From: Hydrolagus colliei
Lineage: Eukaryota
Reading direction: 5' to 3'
Assembly: GCA_035084275.1 (NCBI GenBank)
Contig: CM068756.1
Location: 14,818,001-14,882,000 of the forward strand
Length of the DNA: 64,000 nt
Shown: positions 1-64,000 of the stretch, piece after piece
Layout: the number at the start of each line of letters is the position of its first letter
How positions within the stretch are numbered: position 1 is the first letter of the stretch
Program-made: the position numbers and the translations under genes
The notes under the pieces: generated by a model
What the model saw: the letters and a program-made list of their open reading frames with translations, nothing else
Database searches by the model: none
Told to the model about the DNA's origin: nothing

Positions 1-94
1 TGGTTCAGTGATACTGAAGGAGAGTACAAGGAGGTTGAGAAACAAGTGAAAATGTTGACATGAGCCAGCGAGTATGGCTCCACATTCCATCTGC

Positions 95-245
95 AGGAAT
101 CCACATTCAGCTGCAGGAAGTTTGAACACATCCACGCGACAATGTCTCTCAGAAAAACTTGTAGCACATTGGTGGACTTGGAGTCCACACATGATGAAAC
201 AAAGGAGGTTTGTTTATCATCCCCTTACAGGTGGAAATTTACCCT
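95..245 (-). mobile_element. Decayed L2-type LINE reverse transcriptase fragment
   Basis: Minus-strand translation VNFHL*GDDKQ...LRDIVAWMCSNFLQLNVD matches the L2 RT YADD region and the WMSANFLQLN motif seen in other L2 copies here; the Y codon is replaced by a stop. Confidence 0.7.
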
Positions 246-2319
246 AGAAGGCTTTGCCAAGAGGGAGCATCTACATGAGGATTGATGTAACTGTGTCTCA
301 AATCTGTAAAGTAAATACCTGTTGATTTACTGATTACAGTGCTATCTGCTGACTTATTGAGTGTTGAAATACTAACAGTTATAGTTTCCAACAAGTCGAC
401 AAAGCAACTTGTACGGAAGTGTGCATCTCAGGAAAAAATAAGATCTACCCTCTTCTGTGGGAAGGGAAAATGACTAACCCAGTTATTAGCGTCTTTTTTT
501 CGCTGCAAATAACTTTTTAAATCTAATAGTTCACACCTCAACAATCTGTCCAGCCACCATTCTGTAAGATTGCTGAAGACATTGAGCTACTTGTACAACA
601 ACAACAGCAAGCAGAACAAAATAACATTTGTTTGGTGCCTTTCATGTTGGGAGGATTTTCCTGGCGTAACACCTTGTAAAGATCCTACTGTTATAAAGAA
701 TATTTGAAAATAGGTTAACATGCTCATTTCTAGGAAGACAGTAGCAAAAAATAACCAATTGAAAAATGCAAAGTCTGAAGGGGGGGAATAGAATCAACTA
801 AAGAGAGAAAGGTGGTTCTTTACACAGAATACAAAATTTAAAAAAGTCATAATTTAGATTATTGAAAATTAACTATTTGAAGGATTGTTGAAGGATGTTT
901 GAAGGATTCTTCCAGTTGTGTACTAATCATATCATTAGATACAGCGCTAATAACACAAAAGGTTGAAATGCAATTATTCTCACGTATTATTGCATATTTC
1001 AGACAGTAGGATATTGCAAGCATTTAAGAAGTTAAGAAGATCAACATGTTGGGAAAAAAAATCTTCTTTCAAACTTAGTCATAGGTGCACCTGAACCTGT
1101 CCATTTACCGTTTCAGCTGCAAAATATGAGCTCAAGTCCAAACATTGCGTTTGACCAGTGAAACCTGCTTCTCCAGAGAGAGGAGTGCTTCAAACAGAAC
1201 TGATCTTAAATCACAACTTTATCTGTCTCATATTTATCACAAAATCTTCCCTCTTAACACAAAATTTATTCTACTCTCCACCCCGTAGTAGTCATGAAAG
1301 TTAAGGGTTGCAGAGAAGAGCAACTCTGTGTCAGAAGTCACATCCAAGCAACGATTTTTGTTGGTGGATTTATGTTTCTTTCACATTGCAATAAATGAAA
1401 TGTAAAGAGGGAGGCAAATCTACAACATACATCAAGCAGGGCCGTACGCAGGATTTTTTTTGGGGGGGTGCGAATTGCTAGTGATGGGACCAACAATGGC
1501 CGGGGGCTTGCGGGCTGCCCCCGAAGCCCCCTCGAGGTCTCCGACGTTTTACACAGTTTAAGGTCTTATTTAATCGGTTCAGAAGATCCAATATGAACGG
1601 TAAATGTTTCATGCCCTTGGTGTTTAAGAGCATCATTATTTATTCAGTGTTTATATTTTCCCCGGTAGTCCGTGTCTAATTGGGAAGGTCGAATGTGTTC
1701 GCCGATAAAAGCAAACACGATTGTTGACTCGATGATGTAAGGAATGCGAACGATAAAGTAAATTACAATCCAATTAACACAGTACAATGACGAATGCTTG
1801 ATAAATGTATGCGTATAGAGAAAATGATCATAAACTACAGATTGACGGTAATTAATAAGTTGTTCTGCATTGTTATCCTAAGACTAAATTTCTTTCGGAC
1901 TGTAATGAACAATAATGTAAGAGTAAAGTATGAATGATGTGCTCAGATATTCCAGCAAAGCAAATTTTATAAAAGACAAGAAAATATACAGAAACTGAAA
2001 ATCAGTGTCAAACAGTTAATTCACACGTGTTACAAGCCTGTTATCAGCATTATCCTGAAAATATCGTTGAACTGTGAGCAATAGTGTAGTTAGTTTTTAT
2101 TTATTTATTTAGAATCAAAATTAAAGGCATCAAGCAATACTGATCTGACGAAAAAATACTTGAAAAAATAAGGGAGGGGAAATTAATTCTTTAATAGCGT
2201 TCCGTATTCGAGACGCCTCGGTCGCTTTGAAGCCAATACGTCAACCGCTCTACCAATATCGATTTCCATATTATAATGAATGTGCATTAACGCGAGGGCT
2301 GAAAGTCGCTCCTAAACGG

Positions 2320-2610
2320 AGCAGAATGCTGGACACTTAGGCAAACCTCGACCAGGAGATTAGGTGACTCGTGAGGTATATACCAGGCTTCTAAGAGACG
2401 CCCTGAACGTTTACTGGCGACAGCATCTGACAAATAGTGAGCTATATGGTACACTACCACACTGGTATCACAGACATTACCGCAGAGGCGTCTTAGGTTT
2501 AGCGGACATAGCTGGAGAAGCCGGGAGGAAACTGTCCATAGCCCTACTATCCTATGGGAACCATTGCACGGTCACAGAACACGAGGTAGACCGACCCTAA
2601 CCTACCTCGC
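2320..2610 (+). pseudogene. RTE-clade LINE ORF2 C-terminal fragment carried inside the transposon
   Basis: ECWTLRQ..YTRLLRDALNVYWRQHLTNSELYGTLP, then frameshifted RRLRFSGHSWRS..ILWEPLHGHRTRGRPTLTY; typical RTE post-RT C-terminus. Confidence 0.8.
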
Positions 2611-2974
2611 TACATGAAATGCACGGATTATATTATTATTCAAAGAGAGAAAGAGTGACTTTCGGAGGAGTCACGTTGAAGAGATTTGTGTAGGAAGAGC
2701 TGTTGCTTTGCAGACTCGACTGCACCTGTCCTTTATATCCCGCTGGTGTGAGGCAGCAGTTCTGGGGACCTCAACTCTAACAGGTGCAGGTTAACAATCC
2801 TTTAAGTTATAGCCAATTACGTGACACTGCCCACAAACCCTGAAAAGAAATCTCAGTTGTCAATCAGTCAGATATGCAACCTCGACCTTGGGAATGTCTT
2901 CAGATTCAGAGGCACTGAGTAGGAGGGAAAGAAAGTTTCCCACAGGTGATAGAAGACAGCAGCATCACCTGGCG

Positions 2975-3372
2975 AGTCGCCTGGCACAGTGAATAGCACT
3001 CTGGCCTCTGAGTCAAAAAGTTGTGGCTTCAAACCCCACGTCGGCACTCGGTATCACACAGAGGAAGCTGACACTTCAATGTGGTGCTGTGGGGGGGGGG
3101 GGGGTTAGAGGCTGTTCTTTTGGTTGAGATGCTGAACCGAGGTCTGATCCGTCTGTTTAGATGGATGTGAAAAGATCCTCTGACACTACTCGAAAAGCGG
3201 AGGGAAGTCTCTCTCCTGTTGTCCTGGCCAACAAACGCCCCCAAATAAAATCGGTGACTCACTCCATCGGTGTTTGTGGGACAATCCTGGGCAAAAACTG
3301 GCCACTTTACAGTACGTTCTGTGAAGCCTCTGGGCTGTCTCGACAGTGTACTAAGGCACTATTATCAATTGC
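2975..3372 (+). mobile_element. tRNA-headed Deu-domain SINE nested in transposon copy 1
   Basis: A-box TGGCACAGTG, B-box-like GGCTTCAAACC (GGTTCAAACC in copy 3), Deu core ..CCGTCTG..GGATGTGAAAAGATCC..GTCCTGGCCAA, and an L2-like tail. Confidence 0.75.
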
Positions 3373-4896
3373 TAACATTATCAGATTAAAATACGATTTC
3401 AGCTTCCACAAAGTGGTGCTACCTTTTTATGTAGTGACTGTATACGGGATGATTTCCGATTGACACACCACGTGGAATAGGCGCTAAAGCATTAGGCCTA
3501 CGTCCATGAGTATTTTTTTTAAAGATAGGCATTCCCGTCCAGACACATATAACTTTTTTGTTGGGTTCTCAAAAGCTTTAATTTCTCAGAAGCTTGTAAA
3601 TATGTTGTCATTGTTTGCTAGCATTACAGTCACACCTCTCAAAACTTGAGTCATTTTTACTTACGGTGATCAGATGAAAAGATGATTTTAACTCCAGAAT
3701 TGGTGCTGCCCCTTGTGGCTGTTTACGGGATGATTTCCAAACGAGGATTTGAGTCTTGGCGCCTATGTTTATCCAATCACGAGTCACAGACTCGCCGCGT
3801 CATGGACTGGTCTATCGACGCGGTATGTTTTGGGTAGACGCCGATTCTGGTGCGCGACTCGATAATTTTATATTAATACTAAATCATTCAAAGATGTGTG
3901 TTTATAATTTATACATAGTTTTGAAGAACTGATTGTTGCACAAATGTTCAATAAATTTACTTCGTATTTAAATTTGATAAAAAAATGCAATTCTCTACCC
4001 CGGAAAATGTGGACCTTTTATAATTTGGGGGGGTGCTTACGCACCCGTCGCACCCCCCCTGCGTACGGCCTTGTCAAGTCAGTTCTTGCCCTGACTGATT
4101 CATTCAGGATATGAATTTGATAAGCCCTTAATGTTTGATGGTTAACATGCTTGGATTTGGTGTTGTCTATGAATGAATTGACACTCTTCCTTACTATAAG
4201 TGTGGATATAACATTGAAACAAATACTTCAGATTAAAAGAACTGTTGACAATTGGTAAAACGGTGACAAGGTCTGCAGTGCCAACCTGTGGTATTTTGAG
4301 GGATAAGGAGCGTTTGGGGTAGAGGACGGTTCAAACCCCACATTATTTCCTTCAACCACCAGCTGGTTGCTAATATTAACATTATTAATAAACTATCACA
4401 AGATTCCGCAGAAATTACTGATAAATGTGTGTTTGAGGGCAAGTTCATATGGGTTCTTTGATTAATTACTCTCAGCCGACTCAAGGGAACCATTCAGGCT
4501 GCTATTTTGGTATAGTCTAACATTAATTAGAAAATACTCCTAAAAGCCATAGATAAAAGGCTACTTGATAATAATAATCCATACATTTGATGGAGCGCCT
4601 TAGTGTGTTTTTTTGATGTCTCATCCGAAGGATGACATCTCCAAGCCTGCAGCATTGCCTCCAATAATATACTGGGATAACAGTCAGGACCATGGCATCC
4701 TAAATCTACTGCTAAAACACAAGCATAACAAGAAGGAAAAAATATACCATGAGTGATATAGGTTATAGGTGATAGAAAACCAGGACCAGTGAATTTATAT
4801 GTGAAAGAATGGTGTTGGACAACATAACAGAAGTGCTTTGAATTCAATCAGAACCCACTGTAGAGACCAGTACAGTGTGCAGATGATGCAACTGCT

Positions 4897-5200
4897 TATT
4901 AATAATAATAATCCTTGCATTTGATATAGCACTTTTTTCGTGTGCTAGACCTCTCAAAACACTTCACAGAATTTACTGTAAAGTGAATTGAATGTACGTT
5001 TGACGGCGAAACGCAGTAACCAATTGCGCACAGCAGTGTCCTAATTGAAATGACCAATTCTATTATTTTTTTCATGATGGTTTATTATTATGAGATGAGT
5101 GGAGTAAGGAAACTTGCACTGGGTTCTGCCCTACCGGGAATCAAACTCAAATCTCCAGCTTCCAAGGTGAATGCTCTAACCATTGAGCTACTGGACACAG
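4897..5200 (-). mobile_element. tRNA-derived SINE with L2-type tail (degenerate)
   Basis: Same body as 22808-23110, in reverse orientation: (TAA)n tail, GGAGTAAGGAAACTTG core, A/B-box remnants. Confidence 0.8.
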
Positions 5201-6586
5201 TGAATTCAGGCCTGTTGGCTACAGCCATGGAAACATTGAAGGATAATACAGAAACCACTAATGATGGAGATAAATTAATTCAACAGCCCTCTGTATTCAG
5301 CCTAAGAGTACATGGCACTTGAAATGGAATAATTTAGTGTCAGTGTCATAAACCACAAAAACAGCAGGAGTGAACGTCGTCCTGTCATACACATTTTAGC
5401 AGATACTAGACACCCATTCCTGAACCTTTTCAGTGCTGGAAGATAAATTTAGCTAGTTTGAGCTATATTGATATGTTACAAACCAGATTTCTAGCTGGCT
5501 CATATTACACCTCATGAATATTGAAAATTCGATGTGATTAAATGAGAAATCATGGAAGTTAAGCTTCATAATTGTACTTTATTGAAAAAGTTCACAAAAT
5601 ATGATACAGCGTAACTTTTACAAAAAGTGTAAAACACGATAAAATATGATGCCAAACTAATTTAAACTGATTAAAGTTTGTATTTTTGAGGCTATTTTAT
5701 GATGCAATAAACAACTACATCTGAATTAAAGAATTCACCAGTTAGGTCCAATGACATTACCAGTTAAATATAAAACATCACTGATCAGTACATAAATCCA
5801 CGAATAAATGTAACTTGGACTGTTTTTCCACAAGAAACTGTCTAAACTATTTAAATACACAAATATATATAGTTGTGTTTGATAGATGTTGTAGACTAGC
5901 AACATAGGGCATCACTCTGCGTTGCATGGAATGACTGTATTTGCCGATGAAACATACAGTAATATAGCACGGTCGTTTTTCTCACTCTACAGTGCAGTTA
6001 TTCAAGTGAAGGAGACATAGATCCAAGTGGATCACTCATACAGATAGTAACACGTGACGCTGAAAAGCTTCTGTTAGTGAGGAACACACATAGAATAAAT
6101 ATAATTCATAATACTGTGACTCTGGGCATCCAAAATATCACGGCCGCTACTCTGCGGAGTGTTCAATACAGATTCCACAGGAGAAGACCACAACATCACA
6201 CGCACTAACATAGTATATTTCTGGTATGGCGAGGATGTGAAAACATTTGACAAACATGTTGTATTACAGCGATTTGTGTGTACATGAGCTTGACGTGTGG
6301 AGGTGGAGAGAGTGCGGGATAGCACCTGCACTCTCTCCGCCTCGCCCCCTCCCTGGCGATAGATGACATTTTATATTTTATATTTTATATCATCTATTTT
6401 ATCTAATAGTGATATTAGATATATAGTGATATTTTAGGCTAGAGATCTACGGGGGGACAGAGCTTTCACGCTGTGCACCGCTCAGCCCACCGGCTGGAGC
6501 GGCTTCCATCGCTGCCGGTTCTTCCTCTATGGGCGGCCGGCCAACGAATACCATCTTTTTGGACGACGGGGAGGATCACGGAGGGA

Positions 6587-6730
6587 ATGGCGGCCACTCG
6601 CTGTCGGCGCTTCCTCCGGCTGTGCGGGGAGCGGCCCCTCGACAGGACCTGGGAAGGCCGCGACCTCGGCACTTTCCTCAGGCAGCGGGCGGCGCACGTC
6701 TGCCGCGAGGGGGAGAGCAGAGCGCCCAGG
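6587..6730 (+). pseudogene. UQCC2: UQCC2 (MNF1) exon-1-like fragment
   Basis: [44 protein letters not shown] aligns with the UQCC2 N-terminus recalled as [44 protein letters not shown]. A 5-nt AGAGC duplication lies just before CAG|GT. No exon 2 was found. Confidence 0.8.
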
Positions 6731-6736
6731 TGCTGC

Positions 6737-6850
6737 AAGCGACGGATCATCTCGTGGCGGGAGATCCAGACGGTGATCGGGCTGCTGCTGCTGTGCGAGC
6801 CGGCCAGACACACCGTGTCTGAGGTGCCAGGGCCGTCACCGAGTCCCCGG
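6737..6850 (+). pseudogene. H2B: Histone H2B C-terminal fragment (diverged)
   Basis: [29 protein letters not shown], then frameshifted ARAVT, versus H2B [35 protein letters not shown]. Confidence 0.75.
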
Positions 6851-7034
6851 GTTCATCGACTGAGGAGCCGGTGGGTTTTGGGGCCTGACGCCACACTGGG
6901 ACCTTTTTTCCCGCCATCTCAGGGATCGTCCAGGCGGGCGGCGAGGACAGGGAATGGTGGCTGGACGATTGTTGGTTGTTGTTTGTTGCTGTTTTTGTTG
7001 TTAATATTATTGCTTTTGTTGTTTATTATTGTTG

Positions 7035-7275
7035 TTTGATCCCCCCCACCCCTGCCCCCATCTTCTTCTTCCCTCACTCCCTTTCCCCACTTTCTCTCCT
7101 CCCTTTTCCCCTTCCCTCCCTCATCCCTCTTCCTGATCTTGCCCCCACCCATCTTTCCCTCCCTCTCTTCCTTATCCACCTTTCTCCCCCCTCTTCCTCC
7201 CTAACCCTAACCCATCCCACCTTTCCCTCCCTCTCCCCCCTTACCCTCTTTTCCCCCTTTCTCCCCTGGCCCCGT
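7035..7275. repeat. C/T-rich low-complexity tract
   Basis: Near-pure pyrimidine run; it explains several spurious ORFs at 6919-7529. Confidence 0.9.
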
Positions 7276-7279
7276 TTTC

Positions 7280-7480
7280 GCGATTGTTTGTGGGGACACT
7301 GCTGTGCGCAATTTGGCTGCCGCGTTTCGCCCACTAATATACAGTTACTTTTCCTACTATTCTTCATCCTGCCCTGATCCTTCCCACCCTGCTCTTGTCC
7401 TACCTGACTGTACAGCGCCTTGGGATGTCCTCTCGACGTGAAAGGCGCTATATAAATGTAAGTTTTGTTTGTTTGTTTGG
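7280..7480 (+). mobile_element. SINE/L2 3' tail fragment
   Basis: ..GCTGTGCGCAATTTGGCTGCCGCGTTTCGCCC..GCGCCTTGGGATGTCC..GTGAAAGGCGCTATATAAATG(TTTG)n. Confidence 0.75.
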
Positions 7481-8194
7481 GAGCAGAAATACTTTCTCGG
7501 GATACTCTATATAGTTTGGGATACAACATGTCAAGAAACTTCCGGATTGGTGGAAGGGAAATTAGATTTACCTTGGTCTTCTTTCGCCGAGCAAATTCTT
7601 ATTTTCTTATGTTCTTAACTTGTTATCGTTCCTCAGACGTGGAAAGTGATATACATATGTATTTTTTGTTGTTGAAGTTGTTGTTATTACCAATATTAAA
7701 GGTAATTGAAAAATATATCTACAAATGTATATCTCAACACAAAGATTAGATATACTTAATAGATTTCCATATGTCCTAGATATTGCCTTCCCCAGGGATC
7801 ACTGATTAAATGATCATATTGAACTTTATTGAATACTTTGTTTGCAACAATTCAAAATGATGAATTCAAAGCTGTTACGTTCAATTATAATGTACGATAC
7901 ATAGATCTTAATTTGAGGTGACCGCGGTACATATATCACGCAAAAAACATAATAAAACCTTCTTGTTTGCAAAGCCGGAGTCGTCGTCCTTTCCAAACGA
8001 CAACAGGTCTATTTTAACACAATAAAAAAGGCAATTGATGGGTCTTCACGATCAAGTCTCGCACATGCGAGTGAGTGCGATAAAACACAAATGTTTTATG
8101 TTGAAAAAGCTGAAAAACTGAACTCCGGTTTATGTTCCGAATTTATTTTCAACAACTGTATTGGCTGAGTTCGGTGTATTGTATAAACAGTCGG

Positions 8195-8292
8195 CAAAAT
8201 TCCCCGGGTAAAACGCAGCCGTTTCACACACACAGACTTTGATGACTCTCTCTCAGAATCTCTGGGGAAAGTCTCCAGCGGGGTCGGGGGGG
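8195..8292 (-). pseudogene. Relic D: truncated, frameshifted C1-set exon of the receptor family
   Basis: Acceptor ctccccag| then PPTPLETFPRDSERESSK, frameshift, (V)CETAAFYPGN, then homology ends. No V or TM exon nearby. Confidence 0.75.
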
Positions 8293-9399
8293 CTGGGGAG
8301 TGTTGGGGAGAGAATGGAGCAGAATCAGTTACTGGTGATCAGTTGGGAGATTAAAATTTATTCTGATTTGAATTGTATGTTGCCTGTTTCCTTGGAACAT
8401 TATAACAGGGAACCTGGATTGCAACGAAAAGAAAATGATCCTGCAGCTGCTTTGTTTTTTAAAAAGTGTTTGTGTCTTTTGAACGGAATGATGCGTTCAG
8501 ATTAGGAGATATAGTCGCGTTGGGGGAGCCAAAGAAGGTAGGAGTACATCGTTTTAATATTGTGGCTCTCAGATATCATGCCCTTTTCATGACATGGAAT
8601 ATTGTGAAGTTCTGGAATCAGAACATAAAAATATCAGAACAAAAATGTAAATCAGTAAACGGCCTGAACCGTGTGTGAAAGGTATTCTGACGAATAATAA
8701 TCGTTATTATTAAGAATCCTTACACCAGGTTGATTGTATGAAAGCACACAGTGATTTTTGAGGTGCATTTCAGGCAACGTTGCCATGATATTTGTGCACA
8801 GCAATATCCATAAACAGCTATGAAGTGAATGACCAATTTTCTTTGGGCAATTGTTGGCCACCCAGTGAACCCCTTTCACTTAGAAGTATTGGTATGAGTT
8901 CTTCAATTTACAATCAAACAGGTAGAATGTCCCTAACTTTCAACATCTCCTCTAAAGGATAAGAACAACAACTTGTACATATATAGTGCCCAGCATCCAG
9001 AATGCACCCATTACAGCAATAGAGCATCAACCTAGAATTTTAGCTCAAAGTGTCAACCTTGCATCAGAAACTATAACCTTCTAATCCGGAGGGTAACACC
9101 AGAACAGTGTTGAGAGAAGCGAAAATATACCAAGGCAGGTGACATTTGTCCTAGTGATGACTATCAGACATTCAGAGATTTCAATCATTTTGTTTGTAGA
9201 ATCACCAGCAACTGCCAGAAAATAAATTTCAACACTGATTGATTCCTTGGGTTGTCCTCTATATATAAACTAAATTTGTTGATTTCTTAAGATTACATGG
9301 AGATGTGAGGAAACCCTAGAGAATAAATATTGACGTATATTTGCACAATTTATGCTACTTAAGTTGATATCACATTTGGAAACCACATACCGTACAATT

Positions 9400-9620
9400 G
9401 TACAATTTTATGGAAGACAACTATGTCTGACTGTGGCTCTCATGGGCTGTAACTGGCGAATTTGGATAATTTGATATAGAGTAGGTTCTTGTGAAACTGA
9501 CTTCCTGTTTCTCTGGTTAACTGAAATGTAGCTGGGTTTTGGGTGTAATGTGAAACCACAGTTCTACAGTGAAACTGTGAAAAAAAACACATTCTATTGA
9601 TAGCAGAGAAGGGACTGAGC
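9400..9620 (-). promoter_or_regulatory. Relic promoter and dead leader exon (RUNX + ETS cassette) of unit D
   Basis: ACTTCCTG 9500-9507 and AACCACA 9554-9560; paralogous to 38560-38700, 41590-41810 and 58780-59000. Confidence 0.55.
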
Positions 9621-10739
9621 AACTATCTAAGCACAAAAACAAGTCTCTGTGTCACTATTCAGCTTGAGTGTTTTTTGCAACCGGAAATGTTGTTTTGAGA
9701 ATCAAGGCATAGAAACATGAAAAATAGAAACACAGATTTACACACTTTGAGAAGCAATTAAAAGAAAAGCCGCTGATAGATTAAAAAAATATCAAAATCA
9801 ACTGCGTTATATTATTAATCTGAGACATTGAATCACTCGCAATGGAATTATTTATTGACAATTTTAAACGCAGCAGATCGATTACAATTTTAACACTTAG
9901 TTTTTTCAGGTTAGTTTTATTTTGGCATTTGAACCGTTCAACACCAGTACCACAATTTTCCCTCTGTTTTGTATGAATTGTGCATTATTTTGTTGATTCT
10001 ATCTTAAGGTAGTGTCTGCCAACTGTTTTTTCATGAATGCTGAAGAAACAGTGACAAGTGGCGACTGATTCATGTGATTTATGTTTTTTTTTATTGAAAG
10101 GCTAAATGAATATGTTCCACAAAATTGAAGTTGGTAACTGTTATATTCGGGTTTCAATTTCGTAGCAGATAAAGGGCAATTCAACCCTCTTTGTGTGGCA
10201 TACAACTGACTAGTTACTTTTAAAAACGTTATCCGATTAACAAAGTAATAAATGCAGTTACGGTATGTTTGAAACTGGTACAAAGAGCATTGCAACACTA
10301 GACTGACGTGTCACATCATTCGGTTAAAATTACATTGAATATACACCACTATCAGTTTCTGTGCTTGTTGCATTACTTGTATCTTGGTTTACTGGAGATA
10401 GCGGCTGTTCCTGCTCCTCCGTGGATTCTCACATGGATCTCTGCACACTCTGTATTCTTAACAGTACTTTTAGGTTTTCATGTTTTATCGGAGGGATGTA
10501 AATACAGAACAGTATATGTCAGCTTGTTCCCAGTTGTTCTTTGATTGGTCTGGAAAGGCAATGTTTGAGAATTTAATTATATTAATTCGGTTTGCTCAAC
10601 ACATTTCAAAAATCAAATATTTGACAATTATTATTTGAAGTACGACTTGCTCCATAGCCCATTTGATAAAGGCACTGCTCCTTACAGAACTGAGCTGAAC
10701 AGAATCCACTAGGCACAATTCTGTTCCATATTGGATTAG

Positions 10740-13700
10740 TTACACATCAACAGCAACTGTGGGCTGGGAAAGTAAAGCGAAAATCAACCAGGGTAGCAGG
10801 AGTTCAAATGGTTTGGCATTGAAGTGCTTGTGTTTTGCTTGGATTTGCCACAAATCCAATTGTGTTTGGATTGCCACAGTCATTTGGTCACCCAGGTCAG
10901 AGACAGAGAGGGGAAAGATAGAGAAGAAAGAAAGATTAACAACAGAAATATACAAACTAGTTGACAATAAACAGTGAAGTGAGATCCATTATATATAATA
11001 CAGCAAGTAATATACTGAGGTATACCTGGTCATACACAATGTTCTCGTCTTGTTTTTTCGGTCTTGTTTTTTTTTTTGCAACGATTCAAATCCATTTCGG
11101 AGTAAGTCACCATCTCATTCCCTGTTCCCTGCAGCTTCTGTAAAACAGAATATGATTCAGTGTTGCCATCACTGGTCTGGAGATTCCTGGGTAAGTATTG
11201 ATAAAAATGCCTCCACAAATAAATATTTTCACCTAAGTTTAAAATATTCAACACATAGCTTCTTATGACCGTGAGAATCCACCCAGTTTAGCAACTGTTC
11301 TAACTGTTCGGTAATCTACAGAATATGGGGTGTACATTTCCATATATGAGTGATGTCCCAGTGCCTCATATATTGACACACACAATAACAAATTTTACAC
11401 AACAAAAAATTCATGTGACTGTGCAGTGGCAGATTGCCAGCATCATATAACAGCCCAGGACACGGCCAGAGAATGAAGATTAGATGGCAAAGAAAGATTA
11501 ACCACAAAAATGTACAAACTAGTTTATTGTAAACATTGAAGTGAGGTCCACTATATATAAGGTAGCAGTTACTAATCTGAGATATACCTTTAGGTACACA
11601 ACATTCTCATCTTGTTTTTTAGGTCTTGGAGATTTTTTGCAACGATTCAAATCCATTTTGGCGTAAGTCACAGACTCAGTGCCTGCTCCCTGCAACGCCT
11701 GTAAAACAGAATGTGATTCAGTGTTGCCATCACTGGTCTGGACATTGCTTGATAAGTATTGATCAAAATGACCCCACAAATAAATAGTTTGACCTATGTT
11801 TCAAATATTTAGCATATAGACTCCAAATACTTTAGCAGTGACAGTCAATCAGTGTGGCAATTATTCATTGATGTACAGAAATATGAGGTGTACATTTCCA
11901 GATATGGTTGATATTACAGTGCCCCATTGATTGACGCAAACAATAACTAGTCTTACACAAAAATATCACATTGTCTTTCCAGTAGAACATCGTAACCAAC
12001 ATATCACAGCCCAGGATAGTGCCAGAGAGTGAAGATTAGAGGATATAGAAAGGTTCACCACACAAATATACAAATCCTCTTACAGTAAAAAATTTACTGA
12101 ATTTACATAATTCAATTGGACAGAAACGATTTCTGTTTTAAATATGCATTGCTCAAATATACCTGGGCATAAACAGTCCCCTCCTCTTGCCTTTTAGGCT
12201 TTAACTTTTTCTTGGAACTGGTTAAATTCAATGTGACACAAGACACCAGCTCATTCTTTGCTCCGTGGTTTGCCTATAAACAGAATGTGCTCACAAGAAA
12301 ACTATGTTGCATTCATAAATAATAAGTGAGATACATTATATAAAATATAGCAAGTAACATTCTGAGGTATACCTGGGCATACACAATGTTCTCGTCTTGT
12401 TTTTTCGGTCTTGGTTTTTTTTTGCAACGATTCAAATCCATTTCGGAGTAAGTCACCATCTCATTCCCTGTTCCCTGCAGCTTCTGTAAAACAGAATATG
12501 ATTCAGTGTTGCCATCACTGGTCTGGGGATTCCTGGGTAAGTATTGATCAAAATGCCCCCCACGAATAAATATTTTCACCTAAGTTTAAAATATTCAACA
12601 CATAGTTTCTTATGACCGTGAGAATCCACCCAGTTTAGCAACTGTTCTAACTGTTCGGTAATCTACAGAATATGGGGTGTACATTTCCATATATGAGTGA
12701 TGTCCCAGTGCCTCATATATTGACACACACAATAACTAATTTTACACAACAAACAATTCATGTGACTGTGCAGTGGCAGATTGCCAGCATCATATAACAG
12801 CCCAGGACACTGCCAGAGCATGAAGATTAGAGGGCAAAGAAAGATTAACCACAAAAATGTACAAACTAGTTTATTGTAAACATTGAAGTGAGGTCAGGTC
12901 CACTATATATAATGTAGCCGTACTATTCTGAGATATACCTTTATGTACACAACATTCTCATCTTGTTTTTTAGGTCTTGGAGATTTTTTGCAACGATTCA
13001 TATCCATTTTGGCATAAGTCACAGACTCAGTCCCTGCTCCCTGCAACGCCTGTAAAACAGAATGTGATTCAGTGTTGCCATCACTGGTTTGGACATTCCT
13101 GGATACGTATTGATCAAAATGCCCCACAAATAAATAGTTTGACCTATGTTTCAAATATTTAGCATATAGACTCCAAATACTTTAGCAGTGACAGTCAATC
13201 AGTGTGGCAATTATTCATTGATGTACAGAAATATGAGGTGTACATTTCCAGATATGGTTGATATTACAGTGCCCCATTGATTGACGCAAACAATAACTAG
13301 TCTTACACAAAAATACCATATTGTCTTTCCAGTAGAACATCGTAACCAACATATCACAGCCCAGGATAGTGCCAGAGAGTGAAGATTACAGGATATAGAA
13401 AGGTTCACCACAAAAATATACAAATCCTCTTACTGTAAAAAATTTACTGAATTTACATAATTCAATTGGACAGAAACGATTTCTGCTTTAAATATGCATT
13501 GCTCAAATATACCTGGGCATAAACAGTCCCCTCCGCTTGCCTTTTAGGCTTTAACGTTTTCTTGGAACTGGTTAAATTCAATGTGACACAAGACACCAGC
13601 TCATTCTTTGCTCCGTGGTTTGCCTATAAACAGAATGTGCTCACAAGAAAACTATGTTGCATTCATAAATAATAAGTGAGATACATTATATAAAATATAG

Positions 13701-16700
13701 CAAGTAACATTCTGAGTATACCTGGGCATACACAATGTTCTCGTCTTGTTTTTTTGGTCTTGGTTTTTTTTTGCAACGATTCAAATCCATTTCGGAGTAA
13801 GTCACCATCTCATTCCCTGTTCCCTGCAGCTTCTGTAAAACAGAATATGATTCAGTGTTGCCATCACTGGTCTGGAGATTCCTGGGTAAGTATTGATCAA
13901 AATGCCCCCACGAATAAATATTTTCACCGAAGTTTAAAATATTCCACATATAGCTTCTTATGACCGTGAGAATCCACCCAGTCTAGCAACTGTTCGGTAA
14001 TCTACAGAATATGAGGTGTACATTTCCATATATGGGTGATGTGGACTTTGGCATAGAGAGCACTATTTCCAAGTTTGCAGATGATACAAAGTTAGGTAGG
14101 GTAGTAAATGGTGAGGAGGACTGTAACCAACTGCAAGCAGACATACACAGATTGGTGGAATGGGCTGACATGTGGCAGACGGATTTTAATGTGGATAAGT
14201 ATGAGGTGATACACTTAGGTAGGAAAATTTATAGGAGGCAATATAGACTTGGTAGCTCAATTTTAAGTGGGGTGAACGTACAGAGAGATTTGGGTGTTCA
14301 AGTAAGCAAATCATTAAAGGTATCAGGGCAAATAGATAAGGCAGTATGACAGGCATTTGGTGCACTGAGCTTTATCAGTAGGGGCATAGAGTATAAGAGT
14401 AGGGAGGTTATGGTTAGTTAATCTATACAAAACACTGGTTAGGCCTCAGCTGGAGTACTGCGTTCAGTTCTGGGCCCCTTATTTCAGGAAGGACATTAAG
14501 GCACTGGAAAGGGTGCAGAGGAGATTCACGAGAATGATACCAGGAATGGGTTACCTTAGCTATGAGGACAGGCTGGAGAAGTTAGGACTTTTCCCATTAG
14601 GGCAGAGAAGGTAACGCGGAGACCTGATCGAGGTCTTCAAGATCATGAAAGGTTTTGACAGCTAGATAGGGAAAAGCTGTTTCTACTGGTAGGTGTGTGT
14701 GTGACCCGTGGTCACATTCTTAAGATATCTACCAAAAGAAGCAGAGGGGAGGTTAGAAGAATTTTTTTTACTCAGCGAGTTGTTCGAATTTGGAATGATC
14801 TGCCTGAAAGGGTAGTGAGGTCCGATTCGATAGCAGCTTTTAAGAGAGAACTAGATAGGTATCTGGGGAAGATGGGTTTGCAGGGTTATGGGGAGAAAGC
14901 TGGTGATTGGGGTTAATGAAAATGACTTGCACGGTCAAAGAGCCGGCACAGACTCGATGGGCCGAATGGCCTCCTTCTGTGCCGTAATATTCTATGATTC
15001 TATGTCCCAGTGCCTAATATATTGACACACACAATAACTAATTTCATACAACAAAAAAATCATGTGACTGTGCAGTGACGGTTGCCAACATCATATAACA
15101 GCCCAGGACACTGCCAGAGAGTGAAGATTAGAGGACAAAGAAAGATTAACCACAAAAATGTACAAACTAGTTTATTGTAAACATTGAAGTGAGCTCCACT
15201 ATATATAATGTAGCAGTTAATATTCTGTGATATACCATTGCGTACACAACGTTCTCATCTTGTTTTTTAAGTTTGGGAGATTTTTTGCAACGATTCAAAT
15301 CCATTTTGGCGTAAGTCACGGACTCAGTCCCTGCTCCCTGCAGCGTCTGTAAAACAAAATGTGATTCAGTGTTGCCATCACTGGTCTGGACATTCCTGGA
15401 TAAGTGTTGATCAAAATGCCCCCACAAATAAATAGTTCGACCTATGTTTCTAATATTTAGCATATAGACTCCAAATACTTTAGCAGTGACAGTCAATCAG
15501 TGTGGCAATTATTCATTGATGTACAGAAATATGAGGTGTACATTTCCAGATATGGTTGATATTACAGTGCCCCATTGATTGACGCAAACAATAACTAGTC
15601 TTACACAAAAATACAATTTTGGCTTTCCAGTAGAACATCCTATCCAACATATCACAGCTCAGGACAGTGCCAGAGAGTGAAGATTACAGGATAAAGAAAG
15701 GTTAACCACAAAAATGTACAAACTTTCTGATAGTAAAAATTTAATTCAGTCCCATTGGTTACTGAAGTGATATAATTCAATTGGATAGAAAATATTTCTC
15801 TTTTGAATTTGCATTGCTCAAATATACCTGGGCATAATCAGTCCCCTCCTCTTGCCTTTTAGGTTTTAAAGTTTTCTTGGAACTGGTTAAATTCAACGTG
15901 ACACAAGACACCGGCTCATTCATTGCTCCGTGGATTGCCTATAAAACAGAATGTGATCACAAGAAAACTATGTTGCATTCATATATAATAATAATCCTTG
16001 CATTTGATATTGCGGTTTTCACATCTTCTAGACGTCTGAAAGCGCTTCACAGAATATAATGTAAAGTGAATTGACTGTATCTTTGTGGTTGAGATGGGCA
16101 GCCAAATGTGCACAGCAGCGTCCCACAGTGTCCCACAGTTGTGGATTGAAATGAGCAACTACAAAAAATTTGGACGGATTATTATTAGGCATGTGGAGTA
16201 AGGAAACTTGCATATGGTTTCACCCTAATCTGCCTGGATTTGGACACGGTCTCACACTTGTAAGGCGAGTGCTCTAATCACTGAGCCACAGGAGCTCCAC
16301 ATAAAGTATCTTTCATGCCTGAATGTTATTCTGAGTCATTTAGAGATTGTTGTTTCTATTGCTTTGTAAATTGTTGAGTACGTATCCATCGGAAAGCCCT
16401 CGATAATAAATACTTTTACTAAAGCTGATCATTTTTAATGTATAGCTTTTACACACAGTATTACATTTCTATTGAATATTGTGTCACGAATTGCACCAAA
16501 CTGTGTGGTTCATTATTCAATATTAATTCGAGGCCACACAGATAGACAGAGGGAAGATATTCAACGCGTTGTTGTTTCTTAATCATGAACCATATCTGTC
16601 CAATACTATAATTCTGTTTCCAGCTGAAATATCCACTGAAATCAATATAAGAAATGTACCTGTTCTTCGCATTGGCCCGATAAGGTCTGGTTTCCTCGTG

Positions 16701-19700
16701 AGCCTTGGAAAGAAATTCAAAAAATATTCATCTAAATTCTACGTAAATAATAACAAATATATTTTGGTTACACCAATATTATGTCGAGCATTGGTTAACC
16801 CACTTGGAAAAGATGCCAAGGAATGAATGTGGTGCAGAATAGGTTTACCAGGATGATAGCAGTGGATGATGATATGCCCTATGAGCAGAAACTTTCGCCT
16901 TGTAAGATACCTACAAAATGGGAAATGTGGAGGTTTATTTTTCTCTTTTCCTCAACTATCACACTCAACCAGGTATTTCATATCCTAACTAGAAGGGTAC
17001 TGTAGTTATGGTGTGGAATACCACGTTTCATGTGATGGTTTGGGCAAATTACACATTCAGTTTCAAGAGAACACGAGAGGAAATAACCTAAATCAATTCA
17101 ACTGCAAGGATATTTTCCATGATTATTTTGAAATTGTCACGCAGTTTACTGTTAAGAAATCCTGTTTATCTATATTGCAAACAGAATCCTAAATCTGAGT
17201 TCTACAATCGAATTTCTGCCGATTGATCCTTGATACTTTTCTCAAATTATATACTGTACACACTCTGGATTTTGATTTATCGGGCTCAATTTCTGAATTT
17301 GCTCATGAGACAAATGTGCAACAGTGAAGAGGATTGCAATTTCATTGAAGTGATATGAAAACCAGCACATTGTACAGAGACATAGAGATGGCAGGTGAAA
17401 CTGGGCATTTGTGGATGTGTGACCGGTTGGGTGGTTTCACAGAGTGCTGAGGGGAATGTGGCCCAGGCGGATTAGAAAATAATACATTTTGTAAAATAAT
17501 ACATTGTCTAAAACTGTTTAATTCTAGCCGTAAGTGGAAACAAATAGGTGAATGGGATGTGAATTATTTAAGGAGAGAACAGAGACATGGTTGCTGAAGC
17601 TCAATCACAGCACATTTGAGATGTTCGTTGCATGGCAATTTCTAGTTGAACGTGCAGCCAAATCAATACAGGGTGAGTTTCTGTGAGGACATTTCTATAT
17701 GACAATTAATCGCTTCACGTAAATCATTTGGGTAGCTTTACAGGTGACTGCTCTCTCATTGTCACGTCTCGTCTATGAAATGAATTATTCTATCAAATTA
17801 ACGTAAATCTAATAGCAATTTGTCTTACCTTTCATTATGTGTAATTGGCATTCATTCCCCAATATGATCAAAAGTAGCAGAAATATCAGCCCTCCAACTA
17901 CACATCCAGCGATCAGTCTATATTTCTCTGCAAAAACAGCACGAACTGAATATGTCAGTGTCTCCAGCAATGAGTTATACATTCATTACCTGCATCATAT
18001 CAGAAATGTTTAAGCAGAAACAGTTTTTTTTTAAATGAACATTTGTTAAAGAAAATTTAACAGTGTGAGAGACGAAAGAGTAAATTCAAAGCGTGTCAAG
18101 CGAAGTTGAATATTATTGTACACAAATATTTCAATCCAGTATTCGGCTAGAAATGTATTTGATTATAGAATTATATATTGCAATTTTCTGTGCAAATAAG
18201 TGTAAATATATTTTGAAAAGTAATTTAGTAATCAACAATTGTATTTAGGAAATTACATTCGTTGGAACTGGAAACTGTAATACGATAAGTTTACCTACAA
18301 TTTGAAATAAAAAGGTGTTTAAGTAAAAAAGAAAGTCAGTAAGACAGGTAGGCATCCTACCATGCAATCCTTCCTTGTGTTTAGGAACGGCGTAATGGGC
18401 AACCACTGGATTCGGGTGGCAGACATGAGATGCCAGACAGGTATAAACAACCCCGCTCTCTAAAGGCTGGGTCTCTTCCATAGAGCTGGAGACTTCGTAA
18501 AGTCCATTCGAATTTATTTCTTTAGTGAGATTGATCCCAGTTCTAACTTCATTCCCATCTTTAAACCACACGAGCGTTATATTCCCCGGGGAAAACGCAG
18601 CCGTTTTACACACAAGAGACTGAGGCTTTGATGAATCACTTTCAGAATCTCTGGGGATTATCTTCAGCGGGGTCGGGGACACTGTAGGGCAGAGAATGGA
18701 GCAGAATCGTGTCACTTGTGATCAATTGGAATATAAACATTATTCTAATTTGAATTGTATAATAACTATTTCCTTGGAGGGTTTAGAAAGTTAAGGTACA
18801 TAATTTTAACATTGCGATTTTCAGAAATGGCGCGGAAATCTTCCCATCACATGGAATAATTTTGTTGTGAAATCCAGTCCACAGCGGCTTCAGATGCAGA
18901 ATTAAGTGGAATATTTAACAGCGAGGCAGACCATAGCTGTAAAGAGTTTGGGGAGAGGTGAAGACATTGGAGTAAAAGCTCTGCCACCTTTCTGCAGCAG
19001 AAAAACCTGTAGTTTAGGAGCATAAAGTTCCCGAATTCATTCCCGAAATCCATCTTCCTCCCCCTTCCGTCTCTACAGTTAATCCCATCTGAATACACAC
19101 CTCTCTCAGTGTCTTTTCGGCCACTCTCCCATCCCAGGTGGATTATAGCTCCGGCTGCCATGAATTCTTTGCCAAGCGCTTTAAGATGCTCTCCCAACAG
19201 TGAGCTATATTAACGTAAATTCAAGTAAATCTACAGTGAAGATCTCAGGCAAATCATGTCACTTACCACAAACAGTTAATTTCGAACCAGTTCCATTAAC
19301 CGCTCTATTACCCGGAATGACCAGGCTACAGTAATACATCCCAGAGACCTGGATGTCTGCAGCCAGGAGATTGAAGAAGGCGCTTCTTGAACCATTGAAA
19401 CCAAATTCTTTCGTTTGATCCTCTCTGAGGAATCCATTCTCTCCCATCTTCCACCAGTGAACTCTCACACTCTTGGTGCTATGGAAGGCACAGGAGAACG
19501 TCGCCTTCTCACCTCTGTTGACAATGATATGATCCGGTTGTTGTGTCACTGTGAACACTGTACAGTCAGCAGCTGTCAGAAATAAATTCAAACATTGTTT
19601 TAAAACAAAATACAACGAAATACACACAGAGCAAGTTAGAGATGCTCTTCGCTTATTCATGGATGTAAATAAAATGGGAACTTGATCTTTATTCTGTTTC

Positions 19701-19788
19701 TGAAAACTGATATATTGAATAATCACAAACCTTTAGAAATGATCCACACTGTGAGAGACAGACACTGAAACACAACACTCGCCAACAT
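10740..19788 (-). CDS. Receptor gene A: non-rearranging VJ-C1-TM IgSF receptor with expanded tyrosine-motif tail (SIRP/NKp30-like architecture)
   Basis: Exons, all GT-AG and phase-compatible: L 19788-19731, V 19572-19267, C1 18681-18361, TM 17927-17829, linker 16703-16660, nine tail exons (see repeat feature), candidate last exon 10763-10740 (PTVAVDV*). The last tail exon is 112 nt (+1). Confidence 0.8.
11026..15938 (-). repeat. Triplicated ~1.35-kb unit containing three paralogous 111-nt phase-0 cytoplasmic exons (X,Y,Z)x3
   Basis: X 15938-15828, Y 15346-15236, Z 13832-13722, X 13623-13513, Y 13049-12939, Z 12483-12373, X 12273-12163, Y 11698-11588, Z 11137-11026. Each has a pyrimidine-rich ..(t/c)ag acceptor and a gtata donor; introns are duplicated too. 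Confidence 0.9.
14043..15004 (+). mobile_element. 5'-truncated CR1 LINE
   Basis: ISKFADDTKLG RT motif, CR1 3' end GAATGGCCTCCTTCTGTG..ATTCTATGATTCTATG; it interrupts GTGATGT|CCCAGTGCC, which is intact in the sister repeats. Confidence 0.92.
15985..16300 (-). mobile_element. tRNA-derived SINE with L2 tail
   Basis: Full head-to-tail match to 22808-23110 in reverse orientation. Confidence 0.85.
16660..16703 (-). CDS. Gene A 44-nt phase 1-0 juxtamembrane exon (GSRGNQTLSGQCEEQ)
   Basis: ctttccaag| ... CAG|gtacat; same length and phase in B (31221-31178) and C (50890-50847). Confidence 0.8.
17829..17927 (-). CDS. Gene A transmembrane exon (EKYRLIAGCVVGGLIFLLLLIILGNECQLHIMK)
   Basis: tttttgcag| acceptor, G|gtaag donor, ~20-aa hydrophobic stretch, paralogous to B and C. 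Confidence 0.85.
18361..18681 (-). CDS. Gene A Ig C1-set exon
   Basis: LVCKTAAFSPGNITLVWFKDG...GLYEVSSS...YTCLASH: C1-set CxxxxFxPxxIxxxW and YxCxxxH; 321 nt, phase 1-1. Confidence 0.92.
19267..19572 (-). CDS. Gene A Ig V-set exon with germline-joined J-like G strand
   Basis: VTQQP..FSC..HWW..DIQVSGMYYC..NGTGSKLTV; 306 nt, phase 1-1; no RSS seen. Confidence 0.92.
19731..19788 (-). CDS. Gene A leader exon (MLASVVFQCLSLTVWIISK)
   Basis: ATG at 19788, G|gtttgt donor, hydrophobic; ETS site ACTTCCTG at 19881-19888 upstream. Confidence 0.8.
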
Positions 19789-20009
19789 CCTGATCTGTGA
19801 CTGAGACTAAGCCTAAAGCTGTGGCTGGACTGTGACCAGGGGTTGGAGTTGATCGAGATGAGATGTGAGAGTCATGTTTGACTTCCTGTCCCTGTGGGCG
19901 CAGCTTGCGCTCTGTTTTAAGAAAAATGTTTCCAGACTTTCACCTTATGTGAGATACATATGAGAAGACAATTCGCCATTTGCTCACATGGCTGGAGAGC
20001 CAACCTTGC

Positions 20010-20330
20010 CTATTAGTTGTTGAGAGCTCGTTTCTCTAACACTTGGGATCATTATCGTTGCTTTTCTCTCCTTCCTCCTGAACTGGCTTCAGGGAATCTC
20101 CTAAATTACTGTGACCAAAACTCTCGCTATCCCACTAGTCCTTGTCAGACTCCACTGGCTCCCTGTCACAAAACGGATCGACTTCAAGATTCTTACACTC
20201 GTCTGCAAAATACTGCCTGCCCTCCTCCTTCCTGATGTAGTCAACCGATCTTTCATCCACTCCTCCCTGAAACTATGGGACTCTCTCATTCATCCCCCCA
20301 TCTTGTCCCTCCTTCCCTTATTCATATGAT
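20010..20330 (+). mobile_element. L2 3' fragment upstream of gene A (paralog at 35345-35660 upstream of gene B)
   Basis: LHWLPVTKRIDFKILTLV L2 motif; duplicated together with the gene. Confidence 0.7.
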
Positions 20331-21124
20331 GATGGAAATTTTGATTTTTAAGCGTGCTTAACCCTCACCTCTTCCCCACCCAGTCACAGTGCGACAAGCA
20401 CCGCGTTAAGCTATCGGAGACTTCAAACCGTGTGAAGGATGCTGTATACATGTTGTTGTTTCATTCCATAACGGTATGAGCGAATGCTTATTTTAGTCTT
20501 CAACTTATTTGTTAAACAAATCTTTCGTTTATACAAATGTCAATGAACCCAACCATTCGTTACTAGAAGAGAAGCCATTAAATAGTTCTCAAGAGAATGA
20601 AGCTGACATTGACATAGATCAACTTGATGGTGAAGCTCCCAGCTCAAGGCGTTTAATGCAACATGTGCCCGAGTCCATTACATTTGACTGATTCCAGAAC
20701 AGAAGGTTCTGTTGATTCCATGGGTTTAATTTCCCAATTAATGTAAAAATCTATGCACGAAACATTGTTATGAATATTACTGTTGAATCAACCTGTATTT
20801 TGTTTGATTTTCTCCCGGTTTCCTGGCCAACGACCCCGGGTAAAAGTTTTTTTTTTATTCATAAAAAACGTAAAATGCCGCGAATAATGGAAATCTGAAA
20901 TCGCTGGCAACACTAGGCGGCATCTATAGAGAAAGGAAAAGTGGATAAACCTTTAGGGTCCATCACCCTTCACCAGAGCTCCCAGCGATTTCTGTTTTTG
21001 GTTTCTTTCTAATTTATTTCATGACTGTCTGTAAGACATTGCTGTGCAAAATTGGCTACCTTGTTCCCCTACTGGAGCCTATCAAAAAGTACACTAAATC
21101 CTGAGAAATGCCATCGCCATGCTT

Positions 21125-22170
21125 CAAACCAACTCCGTGCCCACCTCTCCTCCCACTCCCTCTTCCAACCGCTCCAGTCCAGTTTCCACCCTGCCCACAA
21201 TACGGAGACTGCTCCTCTCGATCTGCAACCAGGGCTCCCTCTGCCTCCTTATTCTCCTGGATCTGTCCACTGCGTTTGACAGAGTCAACCACACCATCCT
21301 CCTCCACCACCTGTCCTCCGTCATCCACCTCAGTGGGACCGCACTCGCCTGGTTCGAGTCCTACCTCACAAACCGCCAGCAGTACATCTCCACAAACGTC
21401 TTTTCCTCGCGTTGTTACACAGTTACCTGCGGGGTACCCCAGGGATCCATCCTTGCCCCCCTCCCCTTCCTCATCTATATGCTCCCTCTTGGGAATGTCA
21501 TCTACAGACATGGGACACACTTCCACATGTACGGGGATGACACCCAACTCTATTTCTCTACTTCACTATGCGACCCCCCAGACCCCTGATGTACTGTCCG
21601 CCTGCCTGTCAGACATCAGGAGCTGGATGAGCGCAAATTTCTTGCAGCTAAATGTTGACGAGACGGAGGACATACTCTTTGGCTCTCGTCCATGTCTCGT
21701 TCGCATGACTCTCACCTGCTCCAGCTTCCCGGTCTGTCCCTAAAACTCTCCGAGCCTGTGTACAACATTGGCATCAGGTTCGATCCCCAACTGTCCTTCC
21801 TGATATGGGGGACCATATCACGTCCCTTACCAGCACCGCCTTCTTCCACCTCTGACAGATCGCCCATCTCCGGCAATACCTCACCCCAAAAGCCGCTGAA
21901 ACCCTGGTCCATGCCTTCGTCACCTCTCGGCTGGACTATTCCAATGCCATCCTCGCCGGTCTCCCCTCCACCACAATCCATAAAATCCAACTCATTCAAA
22001 ACTCTACGCCCGTATACTCACCTGCACCAAACTTCACTCCACCATTACCCCAGTCCTTGCCAGACTTCACTTGCTCCCTATCCCAGAGAGGATCAACTTC
22101 AAGATCCTCACCCTTGTCTTCAAATCCCTCCACTCCTCTCCAATCTCCTACCTCTCTGACCTTCTCTCTC
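21125..22170 (+). mobile_element. L2 LINE RT region, frameshifted
   Basis: LLDLSTAFDRVNHTILL, GVPQGSIL, YGDDTQLY, WMSANFLQLN motifs spread over shifted frames. Confidence 0.9.
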
Positions 22171-22807
22171 CTAACCTAAACCTGAAACCTTAATTCTAGC
22201 TATATTCTGACTCCTAAATGGTATAAAGGAAATGGACCCAACTATGTTTGATATAGTATAACAGTCCATAATTTCTTAATCAGCTGGTTCCACCAGTCAA
22301 AGCATTTCCAACAGCATCATTCAATCACTTCTAAACGCTTCTTCCTTACTTCATCTATAATTCAAGAAGCAATGCAATTGTTAACAATCCTTTGATTCTA
22401 TGAGAAATTCCATTTGGCAGAAGTTCAAAAAAAGTATCAAAGCAGCAAAAATTGATGCTATGTTTGAGAGAAGGAGGAAGAAATCTCATTCAATTGCTTC
22501 CGCAGCCTTTGGGTCCAAATGCAATCAGGTTTGAATCCATCTAATGTGTTTGACCCTAAACCTGAAACCCAACACTGCAATGGGATCATTTAATTTAATT
22601 CCACTTCTGCGCCTGCTTTCACGTCATTTAACGCGCTTTCGGAATAGTTATGCTAAAGTGCAAAGTAATTTATAGATAAGGCCTTGTGATATTGTGATGG
22701 TAGGAGATAGAGGGACACTGACGCCAAGTGAGAGGTGATGAGCAAGCTAATAGCTGTCTAATTCCCCCTGAAATCAATACATCAACACACCATTGTCACC
22801 TATGATT

Positions 22808-23110
22808 GAGCTCCAGTAGCACAGTGGTTAGAGCACGCGTCTTACAAGCATGAGACCTATGTTCGAATCCAGGTAGACCAGGGCAAAACTTTAGCCAAGT
22901 TTCCTTACTCCACACGCCTAATAATAATACCTCAAAAAACACATAAACAAAATTGGTCGTTTCAATCCACGACTGCTGGCTGCCGCGTTTTGCCCACAAA
23001 TATACAGTCAATTCAATTTACAGTATATTCTGTGAAGCGCTTTGAGACGTTGATAAGATGTGAAAAGCGCTACATCATATGCAAGGATTATTATTATTAA
23101 GAATAATAAT
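22808..23110 (+). mobile_element. tRNA-derived SINE (Val-like head) with L2-type tail
   Basis: A-box AGCACAGTGGTTAGAGC, loop CTTACAA, B-box GTTCGAATCC, ~230-nt non-tRNA body, GAAGCGCTTTGAGACG tail and (ATT)n. Confidence 0.88.
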
Positions 23111-23329
23111 TGTAATCAATGCTGCTGTTCATGCTGACAATATAAAATGTTTACATGGAGACTGCCGGCCTAAAATGTTTAGCTATAATTTTACGCGACA
23201 GTTAACACATATTTGGACAACACAGTTTACATCGATATCTTGCATTTCACGTTGGAAAGACGTCTGAAAGCGCTTGACAGTATCTGTTGGACACCCGAGC
23301 TAGAGACGGAAACCCAAATACCATATAAG

Positions 23330-23470
23330 ACTCAAATACAGAGCTGGCTGTGAACACTCAGCAGGTCAGGCACAGCGATGGAGAAAGGAAAGCGGGGGAC
23401 GTTTATGGTCCATGTCCCTTCCTCAGAACCCTTTGTGATGAATGGCCAGTGACCTGAAAAATTGACTCAC
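23330..23470 (-). repeat. Short interspersed repeat (copies also near 20880-21000, 37300-37450, 43180-43320)
   Basis: Shared motif ..CTCAGCAGGTCAGGCACAGC..GGAGAAAGG.. / ..CTCCATAGATGCTGCCTGACCTGCT..; family not assigned. Confidence 0.55.
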
Positions 23471-24052
23471 TTTCCAAGAGTTTGAAATAATATGATTGTG
23501 ATCATTTTTACAGTATTATAACGAGTATTATATATAATATGGAGTATTTGGCAAGAAAACTACATGAATATAACTCTTATTGTAGATCAAATTAAAATAT
23601 ATTCCAATAACAATCAGCTAGCAGCAATTAATTGCAGGATATTTGCAAATTTGCGGACTCCTGTAGATTGGTGGATAGAACAAACGCCTCACAAGCGAGA
23701 CAACCTCAGGTATCCCCAGGTAGAGGAAAACGTTCAGCAAGTTTCCTGAATCCACACGCCGCGGTTTACCCAGCAGTAATTGGGAACCCAGGGGCTAGTG
23801 CATTCGCGGACTGCTTTTACTGTAGTAATGATATCCTAAAAAGAATAATTATTTTTTTGAAAAACTATTAATTTGGTCGTGGAATCCACGGCTGTTGATA
23901 ACACTCTGCTGGGCGAAATTTGCTCCCACGATTTGAATACAACATGTACAGTCAAATCACTTCACACTATATTCTGTGAAGCATCTACAGACGACTCAGA
24001 GACAGACTCAGCGCTATTTCAAATCCAAGGCTTATTATTCTTATTAAATTAC

Positions 24053-24373
24053 CTGAGTTAGATTTGAAAACTGTGAATCTGGAGAACCTTGGAATGCAGA
24101 GGCTGTTGAGAGACACAGAACAGGAAAGAAAAAAAAAACCCGCGTTACACAGGCAGCTTCTCTTCCAAATACCGCAGCTCAAAACTCTGTAAAGACCTTT
24201 TGAATTCCTTTCTTCACTGGAATTAATCTAAGTTTTAACTTCATTGCCATCTTTACTCCAGGTGAGCGTTATATCTTCAGGGTAAAACGCAGCCGTTTCA
24301 CACACAAGAGTCAGAGAATTTGAAGAATTTCTTTCAGAATCTCTGCGGAATATTTTCAGCGGGGTCGGGGGGA
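24053..24373 (-). pseudogene. Relic E: C1-set pseudo-exon
   Basis: VPPTPLKIFRR..LVCETAAFYPEDITLTWSKDGNEVKT* (TAG at 24230-24228), plus a frameshift shared with relic F; splice sites intact; no V or TM. Confidence 0.88.
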
Positions 24374-25639
24374 CTGGAGGACAGAGAATGGACCAGAATC
24401 ACGTAAATTGTTATCAACCACAACAACAAACTTACATCTACAGAGCATCTCTCACGTCGGGAGGACGTCGATCAGTTGGAATCTAAAACTTTATTCTAAT
24501 TTGAATTCTACATTAACTGTTTCTTTGGAACATTATAGCAAGGAATCTACATTGTAAAGGCAGGAACGTGATTTTGTAGTTTTAAAAGTGTTGGTGTCCT
24601 TTGATCGGAACGATGTGTTTAGTTTAGGAGATATAGTCGCCTTGGACTAAAGAAGGTAGGAGTACATAATAAGATATTATATTAAGATATCTCAAGTTGC
24701 TGCACATAATGTACACGTAAAATCAGAACAAAATATCTCTATCAATAAATTGTCGTTGCCTGGACCACAGGTGGAAGATATTCTGATGAATAATAATGAT
24801 AATAATAATTATTTTCTTTGAATTTTTCACTGTGAAAAACTGCCTGAAAGAATTTCACGGGAATCAATGTAACTTGTGGCGATTTCGCATTTCTGTATAT
24901 GAGCTCGGCAGCCAGTTTCCCACACAGCAATATACCACAAATAGCCATGAAGTCTGCAATTAAATTGGACAAGGCTATTCATTAGCCGTGGAGGGCGCTA
25001 TATCAATGACACTTGTTATAACATTATCAATAAGTGTGGTGGTGAGTTGTAATGGAAACTTGCCAAGGTTTTGAGCTGTCTTGAATTGAACTCAGGTCTC
25101 TGGCTTGCAATTACAAGGATTTGTACAGTAAAATAACAGCCCCGTACCCCCTAAACCCCATGATTCTGATTATCTTTAATGTGATGGTCTGTAACAAGCT
25201 GACTTGGAGCACAGCTGTATGAATGATTTATCGATCATTTTTATTTCCTCATTTGACTTCCAGAATTGTCAGTTCAGGAAATTGAGTTTGTGTTGAAAGT
25301 GCAATTTGTGAGGACATGTGATCACTATGAGGAGCTAAACCCAATCCATCGTTAGCACATCAATGATTTAATTGTGTCTAGTAGCCTATGGCAGAATTCA
25401 AACTCACGTTGTATATGTAGGGATGCGAGGCTTGACTGATACCAATGTAGTGGATTTTTAGATAGTTCCAAGCAGCTATTGATACAAACCAATAGGCAAC
25501 CAAGTAATTAGATCCAATCAACTTGCCTGACATCTTCACGGATATCTGTGTAATTTTGTTACTCAGCTGTTGTGTATCGAGTGCATGCAGCAGCGCTCAG
25601 TGAAATGTTTTATATCATTGCCTTAATTACTGGGCTGGC

Positions 25640-26200
25640 AGGGTTTTGATGAGTGAGGACAGAGAGATATGAGGGTGACTGAAGGTACAGTCGAAGACAA
25701 GGGTCTTGTGATCTCTTTTGAAGGAGGCAAGGGAGGAAGCAAGGCACAGTAATTGTGGTATGGAGTTCAAAAGCGTACTTGAGGCAGAGAAGCTTAAAGC
25801 CTGGCCTCTGATGGGTGGTCGGGTCAGTCAGGAGAGGCACGGAGCAGCCTATAGGCTGGTGAATGGAGGGAGCAGACAAGTTGATTTGGGTTCAGCAGGT
25901 CAGAGTGTTAGGAGAGCTCAGCGGGTTCCAGCCTGCTCCATGTCCCTGACCTACCTACACCCCCATACATGAGCTAGCGTTCAGCCACTCTGCCCCTAAT
26001 CTCTTGTATTCCATTCTACAGTGTCTCCATCTCAACCCTCCGTAGCCTCCTTCAAGTCCTGCCTCAAGACACCCATGACCACGGTCCGGTCGGCCATCCC
26101 AAATGCCCTACTTGCCCTCCACGCTCCCTGACCCCAGCTTGGGTCTGAAACATTTACTATCCAGTGCCTTGAGACGTCCTCCCGAGGTGAAACACACTAT
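25640..26200. mobile_element. Cluster of L2 3' fragments in both orientations
   Basis: Minus-strand L2 3' sequence at ~25640-25900 and a plus-strand tail GCCTTGAGACGTCC..GTGAAAC..TATATAAATG at ~26160-26220. Confidence 0.6.
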
Positions 26201-27354
26201 ATAAATGTAATTTTGTTATTGTTATCGAAGGGCAAGGCTTGGATGGGCTTGAAAGTGAGAACAAGGATCTTGAATTCGATACTCTGGGGAATGGGAGAGC
26301 CAGTGGAGCTGTGCGAGGGTGGGATTGATGGGGTCTCAAAGCCTGGTGAAGGAGTGGATTCAATTCCTGAATGGATCAGTGAGTTGGAGAATGGATCTGC
26401 CAGTGGTGATGATGATGCTGTCAGTGTCTGAAGTGCAGTGGTGCTGATTGGAGGTAAAGAGGAGGGCCTTCGTGTTGTTGACTTTCAAATGTAGACATGT
26501 CCTACTTTGAATCAATTCCAGAATTAATTTGCGAAGGAAGTCACATTGGAACCAGCTAAGCCAAAAGAATATCATGGATACTTACTCCTTCCAAGAACAG
26601 TTCTGGTTGACAATTAAGCATTCATCAAGCGCAGGATTTAGCTTGTGCTGGATGTACAATCGATACCACAAATGCCCTACATACCTCTTAGTGTTCAGCG
26701 CAACTAAGAATTAAAGTATTAAGTATATCCTCAACCCTCCTCTCCCTCTTAGGACCCCTTCATACAAACTCAATGATGACTGAAGCGCTCTGAGACGCCG
26801 TCCGGCGTGGAGGGCTCTATATAAATCGAAGTTGTTGTTGTTGTTGTTGTTGAAGCAATGAGTGAATCATCCTCAAGCTGTTTATTTACAGCTATTAATG
26901 CAGTCACATCACTTCAAAGTAAAACCTCTGAAGCACTTTAATGCATTTCAACAATCGGATAAGGCCCATTAGCAAATTCGTGAATAAATAGATTTGAGTT
27001 GGAAGTAAACACTATGTAGTTCAAATGTCACCTGTAGCGAGCGAGGACCAAGATGAATATGTGCAGAAGGATACATAAATAATGCAATATTGTGAACAAT
27101 GCCTACAGCTGCTTCATCACTCTTTAAAAAGCTATTTAACAAAAACTCCTGATAGATAGAAAATATCTAAATCAACTGCACTCTATTTTTAATCTGAGAC
27201 AGTGAATCACTTGCAATGGAATTATTTATTGACATTTTTAAACACAGCAGAATGATTAAGATTTTAATACTTAGTTGTTTCATGGTTTTTTTTAGCAGTT
27301 CGATAGCATTTGAACAGTTCAATACCCGTACCAGAATTTTTCTCTGTGTTGTAT

Positions 27355-28565
27355 GAAGTCCGGTCCTATGTCTCCCACTGCCTTCACTTCGTCTCTTCCA
27401 ATGGCTTCTCCTCCAACCCCTGCACAGTCACATGCGGGATTCCCCAGGGATCTGTCCTTGGCCTCCTGCTTTTCACTCTCTACACTCTCCTATGGGTGAC
27501 ATCATCTGTAGACATGGGGTAAATTTCAACATGTACGCAAATGATGCGCAACTCTACCTATCCATGTCAACTCTCAATTCCAGGACCACTGGCATTCTCA
27601 CTGCATGTCTGTCCAACGAGCCCTGGACGAGGGAAAATTTCCTACAACTCAAGATCAACAAGATGGAAGTCCTCCTGATTGGCTCATGTCAAACGCCTCC
27701 GTACCTTAGGCACTGACAACATCAGAGTTCAAGGCTGCTCTCTCCACCTCTCAAAGCCAATCAGGAATATGGGCATCTTGTTCGACCCTGAGCTATACTT
27801 CCTTCCCCACATCCGCTCCATGATTGGCACAGCCTTCCATTATCTCTGCAATATGGCTAGACTCTGCCACTACCTCACCCCCGACGCCACCGATACACTC
27901 ATTCACACCTTTATCACTTCCAGGCTTGACTATGGGAATTGTCTCCTCATTGGCCTCCCCAACTCCTCACTTCAGAGGCTGCAGATCATTCAAAACTCTG
28001 CAGCTCATGTACTCTCCCATACTAGGCTTCCCACCCTCACCCATTTCCACTGACTCCCCATCACCCAGAGAATCGAATTCAAGATCCTTGTCCTCACTTT
28101 CTAGGCCATTCAAGGCCTTGCCCCCGCCTATTTCCCTGACTTGCTGTCTCCCTATCTGCCTGCCCATACCCTCCATTCAGCAGGCTCTGGCCTGCTCCGT
28201 GTCCTCCGCCCTAACCGCCCAACCATCGGCGGCCAGGCTTTCAGCCTCTCTCCTCCCACAATGTGGAACTCCATCCCGCAGCCCCTCCGCCTCACTTCCT
28301 CCCTTTCCTCCTTCAAGGCCGGTCTCAAAACCTTCCTCTTAGACCACACCTTCGGCTGCCCCACTAACTCTTCAACCTTCCTTCTATCCCACTCCCCCTC
28401 CCCACCCCACCTCCCCTTCCCCACTCCCCCTCCCCCCCCCCCACCTCCCCCAAACCCCCACCCCCATCCCCACCCCGCTCAGGTCCCGACCTGACTGTTC
28501 AGCACTTTTGGACGTCCTCCCGTTGTGAAAGGCGCTATATAAGTGCAATTTTGTCGTTGTTGTTA
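27355..28565 (+). mobile_element. L2 LINE 3' part with tail
   Basis: CGIPQGSVLG, YANDAQLY, ENFLQLKINK, TFITSRLDYGN, IIQNSAAH, and the GTGAAAGGCGCTATATAAGTGC(TTG)n tail. Confidence 0.9.
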
Positions 28566-29434
28566 TGTTGCGCATTATTGTTTTGATTCTATCTTAAGAT
28601 AGTGCATACCAACTGATTTTTCACGAATGTTGCAGAGCCAGAGTCACGAGTGGAGATGGATTCATGCAATTTTTGTATTTCTTTGAAAGGCTGATTGAAT
28701 ATGTTCCACAAAATTGAAGTTGGTAACTCTTAAATCTAGGTTTCAATTTCGTAACATATAAAGGGCATTTCAACTCCCTTTGTGAGGCATGCGACTAACT
28801 AGTTACCTTTCAAAATCTTATTCAATTAACCCAACTAAAGCTTTTCCGCAAACAAGTATGGTTATACAGATATAATCAGCAATATTCTCCAAGAATTTTC
28901 CCAAAGACTTTTAATGTAACAAAGTAATAAATGCAGTTATGTTTGAAACTGGTACAAAGAGCATTGCATCACTAGACTGATGTGGCACATCTTTCGGTAA
29001 ATTGAAAAACTACATTGAATATACACCAATATCAGTTACTATGCCGTTTGCTTTATTTGGATCTTGGTTCCATGGAGATAGCTGCTACGCCTCCTCAGTG
29101 GTTTCCCCCATGGATCTCTGCACACTCTGTATTCTTAACAGTACTTTTAGGTTTTCATGTTTTATTGGAGGAATCTAAATCCAGAACAGTATATGTCAGA
29201 TTGTTCCCAGCTGTTCTTTGATTGGTCTGAAAAGGCAATGTTTGACAATTTGATTATATTAATTCGGTTTCCTCAGAAATTCGTACAATGCATTTCAAAA
29301 ACTCTCCTCAAATATTTGCCGAGTATTATTTGAAGCATGACTTGCTCCATAGCTCATTTGATAAAGGCACTGCTCCTCACAGAACTCAGCTAAACAGAAC
29401 CCATTAGACACAATTCCATTCTATATTGGATTAG

Positions 29435-32400
29435 TTACACATCAACAGCTAATATGGGCTGGAAAAGTAAACCAAAAATCAACCAGGTAGCAGATGTTCC
29501 AATGATTTGGAATGATTTTTGTTTTGCTAATTGCCGCAGTCATTTGGTCACCCAGGTCAGAGACAGAGAGAGGAAAGATCAGAGGAGAAAGAAAGATTAA
29601 GAACAGAAATATACAAACTAGTTGACAATAAACAATGAAGTGTGATACACTATATATAATGTAGCAAGTAATATTCAGATGTATACCTGGGAGTATATTA
29701 CTTGATTGTCTTGTTTTTTAGGTCTTGGAGTTGTTTTGCAATGATTCAAATCCATTTGGGCATAAGTCATCGACTCAGTCCCTGCTCCCTGTAGCGTCTG
29801 TAAAATAGAATGCGATTCAGTATTGCCATCACTAGTCTGCAGATTCCTGGATAGGTATTGATCAAAATGCTCCCAAAAATACATAGTTCCACCAAAGTTT
29901 CAGCATATGTTTAGCATATAGATTCCAAATCTTTTAGCAGTGAAAATTAAACGTGTGGCAATTATTCATTGATCTACAGAAATATGAAGTGTACATTTCT
30001 CTCTACGGTTGATATCAAAATGCCTCATAGATTGACACAGATAATAAGTAGTCTTACATAAAAATACTATTTGGGCTTTATAGTGGCAGATTGTCATCAA
30101 CATATCATAGCCCAGGACAGTGCCAGAGAGTGAAGATTAGAGGACCAAGAAAGGTTAACCACAAAAATGTACAAATACCCTTACAGAAAAAATTTAATTG
30201 AGTCCCAATTATTACTGAAGTGATATAATTCATTTGGATACAAATTCTGTTCTAAATTTGCGTTGCGTCCAGCGCATTGGGATGTCCTCCCGCCGTGAAA
30301 GGCGCTATATAAGTGCAATTTTGTTGTTGTTGTTGATGCTCAAATATACCTGGGCATAAACAGTCCCCTCCTCTTGCCTTTTAGGTTTCAAAGTTTTCTT
30401 GGAACTGGTTAAATTCAATGTGACATAAGTCACCCCCTCATTCTTTGCTCCGTGCTTTCCCTGTAAAATAGAATGTGATCACATGAAAAATAATAATATG
30501 TTGCATTCATAAATAATAATAATAATCCTTGCATTTGAAATAGCGTTTCTCACATGTTCTAGACATCTCAAAGCGCTTCACAGAATATACTGTAAAGTGA
30601 AGTTGCATTTGTGGGTGAAACGTGGCAGCCAATTGCGCACAACAGTGTCACACAAACAGACGTGGATTTCAATTGCTATGAATAGGGAAGGATTATTAAG
30701 AAGCATGTGGAGTAAGGAAACTTTCCCAAGCTTTCAGCCTGATCTGCCTGGATTTGAACACAGGTCGCATGCTTGTAAGGTGAGTGTTCTAACCACTGAG
30801 CTACAGGAGCTCCAAATAAAGTGCCTCTCAAGCCTGAATCATGTTCTGAGGCACTGATAAATTGTTGTTTCTATAACTCTGTAAATTGTTGAGTAAGTAT
30901 CAATTAGAAAGCCCTCGATAGTAAATACTTTCACTAAAGCCGATCATTTTTAATGTATAGCTTCCAAATATATTACAAGCAGTGTTACATTTCTAATGAA
31001 TATTGTGTCACCAATTGCATGAAACTGTGTGGTTCATTATGCAACAATAATTCGAGGCCACACAGATAGACAGGGGGAAGATAATGTTGTTATTTCTTAA
31101 TGATGAACCATATCTGTGCAACCCAATAATTCTGTTTCCAGCTGAAATATCCACTGAAATCAATATAAGAAATGTACCTGTTCTTCGCATTGGCCTGATA
31201 TGGTCTGGTTTCCTCGTGAGCCTTGGAAAGAAATTCAAAAAATATTCATTTACATTCTACGTAAATAATAACAAATATATTTTGGTTACACCAATATTAT
31301 GTCGAGCATTGGTTAACCTACTTGGAAAAGATGCCAAGGAATGAATGTGGTGCAGAATAGGTTTACCAGGATGATACCAGGGGATGATGATATGCCCTAT
31401 GAGCAGACACTTTCACCTTGTACGATACGTACAAAATGGGAAATGCGGATGTAATGAGGTTTACTTTTCTCTTTTCCTCAACCATCGCCCCCAACTGGGT
31501 ATTTCATATCCTAACTAGAGGGTAGTTCCGGTATTGAATACCTCCGTTGAATGTGATGCTTCGAGCAAAATACACATTCACTTTCAAGAGAGTATTGCAA
31601 GAAATAATCTAATACGTTTCAACTACAAGAGTAATTGGGAAAGATAGGTAAATTGGGACTGACTCCAGTGCTCTAAAAAAGCAAGCACAGATGCAATGGA
31701 TGGGATGGGTTTCTTGTGTGCTGTAAATTTGTATGGTTATACGCAGCTCTACGTGTACCTTGTCTTCAGTTTCAGCGGTCTTAGACCCTCCAGACTCAAT
31801 TCCATCATGAGCTGGGGTATCCATCTATGAAGTGCCAATCATTTGGGGTCTTCCACAAGAATTGAACAACGATATATAAATGTGTATTTGTATTGTATGG
31901 TTACAGGTTTCCCTATTTCCCTATGTTAAATATCTCCCTTTTTAAAAATGTCCTTATTGAAAATAGAATGTGAACTTCTTTGTCACATTTCCTATAATTA
32001 TTTTGAAATTGTTACGCAATTTACTGTTAAGAAATCCTGTTTATCCATATTGCAAACAGAATCCTAAATCTGAGTTCTACAATCAAATTTCTGCCGATTG
32101 ATCCTTGATACTTTTCTCAAATTATATACACACACTCTGGATTTTGATTTATCGGGCTCAATTTCTAAATTTGCTTATGAGACAAATGTGCAACAGTGAG
32201 GACAATTGTAATTTCATTGAAAACTAGCACATTGCACAGAGACATAGCGATGGCAGGTGAAACTGGGCATTTGTGGATGTGTAACCATGCTGAGCGGAGT
32301 GTGGCCCAGGCAGAATCTGCATTTTATAAAATAATACATTGTCTAAAACTGTTTAATTATCACGGTAAGTGGAAGGAAATAGGTGAATGCAAGGTGAATT

Positions 32401-35106
32401 CTTTAAGGAGGAAACGGAGACATGGCCTTCTATGCTGTGAATTGCTGAAGCTCAATCACAGCACGTTTGATACATTCGTTGCATCGCAACTTCCAATGAA
32501 ACGTGCAGCTGAATAAATACAGGGTGAGTTTCTGTAAGGACATTTCCATGTGGCAATCAATCGCTTCACATTATTTCTTTGCGTAGCTTTACAGGATGAC
32601 GGTATCTCTCTCATTGTCACCTCTAGTCTATGAAATGAATCATTCTATTAAATTAAAAATTTACAAATCACGTCAATCAAATAGCAAGATCATAGAATCT
32701 TACGGCACAAAAGGAGGCCATTCGGTCCATCGAGTCTGTGCCGGCTCTTTAAAAAGAGCAATTCAATCCCACTCCCCGGCTCTCTCCCCACAACTGTGCA
32801 AACCCGTCCTCTCCAAATAAAAATATATCTTACCTTTAATTTTGTGTAATTGGCACTGTTTGCCAATAATGATTAAAAGCAGCAAGAGTACCAGACCTCC
32901 AACTACACATCCAGCGATCAGTCCATAGTGAGGCTGAGGGCCATTCTCTACAGGAACAGCATGAACTGAATATGTTAGTGTCTCCAACAATCAATTACAC
33001 TTTCTTTACCTGCATCACATCAGAAATGTTTAAGCAGAATTTTTTTAAAAGGACACAATTGAACAGAGTAAGAGGGGAAAGAGTAAATTTAAAGAAAGTC
33101 AAACTAAGATGAATGTTATCGGCAACTCCTACACCCTCCCTCCCTCCCTCCCCTCCCCGCCTCGCCTGTCCTCAGTTCGGGTCTGAAGCACTGAAAATCC
33201 AGCGCCTTGGGATGTCCTCCTGACGTGAAAAGCGCTACACAAGTGTAATTTTGCTGTTATTGCTGTTGTACAAACATTTCAATCCAGTATTCGGGTAGAA
33301 AATTACATGACTATAGAATTATATCATTACAATTTTCTGTGCAAACAAACGTAAATGTATTTTAGTAAAATGTTAGTTTTTAACCACAACAATTGTAGTT
33401 CGAAAATCACACCGGTTGGAATAAAAAACGGGAATTTAATAAATTTAACTACCATTTCGTGTAATGAGGTGTTTAAGAGACAATGAATGGCAGCAAGACA
33501 TGTTAGGCATCCTACCATCCAATCCTGTGTTGGGATTAGAAACGGTGTAACTGGCAACCAATGGATTCGGGTGGCAGACATGAGATGCCAGACAGGTATA
33601 AACAACCCCGCTCTCTGGAGGCTGAGTCTCTTCCACAGAACTGGAGACTTCGTAAAGTCCATTTGAATTCTTTTCTTTCGTGACATTGATCCCAGTTCTA
33701 ACTTCATTCCCATTTTCAAACCACGTGAGCGTTATATCCCCCGGGAAAAACGCAGCCGTTTTACACACAAGAGTCTGAGGCTTTGATGAATCACTTTCAG
33801 AATCTCTGGGGATTATCTTCAGCTGGGTCGGGGACACTGTAGGGCAGAGAATGGAGCAGAATCGTGTCACTTGTGATCAGTTGGAATATAAAACTTTATT
33901 CTAATTTGAATTGTATAATAACGATTTCCTTGGAAAATTATAACAACGAATCTGGTTTGTAATGGAAAGAATATGATTTTTGCGGATTTAAGAATGTTAA
34001 ACGGAGTGTTGCAGTTTTAAGGCTGGCTTTGTTTGCAATGATGTGCGCAGTTTAGGAGATTTAGTCGCCTGTTTGGTGGTGTGGGTGGGTGGGGGGGGGG
34101 GTAGAAGGTACACAACAGAGTACACAATCTTAACATTGAGGCTTTCAGAAATGACGCGGAAACCTATCGTTTCATGGAATAATTCGGTTGTGAAATTCAC
34201 ACGAGGTCGGAGATGCAGAATTAAGTGGAATACTTGAAATGGAAACCGATCATAGCTGTAAAGAGTTTGGGGAGAGGTGAAGAAATTGGAGTAAAAGCTC
34301 TGCCACCTTTCTGCAGCAGAAAAACCTTTAGTTTGGGAGCATTAAGTTCCCGAATTCATTCCCGAAATCCATCCTCCTCCTCTTCCGTCTCTACAGTCAA
34401 TCCCATCTGAACACACACCTCTCTGAGTGTCTTTTCGGCCACTCTCCCATCCCAGCTGGATTATAGCTCCGGCTGCCATGCATTCTTTGCCATGCGCTTT
34501 AAGATGCTCTCCCAACAGTGAGTTATATTAATGTAAATTTAAGTAAATATACAGTGAAGATCTCAGCCAAATCATGTCACTTACCACATACAGTTAATTG
34601 CGACCCAGTTCCATTAACCGCTCTATTACCCGGAATGACCAGGCTACAGTAATACATCCCAGAGACCTGGATGTCTGCGGCCAGGAGATTGAAGAAGGCG
34701 TTTCTTGAACCATTGAAACCAAATTCTTTCGTTTGATCCTCTCTGAGGAATCCATTCTCTCCCATCTTCCACCAGTGAACTCTCACACTCCTGGTGACAG
34801 GGAAGCCACAGGAGAACGTCGCCTTCTCACCTCTGTTGACAATGATATGATCCGGTTGTTGTTTCACTGTGAACACTGTACAGTCAGCCGCTGTCAGAAA
34901 TAAATTCAAACATTGTTTTAAAACAAAATACAACGAAGTACACACAGAGCAAGTTAGAGATGCTCTTGGCTTATTCATGGATGTAAATAAAATGGGAACT
35001 TGATCCTTGTTCTGTTTCCGAAAACTGATATATTGAATAATCACGAACCTTTAGAAATGATCCACACTGTGAGAGACAGACACTGAAACACAACACTCGC
35101 CAACAT
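29435..35106 (-). CDS. Receptor gene B: VJ-C1-TM receptor with ITIM-type tail; apparently intact
   Basis: L 35106-35049, V 34890-34585, C1 33836-33516, TM 32947-32834, linker 31221-31178, X 30460-30350 (VTYVTL; TVYAQ), Y 29797-29687 (MTYAQM; VIYSQ), candidate last exon 29458-29435 (PILAVDV*). No stops, and all phases match. Confidence 0.85.
30510..30815 (-). mobile_element. tRNA-derived SINE, at the same intron position as the gene A copy (15985-16300)
   Basis: Same body and same flanks upstream of exon X, so the insertion predates the A/B duplication. Confidence 0.8.
32834..32947 (-). CDS. Gene B transmembrane exon (ENGPQPHYGLIAGCVVGGLVLLLLLIIIGKQCQLHKIK)
   Basis: ttcctgtag| acceptor, G|gtaag donor, hydrophobic stretch. 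Confidence 0.87.
33516..33836 (-). CDS. Gene B Ig C1-set exon
   Basis: LVCKTAAFFPGDITLTWFENG...YTCLASH; 321 nt. Confidence 0.92.
34585..34890 (-). CDS. Gene B Ig V-set exon with J-like end (NGTGSQLTV)
   Basis: 306 nt, open, seven amino-acid differences from gene A V. Confidence 0.92.
35049..35106 (-). CDS. Gene B leader exon
   Basis: Same peptide as the A leader; ETS site at 35199-35206. Confidence 0.8.
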
Positions 35107-37815
35107 CCTGATCTGTGACTGAGACTAACCTTAAAGCTGTGGCTGGTCTGTGACCAGGGGTTGGAGTTGATTGAGATGAGATGTGAGAGTGACGTTTGAC
35201 TTCCTGACCCTGTGGGCGCAGTTGGGGCTCTATTTTTAAAAAGCGTTTCCAGACTTTCGCCGTATGTGAGACACACTATATCAGTGAGATCCTATGAGAA
35301 GACAATTCGCCATTTGCTCACATGGCTGGAGAGCCAACCTTGCCTATTAGTTGTTGAGAGCTCGTTTCTCTAACACTTGGGTTCATTATCGTTGCTTTTC
35401 TCTCCTTCCTCCTAAACTGGCTTCAGGGAATCTCCTACGTTACTGTAACCAAAACTCTCCCTATCCCACTAGTCCTTGTCAGACTCCACTGGCTCCCTGT
35501 CACAAAACGGATCGACTTCAAGATTCTTACACTTGTCTGCAAAACACTGCCTGCCCTCCTCCTTCCTGATGTAGTCAACCGATCTTTCATCCACTCCTCC
35601 CTGAAACTAAGCAAAGCTCTCACTCATTCCCTCCTCCCCGCCTCTCCTTCCCTTATTCATATGATGAAGGAAAATGTTCCTTTTTGTGGGTGCTTAGAGT
35701 CAAAGACCTTTCTCTTCGACCGCGCCTTTGGTCACCTTTCTACCCCTGCCCCTGGCTCGGTCCCGGGATCCGCTGATGTGAAGCGCTCTGAGACGCTCTG
35801 ATACGCCGCCCGGCATGGAGGGCGCTGTATAAATCGAAGTTGTTGTTGTTGTTGTTGTTGCCTCTCCCTCACCCCCATCACAGAGCGACAGGCACAGCTA
35901 CTGCTGAGCTCTGGGAGAGGCTATACAGTGTGAATGATGCTGTAGATATATTGTTGGTTCATTCCATAACAGTTTGAGCAAATGCTTCATTTTAGTCTTG
36001 AAATTAATTGTAAAGAGCATCTTTAATGTAGGCGAATGGCCATTCATATAAATTTGTATAAAACATTTGTAACCAGAAGAGCAGCAATTAAATAGTTCTC
36101 GGGAAATTAAACCTGATTCAAAGGCGTGTAATGTAACATGTGCCCGTGTCCACCACATGGGGCTGGACCATCAATGATGACTAAGTTACCAGCTTGAACT
36201 TCACTGAACATTTTATTTTCGACAATTCAATATACGAAATCAAAGCTGTTATGTTTAGTTATGGTGTACGATACAACGATCTTTATTCTCTGTGAGTGAC
36301 CATAACAAATATCATGTGAAAATACATAATAAAAACCTTATTTTCATTCACAGCCGACCGCAGTCGTCACCCACGCAAAATAACTGCGATTCAATTTGAA
36401 CGCAATTGAAATGGAATTTGTCACACACTGAGTGCGACAAAGCAGACACACGATTCAGTTTTTAAAACGATGGAAAAAATGTGTGTTTTGGCTGACCCTG
36501 TGGCGTGATGGAAAATGAATACAGATCGAAGACTAGACGCCTTTCGGATGCTTTTGTGCAGAGGGTTCTGTGGATACTGATCCATAGATTTACTGAACAA
36601 TCCACATCATTGTCGGCAGCAGTCAGACATAGCAAAACATATTTAATGATCTAAAATCGATGTACAACTGGACTCGGGTAATGTCTTGAAAACTGTTTTA
36701 AACATTTGTACTGGTTCCGTTCGCTGTATTATATTATGTTAGTAATTGTCGGCTTATTGGAGCCAAATTGACCAACATGATGTAAAGTAGTTTGACCTGA
36801 GTCGAGGGAGAATGTCTGTGAAATTGGCAATATTTACCGGGTAGTAAACAAATAAGCGGTGGGTGATATTCCAGATATATTCCGACTCCCAAACGGTATA
36901 AATCAGATGCCCTCAACTATATATGATATAGTGTACCAGACTAGAATTTCTTAATCCGCTGGTTCCTCCAGTCAGTGCATCATTCCGTCGCTTCTGATCG
37001 TTTCTTCCTCACTTCATCTATAATTAAATAAGAAATGCAATTGTGAACATTAACAATCCTTTGATTCTATGATTAATTGTAACCAATGCTGCCGTTCGTG
37101 CTAACAAATGATATTTCACTATGAAAACATCGAGACTGTCAGCGTAAAATCTTTCAGCTATAATTTTAAACGACAATCAACCATATTCGGACAACACAGT
37201 TTTCATCGATATCGTGTCTTTCGCATTGGAAGGACGTCTGAAAGCGCTTGACACTATCGGTTGGGCAGCCGAGCTGGAGACGGAAACCAAATTCTCAAAC
37301 AACTCAAACACAGAGCTGGCTTTACTCTCAGCAGGTCAGGCACAGCGATGGAGAAAGGTAAGTGGGGAATGTTTATGGTCCATGTCCCTTCCTCAGAAAC
37401 CTTTGTTATGAATGGCCAGGGATCTGAAAAATTGACTCACTTTCCGAGAGTTTGAATTAAGCAAAATGTTATCTGATATATAGTTCTATGGAGTATTCAG
37501 CAAGCAAACTGTACGACTGTTTATGGGACTCTGTTGGGGGAAACTTGCTCCCGCGATTTGACCACAACATACACAGTCACTGCTTCAGACGACTCGGAGA
37601 CATGCGATAGCGCTTTATCAAATGCAAGGATTATTATCATTAAATCACCTGCGTTGGAATTAGAAACGGTATGTAAATAAATGTAAATAGTCTCCAGTAA
37701 TAAAGTGTTTAACAAACAACGAAAGGCAGTAAAACAAGTTGGCGTCCTGCCATCCAGGACGAGCGACAAAGATTTAACAATGCAAGGATTATTATTATTA
37801 TTATTATTAAATTAC

Positions 37816-38110
37816 CTGAGTTGGATTTGGAAACTGTGAATCTGGAGACCGCTGGAATCCAAAGGCTGGTGAGAGACACAGAACAGGAAAAACAACCCCG
37901 CGTTACACAGGCAGCTTCTCTTCCAACTACCGCAGCTCAAAACCCTGTAACGACCTTTTGAATCCCTTTCTTCACTGGAATTAATCCCAGTTTTAATTTC
38001 ATTGCCATCTTTACTCCAGGTGAGCGTTATATCTTCAGAGTCAAACGCAGCCGTTTCACACACAAGAGTCAGAGAATCTCTGCGGAATATTTTCAGCGGG
38101 GTCGGGGGGA
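37816..38110 (-). pseudogene. Relic F: C1-set pseudo-exon
   Basis: Paralog of E with a 21-nt deletion and frameshift; promoter/leader relic only ~450 bp upstream, with no V exon between. Confidence 0.85.
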
Positions 38111-38559
38111 CTGGAGGACAGATAATGGGCCAGAATCACGTTAATTGTTACCAACCACAACAACAAACTTACATCTACAGAGTATCTCTCACGTCTGGGG
38201 GACGTCGATCAGTTGGAATCTAAAACTTTATTCTAATTTGAATTCTACATTAACTGTTTCCTTGGAAGATTAGAGCAAGGAATCTACATTGTAACGGCAG
38301 GAAAGTGATATTTGTCCCCCTGGTGACAGTCACACGCTCGGGGACTTTAGATACTTTGATCGAAGAATCGTAAGCAAGTGCCAGAAACTAAAGTCAAACA
38401 CTGATACATTAGAATAATGCGCCATGGAGTAAACAGTCGAGTAAAAGAGAAACAAACATGAGCGTATATATATAATATTTGGTACATGGAAACAAGCTTC
38501 CACATATTTCATAGAGGAACTAAATGATAGAATAAACATATAACTGTTCAAATAAAAAC

Positions 38560-38700
38560 GAAGACAGACAGGTAGAGAAAGCCTGCGCTCCCCATGTCGG
38601 AATCCGGCTCCGGGGAGCTGTAACCTGCGAGTATTTGACACAGAGTAAGTAGCTGTGACACTGACTTCCTGTTTCACATTAGAGCAGCATTTCGTGTAAT
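38560..38700 (-). promoter_or_regulatory. Relic promoter / first exon of unit F
   Basis: GAAACAGGAAGTCAGTGTCACAG..TACTCT.T.TCAAAT shared with the 9.5, 41.7 and 58.9 kb cassettes. Confidence 0.5.
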
Positions 38701-39229
38701 AAGAAGCATATCCTCTGTGACATCAGCAGTGAAGTGTGGTGTGCGGCCGGTACAGCTAATTTACCGCAACAGGATCGATGGAAACATTTCACAATCCGCG
38801 CTCTGTATGTAACCTGAGAGAGCGAGACTCTTGTAATGGAATTATCCTTTGACATTTACAAATACAGCAGAACGTGTACGGTTTGAACCCGGAGTTGTTT
38901 CATATCAGGTTTGTTTTTAGCAGACACACCAATAAATCAACACCCACGCTTCAATTTATTTTACCGCATTGGACTATTGCCTCACACGTTGTTGACCAGC
39001 TGTTAGGTTAGCCCTTCCCAAGTGTTGTTTCGTTAGTACTGATGAGACAGGGTGACGAGGGGAGACTGCTTTATAAAACTTGCTTTTAATTGAAAGACTG
39101 ATTGAGCTTGCTGACCAGCGGTCAGTGGAAGTCACACAGACTTATGTTTCGGAGCGTTCAACATTAGATAGTAGCGTTTCCGCACAAAACGTTATTCTCT
39201 CAATTATGCACAAGCTTGATACTAATATA

Positions 39230-39540
39230 AAAGCAATAATAATTGCATTTGATGTAACGCCTTTGACGTTCTTCAAAATGCGCAATAGCGCTTCGCAGAA
39301 TTTACAATAAAATTATTTATTTCATCTCTATGGGGATGGAAAGCCGCAGACAATTGCACGCAGCACTATCCCACAACATTCGTTGATTGAAGCAAACGGT
39401 TTTATTGGTTTTATTCTGGAGCGATTACTATCAGGCCTGTGGAGTAAGGAAACTTGCCGAGGTTTCGACTTATCTTGAATTGAACTCGGGTACCTGACTT
39501 GCAAGGTGGGTGCTCTGCATACTGAGCTACAGAATTACAC
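39230..39540 (-). mobile_element. tRNA-derived SINE (degenerate)
   Basis: (AAT)n tail, GGAGTAAGGAAACTTGCC core, head remnant. Confidence 0.75.
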
Positions 39541-41039
39541 TAACTGTTTATTGATAGTATCAGGAGTGGGAGACCTGGCGCCCTGGGTTTAGCAATACGC
39601 CTCTTGCTTGGCATTTAAGGCTTGTAAACGATGAGCGCAGGGGAAGCTGTGAATATTCACTTGGAGAAAAGAAAGTGTTATTTACTTAGAGGTTTCCGGA
39701 TCATAAGGAGTATAAATAAACTGTATTTGTACTATACGTTCAACGAAGGAAACGAATGATGCGGAAAAAGGTGACGTTAGTCCCTCTGATGTCAATCACG
39801 GGTTCTGACATTAGTGTTACTTTGACCGAAAAATCACCAATAACTGTCAGAAGAAAATAACAAGGATTTGTACAGTAAAATAACTCTCCCATACCCCCTA
39901 AACCCCATGAATCTGAGCATCTTTGATGTGATGGTTTGTAACAAGCTGACTTGCAACACAGCTGCAGAAATGATTTAGTGAGAATGTTTATTTCCTCTTT
40001 TTATTTCCTGTCTCTCCCATCTCAGGAAATTGGGTTTGTATTGAAAGTGCAATTTGTGAGGACGCGTGATCACTAAAACTATGAGGAGTTTAACCCAATC
40101 CACAGTTAGCACATCAAAGATTTAAATGTATTATTGTGGCAGAATTCAAACTCACGTTGTGTAGGTAGGGATCCTGGGGTTGACTGATTCTAATTTGGTG
40201 GATCTTCAGATAGTTCCATACAGCTATTGATAGAAACCAATAGGCAACAAAATAATTAGATCCAAACAACTCGCCTGACATCTTGACGGATATCTGTGTA
40301 ATGTTTCTTTGTTAGTTGGGTAACAAATACATGCAGAAACCCATTGCTATGTTTAAGATCAGGCAAAGCAAACCAACAGCTCCATGGGTAGTGTGGAGTG
40401 GAGGAAATTCACATCAATGACCTCCATGCAGGGACACTTCCTGTTGACCTAATCCAGAGATTCTTAAGAACAGGCAAACACCAAGTTCTGGAGCCTCTAG
40501 TTTGTCATTTGCCAATTGACAAAGGCACTTTGCTTAAAGGGCTGTAATTGTTGATATGTAGGCAAATTCCACTGTTAATCCGCGTCACATAATGCCAGGC
40601 GAGTGATCTAGATACCGAGTACAAGGACTCCACAAATTGTTATTGATATCAGGAGTGGGAGACCTGGGTTTAGCAATATGCCACTTACTTGACGTTTAAG
40701 GTTTGTAAACGATGAGCACATGGGAAACTGAATATTCACTCAGAGAGAAGAAAGTGTTATTTTCTTGTTGGTTTCCGGATCGCAAACAGTATAATAAACC
40801 GTACTCTAATAACACTTTTAAAGATGAAAAGGAATTGTGTAGAAAAAGGTGATGTTTATCTCTCTGATGTCAATCACGGGTTCTGAGATTAGTGTTACTT
40901 TGACCGAAAAATCACCAGTAACTATCAGAAAAACATAACAAGCATTTGTACAGTAAAAATACACCCACCCCCCACCCAAAACCGATGATTCTGATCATCT
41001 TTCATGTGATGGTCTGTGACAAGCTGACTTATACAGTGA

Positions 41040-41440
41040 AACTATTTCCTGCAGTGGGAGAATCCAGAACAAGATGGTTTTATCCTCTCAACGTGAAATG
41101 TGCTCGAGAAATGTAATTTTGCTGTTATTTTGTTGCTGTTTAACTTAATATAAAAGCTATCCCATTTACTCGTGAATTTAGGAAGCGGTTTTACACCCAA
41201 AAGCTATTCGAAGTCTGGAACTCTATTTCCAAAAGGCTGTGGATCATGGATCCATTCACATTTTCAAAATGTAGGAAGATAGATGTTTGTTAGGTCAGGG
41301 TATTGAGGGATATTGGGCAATGCGCAGATGGTGGAGGGGTGGGTGGGGGCGGATGCAATTTGACTTGAGGAACTGATTAGCCATGATCTTATAAAACGGC
41401 AAATTTTAGAGGAGCTGAATAGATTACTCCGTTTTCTGTA
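41040..41440 (+). mobile_element. Old CR1 3' remnant
   Basis: TATTTCC..GTGGGAGAATCCAGAACAAG ... GAAGCGGTTTTTACACC..GTCTGGAACTC ... GATTAGCCATGATCT. Confidence 0.55.
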
Positions 41441-41589
41441 TTTCTGTGTTACCGTGTTTCATTATTTCTATATTTCTGTTTCTATGCCTTGATTCTGAAA
41501 ACATCATTTGTGGTTGCAAAAACACTCAAGCTGAATAGTGATGCTCAAACTTCGTTTTTATGTTTTATAGGTCTTCAGCCTTTGTATTT

Positions 41590-41810
41590 ATAGAATGTGT
41601 GGTTATTTTCACAGTTTTACTGAAGTGTGGTTTCACACTGCACCCAACACATCAGCTGCAATTTCATTAACCTAATGAAGCAGGAAGTCGGTGCCACAGC
41701 AATCTACTCTATATCAAATTATTTACATTAACTTATTACAACCCATGAGAACCAGAGACAGACAGAGTGAGTGTTGTCTTTCATAGAATCAGAATTTTAC
41801 AGTAAGTATA
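41590..41810 (+). promoter_or_regulatory. Inverted relic promoter and dead leader exon of the receptor family
   Basis: TGTGGTT at 41598 and 41626, CAGGAAGT at 41681, leader-like GAGTGTTGTCTTTCA, donor |gtaagt at 41802; the ATG frame hits a stop. Confidence 0.55.
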
Positions 41811-44800
41811 TGATTTCCTTACTCCACAGGGGAAGACAATATTCAGGACATATTGTAACCAACCTTTGTGTTCAGACATATATTTCTAGATATATTTTTA
41901 AATGTACCCTTCATGTTGGTAACAATAACAGCTTCAACGACAATAACACAACTTACATTTGTATAGCATTTTTGACGTCGGGGGGGATGTTAACAAATAA
42001 AGAACTTAAGAATATAAGAATGTGCTCAGCGAAAGAAGAGCAAGGCATGTCTAGTTTGCCTTCCAACAATCCAAACGTCTATTGACATGTTGTGTTCAAA
42101 ACTTTATACAGTATCCCAAGATAGTATTCCTGCTTGAAACAAACTGTACTTTCTGCTCCCAGCTCATGGTCACTCAAGGAGCTGCAATGTTAAATTTTTG
42201 TAAAATGTTTTCAGATCCTCGCCATAACAGAAATATGCTATATCGTAGACCCTCGCAGAACGCAGGGTAAAATCGCGTTCGGTAAGCTTAATAAATAATG
42301 GGAAAAAGGGGGTATGGGGAATCCATCCTCAGGCTGTCCAACCTCAAGCCTTCAGGCACATCCACACCCGACCAACGCAAGGTTCGTACTGAGGCTGGCT
42401 ACACCGGCTGGCCCGCTCTCCCCGCTCGCCACTCTCCCCGCTCTCACTGACTCCCTGGAGACAGTGAAACAGCACCTTACACTACCACAGCTTGGCTAAA
42501 TTATTTTACCTTTGGTCCTGGAAGTGTTAGGAGACTCTCTCTCTCTTCTGTTTACCACGCAATGCCATCAGGTTGCTCCGAGGCCGAGGAATCAGCGGAC
42601 TGAGGCGGGAGCTGGTGACATCCTCTCAAGTGTGCGGTGCGCGTGAAACAAACTGCACTTTTGCAGCTCATGGTCACACGAGAAGCTGAAATGCTACATT
42701 TCTGTTAAATGTTTTCAGATCCTCGCCCTACCAGAAAGATGCTATATTTGTGTAAGTGGCATTCCTATAGAATCTGTACTGAACCCTTCACCTAGAAGCA
42801 GTCACGATATTTTAGGTGCCCAATGTCAGAGTAATATGAATTATAATTATTATATGTGTGTTTCTCACATATGAAGGTTTTCGATGACTCATCTAGGTAT
42901 TTGTATGAGTGATCAACTTGTATTTATTTTTCCTTCACTTCAATAAATGAACTGTAGAGTCAGAAAACTACTGTATGCAGTACAGTACTGAAGTGCTGCA
43001 TTAATTCCTTTCATCACCAGTTGGTCAAGAGCGATGATAATAATGATCTCCCATTTGATAAACGGGTTATCATGCTTTGAAACATGGTAACGGCATTTCT
43101 CAGGATTTAATGTACTTTCTGATGCGTTACAATTTTTCACAGCAATGTCTTGCAGAAAGTCATGAAAGAAATAATTTTAAAAAAAACAGAAATCGCTGCG
43201 AGTTCTGGAGAAGAGTCGTGGACCCGAAATGTTTACTCACTTTTCCTTTCTCCATAGATGCTGCCTGACCTGCTACGTGGTCCCAGCGATTTATGTTTTT
43301 ATTTCAGATTTTCACGTTTTTGCATCAATAATATGATAATGTTTACCCGGGGTCTTTCGCTAGGAAACCGGGAGAAAATCACTTCTGTTTTGAGTATCGA
43401 TGTAAGATATTTTACCTACAGCTGAGCAGATAAAACCGACCACAGGTAAAAGTTTCACTCGCTCCCTCATCACAGGATTTTGCCCTCAACTGCTCTTGTC
43501 AATATTGAACCCATAATCTTGTGACTAAGCAACCAGAGTGCTGGTACAAGCTGACACCAAATGCTCGTCCTTGCATTTGACTGAGTGTCTTTATGAAACA
43601 GAAGTGTCTTAAAACGCATTGCTGATAAGTTACCAAATTTATTTTCAAACAAGCTAATGTTCCGTGGCAGACAAAATGCGCAATTTATTCAACATTTGCA
43701 TTCAAAACAATGCTTCGTGCACAGAATTTGATATTAATCTACCCTAACATCTCCTCCCTCCATAGGCTGGGGATCATCCAGAAGTCTGCAGCCCATGCCC
43801 AACCCATATATCAAATCACCTTATTATTTTAAAAATCTCAATCAGATCATCCTTCAATCTTGTGTACTTAAGGAAATAGAGAATTAAGATTTGGGAATGG
43901 AGAACAGAGGTATGGGGTTAATAGTATCCGAAGTATATCAATCTGGTGGAGAATCACTTTGGATACTCAGCCTTTTCGCGGGAGCACATGTATTAACTTG
44001 TTTCTTTATGCTATACATAGTGAAGATTTTTTTCTCTTCTGCTCCTTTGTTTTCTCCATGTCACATAATCGAAGAAATCGGTGTTTGACCAATATCTGAC
44101 TGAGTATCTCAGGAATCCATGTTTATTGTATGCTCCACAGTATGCAGTAGGCAGGGAATGAACAACCAGATTTGGCTTCTCTGCAGAAATATTTGCGTTG
44201 CAGTCATAATCATTTGGTACCAGATGAAGTTAATTAATCCCCGTCAAATCCAGAGACAGACAGGAGTGTCCTCTGACCTGTTTGTTTGCTGCATAATGTG
44301 CCCTTTGTGCAGGCCCTCAGGAGACCCAACAACAACACAGTTGTTACTAACCCAGGCAACCACGGCTTACAAATTCTTAGTGTACATATCACCATGATTT
44401 GTTCACACCAATGATTGATTGCAAGGCTACTGGGTATCTTTAATCAATCAGAATGGGATTTGGGCAGCACAGCAACTACTAAAAAAAAGTGAGATAATGT
44501 ACTTTGGTGACTAGCATGACTGCAAGTCAACGCATTTTTAGTCAGCCCTGACCATATCAATGTCCTTGGCATCTGGTTGGGTGCTTTCTGGGTGTGCCAT
44601 CAAAATTGGTGAGAGTGTCAATCACAGCAGCAACAACAAGAACAACAAAATTACATTCGTATTGCGCCTTTCACATCAGGAGGACGTCCCAAGGCACTGG
44701 ACAGGTTACCGCTTCAGACCCGAGCTAAGGACAGGAGGGGAGTCGCCGATGGGACCATTGAAGAGGAGAGTCTCAAGGCAAGACTTGAAGGAGGCTAGGG

Positions 44801-46499
44801 AGGGTGTGAGGTGGAAGCACTTCGGGATGGAAGTTGGGGGCAGAGAGACTGAAGGCTTGTAAGTAAGTAGCAAGTACTGCAACAGTGGTGCAAACATCCA
44901 CTATTTATCACTGGGAAAAATCTAATCAGCTGGTGTGAAGTGATCTCAGTGTTGTTGAAAATGACACATCTCTCATCCCAGACCCAGACCCAGACCCATG
45001 CCACTGTGTTCAACAGAATCATCTGCCACTTTTTCTTGAGATCCAAGATGATTGTGCCCGCAGGGCCACCATGCATAAGGGTTTAGTTATGGGAGGCCTC
45101 GATATGACAGCAGTAAATATCGCTAAGTGCCGGACTTGTATTTTTACTCAGTGTTGAGAAGGATCCATCAGGCATATCTGCCTCAGAGTGTTCCATCCAG
45201 TTGAGGCATATGGAACCATCTGTTACATGACAAGAAACAACAACAAAATTACACGTGTATAGTGCTTTTCATGTCAGGAGGACTTCCCAAGGTGCTGACT
45301 TGCAACACCGAATCTACATGTCAGGTTGTGGAGTCCATCACAGAGAGCAAGGTGGTATACCCTGCACCCAACCGGCATTGTCTAGCCTTACAATACAATT
45401 AAAAAAATGATTTGTATAGCACCTTTCACATTGGGAGAACATCTCAAGGGGCTGGGTTATCAAGAATTCAGAACTGAGCAAGGGGAGGTTGGGATAAGTT
45501 AACATAGAAGGCCACGTAAAGTATGTGCAGGATGCTGGCGCCCACTGAATGCAGCGATTAGACATGTTTATAAGCGGTTAGCTTATCATATCAAAGGGAA
45601 AGGCCATGGAGGACCTTGAATCTTGAATGTACTTTATTCTCAGTGAGATTGGGAGCCAATTGGGATTGGGAGACAGGTGAAATGCGTGGGTACCGGGAAG
45701 GTGAGGGAGTCAGGTAATGGAGTGAATATGAGCTGCAGGATTCTGGGTAACCTGCACCTCATGGAGGGAAGCAGCCAAGAATAACAACAAAGTTACATTT
45801 GTATAGTTGACGTGGTCAAGCCTAGATGTGCTGAAAGTGAGAATGAGTTATTCCTGAGCAGCGAGGCAGTGGTGAAGCTGGGTGATATTGCAGAGGTGGG
45901 ATTATACAGATTGAGTCATAGCTTGGACAATTTAGAGAAAGGATAGTTGAGCATCAACCAAGAAGCCAGGATTCCTGGTTGGGTCAGAGAGTTGGAGTGT
46001 GAATCATTGGATGGAAATGCTGCCTCTGTGTGGTTCAGAGGCGCTCATAAAAGCCAATCAGGAGTACCTTGCTGTTCTTGACGTCCAACTGTGGAAAGCT
46101 ATCTCTCCTTGGTATGATTCAATTGCAAAATTCATTTGCCAAGCAAACCCACATTGGTCCCAGCTCAACCATGGTTGCTTCAAGGACATTCACTGGTTGA
46201 CAATTAGACATTCATTAAACACATGATATAGCCTTTGCTGGATGGATATTAGAGAACAGAAATTCTCTGCATATCTCTTAATGAGCAGCATAACTAAGCA
46301 TTCAGCATAATCCCTACCCTCCTCTCCCTCTTGGGACCTCATCATCGAGACTGAGTGATGGCTGAAGTGTTGAGGAAGTCAACAAACAATATCCTCAAGA
46401 TTTCTTTCAAGCTATAAATGCAGAAACATCACTTTACAGTATAACAGTATAAAGTGCTTTCAGACATAACAATGATTCGATAAGGCCCAATACCTCTCC

Positions 46500-47900
46500 C
46501 TCAAAACCCTTCTTCTCTATCGTCCCCCCAAGCCTCTACCACCTTCCTCTCAGATCTCTCCACCCTCTTGTCTTCCCTCTCCCTTTGCTTTGAATGCCTC
46601 CTCATTTTAGGTGATTTCAACCTCCACTTCACCCAATCCTGTTCCACCACTGGAAACGTTTCCTCATTCCTTGACTCGCTTAATCTATCCCTCCAACAAC
46701 AACAAGAACAACAAAATTACATATGTATAGTGCCTCTCACGTCAGGAGAACATCCAAAGATGCTGTACAGTTACTCCTTCAGACTCAAGCTGAGGGCAGG
46801 GATGTGGGAGGGGAATAGGGAGTATAAGGAGTTGCCGATGGGTCGATCAAGGGGAGAGTCTGGAGGCTAGACTTCAAGGAGGCCTAGAAGTACGCAAGGA
46901 GGAGGGATTTCGGGATGGCATTACCCAGGGGTCTATCCTTCACCCCCTATGTTTTGATATCTAATGCTTCACCTTGGTGACATCATCCACCAACATGGGG
47001 TCAACTTTCAAATGTATGCAGATGACACCCAACTACAGCTTTCTACCTCTACCCTCAACTCCATAACTATAGCTGTCCTGACAGACTTCCTGTCAGACAT
47101 CAAGTCGTGCATGAGAGCTAACTTTCTAAAGTTGATCGTCAACAAAACTGTAGCCTTCCTGATTGGCGTGCATCAGCATCTTCCCTCACCAAGCACCGGC
47201 AGCTTCAACCTCCATGGTTGCACACTCAACCTCACTAAGCCAGTCAGAAACCGAGGTATCTTGCTCGATCCTCAACTATCTTTTCTCCCCTACATCCAAG
47301 CCTTGACCTGCTCTACCTTCTCACACCTCTGCAATATTGCCCAACTCTGCCAATACCTCACCCCCAAGGCCGCTGAAATCCTCATTCATGCCTTCATCAC
47401 ATCCCAGCTTCACTTAGCCAATGCCTTTCTTGTCAGCATTCGCAATTCCACGCTCCATAGGCTGCGAATAATCCAGAACTCTACAGTTTGTGTCCTTAAC
47501 CACCTCAAGCTTTGCAACCCCATCTCACCCATCCACCACATAGAGGATTCAATTCACGATCCTCAAATTCAAAGCTCGTCATGGACTCGCCCTACTCTAC
47601 CTCTGCAACCGCCTCATCTCTGACCAACCACTCCGCAAAGCAAGCTTTGACCTGATTCATATCCACCAACCAACCCACCCACCATTGGCGGGTGAACCTT
47701 TAAACCCTCTGCCACCAAACTCTGGAATTCCATCACTTTGTCCTTCCCCTCCCCCTCAAATCCCACCTCAAGACCCTCCCCTTTGACCATGCCATCGGTC
47801 ATCCCCACTTTCCCTCCATCCTCAGCTTAGTTCTGAAACAATATGACTTCCAACACCTTGGAATGTCATCCTAACGTGAAAGGCACGATTCAAATATAAT
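46500..47900 (+). mobile_element. L2 LINE fragments (endonuclease remnant plus RT)
   Basis: LLILGDFNLH (APE-like), then MYADDTQL, MRANFLKL, HAFITSQL, IIQNS, and tail. Confidence 0.88.
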
Positions 47901-48569
47901 TTTGTTGTTGCTGTTATCCAACTCTAATTGATAAATATACAGTCGTTCAAAGTAAATGCACTGTACAGTTCAAATTTCATGTGTAGTGAGCCAGGACAAA
48001 GAAGAAAATGTGCAGAAAGATATACCTTTATGTTGTTACATAAACAACGCAATATGGTGCACGATGTCTGCAACTCTGTGAGAAGCAATTAATAGAAAAG
48101 CCGCCAATGGATGGAAAATGTTAAAATCAACTATGCAATGCTGTTAATGTGACTGAATGAATCTCTGACAATGGAATTATTTATTGATATTTTCAAAAAC
48201 AGCAGAATCAATAGAACTTTAGCACTTAGTTGTTTCATGCTAGGTGTTTTTTCTTAGCAGTTCAATGACACTTGCTACAACTACTACCCATGCTACGACT
48301 TTTCCACTGTGTTGTATGAATTGCGCCATATTTTGTTGATTCTCTTTTAAGGTAGCGCATATCAACTGTTTTTTTTCATGAATGCCGAAAAAACAAAGTA
48401 TCAAACGAGACCTATTCATGCAATCTATGTTATTTTGCATTGAAAGGCTGTTTGATAATGTTGCACAAAACAGAAGTGCCTAACTTTTACATTCAGGTTT
48501 TGGTTTCATAGCAGTTAAAGCGTAATTCAAACCTCCTGATGAGGCATCCAAATTATTACAATACAGTAA

Positions 48570-48910
48570 CAACAACAGCAAAATTACATTTGTAGAGCAC
48601 CTTTCACATCGGAAAGTAACCATGGAGCCGGTCAAGGGAGGGGGTGATGGGATCACAGAACCTGGTGCAGGAGAGGACACGAGCTACAGAGTTTGGGATG
48701 ATCTGCCGCTTATGGAGGGAAGAGTTGTGGAGGTTGAGAAGGAAAGAGTTGCCATAGTCAAGCCTAGAGGTGGCAAAGGCATGTATAAGGGTTTCAGCAA
48801 CCTGTTGGGTGAGGCAATGATGGAGATGGGCGATGTTGCGGAAGTGATGCAAAGCGGTACTGGTCATGGCATGGATATGGGGGAGAAAAGACAGCTCAAG
48901 GACAAATAAG
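48570..48910 (-). mobile_element. L2 3' fragment
   Basis: LSFLPHIHAM..HAFATSRLDYGNSFL..QIIPNSVARVL. Confidence 0.8.
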
Positions 48911-49493
48911 GCAATGTAATTACAATAGTTATATTTAAGAAAGTTAGCAGATGCGTACAAACATTTTTTCACAATTAAGTATGGTTATATAGGTATGGTG
49001 AGCAATAATTTCCAATAATTTTCCTGAACACATATTATTTAAAAATCTAATAAATGCAGTTATGTTTGAAATGGGTGGAAAGAGCAATGCAGCACGAGAC
49101 TAACATGGCACATCATTTGGTAAATTTAAAAACTACATCTAATATACACCACTATCAGTTTCTGTGCCTGTTACATTACTTGGATCTTGGTTCCCTAGAG
49201 ATAGCAGCTGCTCCTTCTCTATAATTTCACACATGGATTTTTGCATACTCTGTATTCTTAACAGTACTTTTAGGTTTTCCTGGTTTTTTTGGAGGGATGT
49301 AAATCCAGAACAGTGTACATCACATTGTTCCCAGCTGTTCTTTGATTGGTCTGAAAAGGCAAAGTTTGACAATTTCATCAATTTATTTTACTTCAGTTTT
49401 CAAAAATCTACTTTGACATTTGTCAATTATTATCTGCAGCATGGCATGCCCCATACTTCCTTTGATAAAGACACTGCTCCTCACAGAACTGAG

Positions 49494-52400
49494 CTAAACA
49501 GAATCTACTAGCCACAATTCCATTCCATATTGGATCAGTTGCGCATCAACAGCAAACTTGTGCTGGGAGAGAAAAGTGAAAATCCACCAGGTAAGCAATT
49601 GTTCAAATAATCTGGACTAGAAGTGTTTTTGTTTTGCTAAAGAATGGTGGATTGCCACAGTCATTTCATAGCCCAGGTCAGAGTCAGATAGAGAAAGGAT
49701 CAGGGGAGAAAGGAATATTAACCACATAAATATACAAACTAGATTATGATAAACATTGAAGTGAGATCCACTATATAAAATGTAGCAGGTACTAGTCCGA
49801 GACATACCTGGGCATATATAACCGTCTCATCTTGTTTTTTAGGTGTTGGAGTTTTATTGCGATTCAAATCCATTTTGGCGTAAGTCACCAACTCATTCCC
49901 TGCTCCCTGCAGTGTCTATAAAACAGAATGTGGTACAGTGTTGCCATCACTGGTCTGGAGATTCCTTGATAAGCATTGATCAAAATGCTATCAAGAATCA
50001 GTTTAAAATATTCAACATATAGCTTCCAGATATTGTATCAGTGAGAATCATCCAGTGTAGCAGTTGTTCGATGATCTACAGAAATATGTGATGTGCGTTT
50101 CTATATATGGGTGATGTCCCAGTGCCTCATAGATTAACAGACACAATAACTAGTCATACAAAAAAACTATGTAACTTTTCAGTGGCAGATTGTCAGCAGC
50201 ATATAACAGTACAAGATTAACCACAAAAATGTACAAACCATCTTACAGAGAATACTGAATTGAGTTCCATGCTTTACTGAAACAAAATAAATAATTTGAT
50301 AGAAAAGTTTTCTGTTTTCATTTTGTGTTTCTCAGATATACCTGGACATACACAGTCCTTTCTTCTTGCCTTTTAGATTTTGAACTTTTCTTGCAACTAG
50401 TCAAATTCAATGTGACATAAGCCACTGGTTCATTCTCTGCTCCGTGCTTTGCCTATCAAACAGAATGTAATCACAACAATAAAAATACATTACATTTCGG
50501 TAGCAACTTTGAGGTCTCAATGAAGTCCTAAAGTGCTGATAGATTATTGTCTCTACCATTCTGTAAATTGTTCTGTAAGGGCTAATCAGAAAGCCTATGA
50601 GAATAAATATTTTCACCAAAGTTCATAATTTTACCAAATATTTTATAAGCAGAGTATTATTGGGTAATCAGTTATCAATTCCATGAAACTGGGTACCTCA
50701 TTTTAAATAATACACTGAGTCCACACGGATGTACATAATGAATATAGTTAAAGTGGTCTCATTTCTTAATGATGAACAATATCTTTCCAGTACAAGAATT
50801 CTGTTTTCAGGAGAAATATCTGCTGAAATGAATTTTAACAATGTACCTGTTCTTCATCATGACCCAACATGTTCTGGTTTCTGCGGGAACCTTAGAAGGA
50901 AATTCAAAAAATTAAATATTCACTTAAGTTTATGTAAATATTTTTAAATATATTTTGGTTAGGCCAAATAAAAAGTGATTCTCAGGCCACAAACTGCCAG
51001 AGCCTGGGTCTAAAAACTTAATTGTCATCCAGCACAAAATTGTCTTTCTAATGTGCATGAATAATTTTAACTTCTTTACACAACGCCCGCTTCCTACCTA
51101 ACTTCTCTTATTCCTTCTTGCACTGCTGCCCAGTGCTCTCTGGAACACCATTCCCAAGTGCTTCAGATTAACTCTTTCACACGCATGCTTCAAATTGTTG
51201 ATGGAATAACTGAGAGAATAGGTAATTTGTAGTATTTAAAATAAAACAATAGCGGTAATGCTAAGATGCAAAATCGTTAATTAGACCACAATTAGAATAA
51301 TGTGTCCAGGATTCTTAACCTTGGTGTGCCCTATGAGCAGATACTTTCACCTTGGAATATAGAAGATGGTGTGGTGACTCACTAGAGGACTAAAATTATG
51401 AGGGTTTTGATAGCACCAATGGAGACTTTATTTCCAATAGTAGGATTCAGTAACAAGAAGATAGCAGTAGAATGGGAAATTTGGAGATAAGGATTTTTTT
51501 TCTTTACATCAAGAGTAGACAGAGTATTTAGGATATCCAACACCCTGTTGGTGTGATCGTTGTGGTATAATGCACATTCACTTTCATAAGAGTACAGTAC
51601 TCAAAGAAGTAAGCTATAACTTTTCAAATGCAAAGGTAATGGTGCAAAGCAGGTAAATTGGGATTGAAAGCATTGCTGAAATAAAGCAGCCCAAACACAA
51701 TGAATTTCTTGTATGCTGTAAATTTTTATGGTTCTAACCAGCTCCATGTACCTATTTGTCTTTCGTTTCAGGGATCTTTCCTGTCCCCACATCCATTTTA
51801 TACCACAAGATTCATTGCCATTCCATTTATGAAGTGCCATTAATTTGGAGTTTTCCACAAGGCATGAATAACACTATACATGCTTCTCTATTCCCTATGT
51901 TGAATATTCCCCTATTCCTTGTTTCCCAATAAAAATAATAACAATACTCATGGTTATAGCATTTTTTGCGTCTTCTAGACAACTCAAATTGCTTCACAGA
52001 ATATACTGTGAAGTACCAGTATATTTGTGGGCGAAAAGCAGCAGCCAACTGTGCACAGCGATGTCCCACAAACGGTCGAGGTTTGAGTGACCAACTTATA
52101 ATTTGTTTTTATTTCAAGGAAAATTATCCCAGAAACGTAATCCGTCATTCAACTGACAACCAGGTTTCTATTTAGGTTTCTATTTCCCACTCTCTCCTGC
52201 TCCATGCCTGGCTATTGACAATAGAATGTAAACGTCTTTGTCACGGGTGAATGGGACGTCAATTATTTCAAGAACGAACACTAGGGGCTGAAGGACATTC
52301 TCTGCAGTTCAATCTCAACAGATTTTCGACACGGGTTGTATGGAAATATCTGATTACATGTTCGACTAAATGATTACAGGGTGAGTTTTTATGAGGACAT

Positions 52401-55400
52401 TTGCATTTTGCAATCAATCGCAACGCACAAATCATTTGTGTAACTTGAAAGGATAATAATAATTCTTGCATTTGATACCGGTCAGTTTCTTTTTGACTGT
52501 CACCTGTAGTCCATGAAACAAATTATTCTATTCAACTAAACATTGACAAATAACTTACATTAAAGAGCAATACATCTTACCTTTCCGTTGGTATAATTGC
52601 CATTGTTTCCCAATAATGATCAAAAGCAACAGTAATATCAGCCCTTCAACTACACATCCAGCGATCAGTTGACGGCCAATCACTACAAGAATAGCATAAA
52701 CTGAACGTGTTACTGACTCCAGCAATGAGGTACACTTTCATTTTGGAGGTTACCAAACAATGAAAATGTAACACCCAATTTGAAGGAAGTATTTATAATA
52801 TAATAACAACAAAACAGGACATACCACGTTAAAATGTGTACATTTGATGCCTTCAGTTCTGATTGAGCAGAGTCTCAGTATTGGAATATTGTTAAAGACA
52901 ATTTAAGAGACGAAGGAGTAAATTCAAAGAGGGACATGTAAAGTTGAATGTTATTGCACAAATATTTCAATGCAGTATTTTGCTAGAAAATGATATGATT
53001 ATAATTGTCTGTGTAAGTACATGTAACTAAACTTTGGGTAGCAATTTAGTTTTCAACAATTGTGTTTGGGAACATAACAGCATATAAATAAATTTAAATA
53101 CAATTTCCAGCAATGAGGTGTTTAACAAACACTGAAAGGCAGCAAGAGAAGTAGGCATCCTACCATCCAACCCTGTGTTGGATTCAGAAACGGTGTAACT
53201 GGCAACCTCTGGATTCCGAAGGCTGACATGAGATGCCAGACAGGTATAAACAACCCCGCTCTCCAAAGGCTGTATCACTTCCATAGAGCTGGAAACTTCA
53301 TGAAGCCCATTGGAATTCTTGTCGTTCTTGAAATGAATCCCAGTTTTAACTTCATTGGCATCTTCAAACCACGTGAGCATTAAATCCCCTGGGAAAATTG
53401 CAGCTGGTTTACACACAAGAGTCTGAGAATTCGATGAATCTCTTTCAGAGTCTCTGCGGACTATCTTCAGCGACCTCGGGGGGACTGTCGGACAGAGAGC
53501 AGAGCAGAATCTTATACTTGTCATCAGTTGGAATATAAAACTTTATTCTAATTTGAATTGCATATTAACTATTTCCTTGGCACATTATAAAATGGAATCT
53601 GGATTCTAAAGGCACGAATGTGATTTTGCCGCTTTGAAAGTGTTGTTGCATTTGTTGGGAAAAATGTGTTCAGTTTAGGAGATACATGTAGAGTCACCTT
53701 CGAGGGGCTAAAGAAGATAGGGGTACATCATCTTAACATTGTGTCTCACATGATGTTAAACCGTTCTTATTACATTGAATATTGTGAAGTTGTGAAATCC
53801 AATCCCACGACTGGCTTTAGATGCAGAATTAAGTGGAATATACTAAAGGGAGACAGAATATATTTGTAAACAGTTTGGAGAGAGGTGAAGAAACTGGAAA
53901 AAGCTCTGCCACCATTCCAGGGCGACTACAACCCGCATTTATATAGTGCCCTTCACGTGAGATGGTAACGTTAGATCCAGATTTAAATAGAGATTTCACC
54001 ATCAATAGAGAAATAAGCAAAATGTCCCCATTCACACCAACATTAATTTTCTTCCATTGTATTTCTCTACATTTGAAAAGATTTCAATTGATTTACAAAA
54101 GATAAAACAGATTTATTCGAAACCATTTTGTGGCTGTTTGTGGGACATTGTTGCGAGTGAAATGTTCAAGTTTTGTAAAGTGTTAATTTTTATCTTTCGT
54201 ATAACAATAATTATCCTTATTTTTGATATAGTATCTTAGACATTGTTAAGGTATCTCAACTCGTAGCACATAATATACTATGAACAGGGTTGATTGTGTA
54301 CATGTGGGCAAAATTCAGAGAAAATATGTAAATCAGTCGTTTATCATTGCCTGCACAATATGTGAAAGATGAGTATTCATCGCCACAATATTAATGCTTA
54401 TCTTCGAGGTATTCACGGTGAGAGAACCGCCTCAAAGCATTTAATTTGATTCACTGTAAAGTATGGTGAGTTTGCATTTCTGTATGAGATCAGAACTCGG
54501 TAGCCAGTTTTCCAAACAGCAATGTACCACCAAACAGTCATGAAGTGAATAAGCAAATTTAACTGGAGGACTCATTAGCCAGAACACACCGAGGAAGAAT
54601 TTCTCTTTTGCTTTTGATTAGTACCGCAGGATCTTTAATATTCACCTGAACAAGCAAAGGGGACCCGAGTTTAACGTCTCCCCCAGTGTGGAAGCCACGG
54701 AGCGCTCCCCAGCATCGCAGTGAATTGGGAGCAATCCGAGATAATCGGAATAAATGCCATCAAGATATAATAAAATATCAGATCGATTAATAATAAAAAG
54801 AGGAATCCTTGTTGATATAGCACTGATCACCTCTCTATAAATATAGATTTACTCTATATATGTGGGATAAATCCAGCAGCCAATTTCACGCATCAGTGTA
54901 AACAAACAGTCGTGGATTGAAATGACCGATTTAGTGTTGTTTTTATTTGCCGAATTATTAACTAGGCGTGTGGAGGAAGGAAACTTGTCCAAAGTTTTGC
55001 GCTGCCTGGAGCTGAACCCATGGCACTCGCTTCTAAGGCGAATACTCTAGCCACTGAGTTACAGGACTCCAGACTATAGTTCTAGTCACGGTGGTATGGA
55101 GGGACAGACATGTTTGAAAACTTGTATAACGCAATGATGGAGCAACTCATCTTCCCGCTGTGTTCCGTTAGATAAATTTTCCAGCTCAAATCAGTGCAAT
55201 AACAGAGGGCAAAACTTAATAATTTACTCATATTGATTCCAAAATGCAACCCTGCATCACATTTGAACATTCTATGGTTCTAATATATTAACACTTACCT
55301 TGTACAATTAACTCTGATCCAGCTCCATTTCCTGCTACTTTCCCCTTACGGAACACAGCACAGACATAGACTCCTGAGTCGTTCAAAGTCACATTTAGCA

Positions 55401-55722
55401 GCTGGAATGTATTGGAATCGAATACTTTCCTGTGAGCGGGTATTTTATGTAAGTATTCACCCTCATCTTGTTTCCACCATTGAAATGTCAAAGCTGAACT
55501 TTGTTGATCATTCCCAATCTCGCAGGTGAATTGAACCTTTTCACCTTGCAGGAGACAAAGGTGGGAGAAAGTTAGCAGGAAAGAAAGACGGAAGTATTCA
55601 CTGTACACATCTTGAAACTCCTTATCTATATTGTTTTGCATTGAAACTGTGCTGTAGTAAAATGACAGACCTGTGGCTACAATCCCCATTAGAGAAAGAT
55701 AGAGGATCACATCACTGGCCAT
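49494..55722 (-). CDS. Receptor gene C: divergent VJ-C1-TM receptor with ITIM-type tail; V-exon start uncertain
   Basis: L 55722-55671, V (55544 or further upstream)-55299, C1 53484-53164, TM 52682-52581, linker 50890-50847, X 50452-50342 (VAYVTL; TVYVQ), Y 49915-49808 (108 nt; VTYAKM; VIYAQ), candidate last exon 49562-49494. Confidence 0.7.
52581..52682 (-). CDS. Gene C transmembrane exon (VIGRQLIAGCVVEGLILLLLLIIIGKQWQLYQRK)
   Basis: ttcttgtag| acceptor, G|gtaag donor. Confidence 0.85.
53164..53484 (-). CDS. Gene C Ig C1-set exon
   Basis: LVCKPAAIFPGDLMLTWFED...YTCLASHVSL; 321 nt, open. Confidence 0.9.
54590..54730 (-). mobile_element. Deu-domain SINE fragment
   Basis: GGATCTTTAATATTCACCTG..GGGACCCGAGTTTAACGTC is the reverse complement of the Deu core. 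Confidence 0.6.
55299..55544 (-). CDS. Gene C Ig V-set exon core (strands B-G) with J-like end
   Basis: GEKVQFTC..FQWWK..FQLLNVTLNDSGVYVC..AGNGAGSELIVQ, G|gtaagt donor. Confidence 0.88.
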
Positions 55723-55799
55723 CAATGTGAGCAGTTGTTGAGCCTCACACTGCACCAGTTACTGCAGCAAACGTTTGCTGATGGTTTAATATGAAAGAT

Positions 55800-55830
55800 T
55801 TTGTAGTGTGGTTTGACTTCCTGTTTCCGT
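55800..55830 (-). promoter_or_regulatory. Adjacent RUNX and ETS motifs upstream of the gene C ATG
   Basis: TGTGGTT 55807-55813 and ACTTCCTG 55816-55823, ~90 bp upstream of the ATG. Confidence 0.5.
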
Positions 55831-56526
55831 GATTCAGAGACGGGTTGGATGCGATTCGCAAAGAAAGTTGTGCAACTGCAGAAAATTGAATCACTCCTCA
55901 GATCGGCAGGAAAGAAGAGGGTGAAATATTACTATTGACCGTGTTTGTTTCTCATATTGCAGTATTTCTTACGTTTCATGGAAAACATTCACGTTTATAA
56001 TAACAACAACAAAATTACACTTGGAACACGCCTTTCATGTTAGGAGGAGTAGTTAGTTATATGATAATAACGCTGACACACTGTGCTAAGGAAACGACGT
56101 TCTATTCAGTGCAATAATAATAATAATAATAATACTACAGACAAACCCCGCTTAACATCGCAGTATTGTTCTTGCTGAGCGCGATTCGAAGCTCAACCAT
56201 GTTAAGCGAATACATTTTTCTCATAAGAAGGAAAATGTAAAAACTGGAGTAAGATTCTTTGGGACATTTTTCGTCAACATTTTACTCTCTCCCTTCCCGG
56301 CTCATTCATTCGCTGCCTGACTGCCTGAGCGGCTCACTCAATGGCTGCCGCCTGGCTCTCTCTCTCGCTGGCGGCCTGGCTCACTCCCCAGGTCCCAGTG
56401 GAATCTGACAAATTTTGTGAAAGGACAAGGAGTGCATGGAATGATCTTCAATGCAAACTCTAAAATTGGATTAATTTAAAGTTATGAGTAAATGTATAAC
56501 ATTTCATCTGGAAGCTGTGCAGTTCA

Positions 56527-58775
56527 CAAGGCCGTACGCAGGGGGGGTGCGACGGGTGCGTACGCACCCCCCCAAATTATAAAAGATCCACATTTTCCGG
56601 GGTAGAGAATTGCATTTTTTTAATCAAATTTAAATACCAAGTAAATTTATTGAACATTTGTGCAACAATCAGTTCTTCAAAACTATGTATAAATTATAAA
56701 CACACATCTTTGAATGTTTTAGTATTAATATAAAATTATCGAGTCGCACACCAGAATCGGCGTCTACCCAAAACATACCGCGTCGATAGACCAGTCCATG
56801 ACGCGGCGAGTCTGTGACTCGTGATTGGATAAACATAGGCGCCAAGACTCAAATCCATCCTCGTTTGGAAATCATCCCGTAAACAGCCACAAGGGTAGCA
56901 CCAATTCTGGAGTTAAAATCATCTTTTTATCTGATCACCGTAAGTAAAAATTACTCAAGTTTTGAGAGGTGTGACTGTAATGCTAGCAAACAATGACAAC
57001 GTATTTACAAGCTTCTGAGAAATTAAAGCTTTTGAGAACCCAACAAGAAAGTTATATGTGTCTGGACGGGAATGCCTATCTTTTAAAAAAATACTCATGG
57101 ACGTAGGCCTAGGCTTTAGCGCCTATGTCTACATGGTGTGTCAATCGGAAATCATCCCGTATACAGTCACTACATAAAAAGGTAGCACCACTTTGTGGAA
57201 GCTGAAATCGTATTTTAATCTGATCAATGTAAGTAAAAATGACTTAAGTTTTGATAGGCGTGTTTCTGAAATATCATGTTTCTTGTTTTGTCTTGATTAT
57301 CACATTTGATTTATATTATTAAAGATGTATTCCTGTCATTAAAAATTGCTTTTAGAGACGTCCACTGGCATGCAAAAAACATATGACCACAAAGATAAAC
57401 AGTGCGACTTTATTTCACATTCAGTTTTGTACCCAGAGTGAAAAAACATCAATGTCGCACGAATTTGGCATAAAAATAGTTTCACCGTCATCCGATCGAG
57501 CGAACTCGGGCATTGACAACCACACTTCTCCACTGATCCCTTCTCTCCATGCAGCCTGAACACTCCCGCCTGCCAATACCCCAATCGCGCTCCAGAGTAT
57601 CGATGTAGGTTAGGGTCGGTCTACCTCGTGTTCTGTGACCGTGCAATGGTTCCCATAGGATAGTAGCACTGTGGACAGTTTCCTCCCGGCTTCTCCAGCT
57701 ATGTCCGCTAAACCTAAGACGCCTCTGCAGTAATGTCTGTGATACCAGTGTGGTAGTGTACCATATAGCTCACTATTTGTCAGATGCTGTCGCCAGTAAA
57801 CGTTCAGGGCGTCTCTTAGAAGCCTGGTATATACCTCACGAGTCACCTAATCTCCTGGGTTTGCCTAAGTGTCCAGCATTCTGCTCCGTATAGGAGCGAC
57901 TTTCAGCCCTCGCGTTAATGCACATTCATTATAATATGGAAATCGATATTGGTAGAGCGGTTGACGTATTCGCTTCAAAGCGACCGAGGCGTCTCGAATA
58001 CGGAACGCTATTAAAGAATTAATTTCCCCTCCCTTATTTTTTCAAGTATTTTTTCGTCAGATCAGTATTGCTTGATGGGTCACTGCCTTTAATTTTGATT
58101 ATAAATAAATAAATAAAAACTAACTACACTATTGCTCACAGTTCAACGATATTTTCAGGATAATGCTGATAACAGGCTTGTAACACGTGTGAATTAACTG
58201 TTTGACACTGATTTTCAGTTTCTGTATATTTTCTTGTCTTTTATAAAATTTGCTTTGCTGGAATATCTGAGCACATAATTCATACTTTACTCTTACATTA
58301 TTGTTCATTACAGTCCGAAAGAAATTTAGTCTTAGGATAACAATGCAGAACAACTTATTAATTACCGTCAATCTGTAGTTTATGATCATTTTCTCTATAC
58401 GCATACATTTATCAAGCATTCGTCATTGTACTGTGTTAATCGGATTGTAATGTACTTTATCGTTCGCATTCCTTACATCATCGAGTCAACAATCGTGTTT
58501 GCTTTTATCGGCGAACACATTCGACCTTCCCAATTAGACACGGACTACCGGGGAAAATAAAAACACTGAATAAATAATGATGCTCTTAAACACCAAGGGC
58601 ATGAAACATTTACCGTTCATATTGGATCTTCTGAACCGATTAAATAAGACCTCAAACTGTGTAAAACGTCGGAGCCTCGAGGGGGCTTCGGGGGCAGCCC
58701 GCAAGCCCCCGGCCATTGTTGGTCCCATCACTAGCAATTCGCACCCCCCCAAAAAAAATCCTGCGTACGGCCCTG
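56527..58775 (-). mobile_element. Same TIR transposon family, copy 2 (different middle; retains the natural RTE stop)
   Basis: Same TIRs; ends shared with copies 1 and 3; unique ~57226-57604 segment continues the RTE frame TYIDTLERD..RDQWRSVVV..G*. Confidence 0.9.
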
Positions 58776-58779
58776 TTCA

Positions 58780-59000
58780 TGCCTGAATGATTCTATGAAA
58801 GACAAAAGTCACTGTGTGTGATCTGGCTGTGATGGGCTGTAACATGCGAATGTGGATCATTTGGTGTATTAGGCGGTCGTTGTGACACAGACTTCCTGTT
58901 CCTTTGCGTTACTGAAATTGTAGCTGGTGTGTTACGTGCAATGTGAAACCACACGTCAGTGAAAATAACAACTCATCCTATTAATAGCAGAGAAAAGGCT
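58780..59000 (-). promoter_or_regulatory. Relic receptor-family promoter cassette between transposon copies 2 and 3
   Basis: ACTTCCTG 58891-58898, AACCACA 58947-58953; colinear with 9420-9620. Confidence 0.55.
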
Positions 59001-59185
59001 GAACACCTAATTAAACATAACAATCACTGATGGTCTGATGCTTAACGGAAATGTTGTATTCACTGTTTCACTCAACACCAACAACAACAACAACTTTGAT
59101 GTATATCGCGCTCTCCACGCCGCACGGCGTCTCAGAGGCTTTAACAGCTTTCACGGCTCACCGACCGATGGTGGTGTGAGTGGAC

Positions 59186-61833
59186 CAAGGCCGTACGCAG
59201 GGGGGGTGCGACGGGTGCGTATGCACCCCCCCAAATTATAAAAGGTCCACATTTTCCGGGGTAGAGAATTGCATTTTTTTATCAAATTTATATACCAAGT
59301 AAATTTATTGAACATTTGTGCAACAATCAGTTCTTCAAAACTATGTATAAATTATAAACACACATCTTTGAATGATTTAGTATTAATATAAAATTATCGA
59401 GTCGCGCACCAGAATCGGCGTCTACCCAAAACATACCGCGTCGATAGACCAGTCCATGACGCGGCGAGTCTGTGACTCGTGATTGGATAAACATAGGCGC
59501 CAAGACTCAAATCCTCGTTTGGAAATCATCCCGTAAATAGCCACAAGGGGCAGCACCAATTCTGGAGTTGAAATCATCTTTTCATCTGATCACCGTAAGT
59601 AAAAATGACTCAAGTTTTGAGAGGTGTGACTGTAATGCTAGCAAACAATGACAACATATTTACAAGCTTCTGAGAAATTAAAGCTTTTGAGAACCCAACA
59701 AAAAAGTTATATGTGTCTGGACGGGAATGCCTATCTTTAAAAAAAATACTCATGGACGTAGGCCTAATGCTTTAGCGCCTATTCCACGTGGTGTGTCAAT
59801 CGGAAATCATCCCGTATACAGTCACTACATAAAAAGGTAGCACCACTTTGTGGAAGCTGAAATCGTATTTTAATCTGATAATGTTAGCAATTGATAATAG
59901 TGCCTTAGTACACTGTCGAGACAGCCCAGAGCGCTTCACAGAACGTACTGTAAAGTGGCCAGTTTTTGCCCAGGATTGTCCCACAAACACCGATGGAGTG
60001 AGTCACCGATTTTATTTAGGGGCGTTTGTTGGCCAGGATAACAGGAGAGAGACTTCCCTCCGCTTTTCGAGTAGTGTCAGAGGATCTTTTCACATCCATC
60101 TAAACAGACGGATCAGACCTCGGTTCAGCATCTCAACCAAAATAACAGAGCCTCTAACAATGGGACCCCCCCCCCCCCCACAGCACCACATTGAAGTGTC
60201 AGCTTCCTCTGTGTGATACCGAGTGCCGACGTGGGGTTTGAACCCACAACTTTCTGACTCAGAGGCCAGAGTGCTATTCACTGTGCCAGGCGACTCGCCA
60301 GGTGATGCTGCTGTCTTCTATCACCTGTGGGAAACTTTCTTTCCCTCCTACTCAGTGCCTCTGAATCTGAAGACATTCCCAAGGTCGAGGTTGCATATCT
60401 GACTGATTGACAACTGAGATTTCTTTTCAGGGTTTGTGGGCAGTGTCACGTAATTGGCTATAACTTAAAGGATTGTTAACCTGCACCTGTTAGAGTTGAG
60501 GTCCCCAGAACTGCTGCCTCACACCAGCGGGATATAAAGGACAGGTGCAGTCGAGTCTGCAAAGCAACAGCTCTTCCTACACAAATCTCTTCAACGTGAC
60601 TCCTCTGAAAGTCACTCTTTCTCTCTTTGAATAATAATATAATCCGTGCATTTCATGTAGCGAGGTAGGTTAGGGTCGGTCTACCTCGTGTTCTGTGACC
60701 GTGCAATGGTTCCCATAGGATAGTAGCACTATGGACAGTTTCCTCCCGGCTTCTCCAGCTATGTCCGCTAAACCTAAGACGCCTCTGCGGTAATGTCTGT
60801 GATACCAGTGTGGTGGTGTACCATATAGCTCACTATTTGTCAGATGCTGTCGCCAGTAAACGTTCATGGCGTCTCTTAGAAGCCTGGTATATACCTCACG
60901 AGTCACCTAATCTCCTGGTCGAGGTTTGCCTAAGTGTCCAGCATTCTGCTCCGTTTAGGAGCGACTTTCAGCCCTCGCGTTAATGCACATTCATTATAAT
61001 ATGGAAATCGATATTGGTAGAGCGGTTGACGTATTGGCTTCAAAGCGACCGAGGCGTCTCGAATACGGAACGCTATTAAAGAATTAATTTCCCCTCCCTT
61101 ATTTTTTCAAGTATTTTTTCGTCAGATCAGTATTGCTTGATGCCTTTAATTTTGATTCTAAATAAATAAATAAAAACTAACTACACTATTGCTCACAGTT
61201 CAACGATATTTTCAGGATAATGCTGATAACAGGCTTGTAACACGTGTGAATTAACTGTTTGACACTGATTTTCAGTTTCTGTATATTTTCTTGTCTTTTA
61301 TAAAATTTGCTTTGCTGGAATATCTGAGCACATCATTCATACTTTACTCTTACATTATTGTTCATTACAGTCCGAAAGAAATTTAGTCTTAGGATAACAA
61401 TGCAGAACAACTTATTAATTACCGTCAATCTGTAGTTTATGATCATTTTCTCTATACGCATACATTTATCAAGCATTCGTCATTGTACTGTGTTAATTGG
61501 ATTGTAATTTACTTTATCGTTCGCATTCCTTACATCATCGAGTCAACAATCATGTTTGCTTTTATCGGCGAACACATTCGACCTTCCCAATTAGACACGG
61601 ACTACCGGGGAAAATATAAACACTGAATAAATAATGATGCTCTTAAACACCAAGGGCATGAAACATTTACCGTTCATATTAGATCTTCTGAACCGATTAA
61701 ATAAGACCTCAAACTGTGTAAAACGTCGGAGACTTCGAGGGGGCTTCGGGGGCAGCCCGCAAACCCCTGGCCATTGTTGGTCCCATCACTAGCAATTCGC
61801 ACCCCCCCAAAAAAAATCCTGCGTACGGCCCTG
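59186..61833 (-). mobile_element. TIR transposon copy 3; near-identical inverted copy of 1437-4073
   Basis: Same TIRs, same nested SINE and RTE cargo; no target-site duplication of its own (TGGAC / GTTCA). Confidence 0.9.
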
Positions 61834-62509
61834 GTTCATCATTGAATGCTTGACCATATTGATAGTCTTCCAATATTTTAAGTATTCTGAGACGCCTTCC
61901 GGCATGGAGGGCACTATATAAATCGAAGTTATTTTTGTTATTGTTATTTTATTTAACGAAATTCAAGATCATGAATACAAATTTGATGATTTCAGGAACA
62001 ATATATGTTCCTTTGTGTTCAGCATATTCAGTGACCTGGGACGTCCTCCCGACGTGAAAGGCCATCTAAAAACGTAATTTTGTTGTTGTGTTCTAACGAA
62101 GGAACATAGACCCGAAATGTTGATTCACTTTCCTTTCTCCATGATGATTTGTCGGACGCTGCTGTGCACAATTGGCTGCCATGTTTCGTCCACAAATATA
62201 CAGTCAATTCAATTTACAGTATATTCTGTGAAACGCTTTGAGACGTATAGACGATGCGACACGCGCTATATCAAAGTGCAAAGATTATTATTCTTAGTTG
62301 AATCGGTGGAGAGGTAATTGTTTGACATATATTACTGGGAGTTGATGCCACTGAAAAGTCCAGCATTATCCATGCACAAATGGTGTTCTGCATTCAATGA
62401 TAACTTGTGACTCCCCCAGCCAGTTTATTAAATGGCAACATTTCAGTTAAACATGAGCAGCCCACAGCACTGATGATTCTATCTTTGCTCGTAGCATTCA
62501 AAGTAAGAA

Positions 62510-62810
62510 TAATAATAATAATGCCTGCATTTGAAATAGCGCTTTACACATCGTATCGACATCTCAAAGCGCTTCACAGAATACCTTATACTGTAAAGAG
62601 AATTGACTGTATATTTGTGAGCGAAACGCGGCAGCCAACCGCCAAACATTCGTGGATTGAAATTACCAATTTTATGATTGTGGGTTTTTTGACAGATTAT
62701 TATTATTTGTGTGGAGTAAGGAAACTTGCCCAAGGTTTCGTCCTGACCTGCCTGGATTCGAACACAGGTCTCACGCTTGTAAGGCGAGTGCTCTAACCAC
62801 TGAGCTCCTC
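62510..62810 (-). mobile_element. tRNA-derived SINE with L2 tail
   Basis: Full match to the family: (AAT)n tail, core, GGATTCGAAC B-box, CTCTAACCACTGAGCT A-box. Confidence 0.87.
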
Positions 62811-64000
62811 AGTTTTATTGAAATGTTTCGGTTTCGATTCAGCGCGTTGCTAATATTACTCGTGTCTGGCATCCTTGTAGATTATTTCAAAATTAATCCT
62901 CTATGTAGCGGTAAGTCATTAATTGATTTGGGATGCTGCCGACCTGAATTTTAAAATCGTGGCTGAGTATAGAATAACTGACCTAAAGTGAGCTGTTGAA
63001 ACATATTGAGGCTGTGCGTTAGCAAGTAAAAATGAAGAAATTGTACTGGCAAGTTGAAGCAATCACTGCTGTGTGGTGGATTGCACCCAAAATAACCAGA
63101 AGCAATTTCTTTATTTTGTAAAGAATAATATGAATATTTTGTTGTTGAAAATCTGACATTGTCACGTATATTCGAGACCTCCCAACCTTTAAGTATCAGA
63201 TCACTATTTGATTGGCATGACTTTGAACGCATTATAATTGCGGTGTCAGATGAAGCGTCAACCCTGATGATAACTGATATTTTTCTTTAATGTTCTGATC
63301 AATTATTGATTGTGATTGTCATTTGTTTCCTTCCTGATTGCTGAGTTCCCAATCAATCTGATTTGGCAATCATCTGACAAAATGTTCGCATAACGTTTTG
63401 CAAAATAGCTTTTTCTTTCCATAAACTGTTGGTTTCTAATATATTCTACATAAGGATCAAATTGTGCCGAAAACAGTGATTAATGCGGACACTCCAAATG
63501 TAGCGGAATCCAGAGGTTTGAGTCCGCGCTGATGGAGGAAGTGGAAGTGGGAAGCGGGAAGCGGGTTTGGGGCGAAAGATAACGGAAGGCAGCTTGACAT
63601 CGCAATTTTGTATGAAATGCAAGAATCCATGAAATCAAAAGGCTAATTATTCAACAATACAGTATTGATAAATATATATGTTATTATAGGAACAAAGTAT
63701 GAGACATCAATGATAACAGGAACATTGAAGAACCGGAAGAGAATCTCCAGTATACGTCCAACTTAAATTATTAAATAAATATAAATAATGTTACACACGA
63801 ATACTAATTGTAGATTACTTGTGCCTATAAATTACCAAATGATGCAAAATAACTGCGGCTCGAATTCAATATATTATACTGTATTTGCAGATTTTAGAAC
63901 ATAGGACAGGCTTTGCATAACTGTAAGCGTTTCCAATATTAACATGAACTTTGTATTTTAATTATTTTAAGTAATAGGTTAAGATCAATCTCGAGCGGTT

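Follow-up and report, generated by a model that had tools for sequence, protein, structure and literature searches.

The stretch of Hydrolagus colliei DNA analysed here (64,000 nt of contig CM068756.1, hereafter the window) carries three tandem minus-strand members of one gene group, genes A, B and C. Gene A is a SIRP-like receptor gene in which leader, V, C1 and transmembrane (TM) exons are followed by a 44-nt link exon, nine tail exons and a terminal exon. The exons of gene A outside the tail array were all found intact, and their positions are as follows.

19731-19788, minus strand: leader exon encoding MLASVVFQCLSLTVWIISK, ending in phase 1 (ATG...G/GT scan)
19267-19572, minus strand: V-type Ig exon, phase 1-1, with the J-like end GNGTGSKLTV
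18361-18681, minus strand: C1-set Ig exon, phase 1-1 (Pfam C1-set 8.9e-12)
17829-17927, minus strand: transmembrane exon, LIAGCVVGGLIFLLLLIILG, 15 nt shorter than that of gene B
16660-16703, minus strand: link exon, 44 nt, (G)SRGNQTLSGQCEEQ, passing from phase 1 to phase 0
10478-10549, minus strand: coding part of terminal exon T, TNQRTTGNKLTYTVLYLHPSDKT followed by the stop, a truncated tenth module

The leader joins the V exon in frame, and the identical peptide is encoded in gene B at 35106-35049. In Pfam the V domain was matched by Ig_3 (7e-11) and by V-set (5e-4), the latter at 20.6 bits and hence below the gathering cut-off of 26. Genes A and B are 86-93% identical in their V and C1 domains and hold only one C1 exon between the V and TM exons; a PDB search with the gene B protein matched its C1 domain to Ig light chains and to SIRPα 2wng, the latter at 1e-13. 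The TM segment of gene A contains no K, R, D or E and is thus uncharged, without a DAP12/FcRγ-pairing residue. The link exon was located by means of Callorhinchus peptides and is also present in gene B (31221-31178), gene C (50890-50847) and C. milii locus L001 (17824-17868). A conserved block in gene A (16875-16909), considered as the missing phase-changing exon, was rejected, as it is donor-like but holds no open exon. Past exon T, AATAAA signals are found at 10095, 9921 and 9856.

The tails of the two neighbouring genes are shorter.

29155-30460, minus strand: gene B tail (Z 30460-30350, Y 29797-29687, T 29226-29155)
49270-50452, minus strand: gene C tail (Z 50452-50342, Y 49915-49808 of 108 nt, T 49350-49270)

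An 8-exon model of gene B gives a clean 378-aa ORF. A preliminary description of the window had credited genes B and C with two tail exons and four Tyr; the two module exons (Z and Y) stand, and the count becomes five Tyr each with the fifth Tyr of the terminal exon. C1 pseudo-exons occur elsewhere in the gene cluster, so members of this cluster do decay.

The nine tail exons and their triplicated unit

Nine tandemly duplicated 37-codon tail exons are real features of gene A. All lie where they had been reported, on the minus strand between 15938 and 11026, with AG/GT sites kept at 9/9 exons; the transcript order is (Z-Y-X)x3 rather than the X-Y-Z first given, the former X being Z here.

15828-15938, minus strand: tail exon Z3, 111 nt, phase 0-0, AIHGAMNEPVSCVTLNLTSSKKTLKPKRQEEGTDYAQ (exon scan)
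15236-15346, minus strand: tail exon Y3, 111 nt, …VTYAKMDL…VVYAM (exon scan)
13722-13832, minus strand: tail exon X3, 111 nt, …VTYSEMDL…IVYAQ (exon scan)
13513-13623, minus strand: tail exon Z2, 111 nt, preceded by the 98-nt chimeric X3-Z2 intron (unit junction)
12939-13049, minus strand: tail exon Y2, 111 nt (exon scan)
12373-12483, minus strand: tail exon X2, 111 nt (exon scan)
12163-12273, minus strand: tail exon Z1, 111 nt, preceded by the 99-nt X2-Z1 junction intron
11588-11698, minus strand: tail exon Y1, 111 nt (exon scan)
11026-11137, minus strand: tail exon X1, 112 nt

A scan for AG/111 nt/GT with open frame 0 returned exactly eight cassettes, all of 111 nt, in phase 0 and stop-free, which agrees with the eight of nine originally counted as exact. 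Comparison of the tail exons by tblastn inside the window gave E values of 1e-14 to 1e-23, so the array is not a chance resemblance. Symmetric exons of this kind (phase 0-0, 111 nt) would by arithmetic keep the reading frame in any subset, and the tail is in that sense modular, as had been proposed. Two other readings, bacterial-style ORFs and ORFs on the plus strand opposite the X exons, were set aside on the grounds that the exons of the minus strand possess splice sites and have homologues.

The ninth exon, X1, has a net +1 in a homopolymer of 11 bases (T11 of the plus strand, 11067-11077), reading A11C where X2 and X3 read A9CC, and its frame continues through …CKKKNKTEKTRREHCV to a TGA lying 4 nt ahead of the donor. 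This shift is the only disabling change in the array and may be a sequencing error. When fully spliced as assembled, gene A would encode a protein of 607 aa, terminating within X1 and carrying 14 tail Tyr, and when X1 is skipped, one of 595 aa with 15 tail Tyr, so that the 14-15 Tyr anticipated for this tail are recovered. Exon T carries the sole strict ITIM of the tail, LTYTVL; for this exon to be read in frame, X1 must either be skipped or have a true length of 111 nt.

The array is made of three larger units, one of which carries an insertion.

10976-15990, minus strand: three tandem units, U1 10976-12325, U2 12326-13675 and U3 13676-15990
14043-15005, plus strand: CR1-like LINE fragment, 963 bp, 5'-truncated, in the Y3-X3 intron and antisense to gene A

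The suggested triplication of a ~1.35-kb unit was borne out by a period of 1347-1351 bp and identities of 93.5-97.4%. U1 and U2 diverge by 2.6% and U3 differs from the other two by 6-6.5%; across the three, 102/1332 aligned sites differ, along with about ten small indels. Both X-to-Z unit junctions are alike, and head-to-tail units of equal period with a common junction and graded divergence bespeak tandem duplication. The LINE insertion appears as a 963-nt gap in the unit alignment, present in unit 3 and absent from units 1 and 2. It has a 3' end of ATTCTATG repeats and an ORF with a FADD motif, and its ORFs (14043-15005) found no match in Pfam at 0.01; the motif and the octamer-repeat 3' end together indicate that it is probably a CR1 element. 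By colinearity of gene A with gene B, Z3 and X1 occupy the ancestral Z and Y positions.

Tail modules of cartilaginous fishes and their likeness to SIRPα

The best protein matches to gene A were Callorhinchus proteins annotated as 'tyrosine-protein phosphatase non-receptor type substrate 1-like' (48-58% identity), in keeping with the earlier identification of a SIRP-like receptor. Against C. milii, Heptranchias and Heterodontus proteins, the gene A model gave E values of 3e-96 to 1e-44 at 35-58% identity. A family profile search returned 51 matches, all of them chondrichthyan V-C1 proteins, and tetrapod SIRPs, which were sought with the same profile, were not among them. The members from Callorhinchus milii (XP_007902824/XP_007902825, P0001-P0006), Heptranchias perlo and Heterodontus francisci have the domain order of gene A, and the family design is likewise that of gene A, with phase-1 Ig/TM exons, a 44-nt link, 111-nt phase-0 modules and a terminal module exon. 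Donors of the module exons read gtata(t/c) in the family as in gene A, being gtatat in C. milii, whose locus L001 holds Z at 18534-18644 and Y at 19103-19213 with acceptor and donor types as in gene A. On these comparisons gene A can be assigned to the cartilaginous-fish V-C1 family as a SIRP-like member. A literature search for SIRP in cartilaginous fish found nothing specific.

Judged from its relatives' sequences, a modular tail is ordinary in this family, and gene A would be an unusually long version of it. Annotated members have 1-5 modules, whereas gene A has nine and the terminal one, and the maximum found with the module profile among 1.84 billion representative proteins was 5 modules. 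In Heterodontus francisci XP_067906074.1 (P0013) a two-module pair is repeated exactly twice, a tail duplication as in gene A, and Astyanax mexicanus 'sialoadhesin-like' KAG9274582.1 (P0031) has four tandem …VTY(A/S)E(M/I)D(L/M/Q)K.KKKPK… modules. Their repeats indicate that tail-module duplication recurs in fish IgSF receptors, although these two, compared as proteins, have four modules at most against the nine of gene A.

The module consensus of 37 aa comprises (V/L)(T/A)Y-x-x-(L/M/V)(D/N)L, a basic K/P stretch and xVY(A/S)Q, with the two Tyr 23 residues apart. Y and X exons carry VTYxxM, with A, T or K at +3 of the second Tyr, while in all three Z copies (3/3) the position of the first Tyr is taken by Cys, unlike in the annotated family members. 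The suggested SHP-1/SHP-2 docking by the array exons is weakened by the motif count: no strict ITIM ([ILVS]xYxx[ILV]) or ITSM was found in any of the nine, which hold six VTYxxM, against two strict ITIMs each in genes B and C.

In SIRPα, the two-tyrosine BTAM peptide DITYADLNLPKGKKPAPQAAEPNNHTEYASIQTS binds and activates SHP-2 once phosphorylated, and its Tyr are 24 residues apart, against 23 in the module (PMC5589908). Resemblance of the tail module to this SHP-2-binding unit is partly supported by sequence comparison. BLASTP aligned ITYADLNLPKGKK of the module with VTYVTLNLTSSKK of the SIRPα peptide at 7/13 identities (E = 0.002, a short and weak match), and hhalign aligned 17 columns with a probability of 32%, which is statistically weak. 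Mammalian SIRPα (SHPS-1, PTPNS1) shares with gene A a VJ-like V domain followed by a C1-set domain, an uncharged TM and a tail of two-tyrosine modules with Tyr ~24 residues apart. It differs in having three Ig domains (V-C1-C1) and two modules (4 Tyr), where gene A has V, one C1 and nine modules, and in the I or V at +3 of the second Tyr of each module, a place taken by A, T or K in gene A.

Origin and function of the long tail

We consider it probable that the nine-module array is a SIRP-like tail grown from duplicated modules, all of them spliced in by default and together forming a multivalent SH2 scaffold. Genes B, C and Callorhinchus retain the ancestral layout, link-Z-Y-T. In gene A the Y exon duplicated first to give Y and X, which now show about 20% nucleotide divergence with dN/dS of 0.41 and have preserved the ORF, the two Tyr and the splice sites. 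The introns that follow X and precede Z then underwent unequal crossing-over, which gave rise to the ~1.35 kb Z-Y-X unit, now in three copies. At all 18 splice sites the signals correspond to those of exons that relatives use, so inclusion is the default expectation, and full inclusion would predict a protein of 595-607 aa with 14-15 tail tyrosines. If the module acts like the SIRPα bisphosphoryl unit, to which SHP-2 and SHP-1 bind through their tandem SH2 domains, phosphorylation by Src-family kinases could make the tail a multivalent SH2-docking scaffold with a valency above that of the 5-Tyr paralogues, and splicing of the symmetric exons could vary that valency.

The tails of PECAM-1 and CEACAM1 are likewise built from several short exons, and alternative splicing alters their ITIM content. 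The concept would be the same in gene A, namely a number of tyrosine motifs altered through splicing of short cytoplasmic exons; the PECAM-1 and CEACAM1 exons, however, are not tandem paralogous cassettes and not all symmetric. Gene A documents the growth of immune-receptor tails via phase-0 exon duplication, with a SIRPα-like two-tyrosine module as the exon-sized unit across cartilaginous fishes. If expressed, this would be the highest-valency tyrosine-motif tail found for such an IgSF receptor (1.84 billion representative proteins, maximum 5 modules), and gene A with its two 5-Tyr neighbours would offer a natural series of module number against SH2-phosphatase recruitment.

Nothing from Hydrolagus colliei was returned by the full gene A model among 5.8 billion proteins or by the module profile among 1.84 billion representative proteins. 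A query across the Y2-X2-Z1 junction gave no match among fragments of 61-194 aa, the range covered by this dedicated search.

A rather unlikely account, which nevertheless draws on several of the present data, holds that the array arose as a neutral side effect: a tandem duplication of fairly recent date, drifting or gene-converted, whose additional exons are for the most part skipped or contribute nothing, so that gene A behaves like B and C or has begun to decay. Slower divergence of exons than of introns had been set as a test of the array, and exons and introns diverged equally between units (Fisher p 0.79-1.0), a result softened by a dN/dS of about 0.33 (p = 0.02). The nonsynonymous rate was not below the intron rate (p = 0.54), and divergence is unevenly spread along the unit, a pattern that suggests gene conversion and not constraint on the exons themselves. 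The X1 frameshift, the Tyr→Cys change in all Z copies with the loss of strict ITIMs, the LINE within the array and the C1 pseudo-exons of the cluster fit the same account. Against it, the other gene A exons are intact and a frame of 595-607 codons is open, the splice signals are identical to those of exons that relatives use, and the sole disabling change sits in the 11-base homopolymer. Under neutrality the array is expected to hold roughly 1.2-1.4 stops along with about 0.9 splice-dinucleotide hits, where no stops and no splice-site losses were observed; an approximate calculation puts the neutral chance of 0 stops, 0 splice-dinucleotide hits and <=1 indel at about 0.024. Were the extra exons neutral or not expressed, the locus would be an ordinary structural variant of a fast-evolving gene cluster.

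We regard as improbable the proposal that the nine-module tail is both expressed and selected, as a 14-17-phosphotyrosine scaffold with valency set by exon inclusion and an output unlike that of the 5-Tyr inhibitory paralogues (six VTYxxM, strict ITIMs lost). If true, it would constitute a natural experiment in which receptor signal strength is tuned by cassette number.

It is very unlikely that the tail has changed its function to multivalent docking of PI3K p85, or of another SH2 protein, in place of SHP-1/2 recruitment. YxxM is the class IA PI3K p85 SH2 consensus, which the six array sites fit, and they stand beside no strict ITIM in the array against two each in B and C. Met at +3 is, however, a conservative change from the L/V of Callorhinchus and shark modules (VTYAKVDL, LTYAALDL), VTYAKM also occurs in gene C and in Callorhinchus proteins with strict ITIMs, and the +1 residues A and S are not those preferred by the p85 SH2.

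That haplotypes falsely duplicated in tandem, or a mis-joined repeat, produced the array as an assembly artefact is scarcely credible, even though units 1 and 2 are 97.4% identical with a common junction and immune loci are often heterozygous and difficult to assemble, since the units differ by 2.6-6.5% (102/1332 sites and the indels, with U3 far over normal heterozygosity), the 963-bp LINE lies in unit 3 alone, and the window is free of N and gaps.

Gene models and the tail exons of gene A

Three paralogous genes lie in the window, all on the minus strand and in eukaryotic DNA without any N, and the structure of gene A, the one with nine tail exons, is real; duplication of exon cassettes in a SIRP-like receptor explains it well. 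Its exons were called from stop-free stretches and splice-aware reading. Tail exons are of three types (Z, Y and X, 37-codon modules with two tyrosines), numbered by the tandem ~1.35-kb unit (U1 to U3) that holds them. Scanning for AG, 111 nt and GT with frame 0 open gave exactly eight exons, in transcript order Z3, Y3, X3, Z2, Y2, X2, Z1 and Y1, at the positions implied by the preliminary description. Since the upstream exons are in phase 1 but those of the tail in phase 0, a phase-changing exon had to exist; conservation alone failed to locate that of gene A, and it was located as a 44-nt link exon with peptides of the Callorhinchus relatives. Gene B with its link exon forms a clean ORF of 8 exons and 378 aa, which validates the gene model.

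Exons of gene A, with the corresponding features of genes B and C
19788-19731, minus: leader exon of gene A, phase 1
19572-19267, minus: V-type Ig exon of gene A with J-like GNGTGSKLTV end, phase 1
18681-18361, minus: C1-set exon of gene A, phase 1
17927-17829, minus: TM exon of gene A, phase 1
16703-16660, minus: link exon of gene A, 44 nt
31221-31178, minus: link exon of gene B
50890-50847, minus: link exon of gene C
11137-11026, minus: ninth tail exon of gene A (X1), 112 nt
10549-10478, minus: coding part of the terminal exon (T) of gene A, reading TNQRTTGNKLTYTVLYLHPSDKT and then a stop
10430-10478, minus: terminal exon as a decayed module, gene A
29107-29155, minus: the same, gene B
49270-49350, minus: the same, gene C

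X1 reads TGC-A11-C where X2 and X3 read TGC-A9-CC, a net change of +1, and its frame stops at a TGA 4 nt ahead of the donor; the change sits in an 11-base homopolymer (11067-11077), so the frameshift is possibly a sequencing error, and with A10 in its place X1 would be a clean exon of 111 nt. Fully spliced as assembled, gene A encodes 607 aa with 14 tail tyrosines, and with X1 skipped 595 aa with 15. Exon T, downstream of X1 and common to genes B and C, is a truncated (decayed) tenth module. Past its stop, genes A and B still read KPKSTVKNTECAEIHV in frame, with Tyr changed to Cys, and in the Callorhinchus proteins this stretch is read through (…KTEKPKSTVKNTQYAELHV). The stop of gene C arises differently, by a 1-nt insertion, and the last tyrosine was therefore lost in all three genes by two different routes. 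Genes B and C, earlier credited with four tyrosines, carry five each in Z, Y and T.

The TM exon of gene A (17829-17927, minus) is 15 nt shorter than that of gene B (32834-32947, minus) and is without the NGPQPH-type membrane-proximal stalk residues. The two genes are 91% identical over their 5' halves but 78-84% over the tail region; this suggests that conversion acted unevenly along them or that their parts differ in age.

Origin of the array and selection on its copies

Genes A and B align colinearly from the link exon to Z3 and from X1 to T, and the array interior matches the Z or Y segments of gene B repeatedly; given this colinearity at both ends, Z3 and X1 stand where the ancestral Z and Y exons stood. 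Both X and Y are of Y type, and the ~20% that separates them about equals the distance of either from the Y exon of gene B, which makes the Y-to-X duplication an old one. Introns at the two X-to-Z junctions (98 and 99 nt) resemble each other, and each is chimeric, combining the intron that follows X with the one that precedes Z.

Divergence between the units of the gene A array
U1 and U2: exon 2.4%, intron 2.8%
U1 and U3: exon 6.6%, intron 6.9%
U2 and U3: exon 6.3%, intron 5.8%

Exons and introns cannot be told apart in their divergence (Fisher p 0.79-1.0), and at face value such equal rates refute, by the preliminary description's own standard, the signalling array proposed there. Selection signals on the array copies are mixed overall: nonsynonymous changes are under-represented in the exons (dN/dS 0.33 for U3 vs U2, p = 0.02), but compared with introns the exons show a nonsynonymous rate that is no lower (p = 0.54) and a synonymous rate that is higher (p = 0.03). 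Divergence is patchy along the unit: U2 and U3 are nearly identical over the X exon and the 75 nt upstream of it, a pattern suggestive of gene conversion. Neutrality predicts ~1.2-1.4 stop codons, ~0.9 splice-dinucleotide hits and ~3 exon indels, against 0, 0 and 1 observed, for which a rough calculation gives a joint neutral probability of ~0.024. Over longer times the modules are clearly constrained; dN/dS is 0.41 for X vs Y, with both tyrosines and the splice sites kept, and 0.18-0.75 for module exons vs Callorhinchus exons. Our reading is that a Z-Y-X-T tail was long maintained; selection may also maintain the further triplication, and neutral expansion of the array remains viable. An assembly artefact is unlikely because the three ~1350-bp units differ by 2.4-6.9% in sequence and by ~10 small indels, and unit 3 alone holds a LINE.

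Insertion in the array
14043-15005, plus: CR1-like LINE, 963 bp, 5'-truncated, unit 3 only

Module motifs and relatives

Two tyrosines at a spacing of 23 residues flank a basic K/P stretch in each module, the same layout as in the SIRPα BTAM peptide (DITYADLNLPKGKKPAPQAAEPNNHTEYASIQTS). That peptide, when doubly phosphorylated on its tyrosines, binds and activates SHP-2 (PMC5589908). The local match of BTAM to the module (ITYADLNLPKGKK vs VTYVTLNLTSSKK) has E = 0.002 and an hhalign probability of 32%, and homology is hence plausible but not proven. The ITIM reading first given to the tail is qualified by the motif count, which found no strict ITIM or ITSM in the nine array exons. VTYAKM and VTYSEM in Y and X, having Met at +3, resemble ITIMs and match YxxM as well. 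The residue at +3 of the second module tyrosine is A, T or K, and in all three Z copies Cys replaces the first Tyr of genes B and C (VSCVTL vs VTYVTL, VAYVTL). LTYTVL, the sole strict ITIM of gene A, lies in exon T and is out of frame when X1 is included as assembled. From the SIRPα analogy we reasonably infer that gene A may have a multivalent, possibly splice-tunable SH2-docking tail.

C1-set and Ig domains were found by Pfam, and a PDB sequence search with the paralogue B protein matched Ig light chains and SIRPα (2wng). The nearest proteins are Callorhinchus milii 'tyrosine-protein phosphatase non-receptor type substrate 1-like' and 'SIRP beta-1-like' (48-58% identity). The family-profile search gave 51 proteins, from cartilaginous fishes only, with inconsistent automatic names (SIRP-like, NCR3LG1-like, tapasin-related-like, Ig-lambda-like); no protein or fragment of the window species was found in the collections searched. 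The locus of the C. milii protein P0001 shares with the window genes the 44-nt link exon, the 111-nt Z and Y exons and the splice-site types, but its introns are only ~70-80% identical to the window, which must hence stem from another holocephalan-like species.

A 37-column module profile found 21 proteins among 1.84 billion representative proteins, none near nine modules; those truly related are members of the family in chondrichthyans and carry 1-5. One Heterodontus isoform has the two-module pair twice in its tail, and an Astyanax 'sialoadhesin-like' protein has four tandem modules. In the predicted Heterodontus francisci model P0011 ('isoform X3') the link exon is joined directly to the terminal module, a hint that skipping of module exons is possible. 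Predicted isoforms of that species (P0011, P0010/P0050) vary by loss of the TM exon (soluble form) or by the link-to-terminal-module join, and exon-level tail variation may thus already be annotated in this family.

Other features of the cluster

24374-24177, minus: C1-set-like relic exon
38111-37869, minus: C1-set-like relic exon
8287-8183, minus: C1-set-like relic exon
~55545-55722, minus: V exon of gene C
1437-4073 and 61833-59186: inverted repeat pair, 2.6 kb, 98.8% identical, near both window ends
58781-57597 and 57230-56523: partial copies of this repeat, 96.6-97.5% identical
21098-21586, plus: retrotransposon fragment, Pfam RVT_1 at 8e-15
46958-47620, plus: retrotransposon fragment, weak RVT_1
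32689-32819, minus: retrotransposon fragment

The relic exons are heavily decayed or disrupted by an in-frame stop, a deletion or a frameshift, and no matching V exon was detected; probably they are what is left of further, pseudogenised members of the family between and beside the three genes. The V exon of gene C seems to begin at GEKVQFTC, without the ~17-19 first-β-strand codons present in genes A and B and in Callorhinchus, and gene C may be defective, or its V domain may simply be shorter. The 2.6-kb repeat probably represents a young family of transposable elements. Retrotransposon fragments are spread across the cluster, the array insert among them, and a second copy of that insert's 3' end lies in the gene B intron adjoining the TM exon.

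Follow-up and report, generated by a model that had tools for sequence, protein, structure and literature searches.

Tandem germline VJ–C1 genes of Hydrolagus colliei belong to a multigene family of probable SIRP-like inhibitory receptors in cartilaginous fishes

The window (the whole 64,000-nucleotide stretch of Hydrolagus colliei DNA analysed here) carries on its minus strand three tandem, paralogous eight-exon genes, A, B and C, together with decayed copies. The three share one exon order: a split leader, a single VJ exon, one C1-set exon, a transmembrane (TM) exon and tail exons with tyrosine motifs. Phase-1 introns part the leader, V, C1 and TM exons, and all eight exons of each gene have open frames, kept phases and canonical AG/GT splice sites. 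A sequence-only reading of this DNA had described three genes with a VJ exon, a single C1 exon and a tyrosine-motif tail, all of which are present; it placed the 3′ bound of gene A at 10740, and the coding region actually ends at 10478. ARAGORN found no tRNA genes, and predicted protein B had no exact match in public assemblies.

10478–19788, minus strand: gene A, eight-exon model
29155–35106, minus strand: gene B, eight-exon model
49270–55722, minus strand: gene C, eight-exon model

Judged by its predicted exons, gene B looks fully intact and shows no lesion.

35049–35106, minus strand: gene B exon 1, leader
34585–34890, minus strand: gene B exon 2, VJ, ending ...NGTGSQLTVC (AF2 pLDDT ~90 over the domain)
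33516–33836, minus strand: gene B exon 3, C1-set (Pfam C1-set 54.7 bits, E 1.3e-14; AF2 pLDDT ~80–87)
32834–32947, minus strand: gene B exon 4, stalk and uncharged TM (AF2 helix, residues 242–264)
31178–31221, minus strand: gene B exon 5, 44-nt cytoplasmic exon
30350–30460, minus strand: gene B exon 6, cassette with canonical ITIM VTYVTL and TVYAQ
29687–29797, minus strand: gene B exon 7, cassette with MTYAQM ... VIYSQ
29155–29226, minus strand: gene B exon 8, last coding exon, ITIM LTYTVL and then the stop

In gene A, a recent duplicate of gene B, one ITIM tyrosine is gone and the 111-nt cassette exon of the tail has multiplied to eight intact copies. The gene A leader is 89% identical to that of Callorhinchus P0007.

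19731–19788, minus strand: gene A exon 1, first part of the leader (MLASVVFQCLSLTVWIISK plus 1 nt, phase 1), an ATG-started hydrophobic ORF with a GT donor
19267–19572, minus strand: gene A exon 2, VJ, 306 nt, ending ...NGTGSKLTVC before GTAAGT
18361–18681, minus strand: gene A exon 3, C1-set, 321 nt (Pfam C1-set 46.8 bits, E 3.8e-12)
17829–17927, minus strand: gene A exon 4, stalk and uncharged TM (LIAGCVVGGLIFLLLLIILG)
16660–16703, minus strand: gene A exon 5, 44-nt cytoplasmic exon (SRGNQTLSGQCEEQ), phase 1 to phase 0; Callorhinchus counterpart ...GPRRNQEGSSHYEEQ...
15828–15938, minus strand: gene A cassette exon 1, 111 nt, phase 0-0, ...NEPVSCVTLNL...TDYAQ
15236–15346, minus strand: gene A cassette exon 2, 111 nt, TLQGAGTESVTYAKMDL...VVYAM
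11588–13832, minus strand: six more intact 111-nt cassette exons of gene A, with open frames, polypyrimidine-AG acceptors and GTATA donors
13722–13832, 13513–13623 and 12939–13049, minus strand: further cassettes 1–3 of these six
12373–12483, 12163–12273 and 11588–11698, minus strand: further cassettes 4–6 of these six
11030–11140, minus strand: ninth cassette copy of gene A, a pseudo-exon with a frameshift from an expanded A-run
10478–10549, minus strand: gene A last coding exon, TNQRTTGNKLTYTVLYLHPSDKT and stop, canonical ITIM LTYTVL

In cassette exon 1 of gene A a Cys stands in place of the ITIM Tyr. The six further cassettes sit in a tandem repeat of ~1.35 kb (10967–12703 versus 12315–14042, 96.1% identity in self-BLAST); Tandem Repeats Finder, with a longest period of 500, reported nothing in this tail array. 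The tail region also contains a LINE fragment. Between A and B pN/pS is ~0.7–1.45 across exons, so at least one of the two copies may be under relaxed constraint.

55671–55722, minus strand: gene C exon 1, leader (MASDVILYLSLMGIVAT), aligning with the leader exons of Callorhinchus P0015/P0016
55299–55544, minus strand: gene C exon 2, 5′-truncated VJ, 246 nt, with a neo-acceptor and the frame kept
53164–53484, minus strand: gene C exon 3, C1-set (Pfam C1-set 34.0 bits)
52581–52682, minus strand: gene C exon 4, TM with Glu (LIAGCVVEGLILLLLLIIIG)
49270–50890, minus strand: gene C exons 5–8, with the 44-nt exon at 50847–50890
50342–50452 and 49808–49915, minus strand: gene C cassettes, the first with ITIM VAYVTL
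49270–49350, minus strand: gene C last exon, ITIM VMYTVL

Alignment to two Callorhinchus orthologues reveals in the VJ exon of gene C a ~120-bp deletion that took the original acceptor and the A strand, and with this loss from its V domain gene C may be defective. The uncharged TM segment ascribed to all three genes holds for A and B but not for C, which has a Glu (LIAGCVVEGL...). The decayed copies are listed next.

8157–8290, minus strand: C1 exon fragment, relic
24024–24392, minus strand: C1 pseudo-exon with an in-frame stop and a frameshift (tblastn)
37826–38378, minus strand: C1 pseudo-exon (deletion, frameshift) and a V 5′ fragment
39749–40970, minus strand: two leader/V 5′ fragments, relics of a P0017-like subfamily

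With at least four pseudogene relics between the genes, A, B and C themselves might be decaying copies, pseudogenes or nearly so. The lost A strand of gene C, the missing ITIM tyrosine, LINE fragment, frameshifted cassette and pN/pS of ~1 (versus B) of gene A, and the truncation of all three before the last tyrosine motif of Callorhinchus point the same way. However, each gene keeps its eight exons in frame, in phase and with canonical splice sites, gene B is free of lesions and the family is conserved across cartilaginous fishes, and we regard general decay as unlikely.

The V and J parts of A, B and C form one continuous exon, which ends in GTGSKLTV (A), GTGSQLTV (B) or GAGSELIV (C) and is directly followed by a GTAAGT donor. 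In a six-frame translation of the window these three are the only motifs of the GxGSxLxV type. A scan for heptamer–spacer–nonamer signals (RSS; heptamer with up to 1 mismatch, 12/23±1 spacer, nonamer with up to 2 mismatches) gave none in the 64 kb versus 2.1 expected, which bears out the earlier statement that such signals are missing at the V exons. The genes thus differ from rearranging Ig and TCR genes, in which V and J are separate and carry RSS.

All three C1 exons exceed the PF07654 gathering cut-off of 21 (46.8, 54.7 and 34.0 bits for A, B and C). The marks of a C1 domain are a B-strand Cys separated from the C-strand Trp by 13 residues, a BC loop that opens with (F/Y)(F/Y/H)P, and xVxH after the F-strand Cys (PMC2785349). 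Here the Cys–Trp spacing is exactly 13 residues, the BC-loop motif is FSP, FFP or IFP, and the F-strand Cys lies in C-L-A-S-H, where Ala replaces Val. The V domain is short (53 residues between Cys28 and Cys82 in alignment numbering), appears to lack a C″ strand in the AF2 model, and scores equally for Ig_3, I-set and V-set. Of the two Pfam models named earlier, C1-set stands for all three genes, whereas V-set is at or below its cut-off in A and B.

The AF2 model of the two domains is confident, and its best 50 Foldseek matches are all Fab light chains. A sequence search of the PDB likewise returned Ig λ light chains as best matches across V-J-C (E 1e-15 to 1e-21, at ~20–25% identity), with SIRPα comparably near (E 1.3e-14) and both SIRPα and SIRPγ among the top matches. 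The V profile gives TCR and Ig V domains ~41–47 bits, frog NCR3-like proteins 36, human NKp30 21 and SIRPα d1 17; the C1 profile gives Ig λ C 49 bits, SIRPα d3 40, DRB 39, SIRPα d2 27 and the C1–C3 domains of UrIg2 20–33. The predicted ectodomain is antigen-receptor-like, as had been proposed: its nearest relatives by sequence are Ig λ light chains and TCR V domains, with the C1 domains of SIRP and UrIg2 about as near.

This likeness to Ig λ and TCR chains, which extends to the VJ-C1 layout, the split leader and the phase-1 introns, raises the question of whether A, B and C are light-chain genes, or antigen-receptor genes of another kind, that are joined in the germline. Chimaeras do have Ig genes of this sort (PMC12227049), and some homologues of A, B and C are automatically named ‘immunoglobulin lambda-1 light chain-like’. 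However, the genes run on into TM and ITIM exons, so that the product would be membrane-anchored with a signalling tail of its own, and this effectively refutes the light-chain reading, to which we give next to no chance. The low identity to light chains, the short V domain with an I-set score as good as that for V-set, the placement of the family in its own clade apart from Ig C domains, and the lack of both a V/J split and RSS relics argue against it as well.

A second comparison is with the non-rearranging VJ-C1 genes of elasmobranchs, of which UrIg has three C domains and is secreted, and UrIg2 has 9–11 C domains and a long multi-C TM form (PMC12227049). The family shares with them a single-exon VJ, a split leader, C1-type domains, restriction to cartilaginous fish, and module duplication with gene conversion, and UrIg2 (PDB 9dmx) is the second-best match of the family C1 profile. 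Members of the UrIg/UrIg2 group combine VJ with at least three C1-type domains; A, B and C have one, followed by a TM segment and an ITIM tail, and lie in a multigene cluster. Moreover, the UrIg2 C1 scores (20–33 bits) come with no supported clustering.

The cytoplasmic tail is modular: after the 44-nt exon come 111-nt phase-0 cassette exons, which are interchangeable, and finally an exon with the terminal ITIM. Every cassette encodes two tyrosines 23 residues apart, the first of them ITIM-like. Canonical ITIMs, (S/I/V/L)xYxx(I/V/L), number two in B (VTYVTL and LTYTVL), two in C (VAYVTL and VMYTVL) and one in A (LTYTVL only). The second cassette Tyr had been read as part of ‘xVYAQV’ motifs, which take in the intronic GT(A) of the donor; the spliced product is VYAQ|T, with no hydrophobic residue at +3. 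The beta and gamma cassettes contain YxxM, the PI3K p85-type motif, so signalling may not be purely inhibitory. A, B and C all stop short of a terminal TQYAEL-type motif found in Callorhinchus, through a TGA common to A and B and a frameshift in C. The Callorhinchus genes have the same 111-nt cassettes with AG/GT flanks, and RefSeq proteins include them. SHP SH2 domains favour a hydrophobic +3 residue (PMC12151841), and the ITIMs of SIRPα recruit SHP-1/2 (PMC12975943).

BLASTP against human SIRPα (ectodomain verified against PDB 2wng) gives colinear alignments over V and C1 (E 2e-10) and over C1, TM and tail (E 6e-12), in which VTYVTLNL..KK lies over ITYADLNL..KK and MTYAQMDL over LTYADLDM. 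The shared design comprises a V domain that does not rearrange and whose G strand is J-like (that of A, B and C aligns to GAGTELSV of SIRPα, as expected for the V-set with a GxGTxLxV-like strand of SIRP), a C1 domain, a single TM segment and paired ITIM-type tyrosines ~24 residues apart. The paired tail tyrosines align with those of SIRPα, with the second predicted Tyr motif, VYAQT, differing from xEYASI/V of SIRP. Two further differences are the duplicable 111-nt cassette exons that make up the tail and the number of C1 domains, one in the family and two in SIRP: no second C1 exon, as needed for d2 and d3, lies between the C1 and TM exons of A, B or C.

Chimaeras, sharks and rays all have homologues that share this architecture and tail. 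Family members are present in Callorhinchus, Heterodontus, Scyliorhinus, Chiloscyllium, Hemiscyllium, Heptranchias, Cetorhinus, Mobula, Hypanus and Hemitrygon, and the Callorhinchus cluster spans at least 325 kb. Contrary to the sequence-only reading, the family is thus not lineage-specific. The other suggestion of that reading, that the family is possibly undescribed, holds in part: RefSeq already annotates members automatically, but the names are inconsistent, and no paper on the VJ-C1-ITIM family was found in the literature searched. Many members are called ‘tyrosine-protein phosphatase non-receptor type substrate 1-like’, SHPS-1-like or ‘SIRP beta-1-like’; other labels are NCR3LG1- (B7H6-), NCR3-, tapasin-related-, Ig lambda-, TCR beta-, PD-L1- and MHC II-like. 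Three of these identities were rejected on architecture, B7/NCR3LG1 for the lack of a J-type G strand and absence from the top PDB matches, tapasin/TAPBPL for another N-terminal domain and no ITIM, and germline-joined IgL because TM and ITIM exons exclude it. In an exhaustive HMMER search with representatives, giant multi-Ig proteins and family members filled the top 150, which limited its value as a source of outgroups.

In trees built separately for V and C1, as proposed earlier, the C1 domains of the family are monophyletic (support 98/99), and the V and C1 topologies conflict. In the V tree A and B group with Callorhinchus P0050/P0007 (95/92) and C with P0002/3/15/16 (98/98), whereas the C1 tree unites A, B and C in a single clade (99/96). 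This disagreement, seen in predicted exons, indicates exon shuffling or gene conversion in the array. The C1 tree, with small sampling, provides no supported link to SIRPα d2/d3 (47/78).

Could A, B and C be direct (co-)orthologues of the tetrapod SIRP family, the same lineage with one C1 domain rather than two? The colinear match from V to tail with superposed ITIMs and the spacing of the tail tyrosines (23 residues in the cassette versus 24 and 26 in SIRPα) would fit, as would SIRPα and SIRPγ among the top PDB matches and the many SHPS-1-like or SIRP beta-1-like names. Two variants in sharks also fit: the Chiloscyllium P0018 model is V-C1-C1, and Scyliorhinus P0013/P0014, in which a short tail goes with a TM Arg, resemble SIRPβ-type partners and suggest paired inhibitory and activating forms as in SIRP. 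However, the profiles place Ig λ C above SIRPα d3 and d2, and SIRPα d1 far below TCR/Ig V and frog NCR3-like domains, so that neither V nor C1 is nearer to SIRP than to Ig, TCR or UrIg2. Nor do HMM scores and the tree (47/78) group them with SIRP apart from Ig, TCR and MHC, a weak test with this small sampling. ITIM-type tails are short motifs that can converge. No SIRP-flanking gene or other SIRP-region synteny marker lies within the 64-kb window, whose only trace of a neighbouring gene is a UQCC2-like exon (UQCC2 is at human 6p21.3, not 20p13). Direct orthology is, on this evidence, rather unlikely.

The UQCC2-like exon hints instead at an extended-MHC neighbourhood and with it at the NKp30 (NCR3) lineage of MHC-linked VJ receptors, which would have acquired C1 and an inhibitory tail. 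Two of the three family-profile matches outside cartilaginous fish are frog ‘NCR3-like’ proteins (E ~1e-4, word-prefiltered search), which score 36 bits over the whole V profile, and Callorhinchus P0029, a C1-skipping isoform, is named NCR3-like. NKp30 itself, also a non-rearranging VJ-type receptor, lacks a C1 domain, carries a charge in its TM and ends in a short tail that has no ITIM; A, B and C have C1 and ITIMs, and the TM of A and B is uncharged. Human NKp30 reaches just 21 bits and is absent from the top 60 PDB matches of the V profile. The NCR3-like genes in a table of the elasmobranch MHC are placed there beside ddah2 in class III. UQCC2 exons 2–4 were not found in the window, four Callorhinchus loci (±10 kb) contain no UQCC2 sequence, and in Hemiscyllium UQCC2 and a family member are on different records (58.7 versus 85.0 Mb). 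We therefore hold derivation from NCR3 to be very unlikely.

Like the family, NITRs and PRARPs form clusters of VJ receptors that are joined in the germline, and many of these carry ITIM tails. The domains of NITRs are V (+I); they are not known to include a C1-set domain, and an NITR identity was rejected on that ground. NITR, PRARP, SIRP, NKp30 and CD8 have been grouped as joined-VJ IgSF members (PMC11599192).

Taken together, A, B and C probably encode SIRP-like inhibitory receptors that recruit SHP phosphatases and belong to a tandemly arrayed, germline-encoded VJ-C1 multigene family of cartilaginous fishes. The core of the sequence-only reading (VJ with a single C1, no rearrangement and an inhibitory-type tail in a cartilaginous fish) is supported, for what are predicted receptors, by the exon models, the lack of RSS and the ITIM motifs. 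The product would be a type I membrane receptor with a split signal peptide, a V/I-type Ig domain with a built-in J G strand, one C1-set domain, an uncharged TM helix and the modular tail. Judging from its motifs, the VJ domain would bind ligand via CDR-like loops, Src-family kinases would phosphorylate the tail tyrosines, and SHP-1, SHP-2 or SHP-2L would bind ITIM pairs through their tandem SH2 domains and dampen activation as in SIRPα. The array would evolve by birth and death, with V lineages persisting across species while the C1-to-tail part is homogenised by exon shuffling or gene conversion.

More tentatively, the family might stand next to SIRP and UrIg/UrIg2 as a third, as yet undescribed lineage of antigen-receptor-like genes that do not rearrange, a reading that we consider possible though doubtful. 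Its product would be a VJ-C1 chain that resembles a light chain but is bound to the membrane and signals through a tail of its own. In design such a chain would come close to the receptor presumed to have been split by the RAG transposon, and possibly to the SIRP ancestor. The family would combine trans-species V lineages with homogenisation from C1 to the tail.

There is an active search for genes that join a single-exon VJ to C1, as survivors of the receptor from which Ig and TCR followed (PMC12227049). As long as the family lacks a definition, its inconsistent automatic names will mislead comparative studies. If the interpretation is true, the family would provide a tractable model of V diversification alongside homogenised C and signalling parts, of changes in ITIM dosage through cassette-exon duplication and of whether C1 domains in such receptors pair. 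Its conserved, clustered VJ-C1-TM-ITIM genes would then imply that a membrane receptor resembling both SIRP and light chains stood at the base of jawed vertebrates.

Self-comparison of the window, which is free of N runs, resolves three paralogous units on the minus strand: A (~10237–20360), B (~28917–35696) and C (~49039–55800). The sequence-only reading had placed the limit of the cluster at 10740; gene A extends to 10478. The six-frame translation of the window contains exactly three J-type strands (GxG[ST]xLx[VI]), each ~10 residues past a Y-x-C, which end three V-type (VJ) open reading frames and are directly followed by GTAAGT, in agreement with the earlier description of three genes with a one-exon V and a built-in J-like strand:

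19267–19572, minus strand, VJ reading frame of gene A
34585–34890, minus strand, VJ reading frame of gene B
55299–55544, minus strand, VJ reading frame of gene C

Downstream of each VJ exon lies, as described, a single C1-set exon (Pfam 46.8, 54.7 and 34.0 bits in A, B and C; cut-off 21). Judged by the hallmarks of Hatherley et al. (PMC2785349), all three are C1-like, with 13 residues from Cys to Trp, an FSP/FFP/IFP motif and a strand F reading C-L-A-S-H. In Pfam, the V-type exons match Ig_3, I-set and V-set with about the same score; as only 53 residues separate their two cysteines, the encoded domains are of a short V/I type, with a G strand that is J-like.

The leader exons end in phase 1, and the TM, 44-nt, 111-nt phase 0-0 cassette and last exons were placed by comparison with Callorhinchus proteins. 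The joined models are in frame (A, 373 aa in its minimal form; B, 378 aa; C, 354 aa), with polypyrimidine-AG at all acceptors and GT at all donors. The tail modules of Callorhinchus RefSeq proteins P0015 and P0016 (P-numbers denote homologues from other cartilaginous fishes) follow the same order, and their genes hold 111-nt AG...GT cassettes of identical type, which lends indirect support to the predicted splicing pattern; an exact look-up of the predicted B protein in public assemblies had no match. Compared to two Callorhinchus orthologues, gene C carries a ~120-bp deletion in which the A strand and the original acceptor were lost; the reading frame survives through a new AG, so the predicted V domain would begin at the B strand. 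The TM segment, previously taken to be essentially uncharged in all three genes, contains a Glu in gene C.

Rearrangement signals (RSS) were sought on both strands as a heptamer with at most one mismatch and CAC fixed, a 12/23±1 spacer and a nonamer with at most two mismatches. No such site occurs in the 64-kb window, where Markov shuffles predict 2.1, which bears out their reported absence beside the V exons. Heptamers within the leader and V exons stand alone, without an accompanying nonamer. With V and J in a single exon and no RSS in the window, a rearranging receptor is rejected for A, B and C.

The tails are assembled from cassettes with an ITIM-like Tyr and a second Tyr. There are two cassettes in B, in C and in the examined Callorhinchus genes, and eight intact ones plus a frameshifted copy in A, where they sit in a tandem ~1.35-kb repeat (copies 96% identical) interrupted by a LINE fragment; if every cassette were spliced in, the tail of A would carry 15 tyrosines. 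The first Tyr of the ITIM cassette is replaced by Cys in 3/3 copies of that cassette in A. Of the Tyr motifs noticed earlier, canonical ITIMs stand (two in B, VTYVTL and LTYTVL; two in C; one in A), but xVYAQV does not: it contains the donor GTA, the spliced reading is VYAQ|T, and shark and chimaera family proteins likewise read TVYAQTKQ. All three genes terminate ahead of the last TQYAEL-type motif known from Callorhinchus P0002, whose coding end, KPKSTVKNTQYAELHV, is homologous to formerly coding stretches (KPKSTVKNTE(C/Y)AEIHV...) past the stops:

10376–10477, minus strand, ex-coding stretch of gene A
29056–29154, minus strand, ex-coding stretch of gene B
49179–49268, minus strand, ex-coding stretch of gene C

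The stop is a TGA common to A and B and results from a 1-nt insertion (frameshift) in C; hence there were two losses of the last Tyr motif.

BLASTP aligns human SIRPα colinearly in two blocks, V+C1 with d1+d2 (E 2e-10) and C1+TM+tail with d3+TM+tail (E 6e-12). In the latter, GVTYVTLNLTSSKK pairs with SIRPα DITYADLNLPKGKK, ESMTYAQMDL lies opposite DTLTYADLDM, and the Tyr-Tyr spacing is 23 residues in the family cassette vs 24 and 26 in SIRPα. The second Tyr of the cassettes lacks a hydrophobic +3 residue, and the beta/gamma cassettes have a YxxM form, a PI3K-type motif. Since the tail is SIRPα-like and SIRPα ITIMs recruit SHP-1/2 (PMC12975943), an inhibitory mechanism is plausible by analogy, with the +3 residue and YxxM as two caveats. 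The proposed SIRP-like V-C1 assignment fits in architecture and tail, in which A, B and C resemble SIRPα, but each has one C1 domain instead of two, and no specific grouping with SIRP domains appeared in these limited domain tests.

For the ectodomain as a whole, the best matches are Ig λ light chains (E 1e-15 to 1e-21, across V-J-C), with SIRPα at 1.3e-14. Both domains are confident in an AF2 model (pLDDT ~90 and ~85), whose top 50/50 Foldseek hits are Fab light chains, in a PDB dominated by Fabs. Against a set of reference sequences in which the SIRPα ectodomain was confirmed by PDB 2wng, the family C1 profile scores 47–49 bits with Ig λ C, 40 with SIRPα d3, 39 with HLA-DRB β2, 33 with UrIg2 C3 and 27 with SIRPα d2. 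The V profile finds I-set domains and, when aligned over its full length with J, TCR Vα/Vβ, V-NAR and IgL V (~41–47 bits), followed by frog NCR3-like (36), PD-1 (23), human NKp30 (21) and SIRPα d1 (17). Of the separate V and C1 phylogenies called for earlier, the C1 tree recovers the family as a single clade (98/99), but without a supported placement among the domains of SIRP, UrIg2, Ig, TCR and MHC.

Within the family, V trees unite A and B with P0050/P0007 (95/92) and place C in a group with P0002/3/15/16 (98/98), all from Callorhinchus; the two V lineages predate the species split. In C1 trees, A, B and C fall together (99/96), nested in the P0002/15/16 group (97/96), with the C1 of P0050 outside it. 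Given this disagreement, A and B are mosaics of the V of one lineage and the C1-to-tail part of another, a pattern that points to gene conversion or unequal crossing-over. Of the 7 V-domain replacements that separate A from B, 4 fall in the BC (CDR1-like) loop; pN/pS for this pair, from small counts, is 0.74 in VJ and 1.45 in C1. The genes are interspersed with and flanked by at least four decayed copies.

The remaining features of the window are as follows:

6587–6729, plus strand, UQCC2 exon 1-like reading frame in a GC-rich stretch (~6450–6900)
1431–4073 (plus) and 59186–61839 (minus), inverted pair of a ~2.65-kb element near the window ends, 98.7% identity
56523–58792, partial third copy, 96–97% identity
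5126–5197, 54997–55068 and 62752–62806, minus strand, Rfam tRNA matches barely over threshold
~4896–5195, 15985–16293, 22812–23103, 30514–30808 and 62510–62809, ~300-bp dispersed repeat, with tRNA matches in or near copies
21119–21589 and 46964–47623, plus strand, reverse-transcriptase fragments (Pfam RVT_1, E 1e-14 and 6e-3)
14011–14916 and 27432–28500, reading frames related to these fragments

The UQCC2-like exon (tblastn E 7e-17 to zebra-shark UQCC2; weak Pfam UQCC2_CBP6) may be a relic, because no exons 2–4 turned up in the window, one conserved Trp is substituted and the position of the phase-0 donor is not maintained. UQCC2 adjoins ITPR3 in the zebra shark, and the two are likewise neighbours in human, in the extended MHC class II region (6p21.31). 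The Hemiscyllium UQCC2, by contrast, lies on a record that differs in length from that of a family member. The ~2.65-kb element, whose longest reading frame has no Pfam domain, may represent either a transposon or a segment that was duplicated recently. The ~300-bp repeats are probably tRNA-derived SINEs; ARAGORN finds no tRNA genes in the window. The RVT_1 fragments and related reading frames are LINE insertions between genes and within the gene A cassette array.

The family is not lineage-specific, as had been supposed. High-significance homologues were found in protein searches in cartilaginous fishes only, and include chimaeras, sharks and rays: many genes in single orientation on one 18-Mb Callorhinchus record (C. 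milii MU249845.1, at least 15.25–15.57 Mb), and others in Heterodontus, Scyliorhinus, Chiloscyllium, Hemiscyllium, Heptranchias, Cetorhinus, Mobula, Hypanus and Hemitrygon. Their identity to the window proteins is at most ~55%; non-coding DNA of the window aligns to Callorhinchus at 65–80%. An exhaustive search returned 188 proteins at E<=1e-30, and 10/10 sampled members were chondrichthyan. Outside the cartilaginous fishes, the next matches, from a search that pre-filters on shared 5-mers, are a carp VJ-C protein (E 1e-8) and a frog NCR3-like protein (1e-4). Scyliorhinus canicula P0013 and P0014, which are short-tailed and have an Arg in the TM, may be paired activating forms. Chiloscyllium plagiosum P0018 is modelled as V-C1-C1, and its two C1 domains are almost identical.

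Whether the family is undescribed has a divided answer: RefSeq has annotated it automatically and inconsistently (SHPS-1-, SIRP beta-1-, NCR3LG1-, NCR3-, tapasin-related-, Ig lambda-1-, TCR beta-, PD-L1- and MHC II-like), but no description was found in the searchable literature, where an earlier one may exist. The NCR3-like label belongs to a C1-skipping isoform (P0029/P0019, Callorhinchus). NKp30, which has neither C1 nor ITIM, and NITR, which is not known to carry a C1, are rejected as identities, since A, B and C have both features. UrIg, secreted and with three C domains, and UrIg2, with 9–11 (PMC12227049), are likewise rejected, by C-domain number and, for UrIg, secretion. The sequence-only observation is confirmed and its interpretation partly supported: the family is SIRP-like and antigen-receptor-like, but it spans the cartilaginous fishes. 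It bears on the question of antigen-receptor and SIRP origins.
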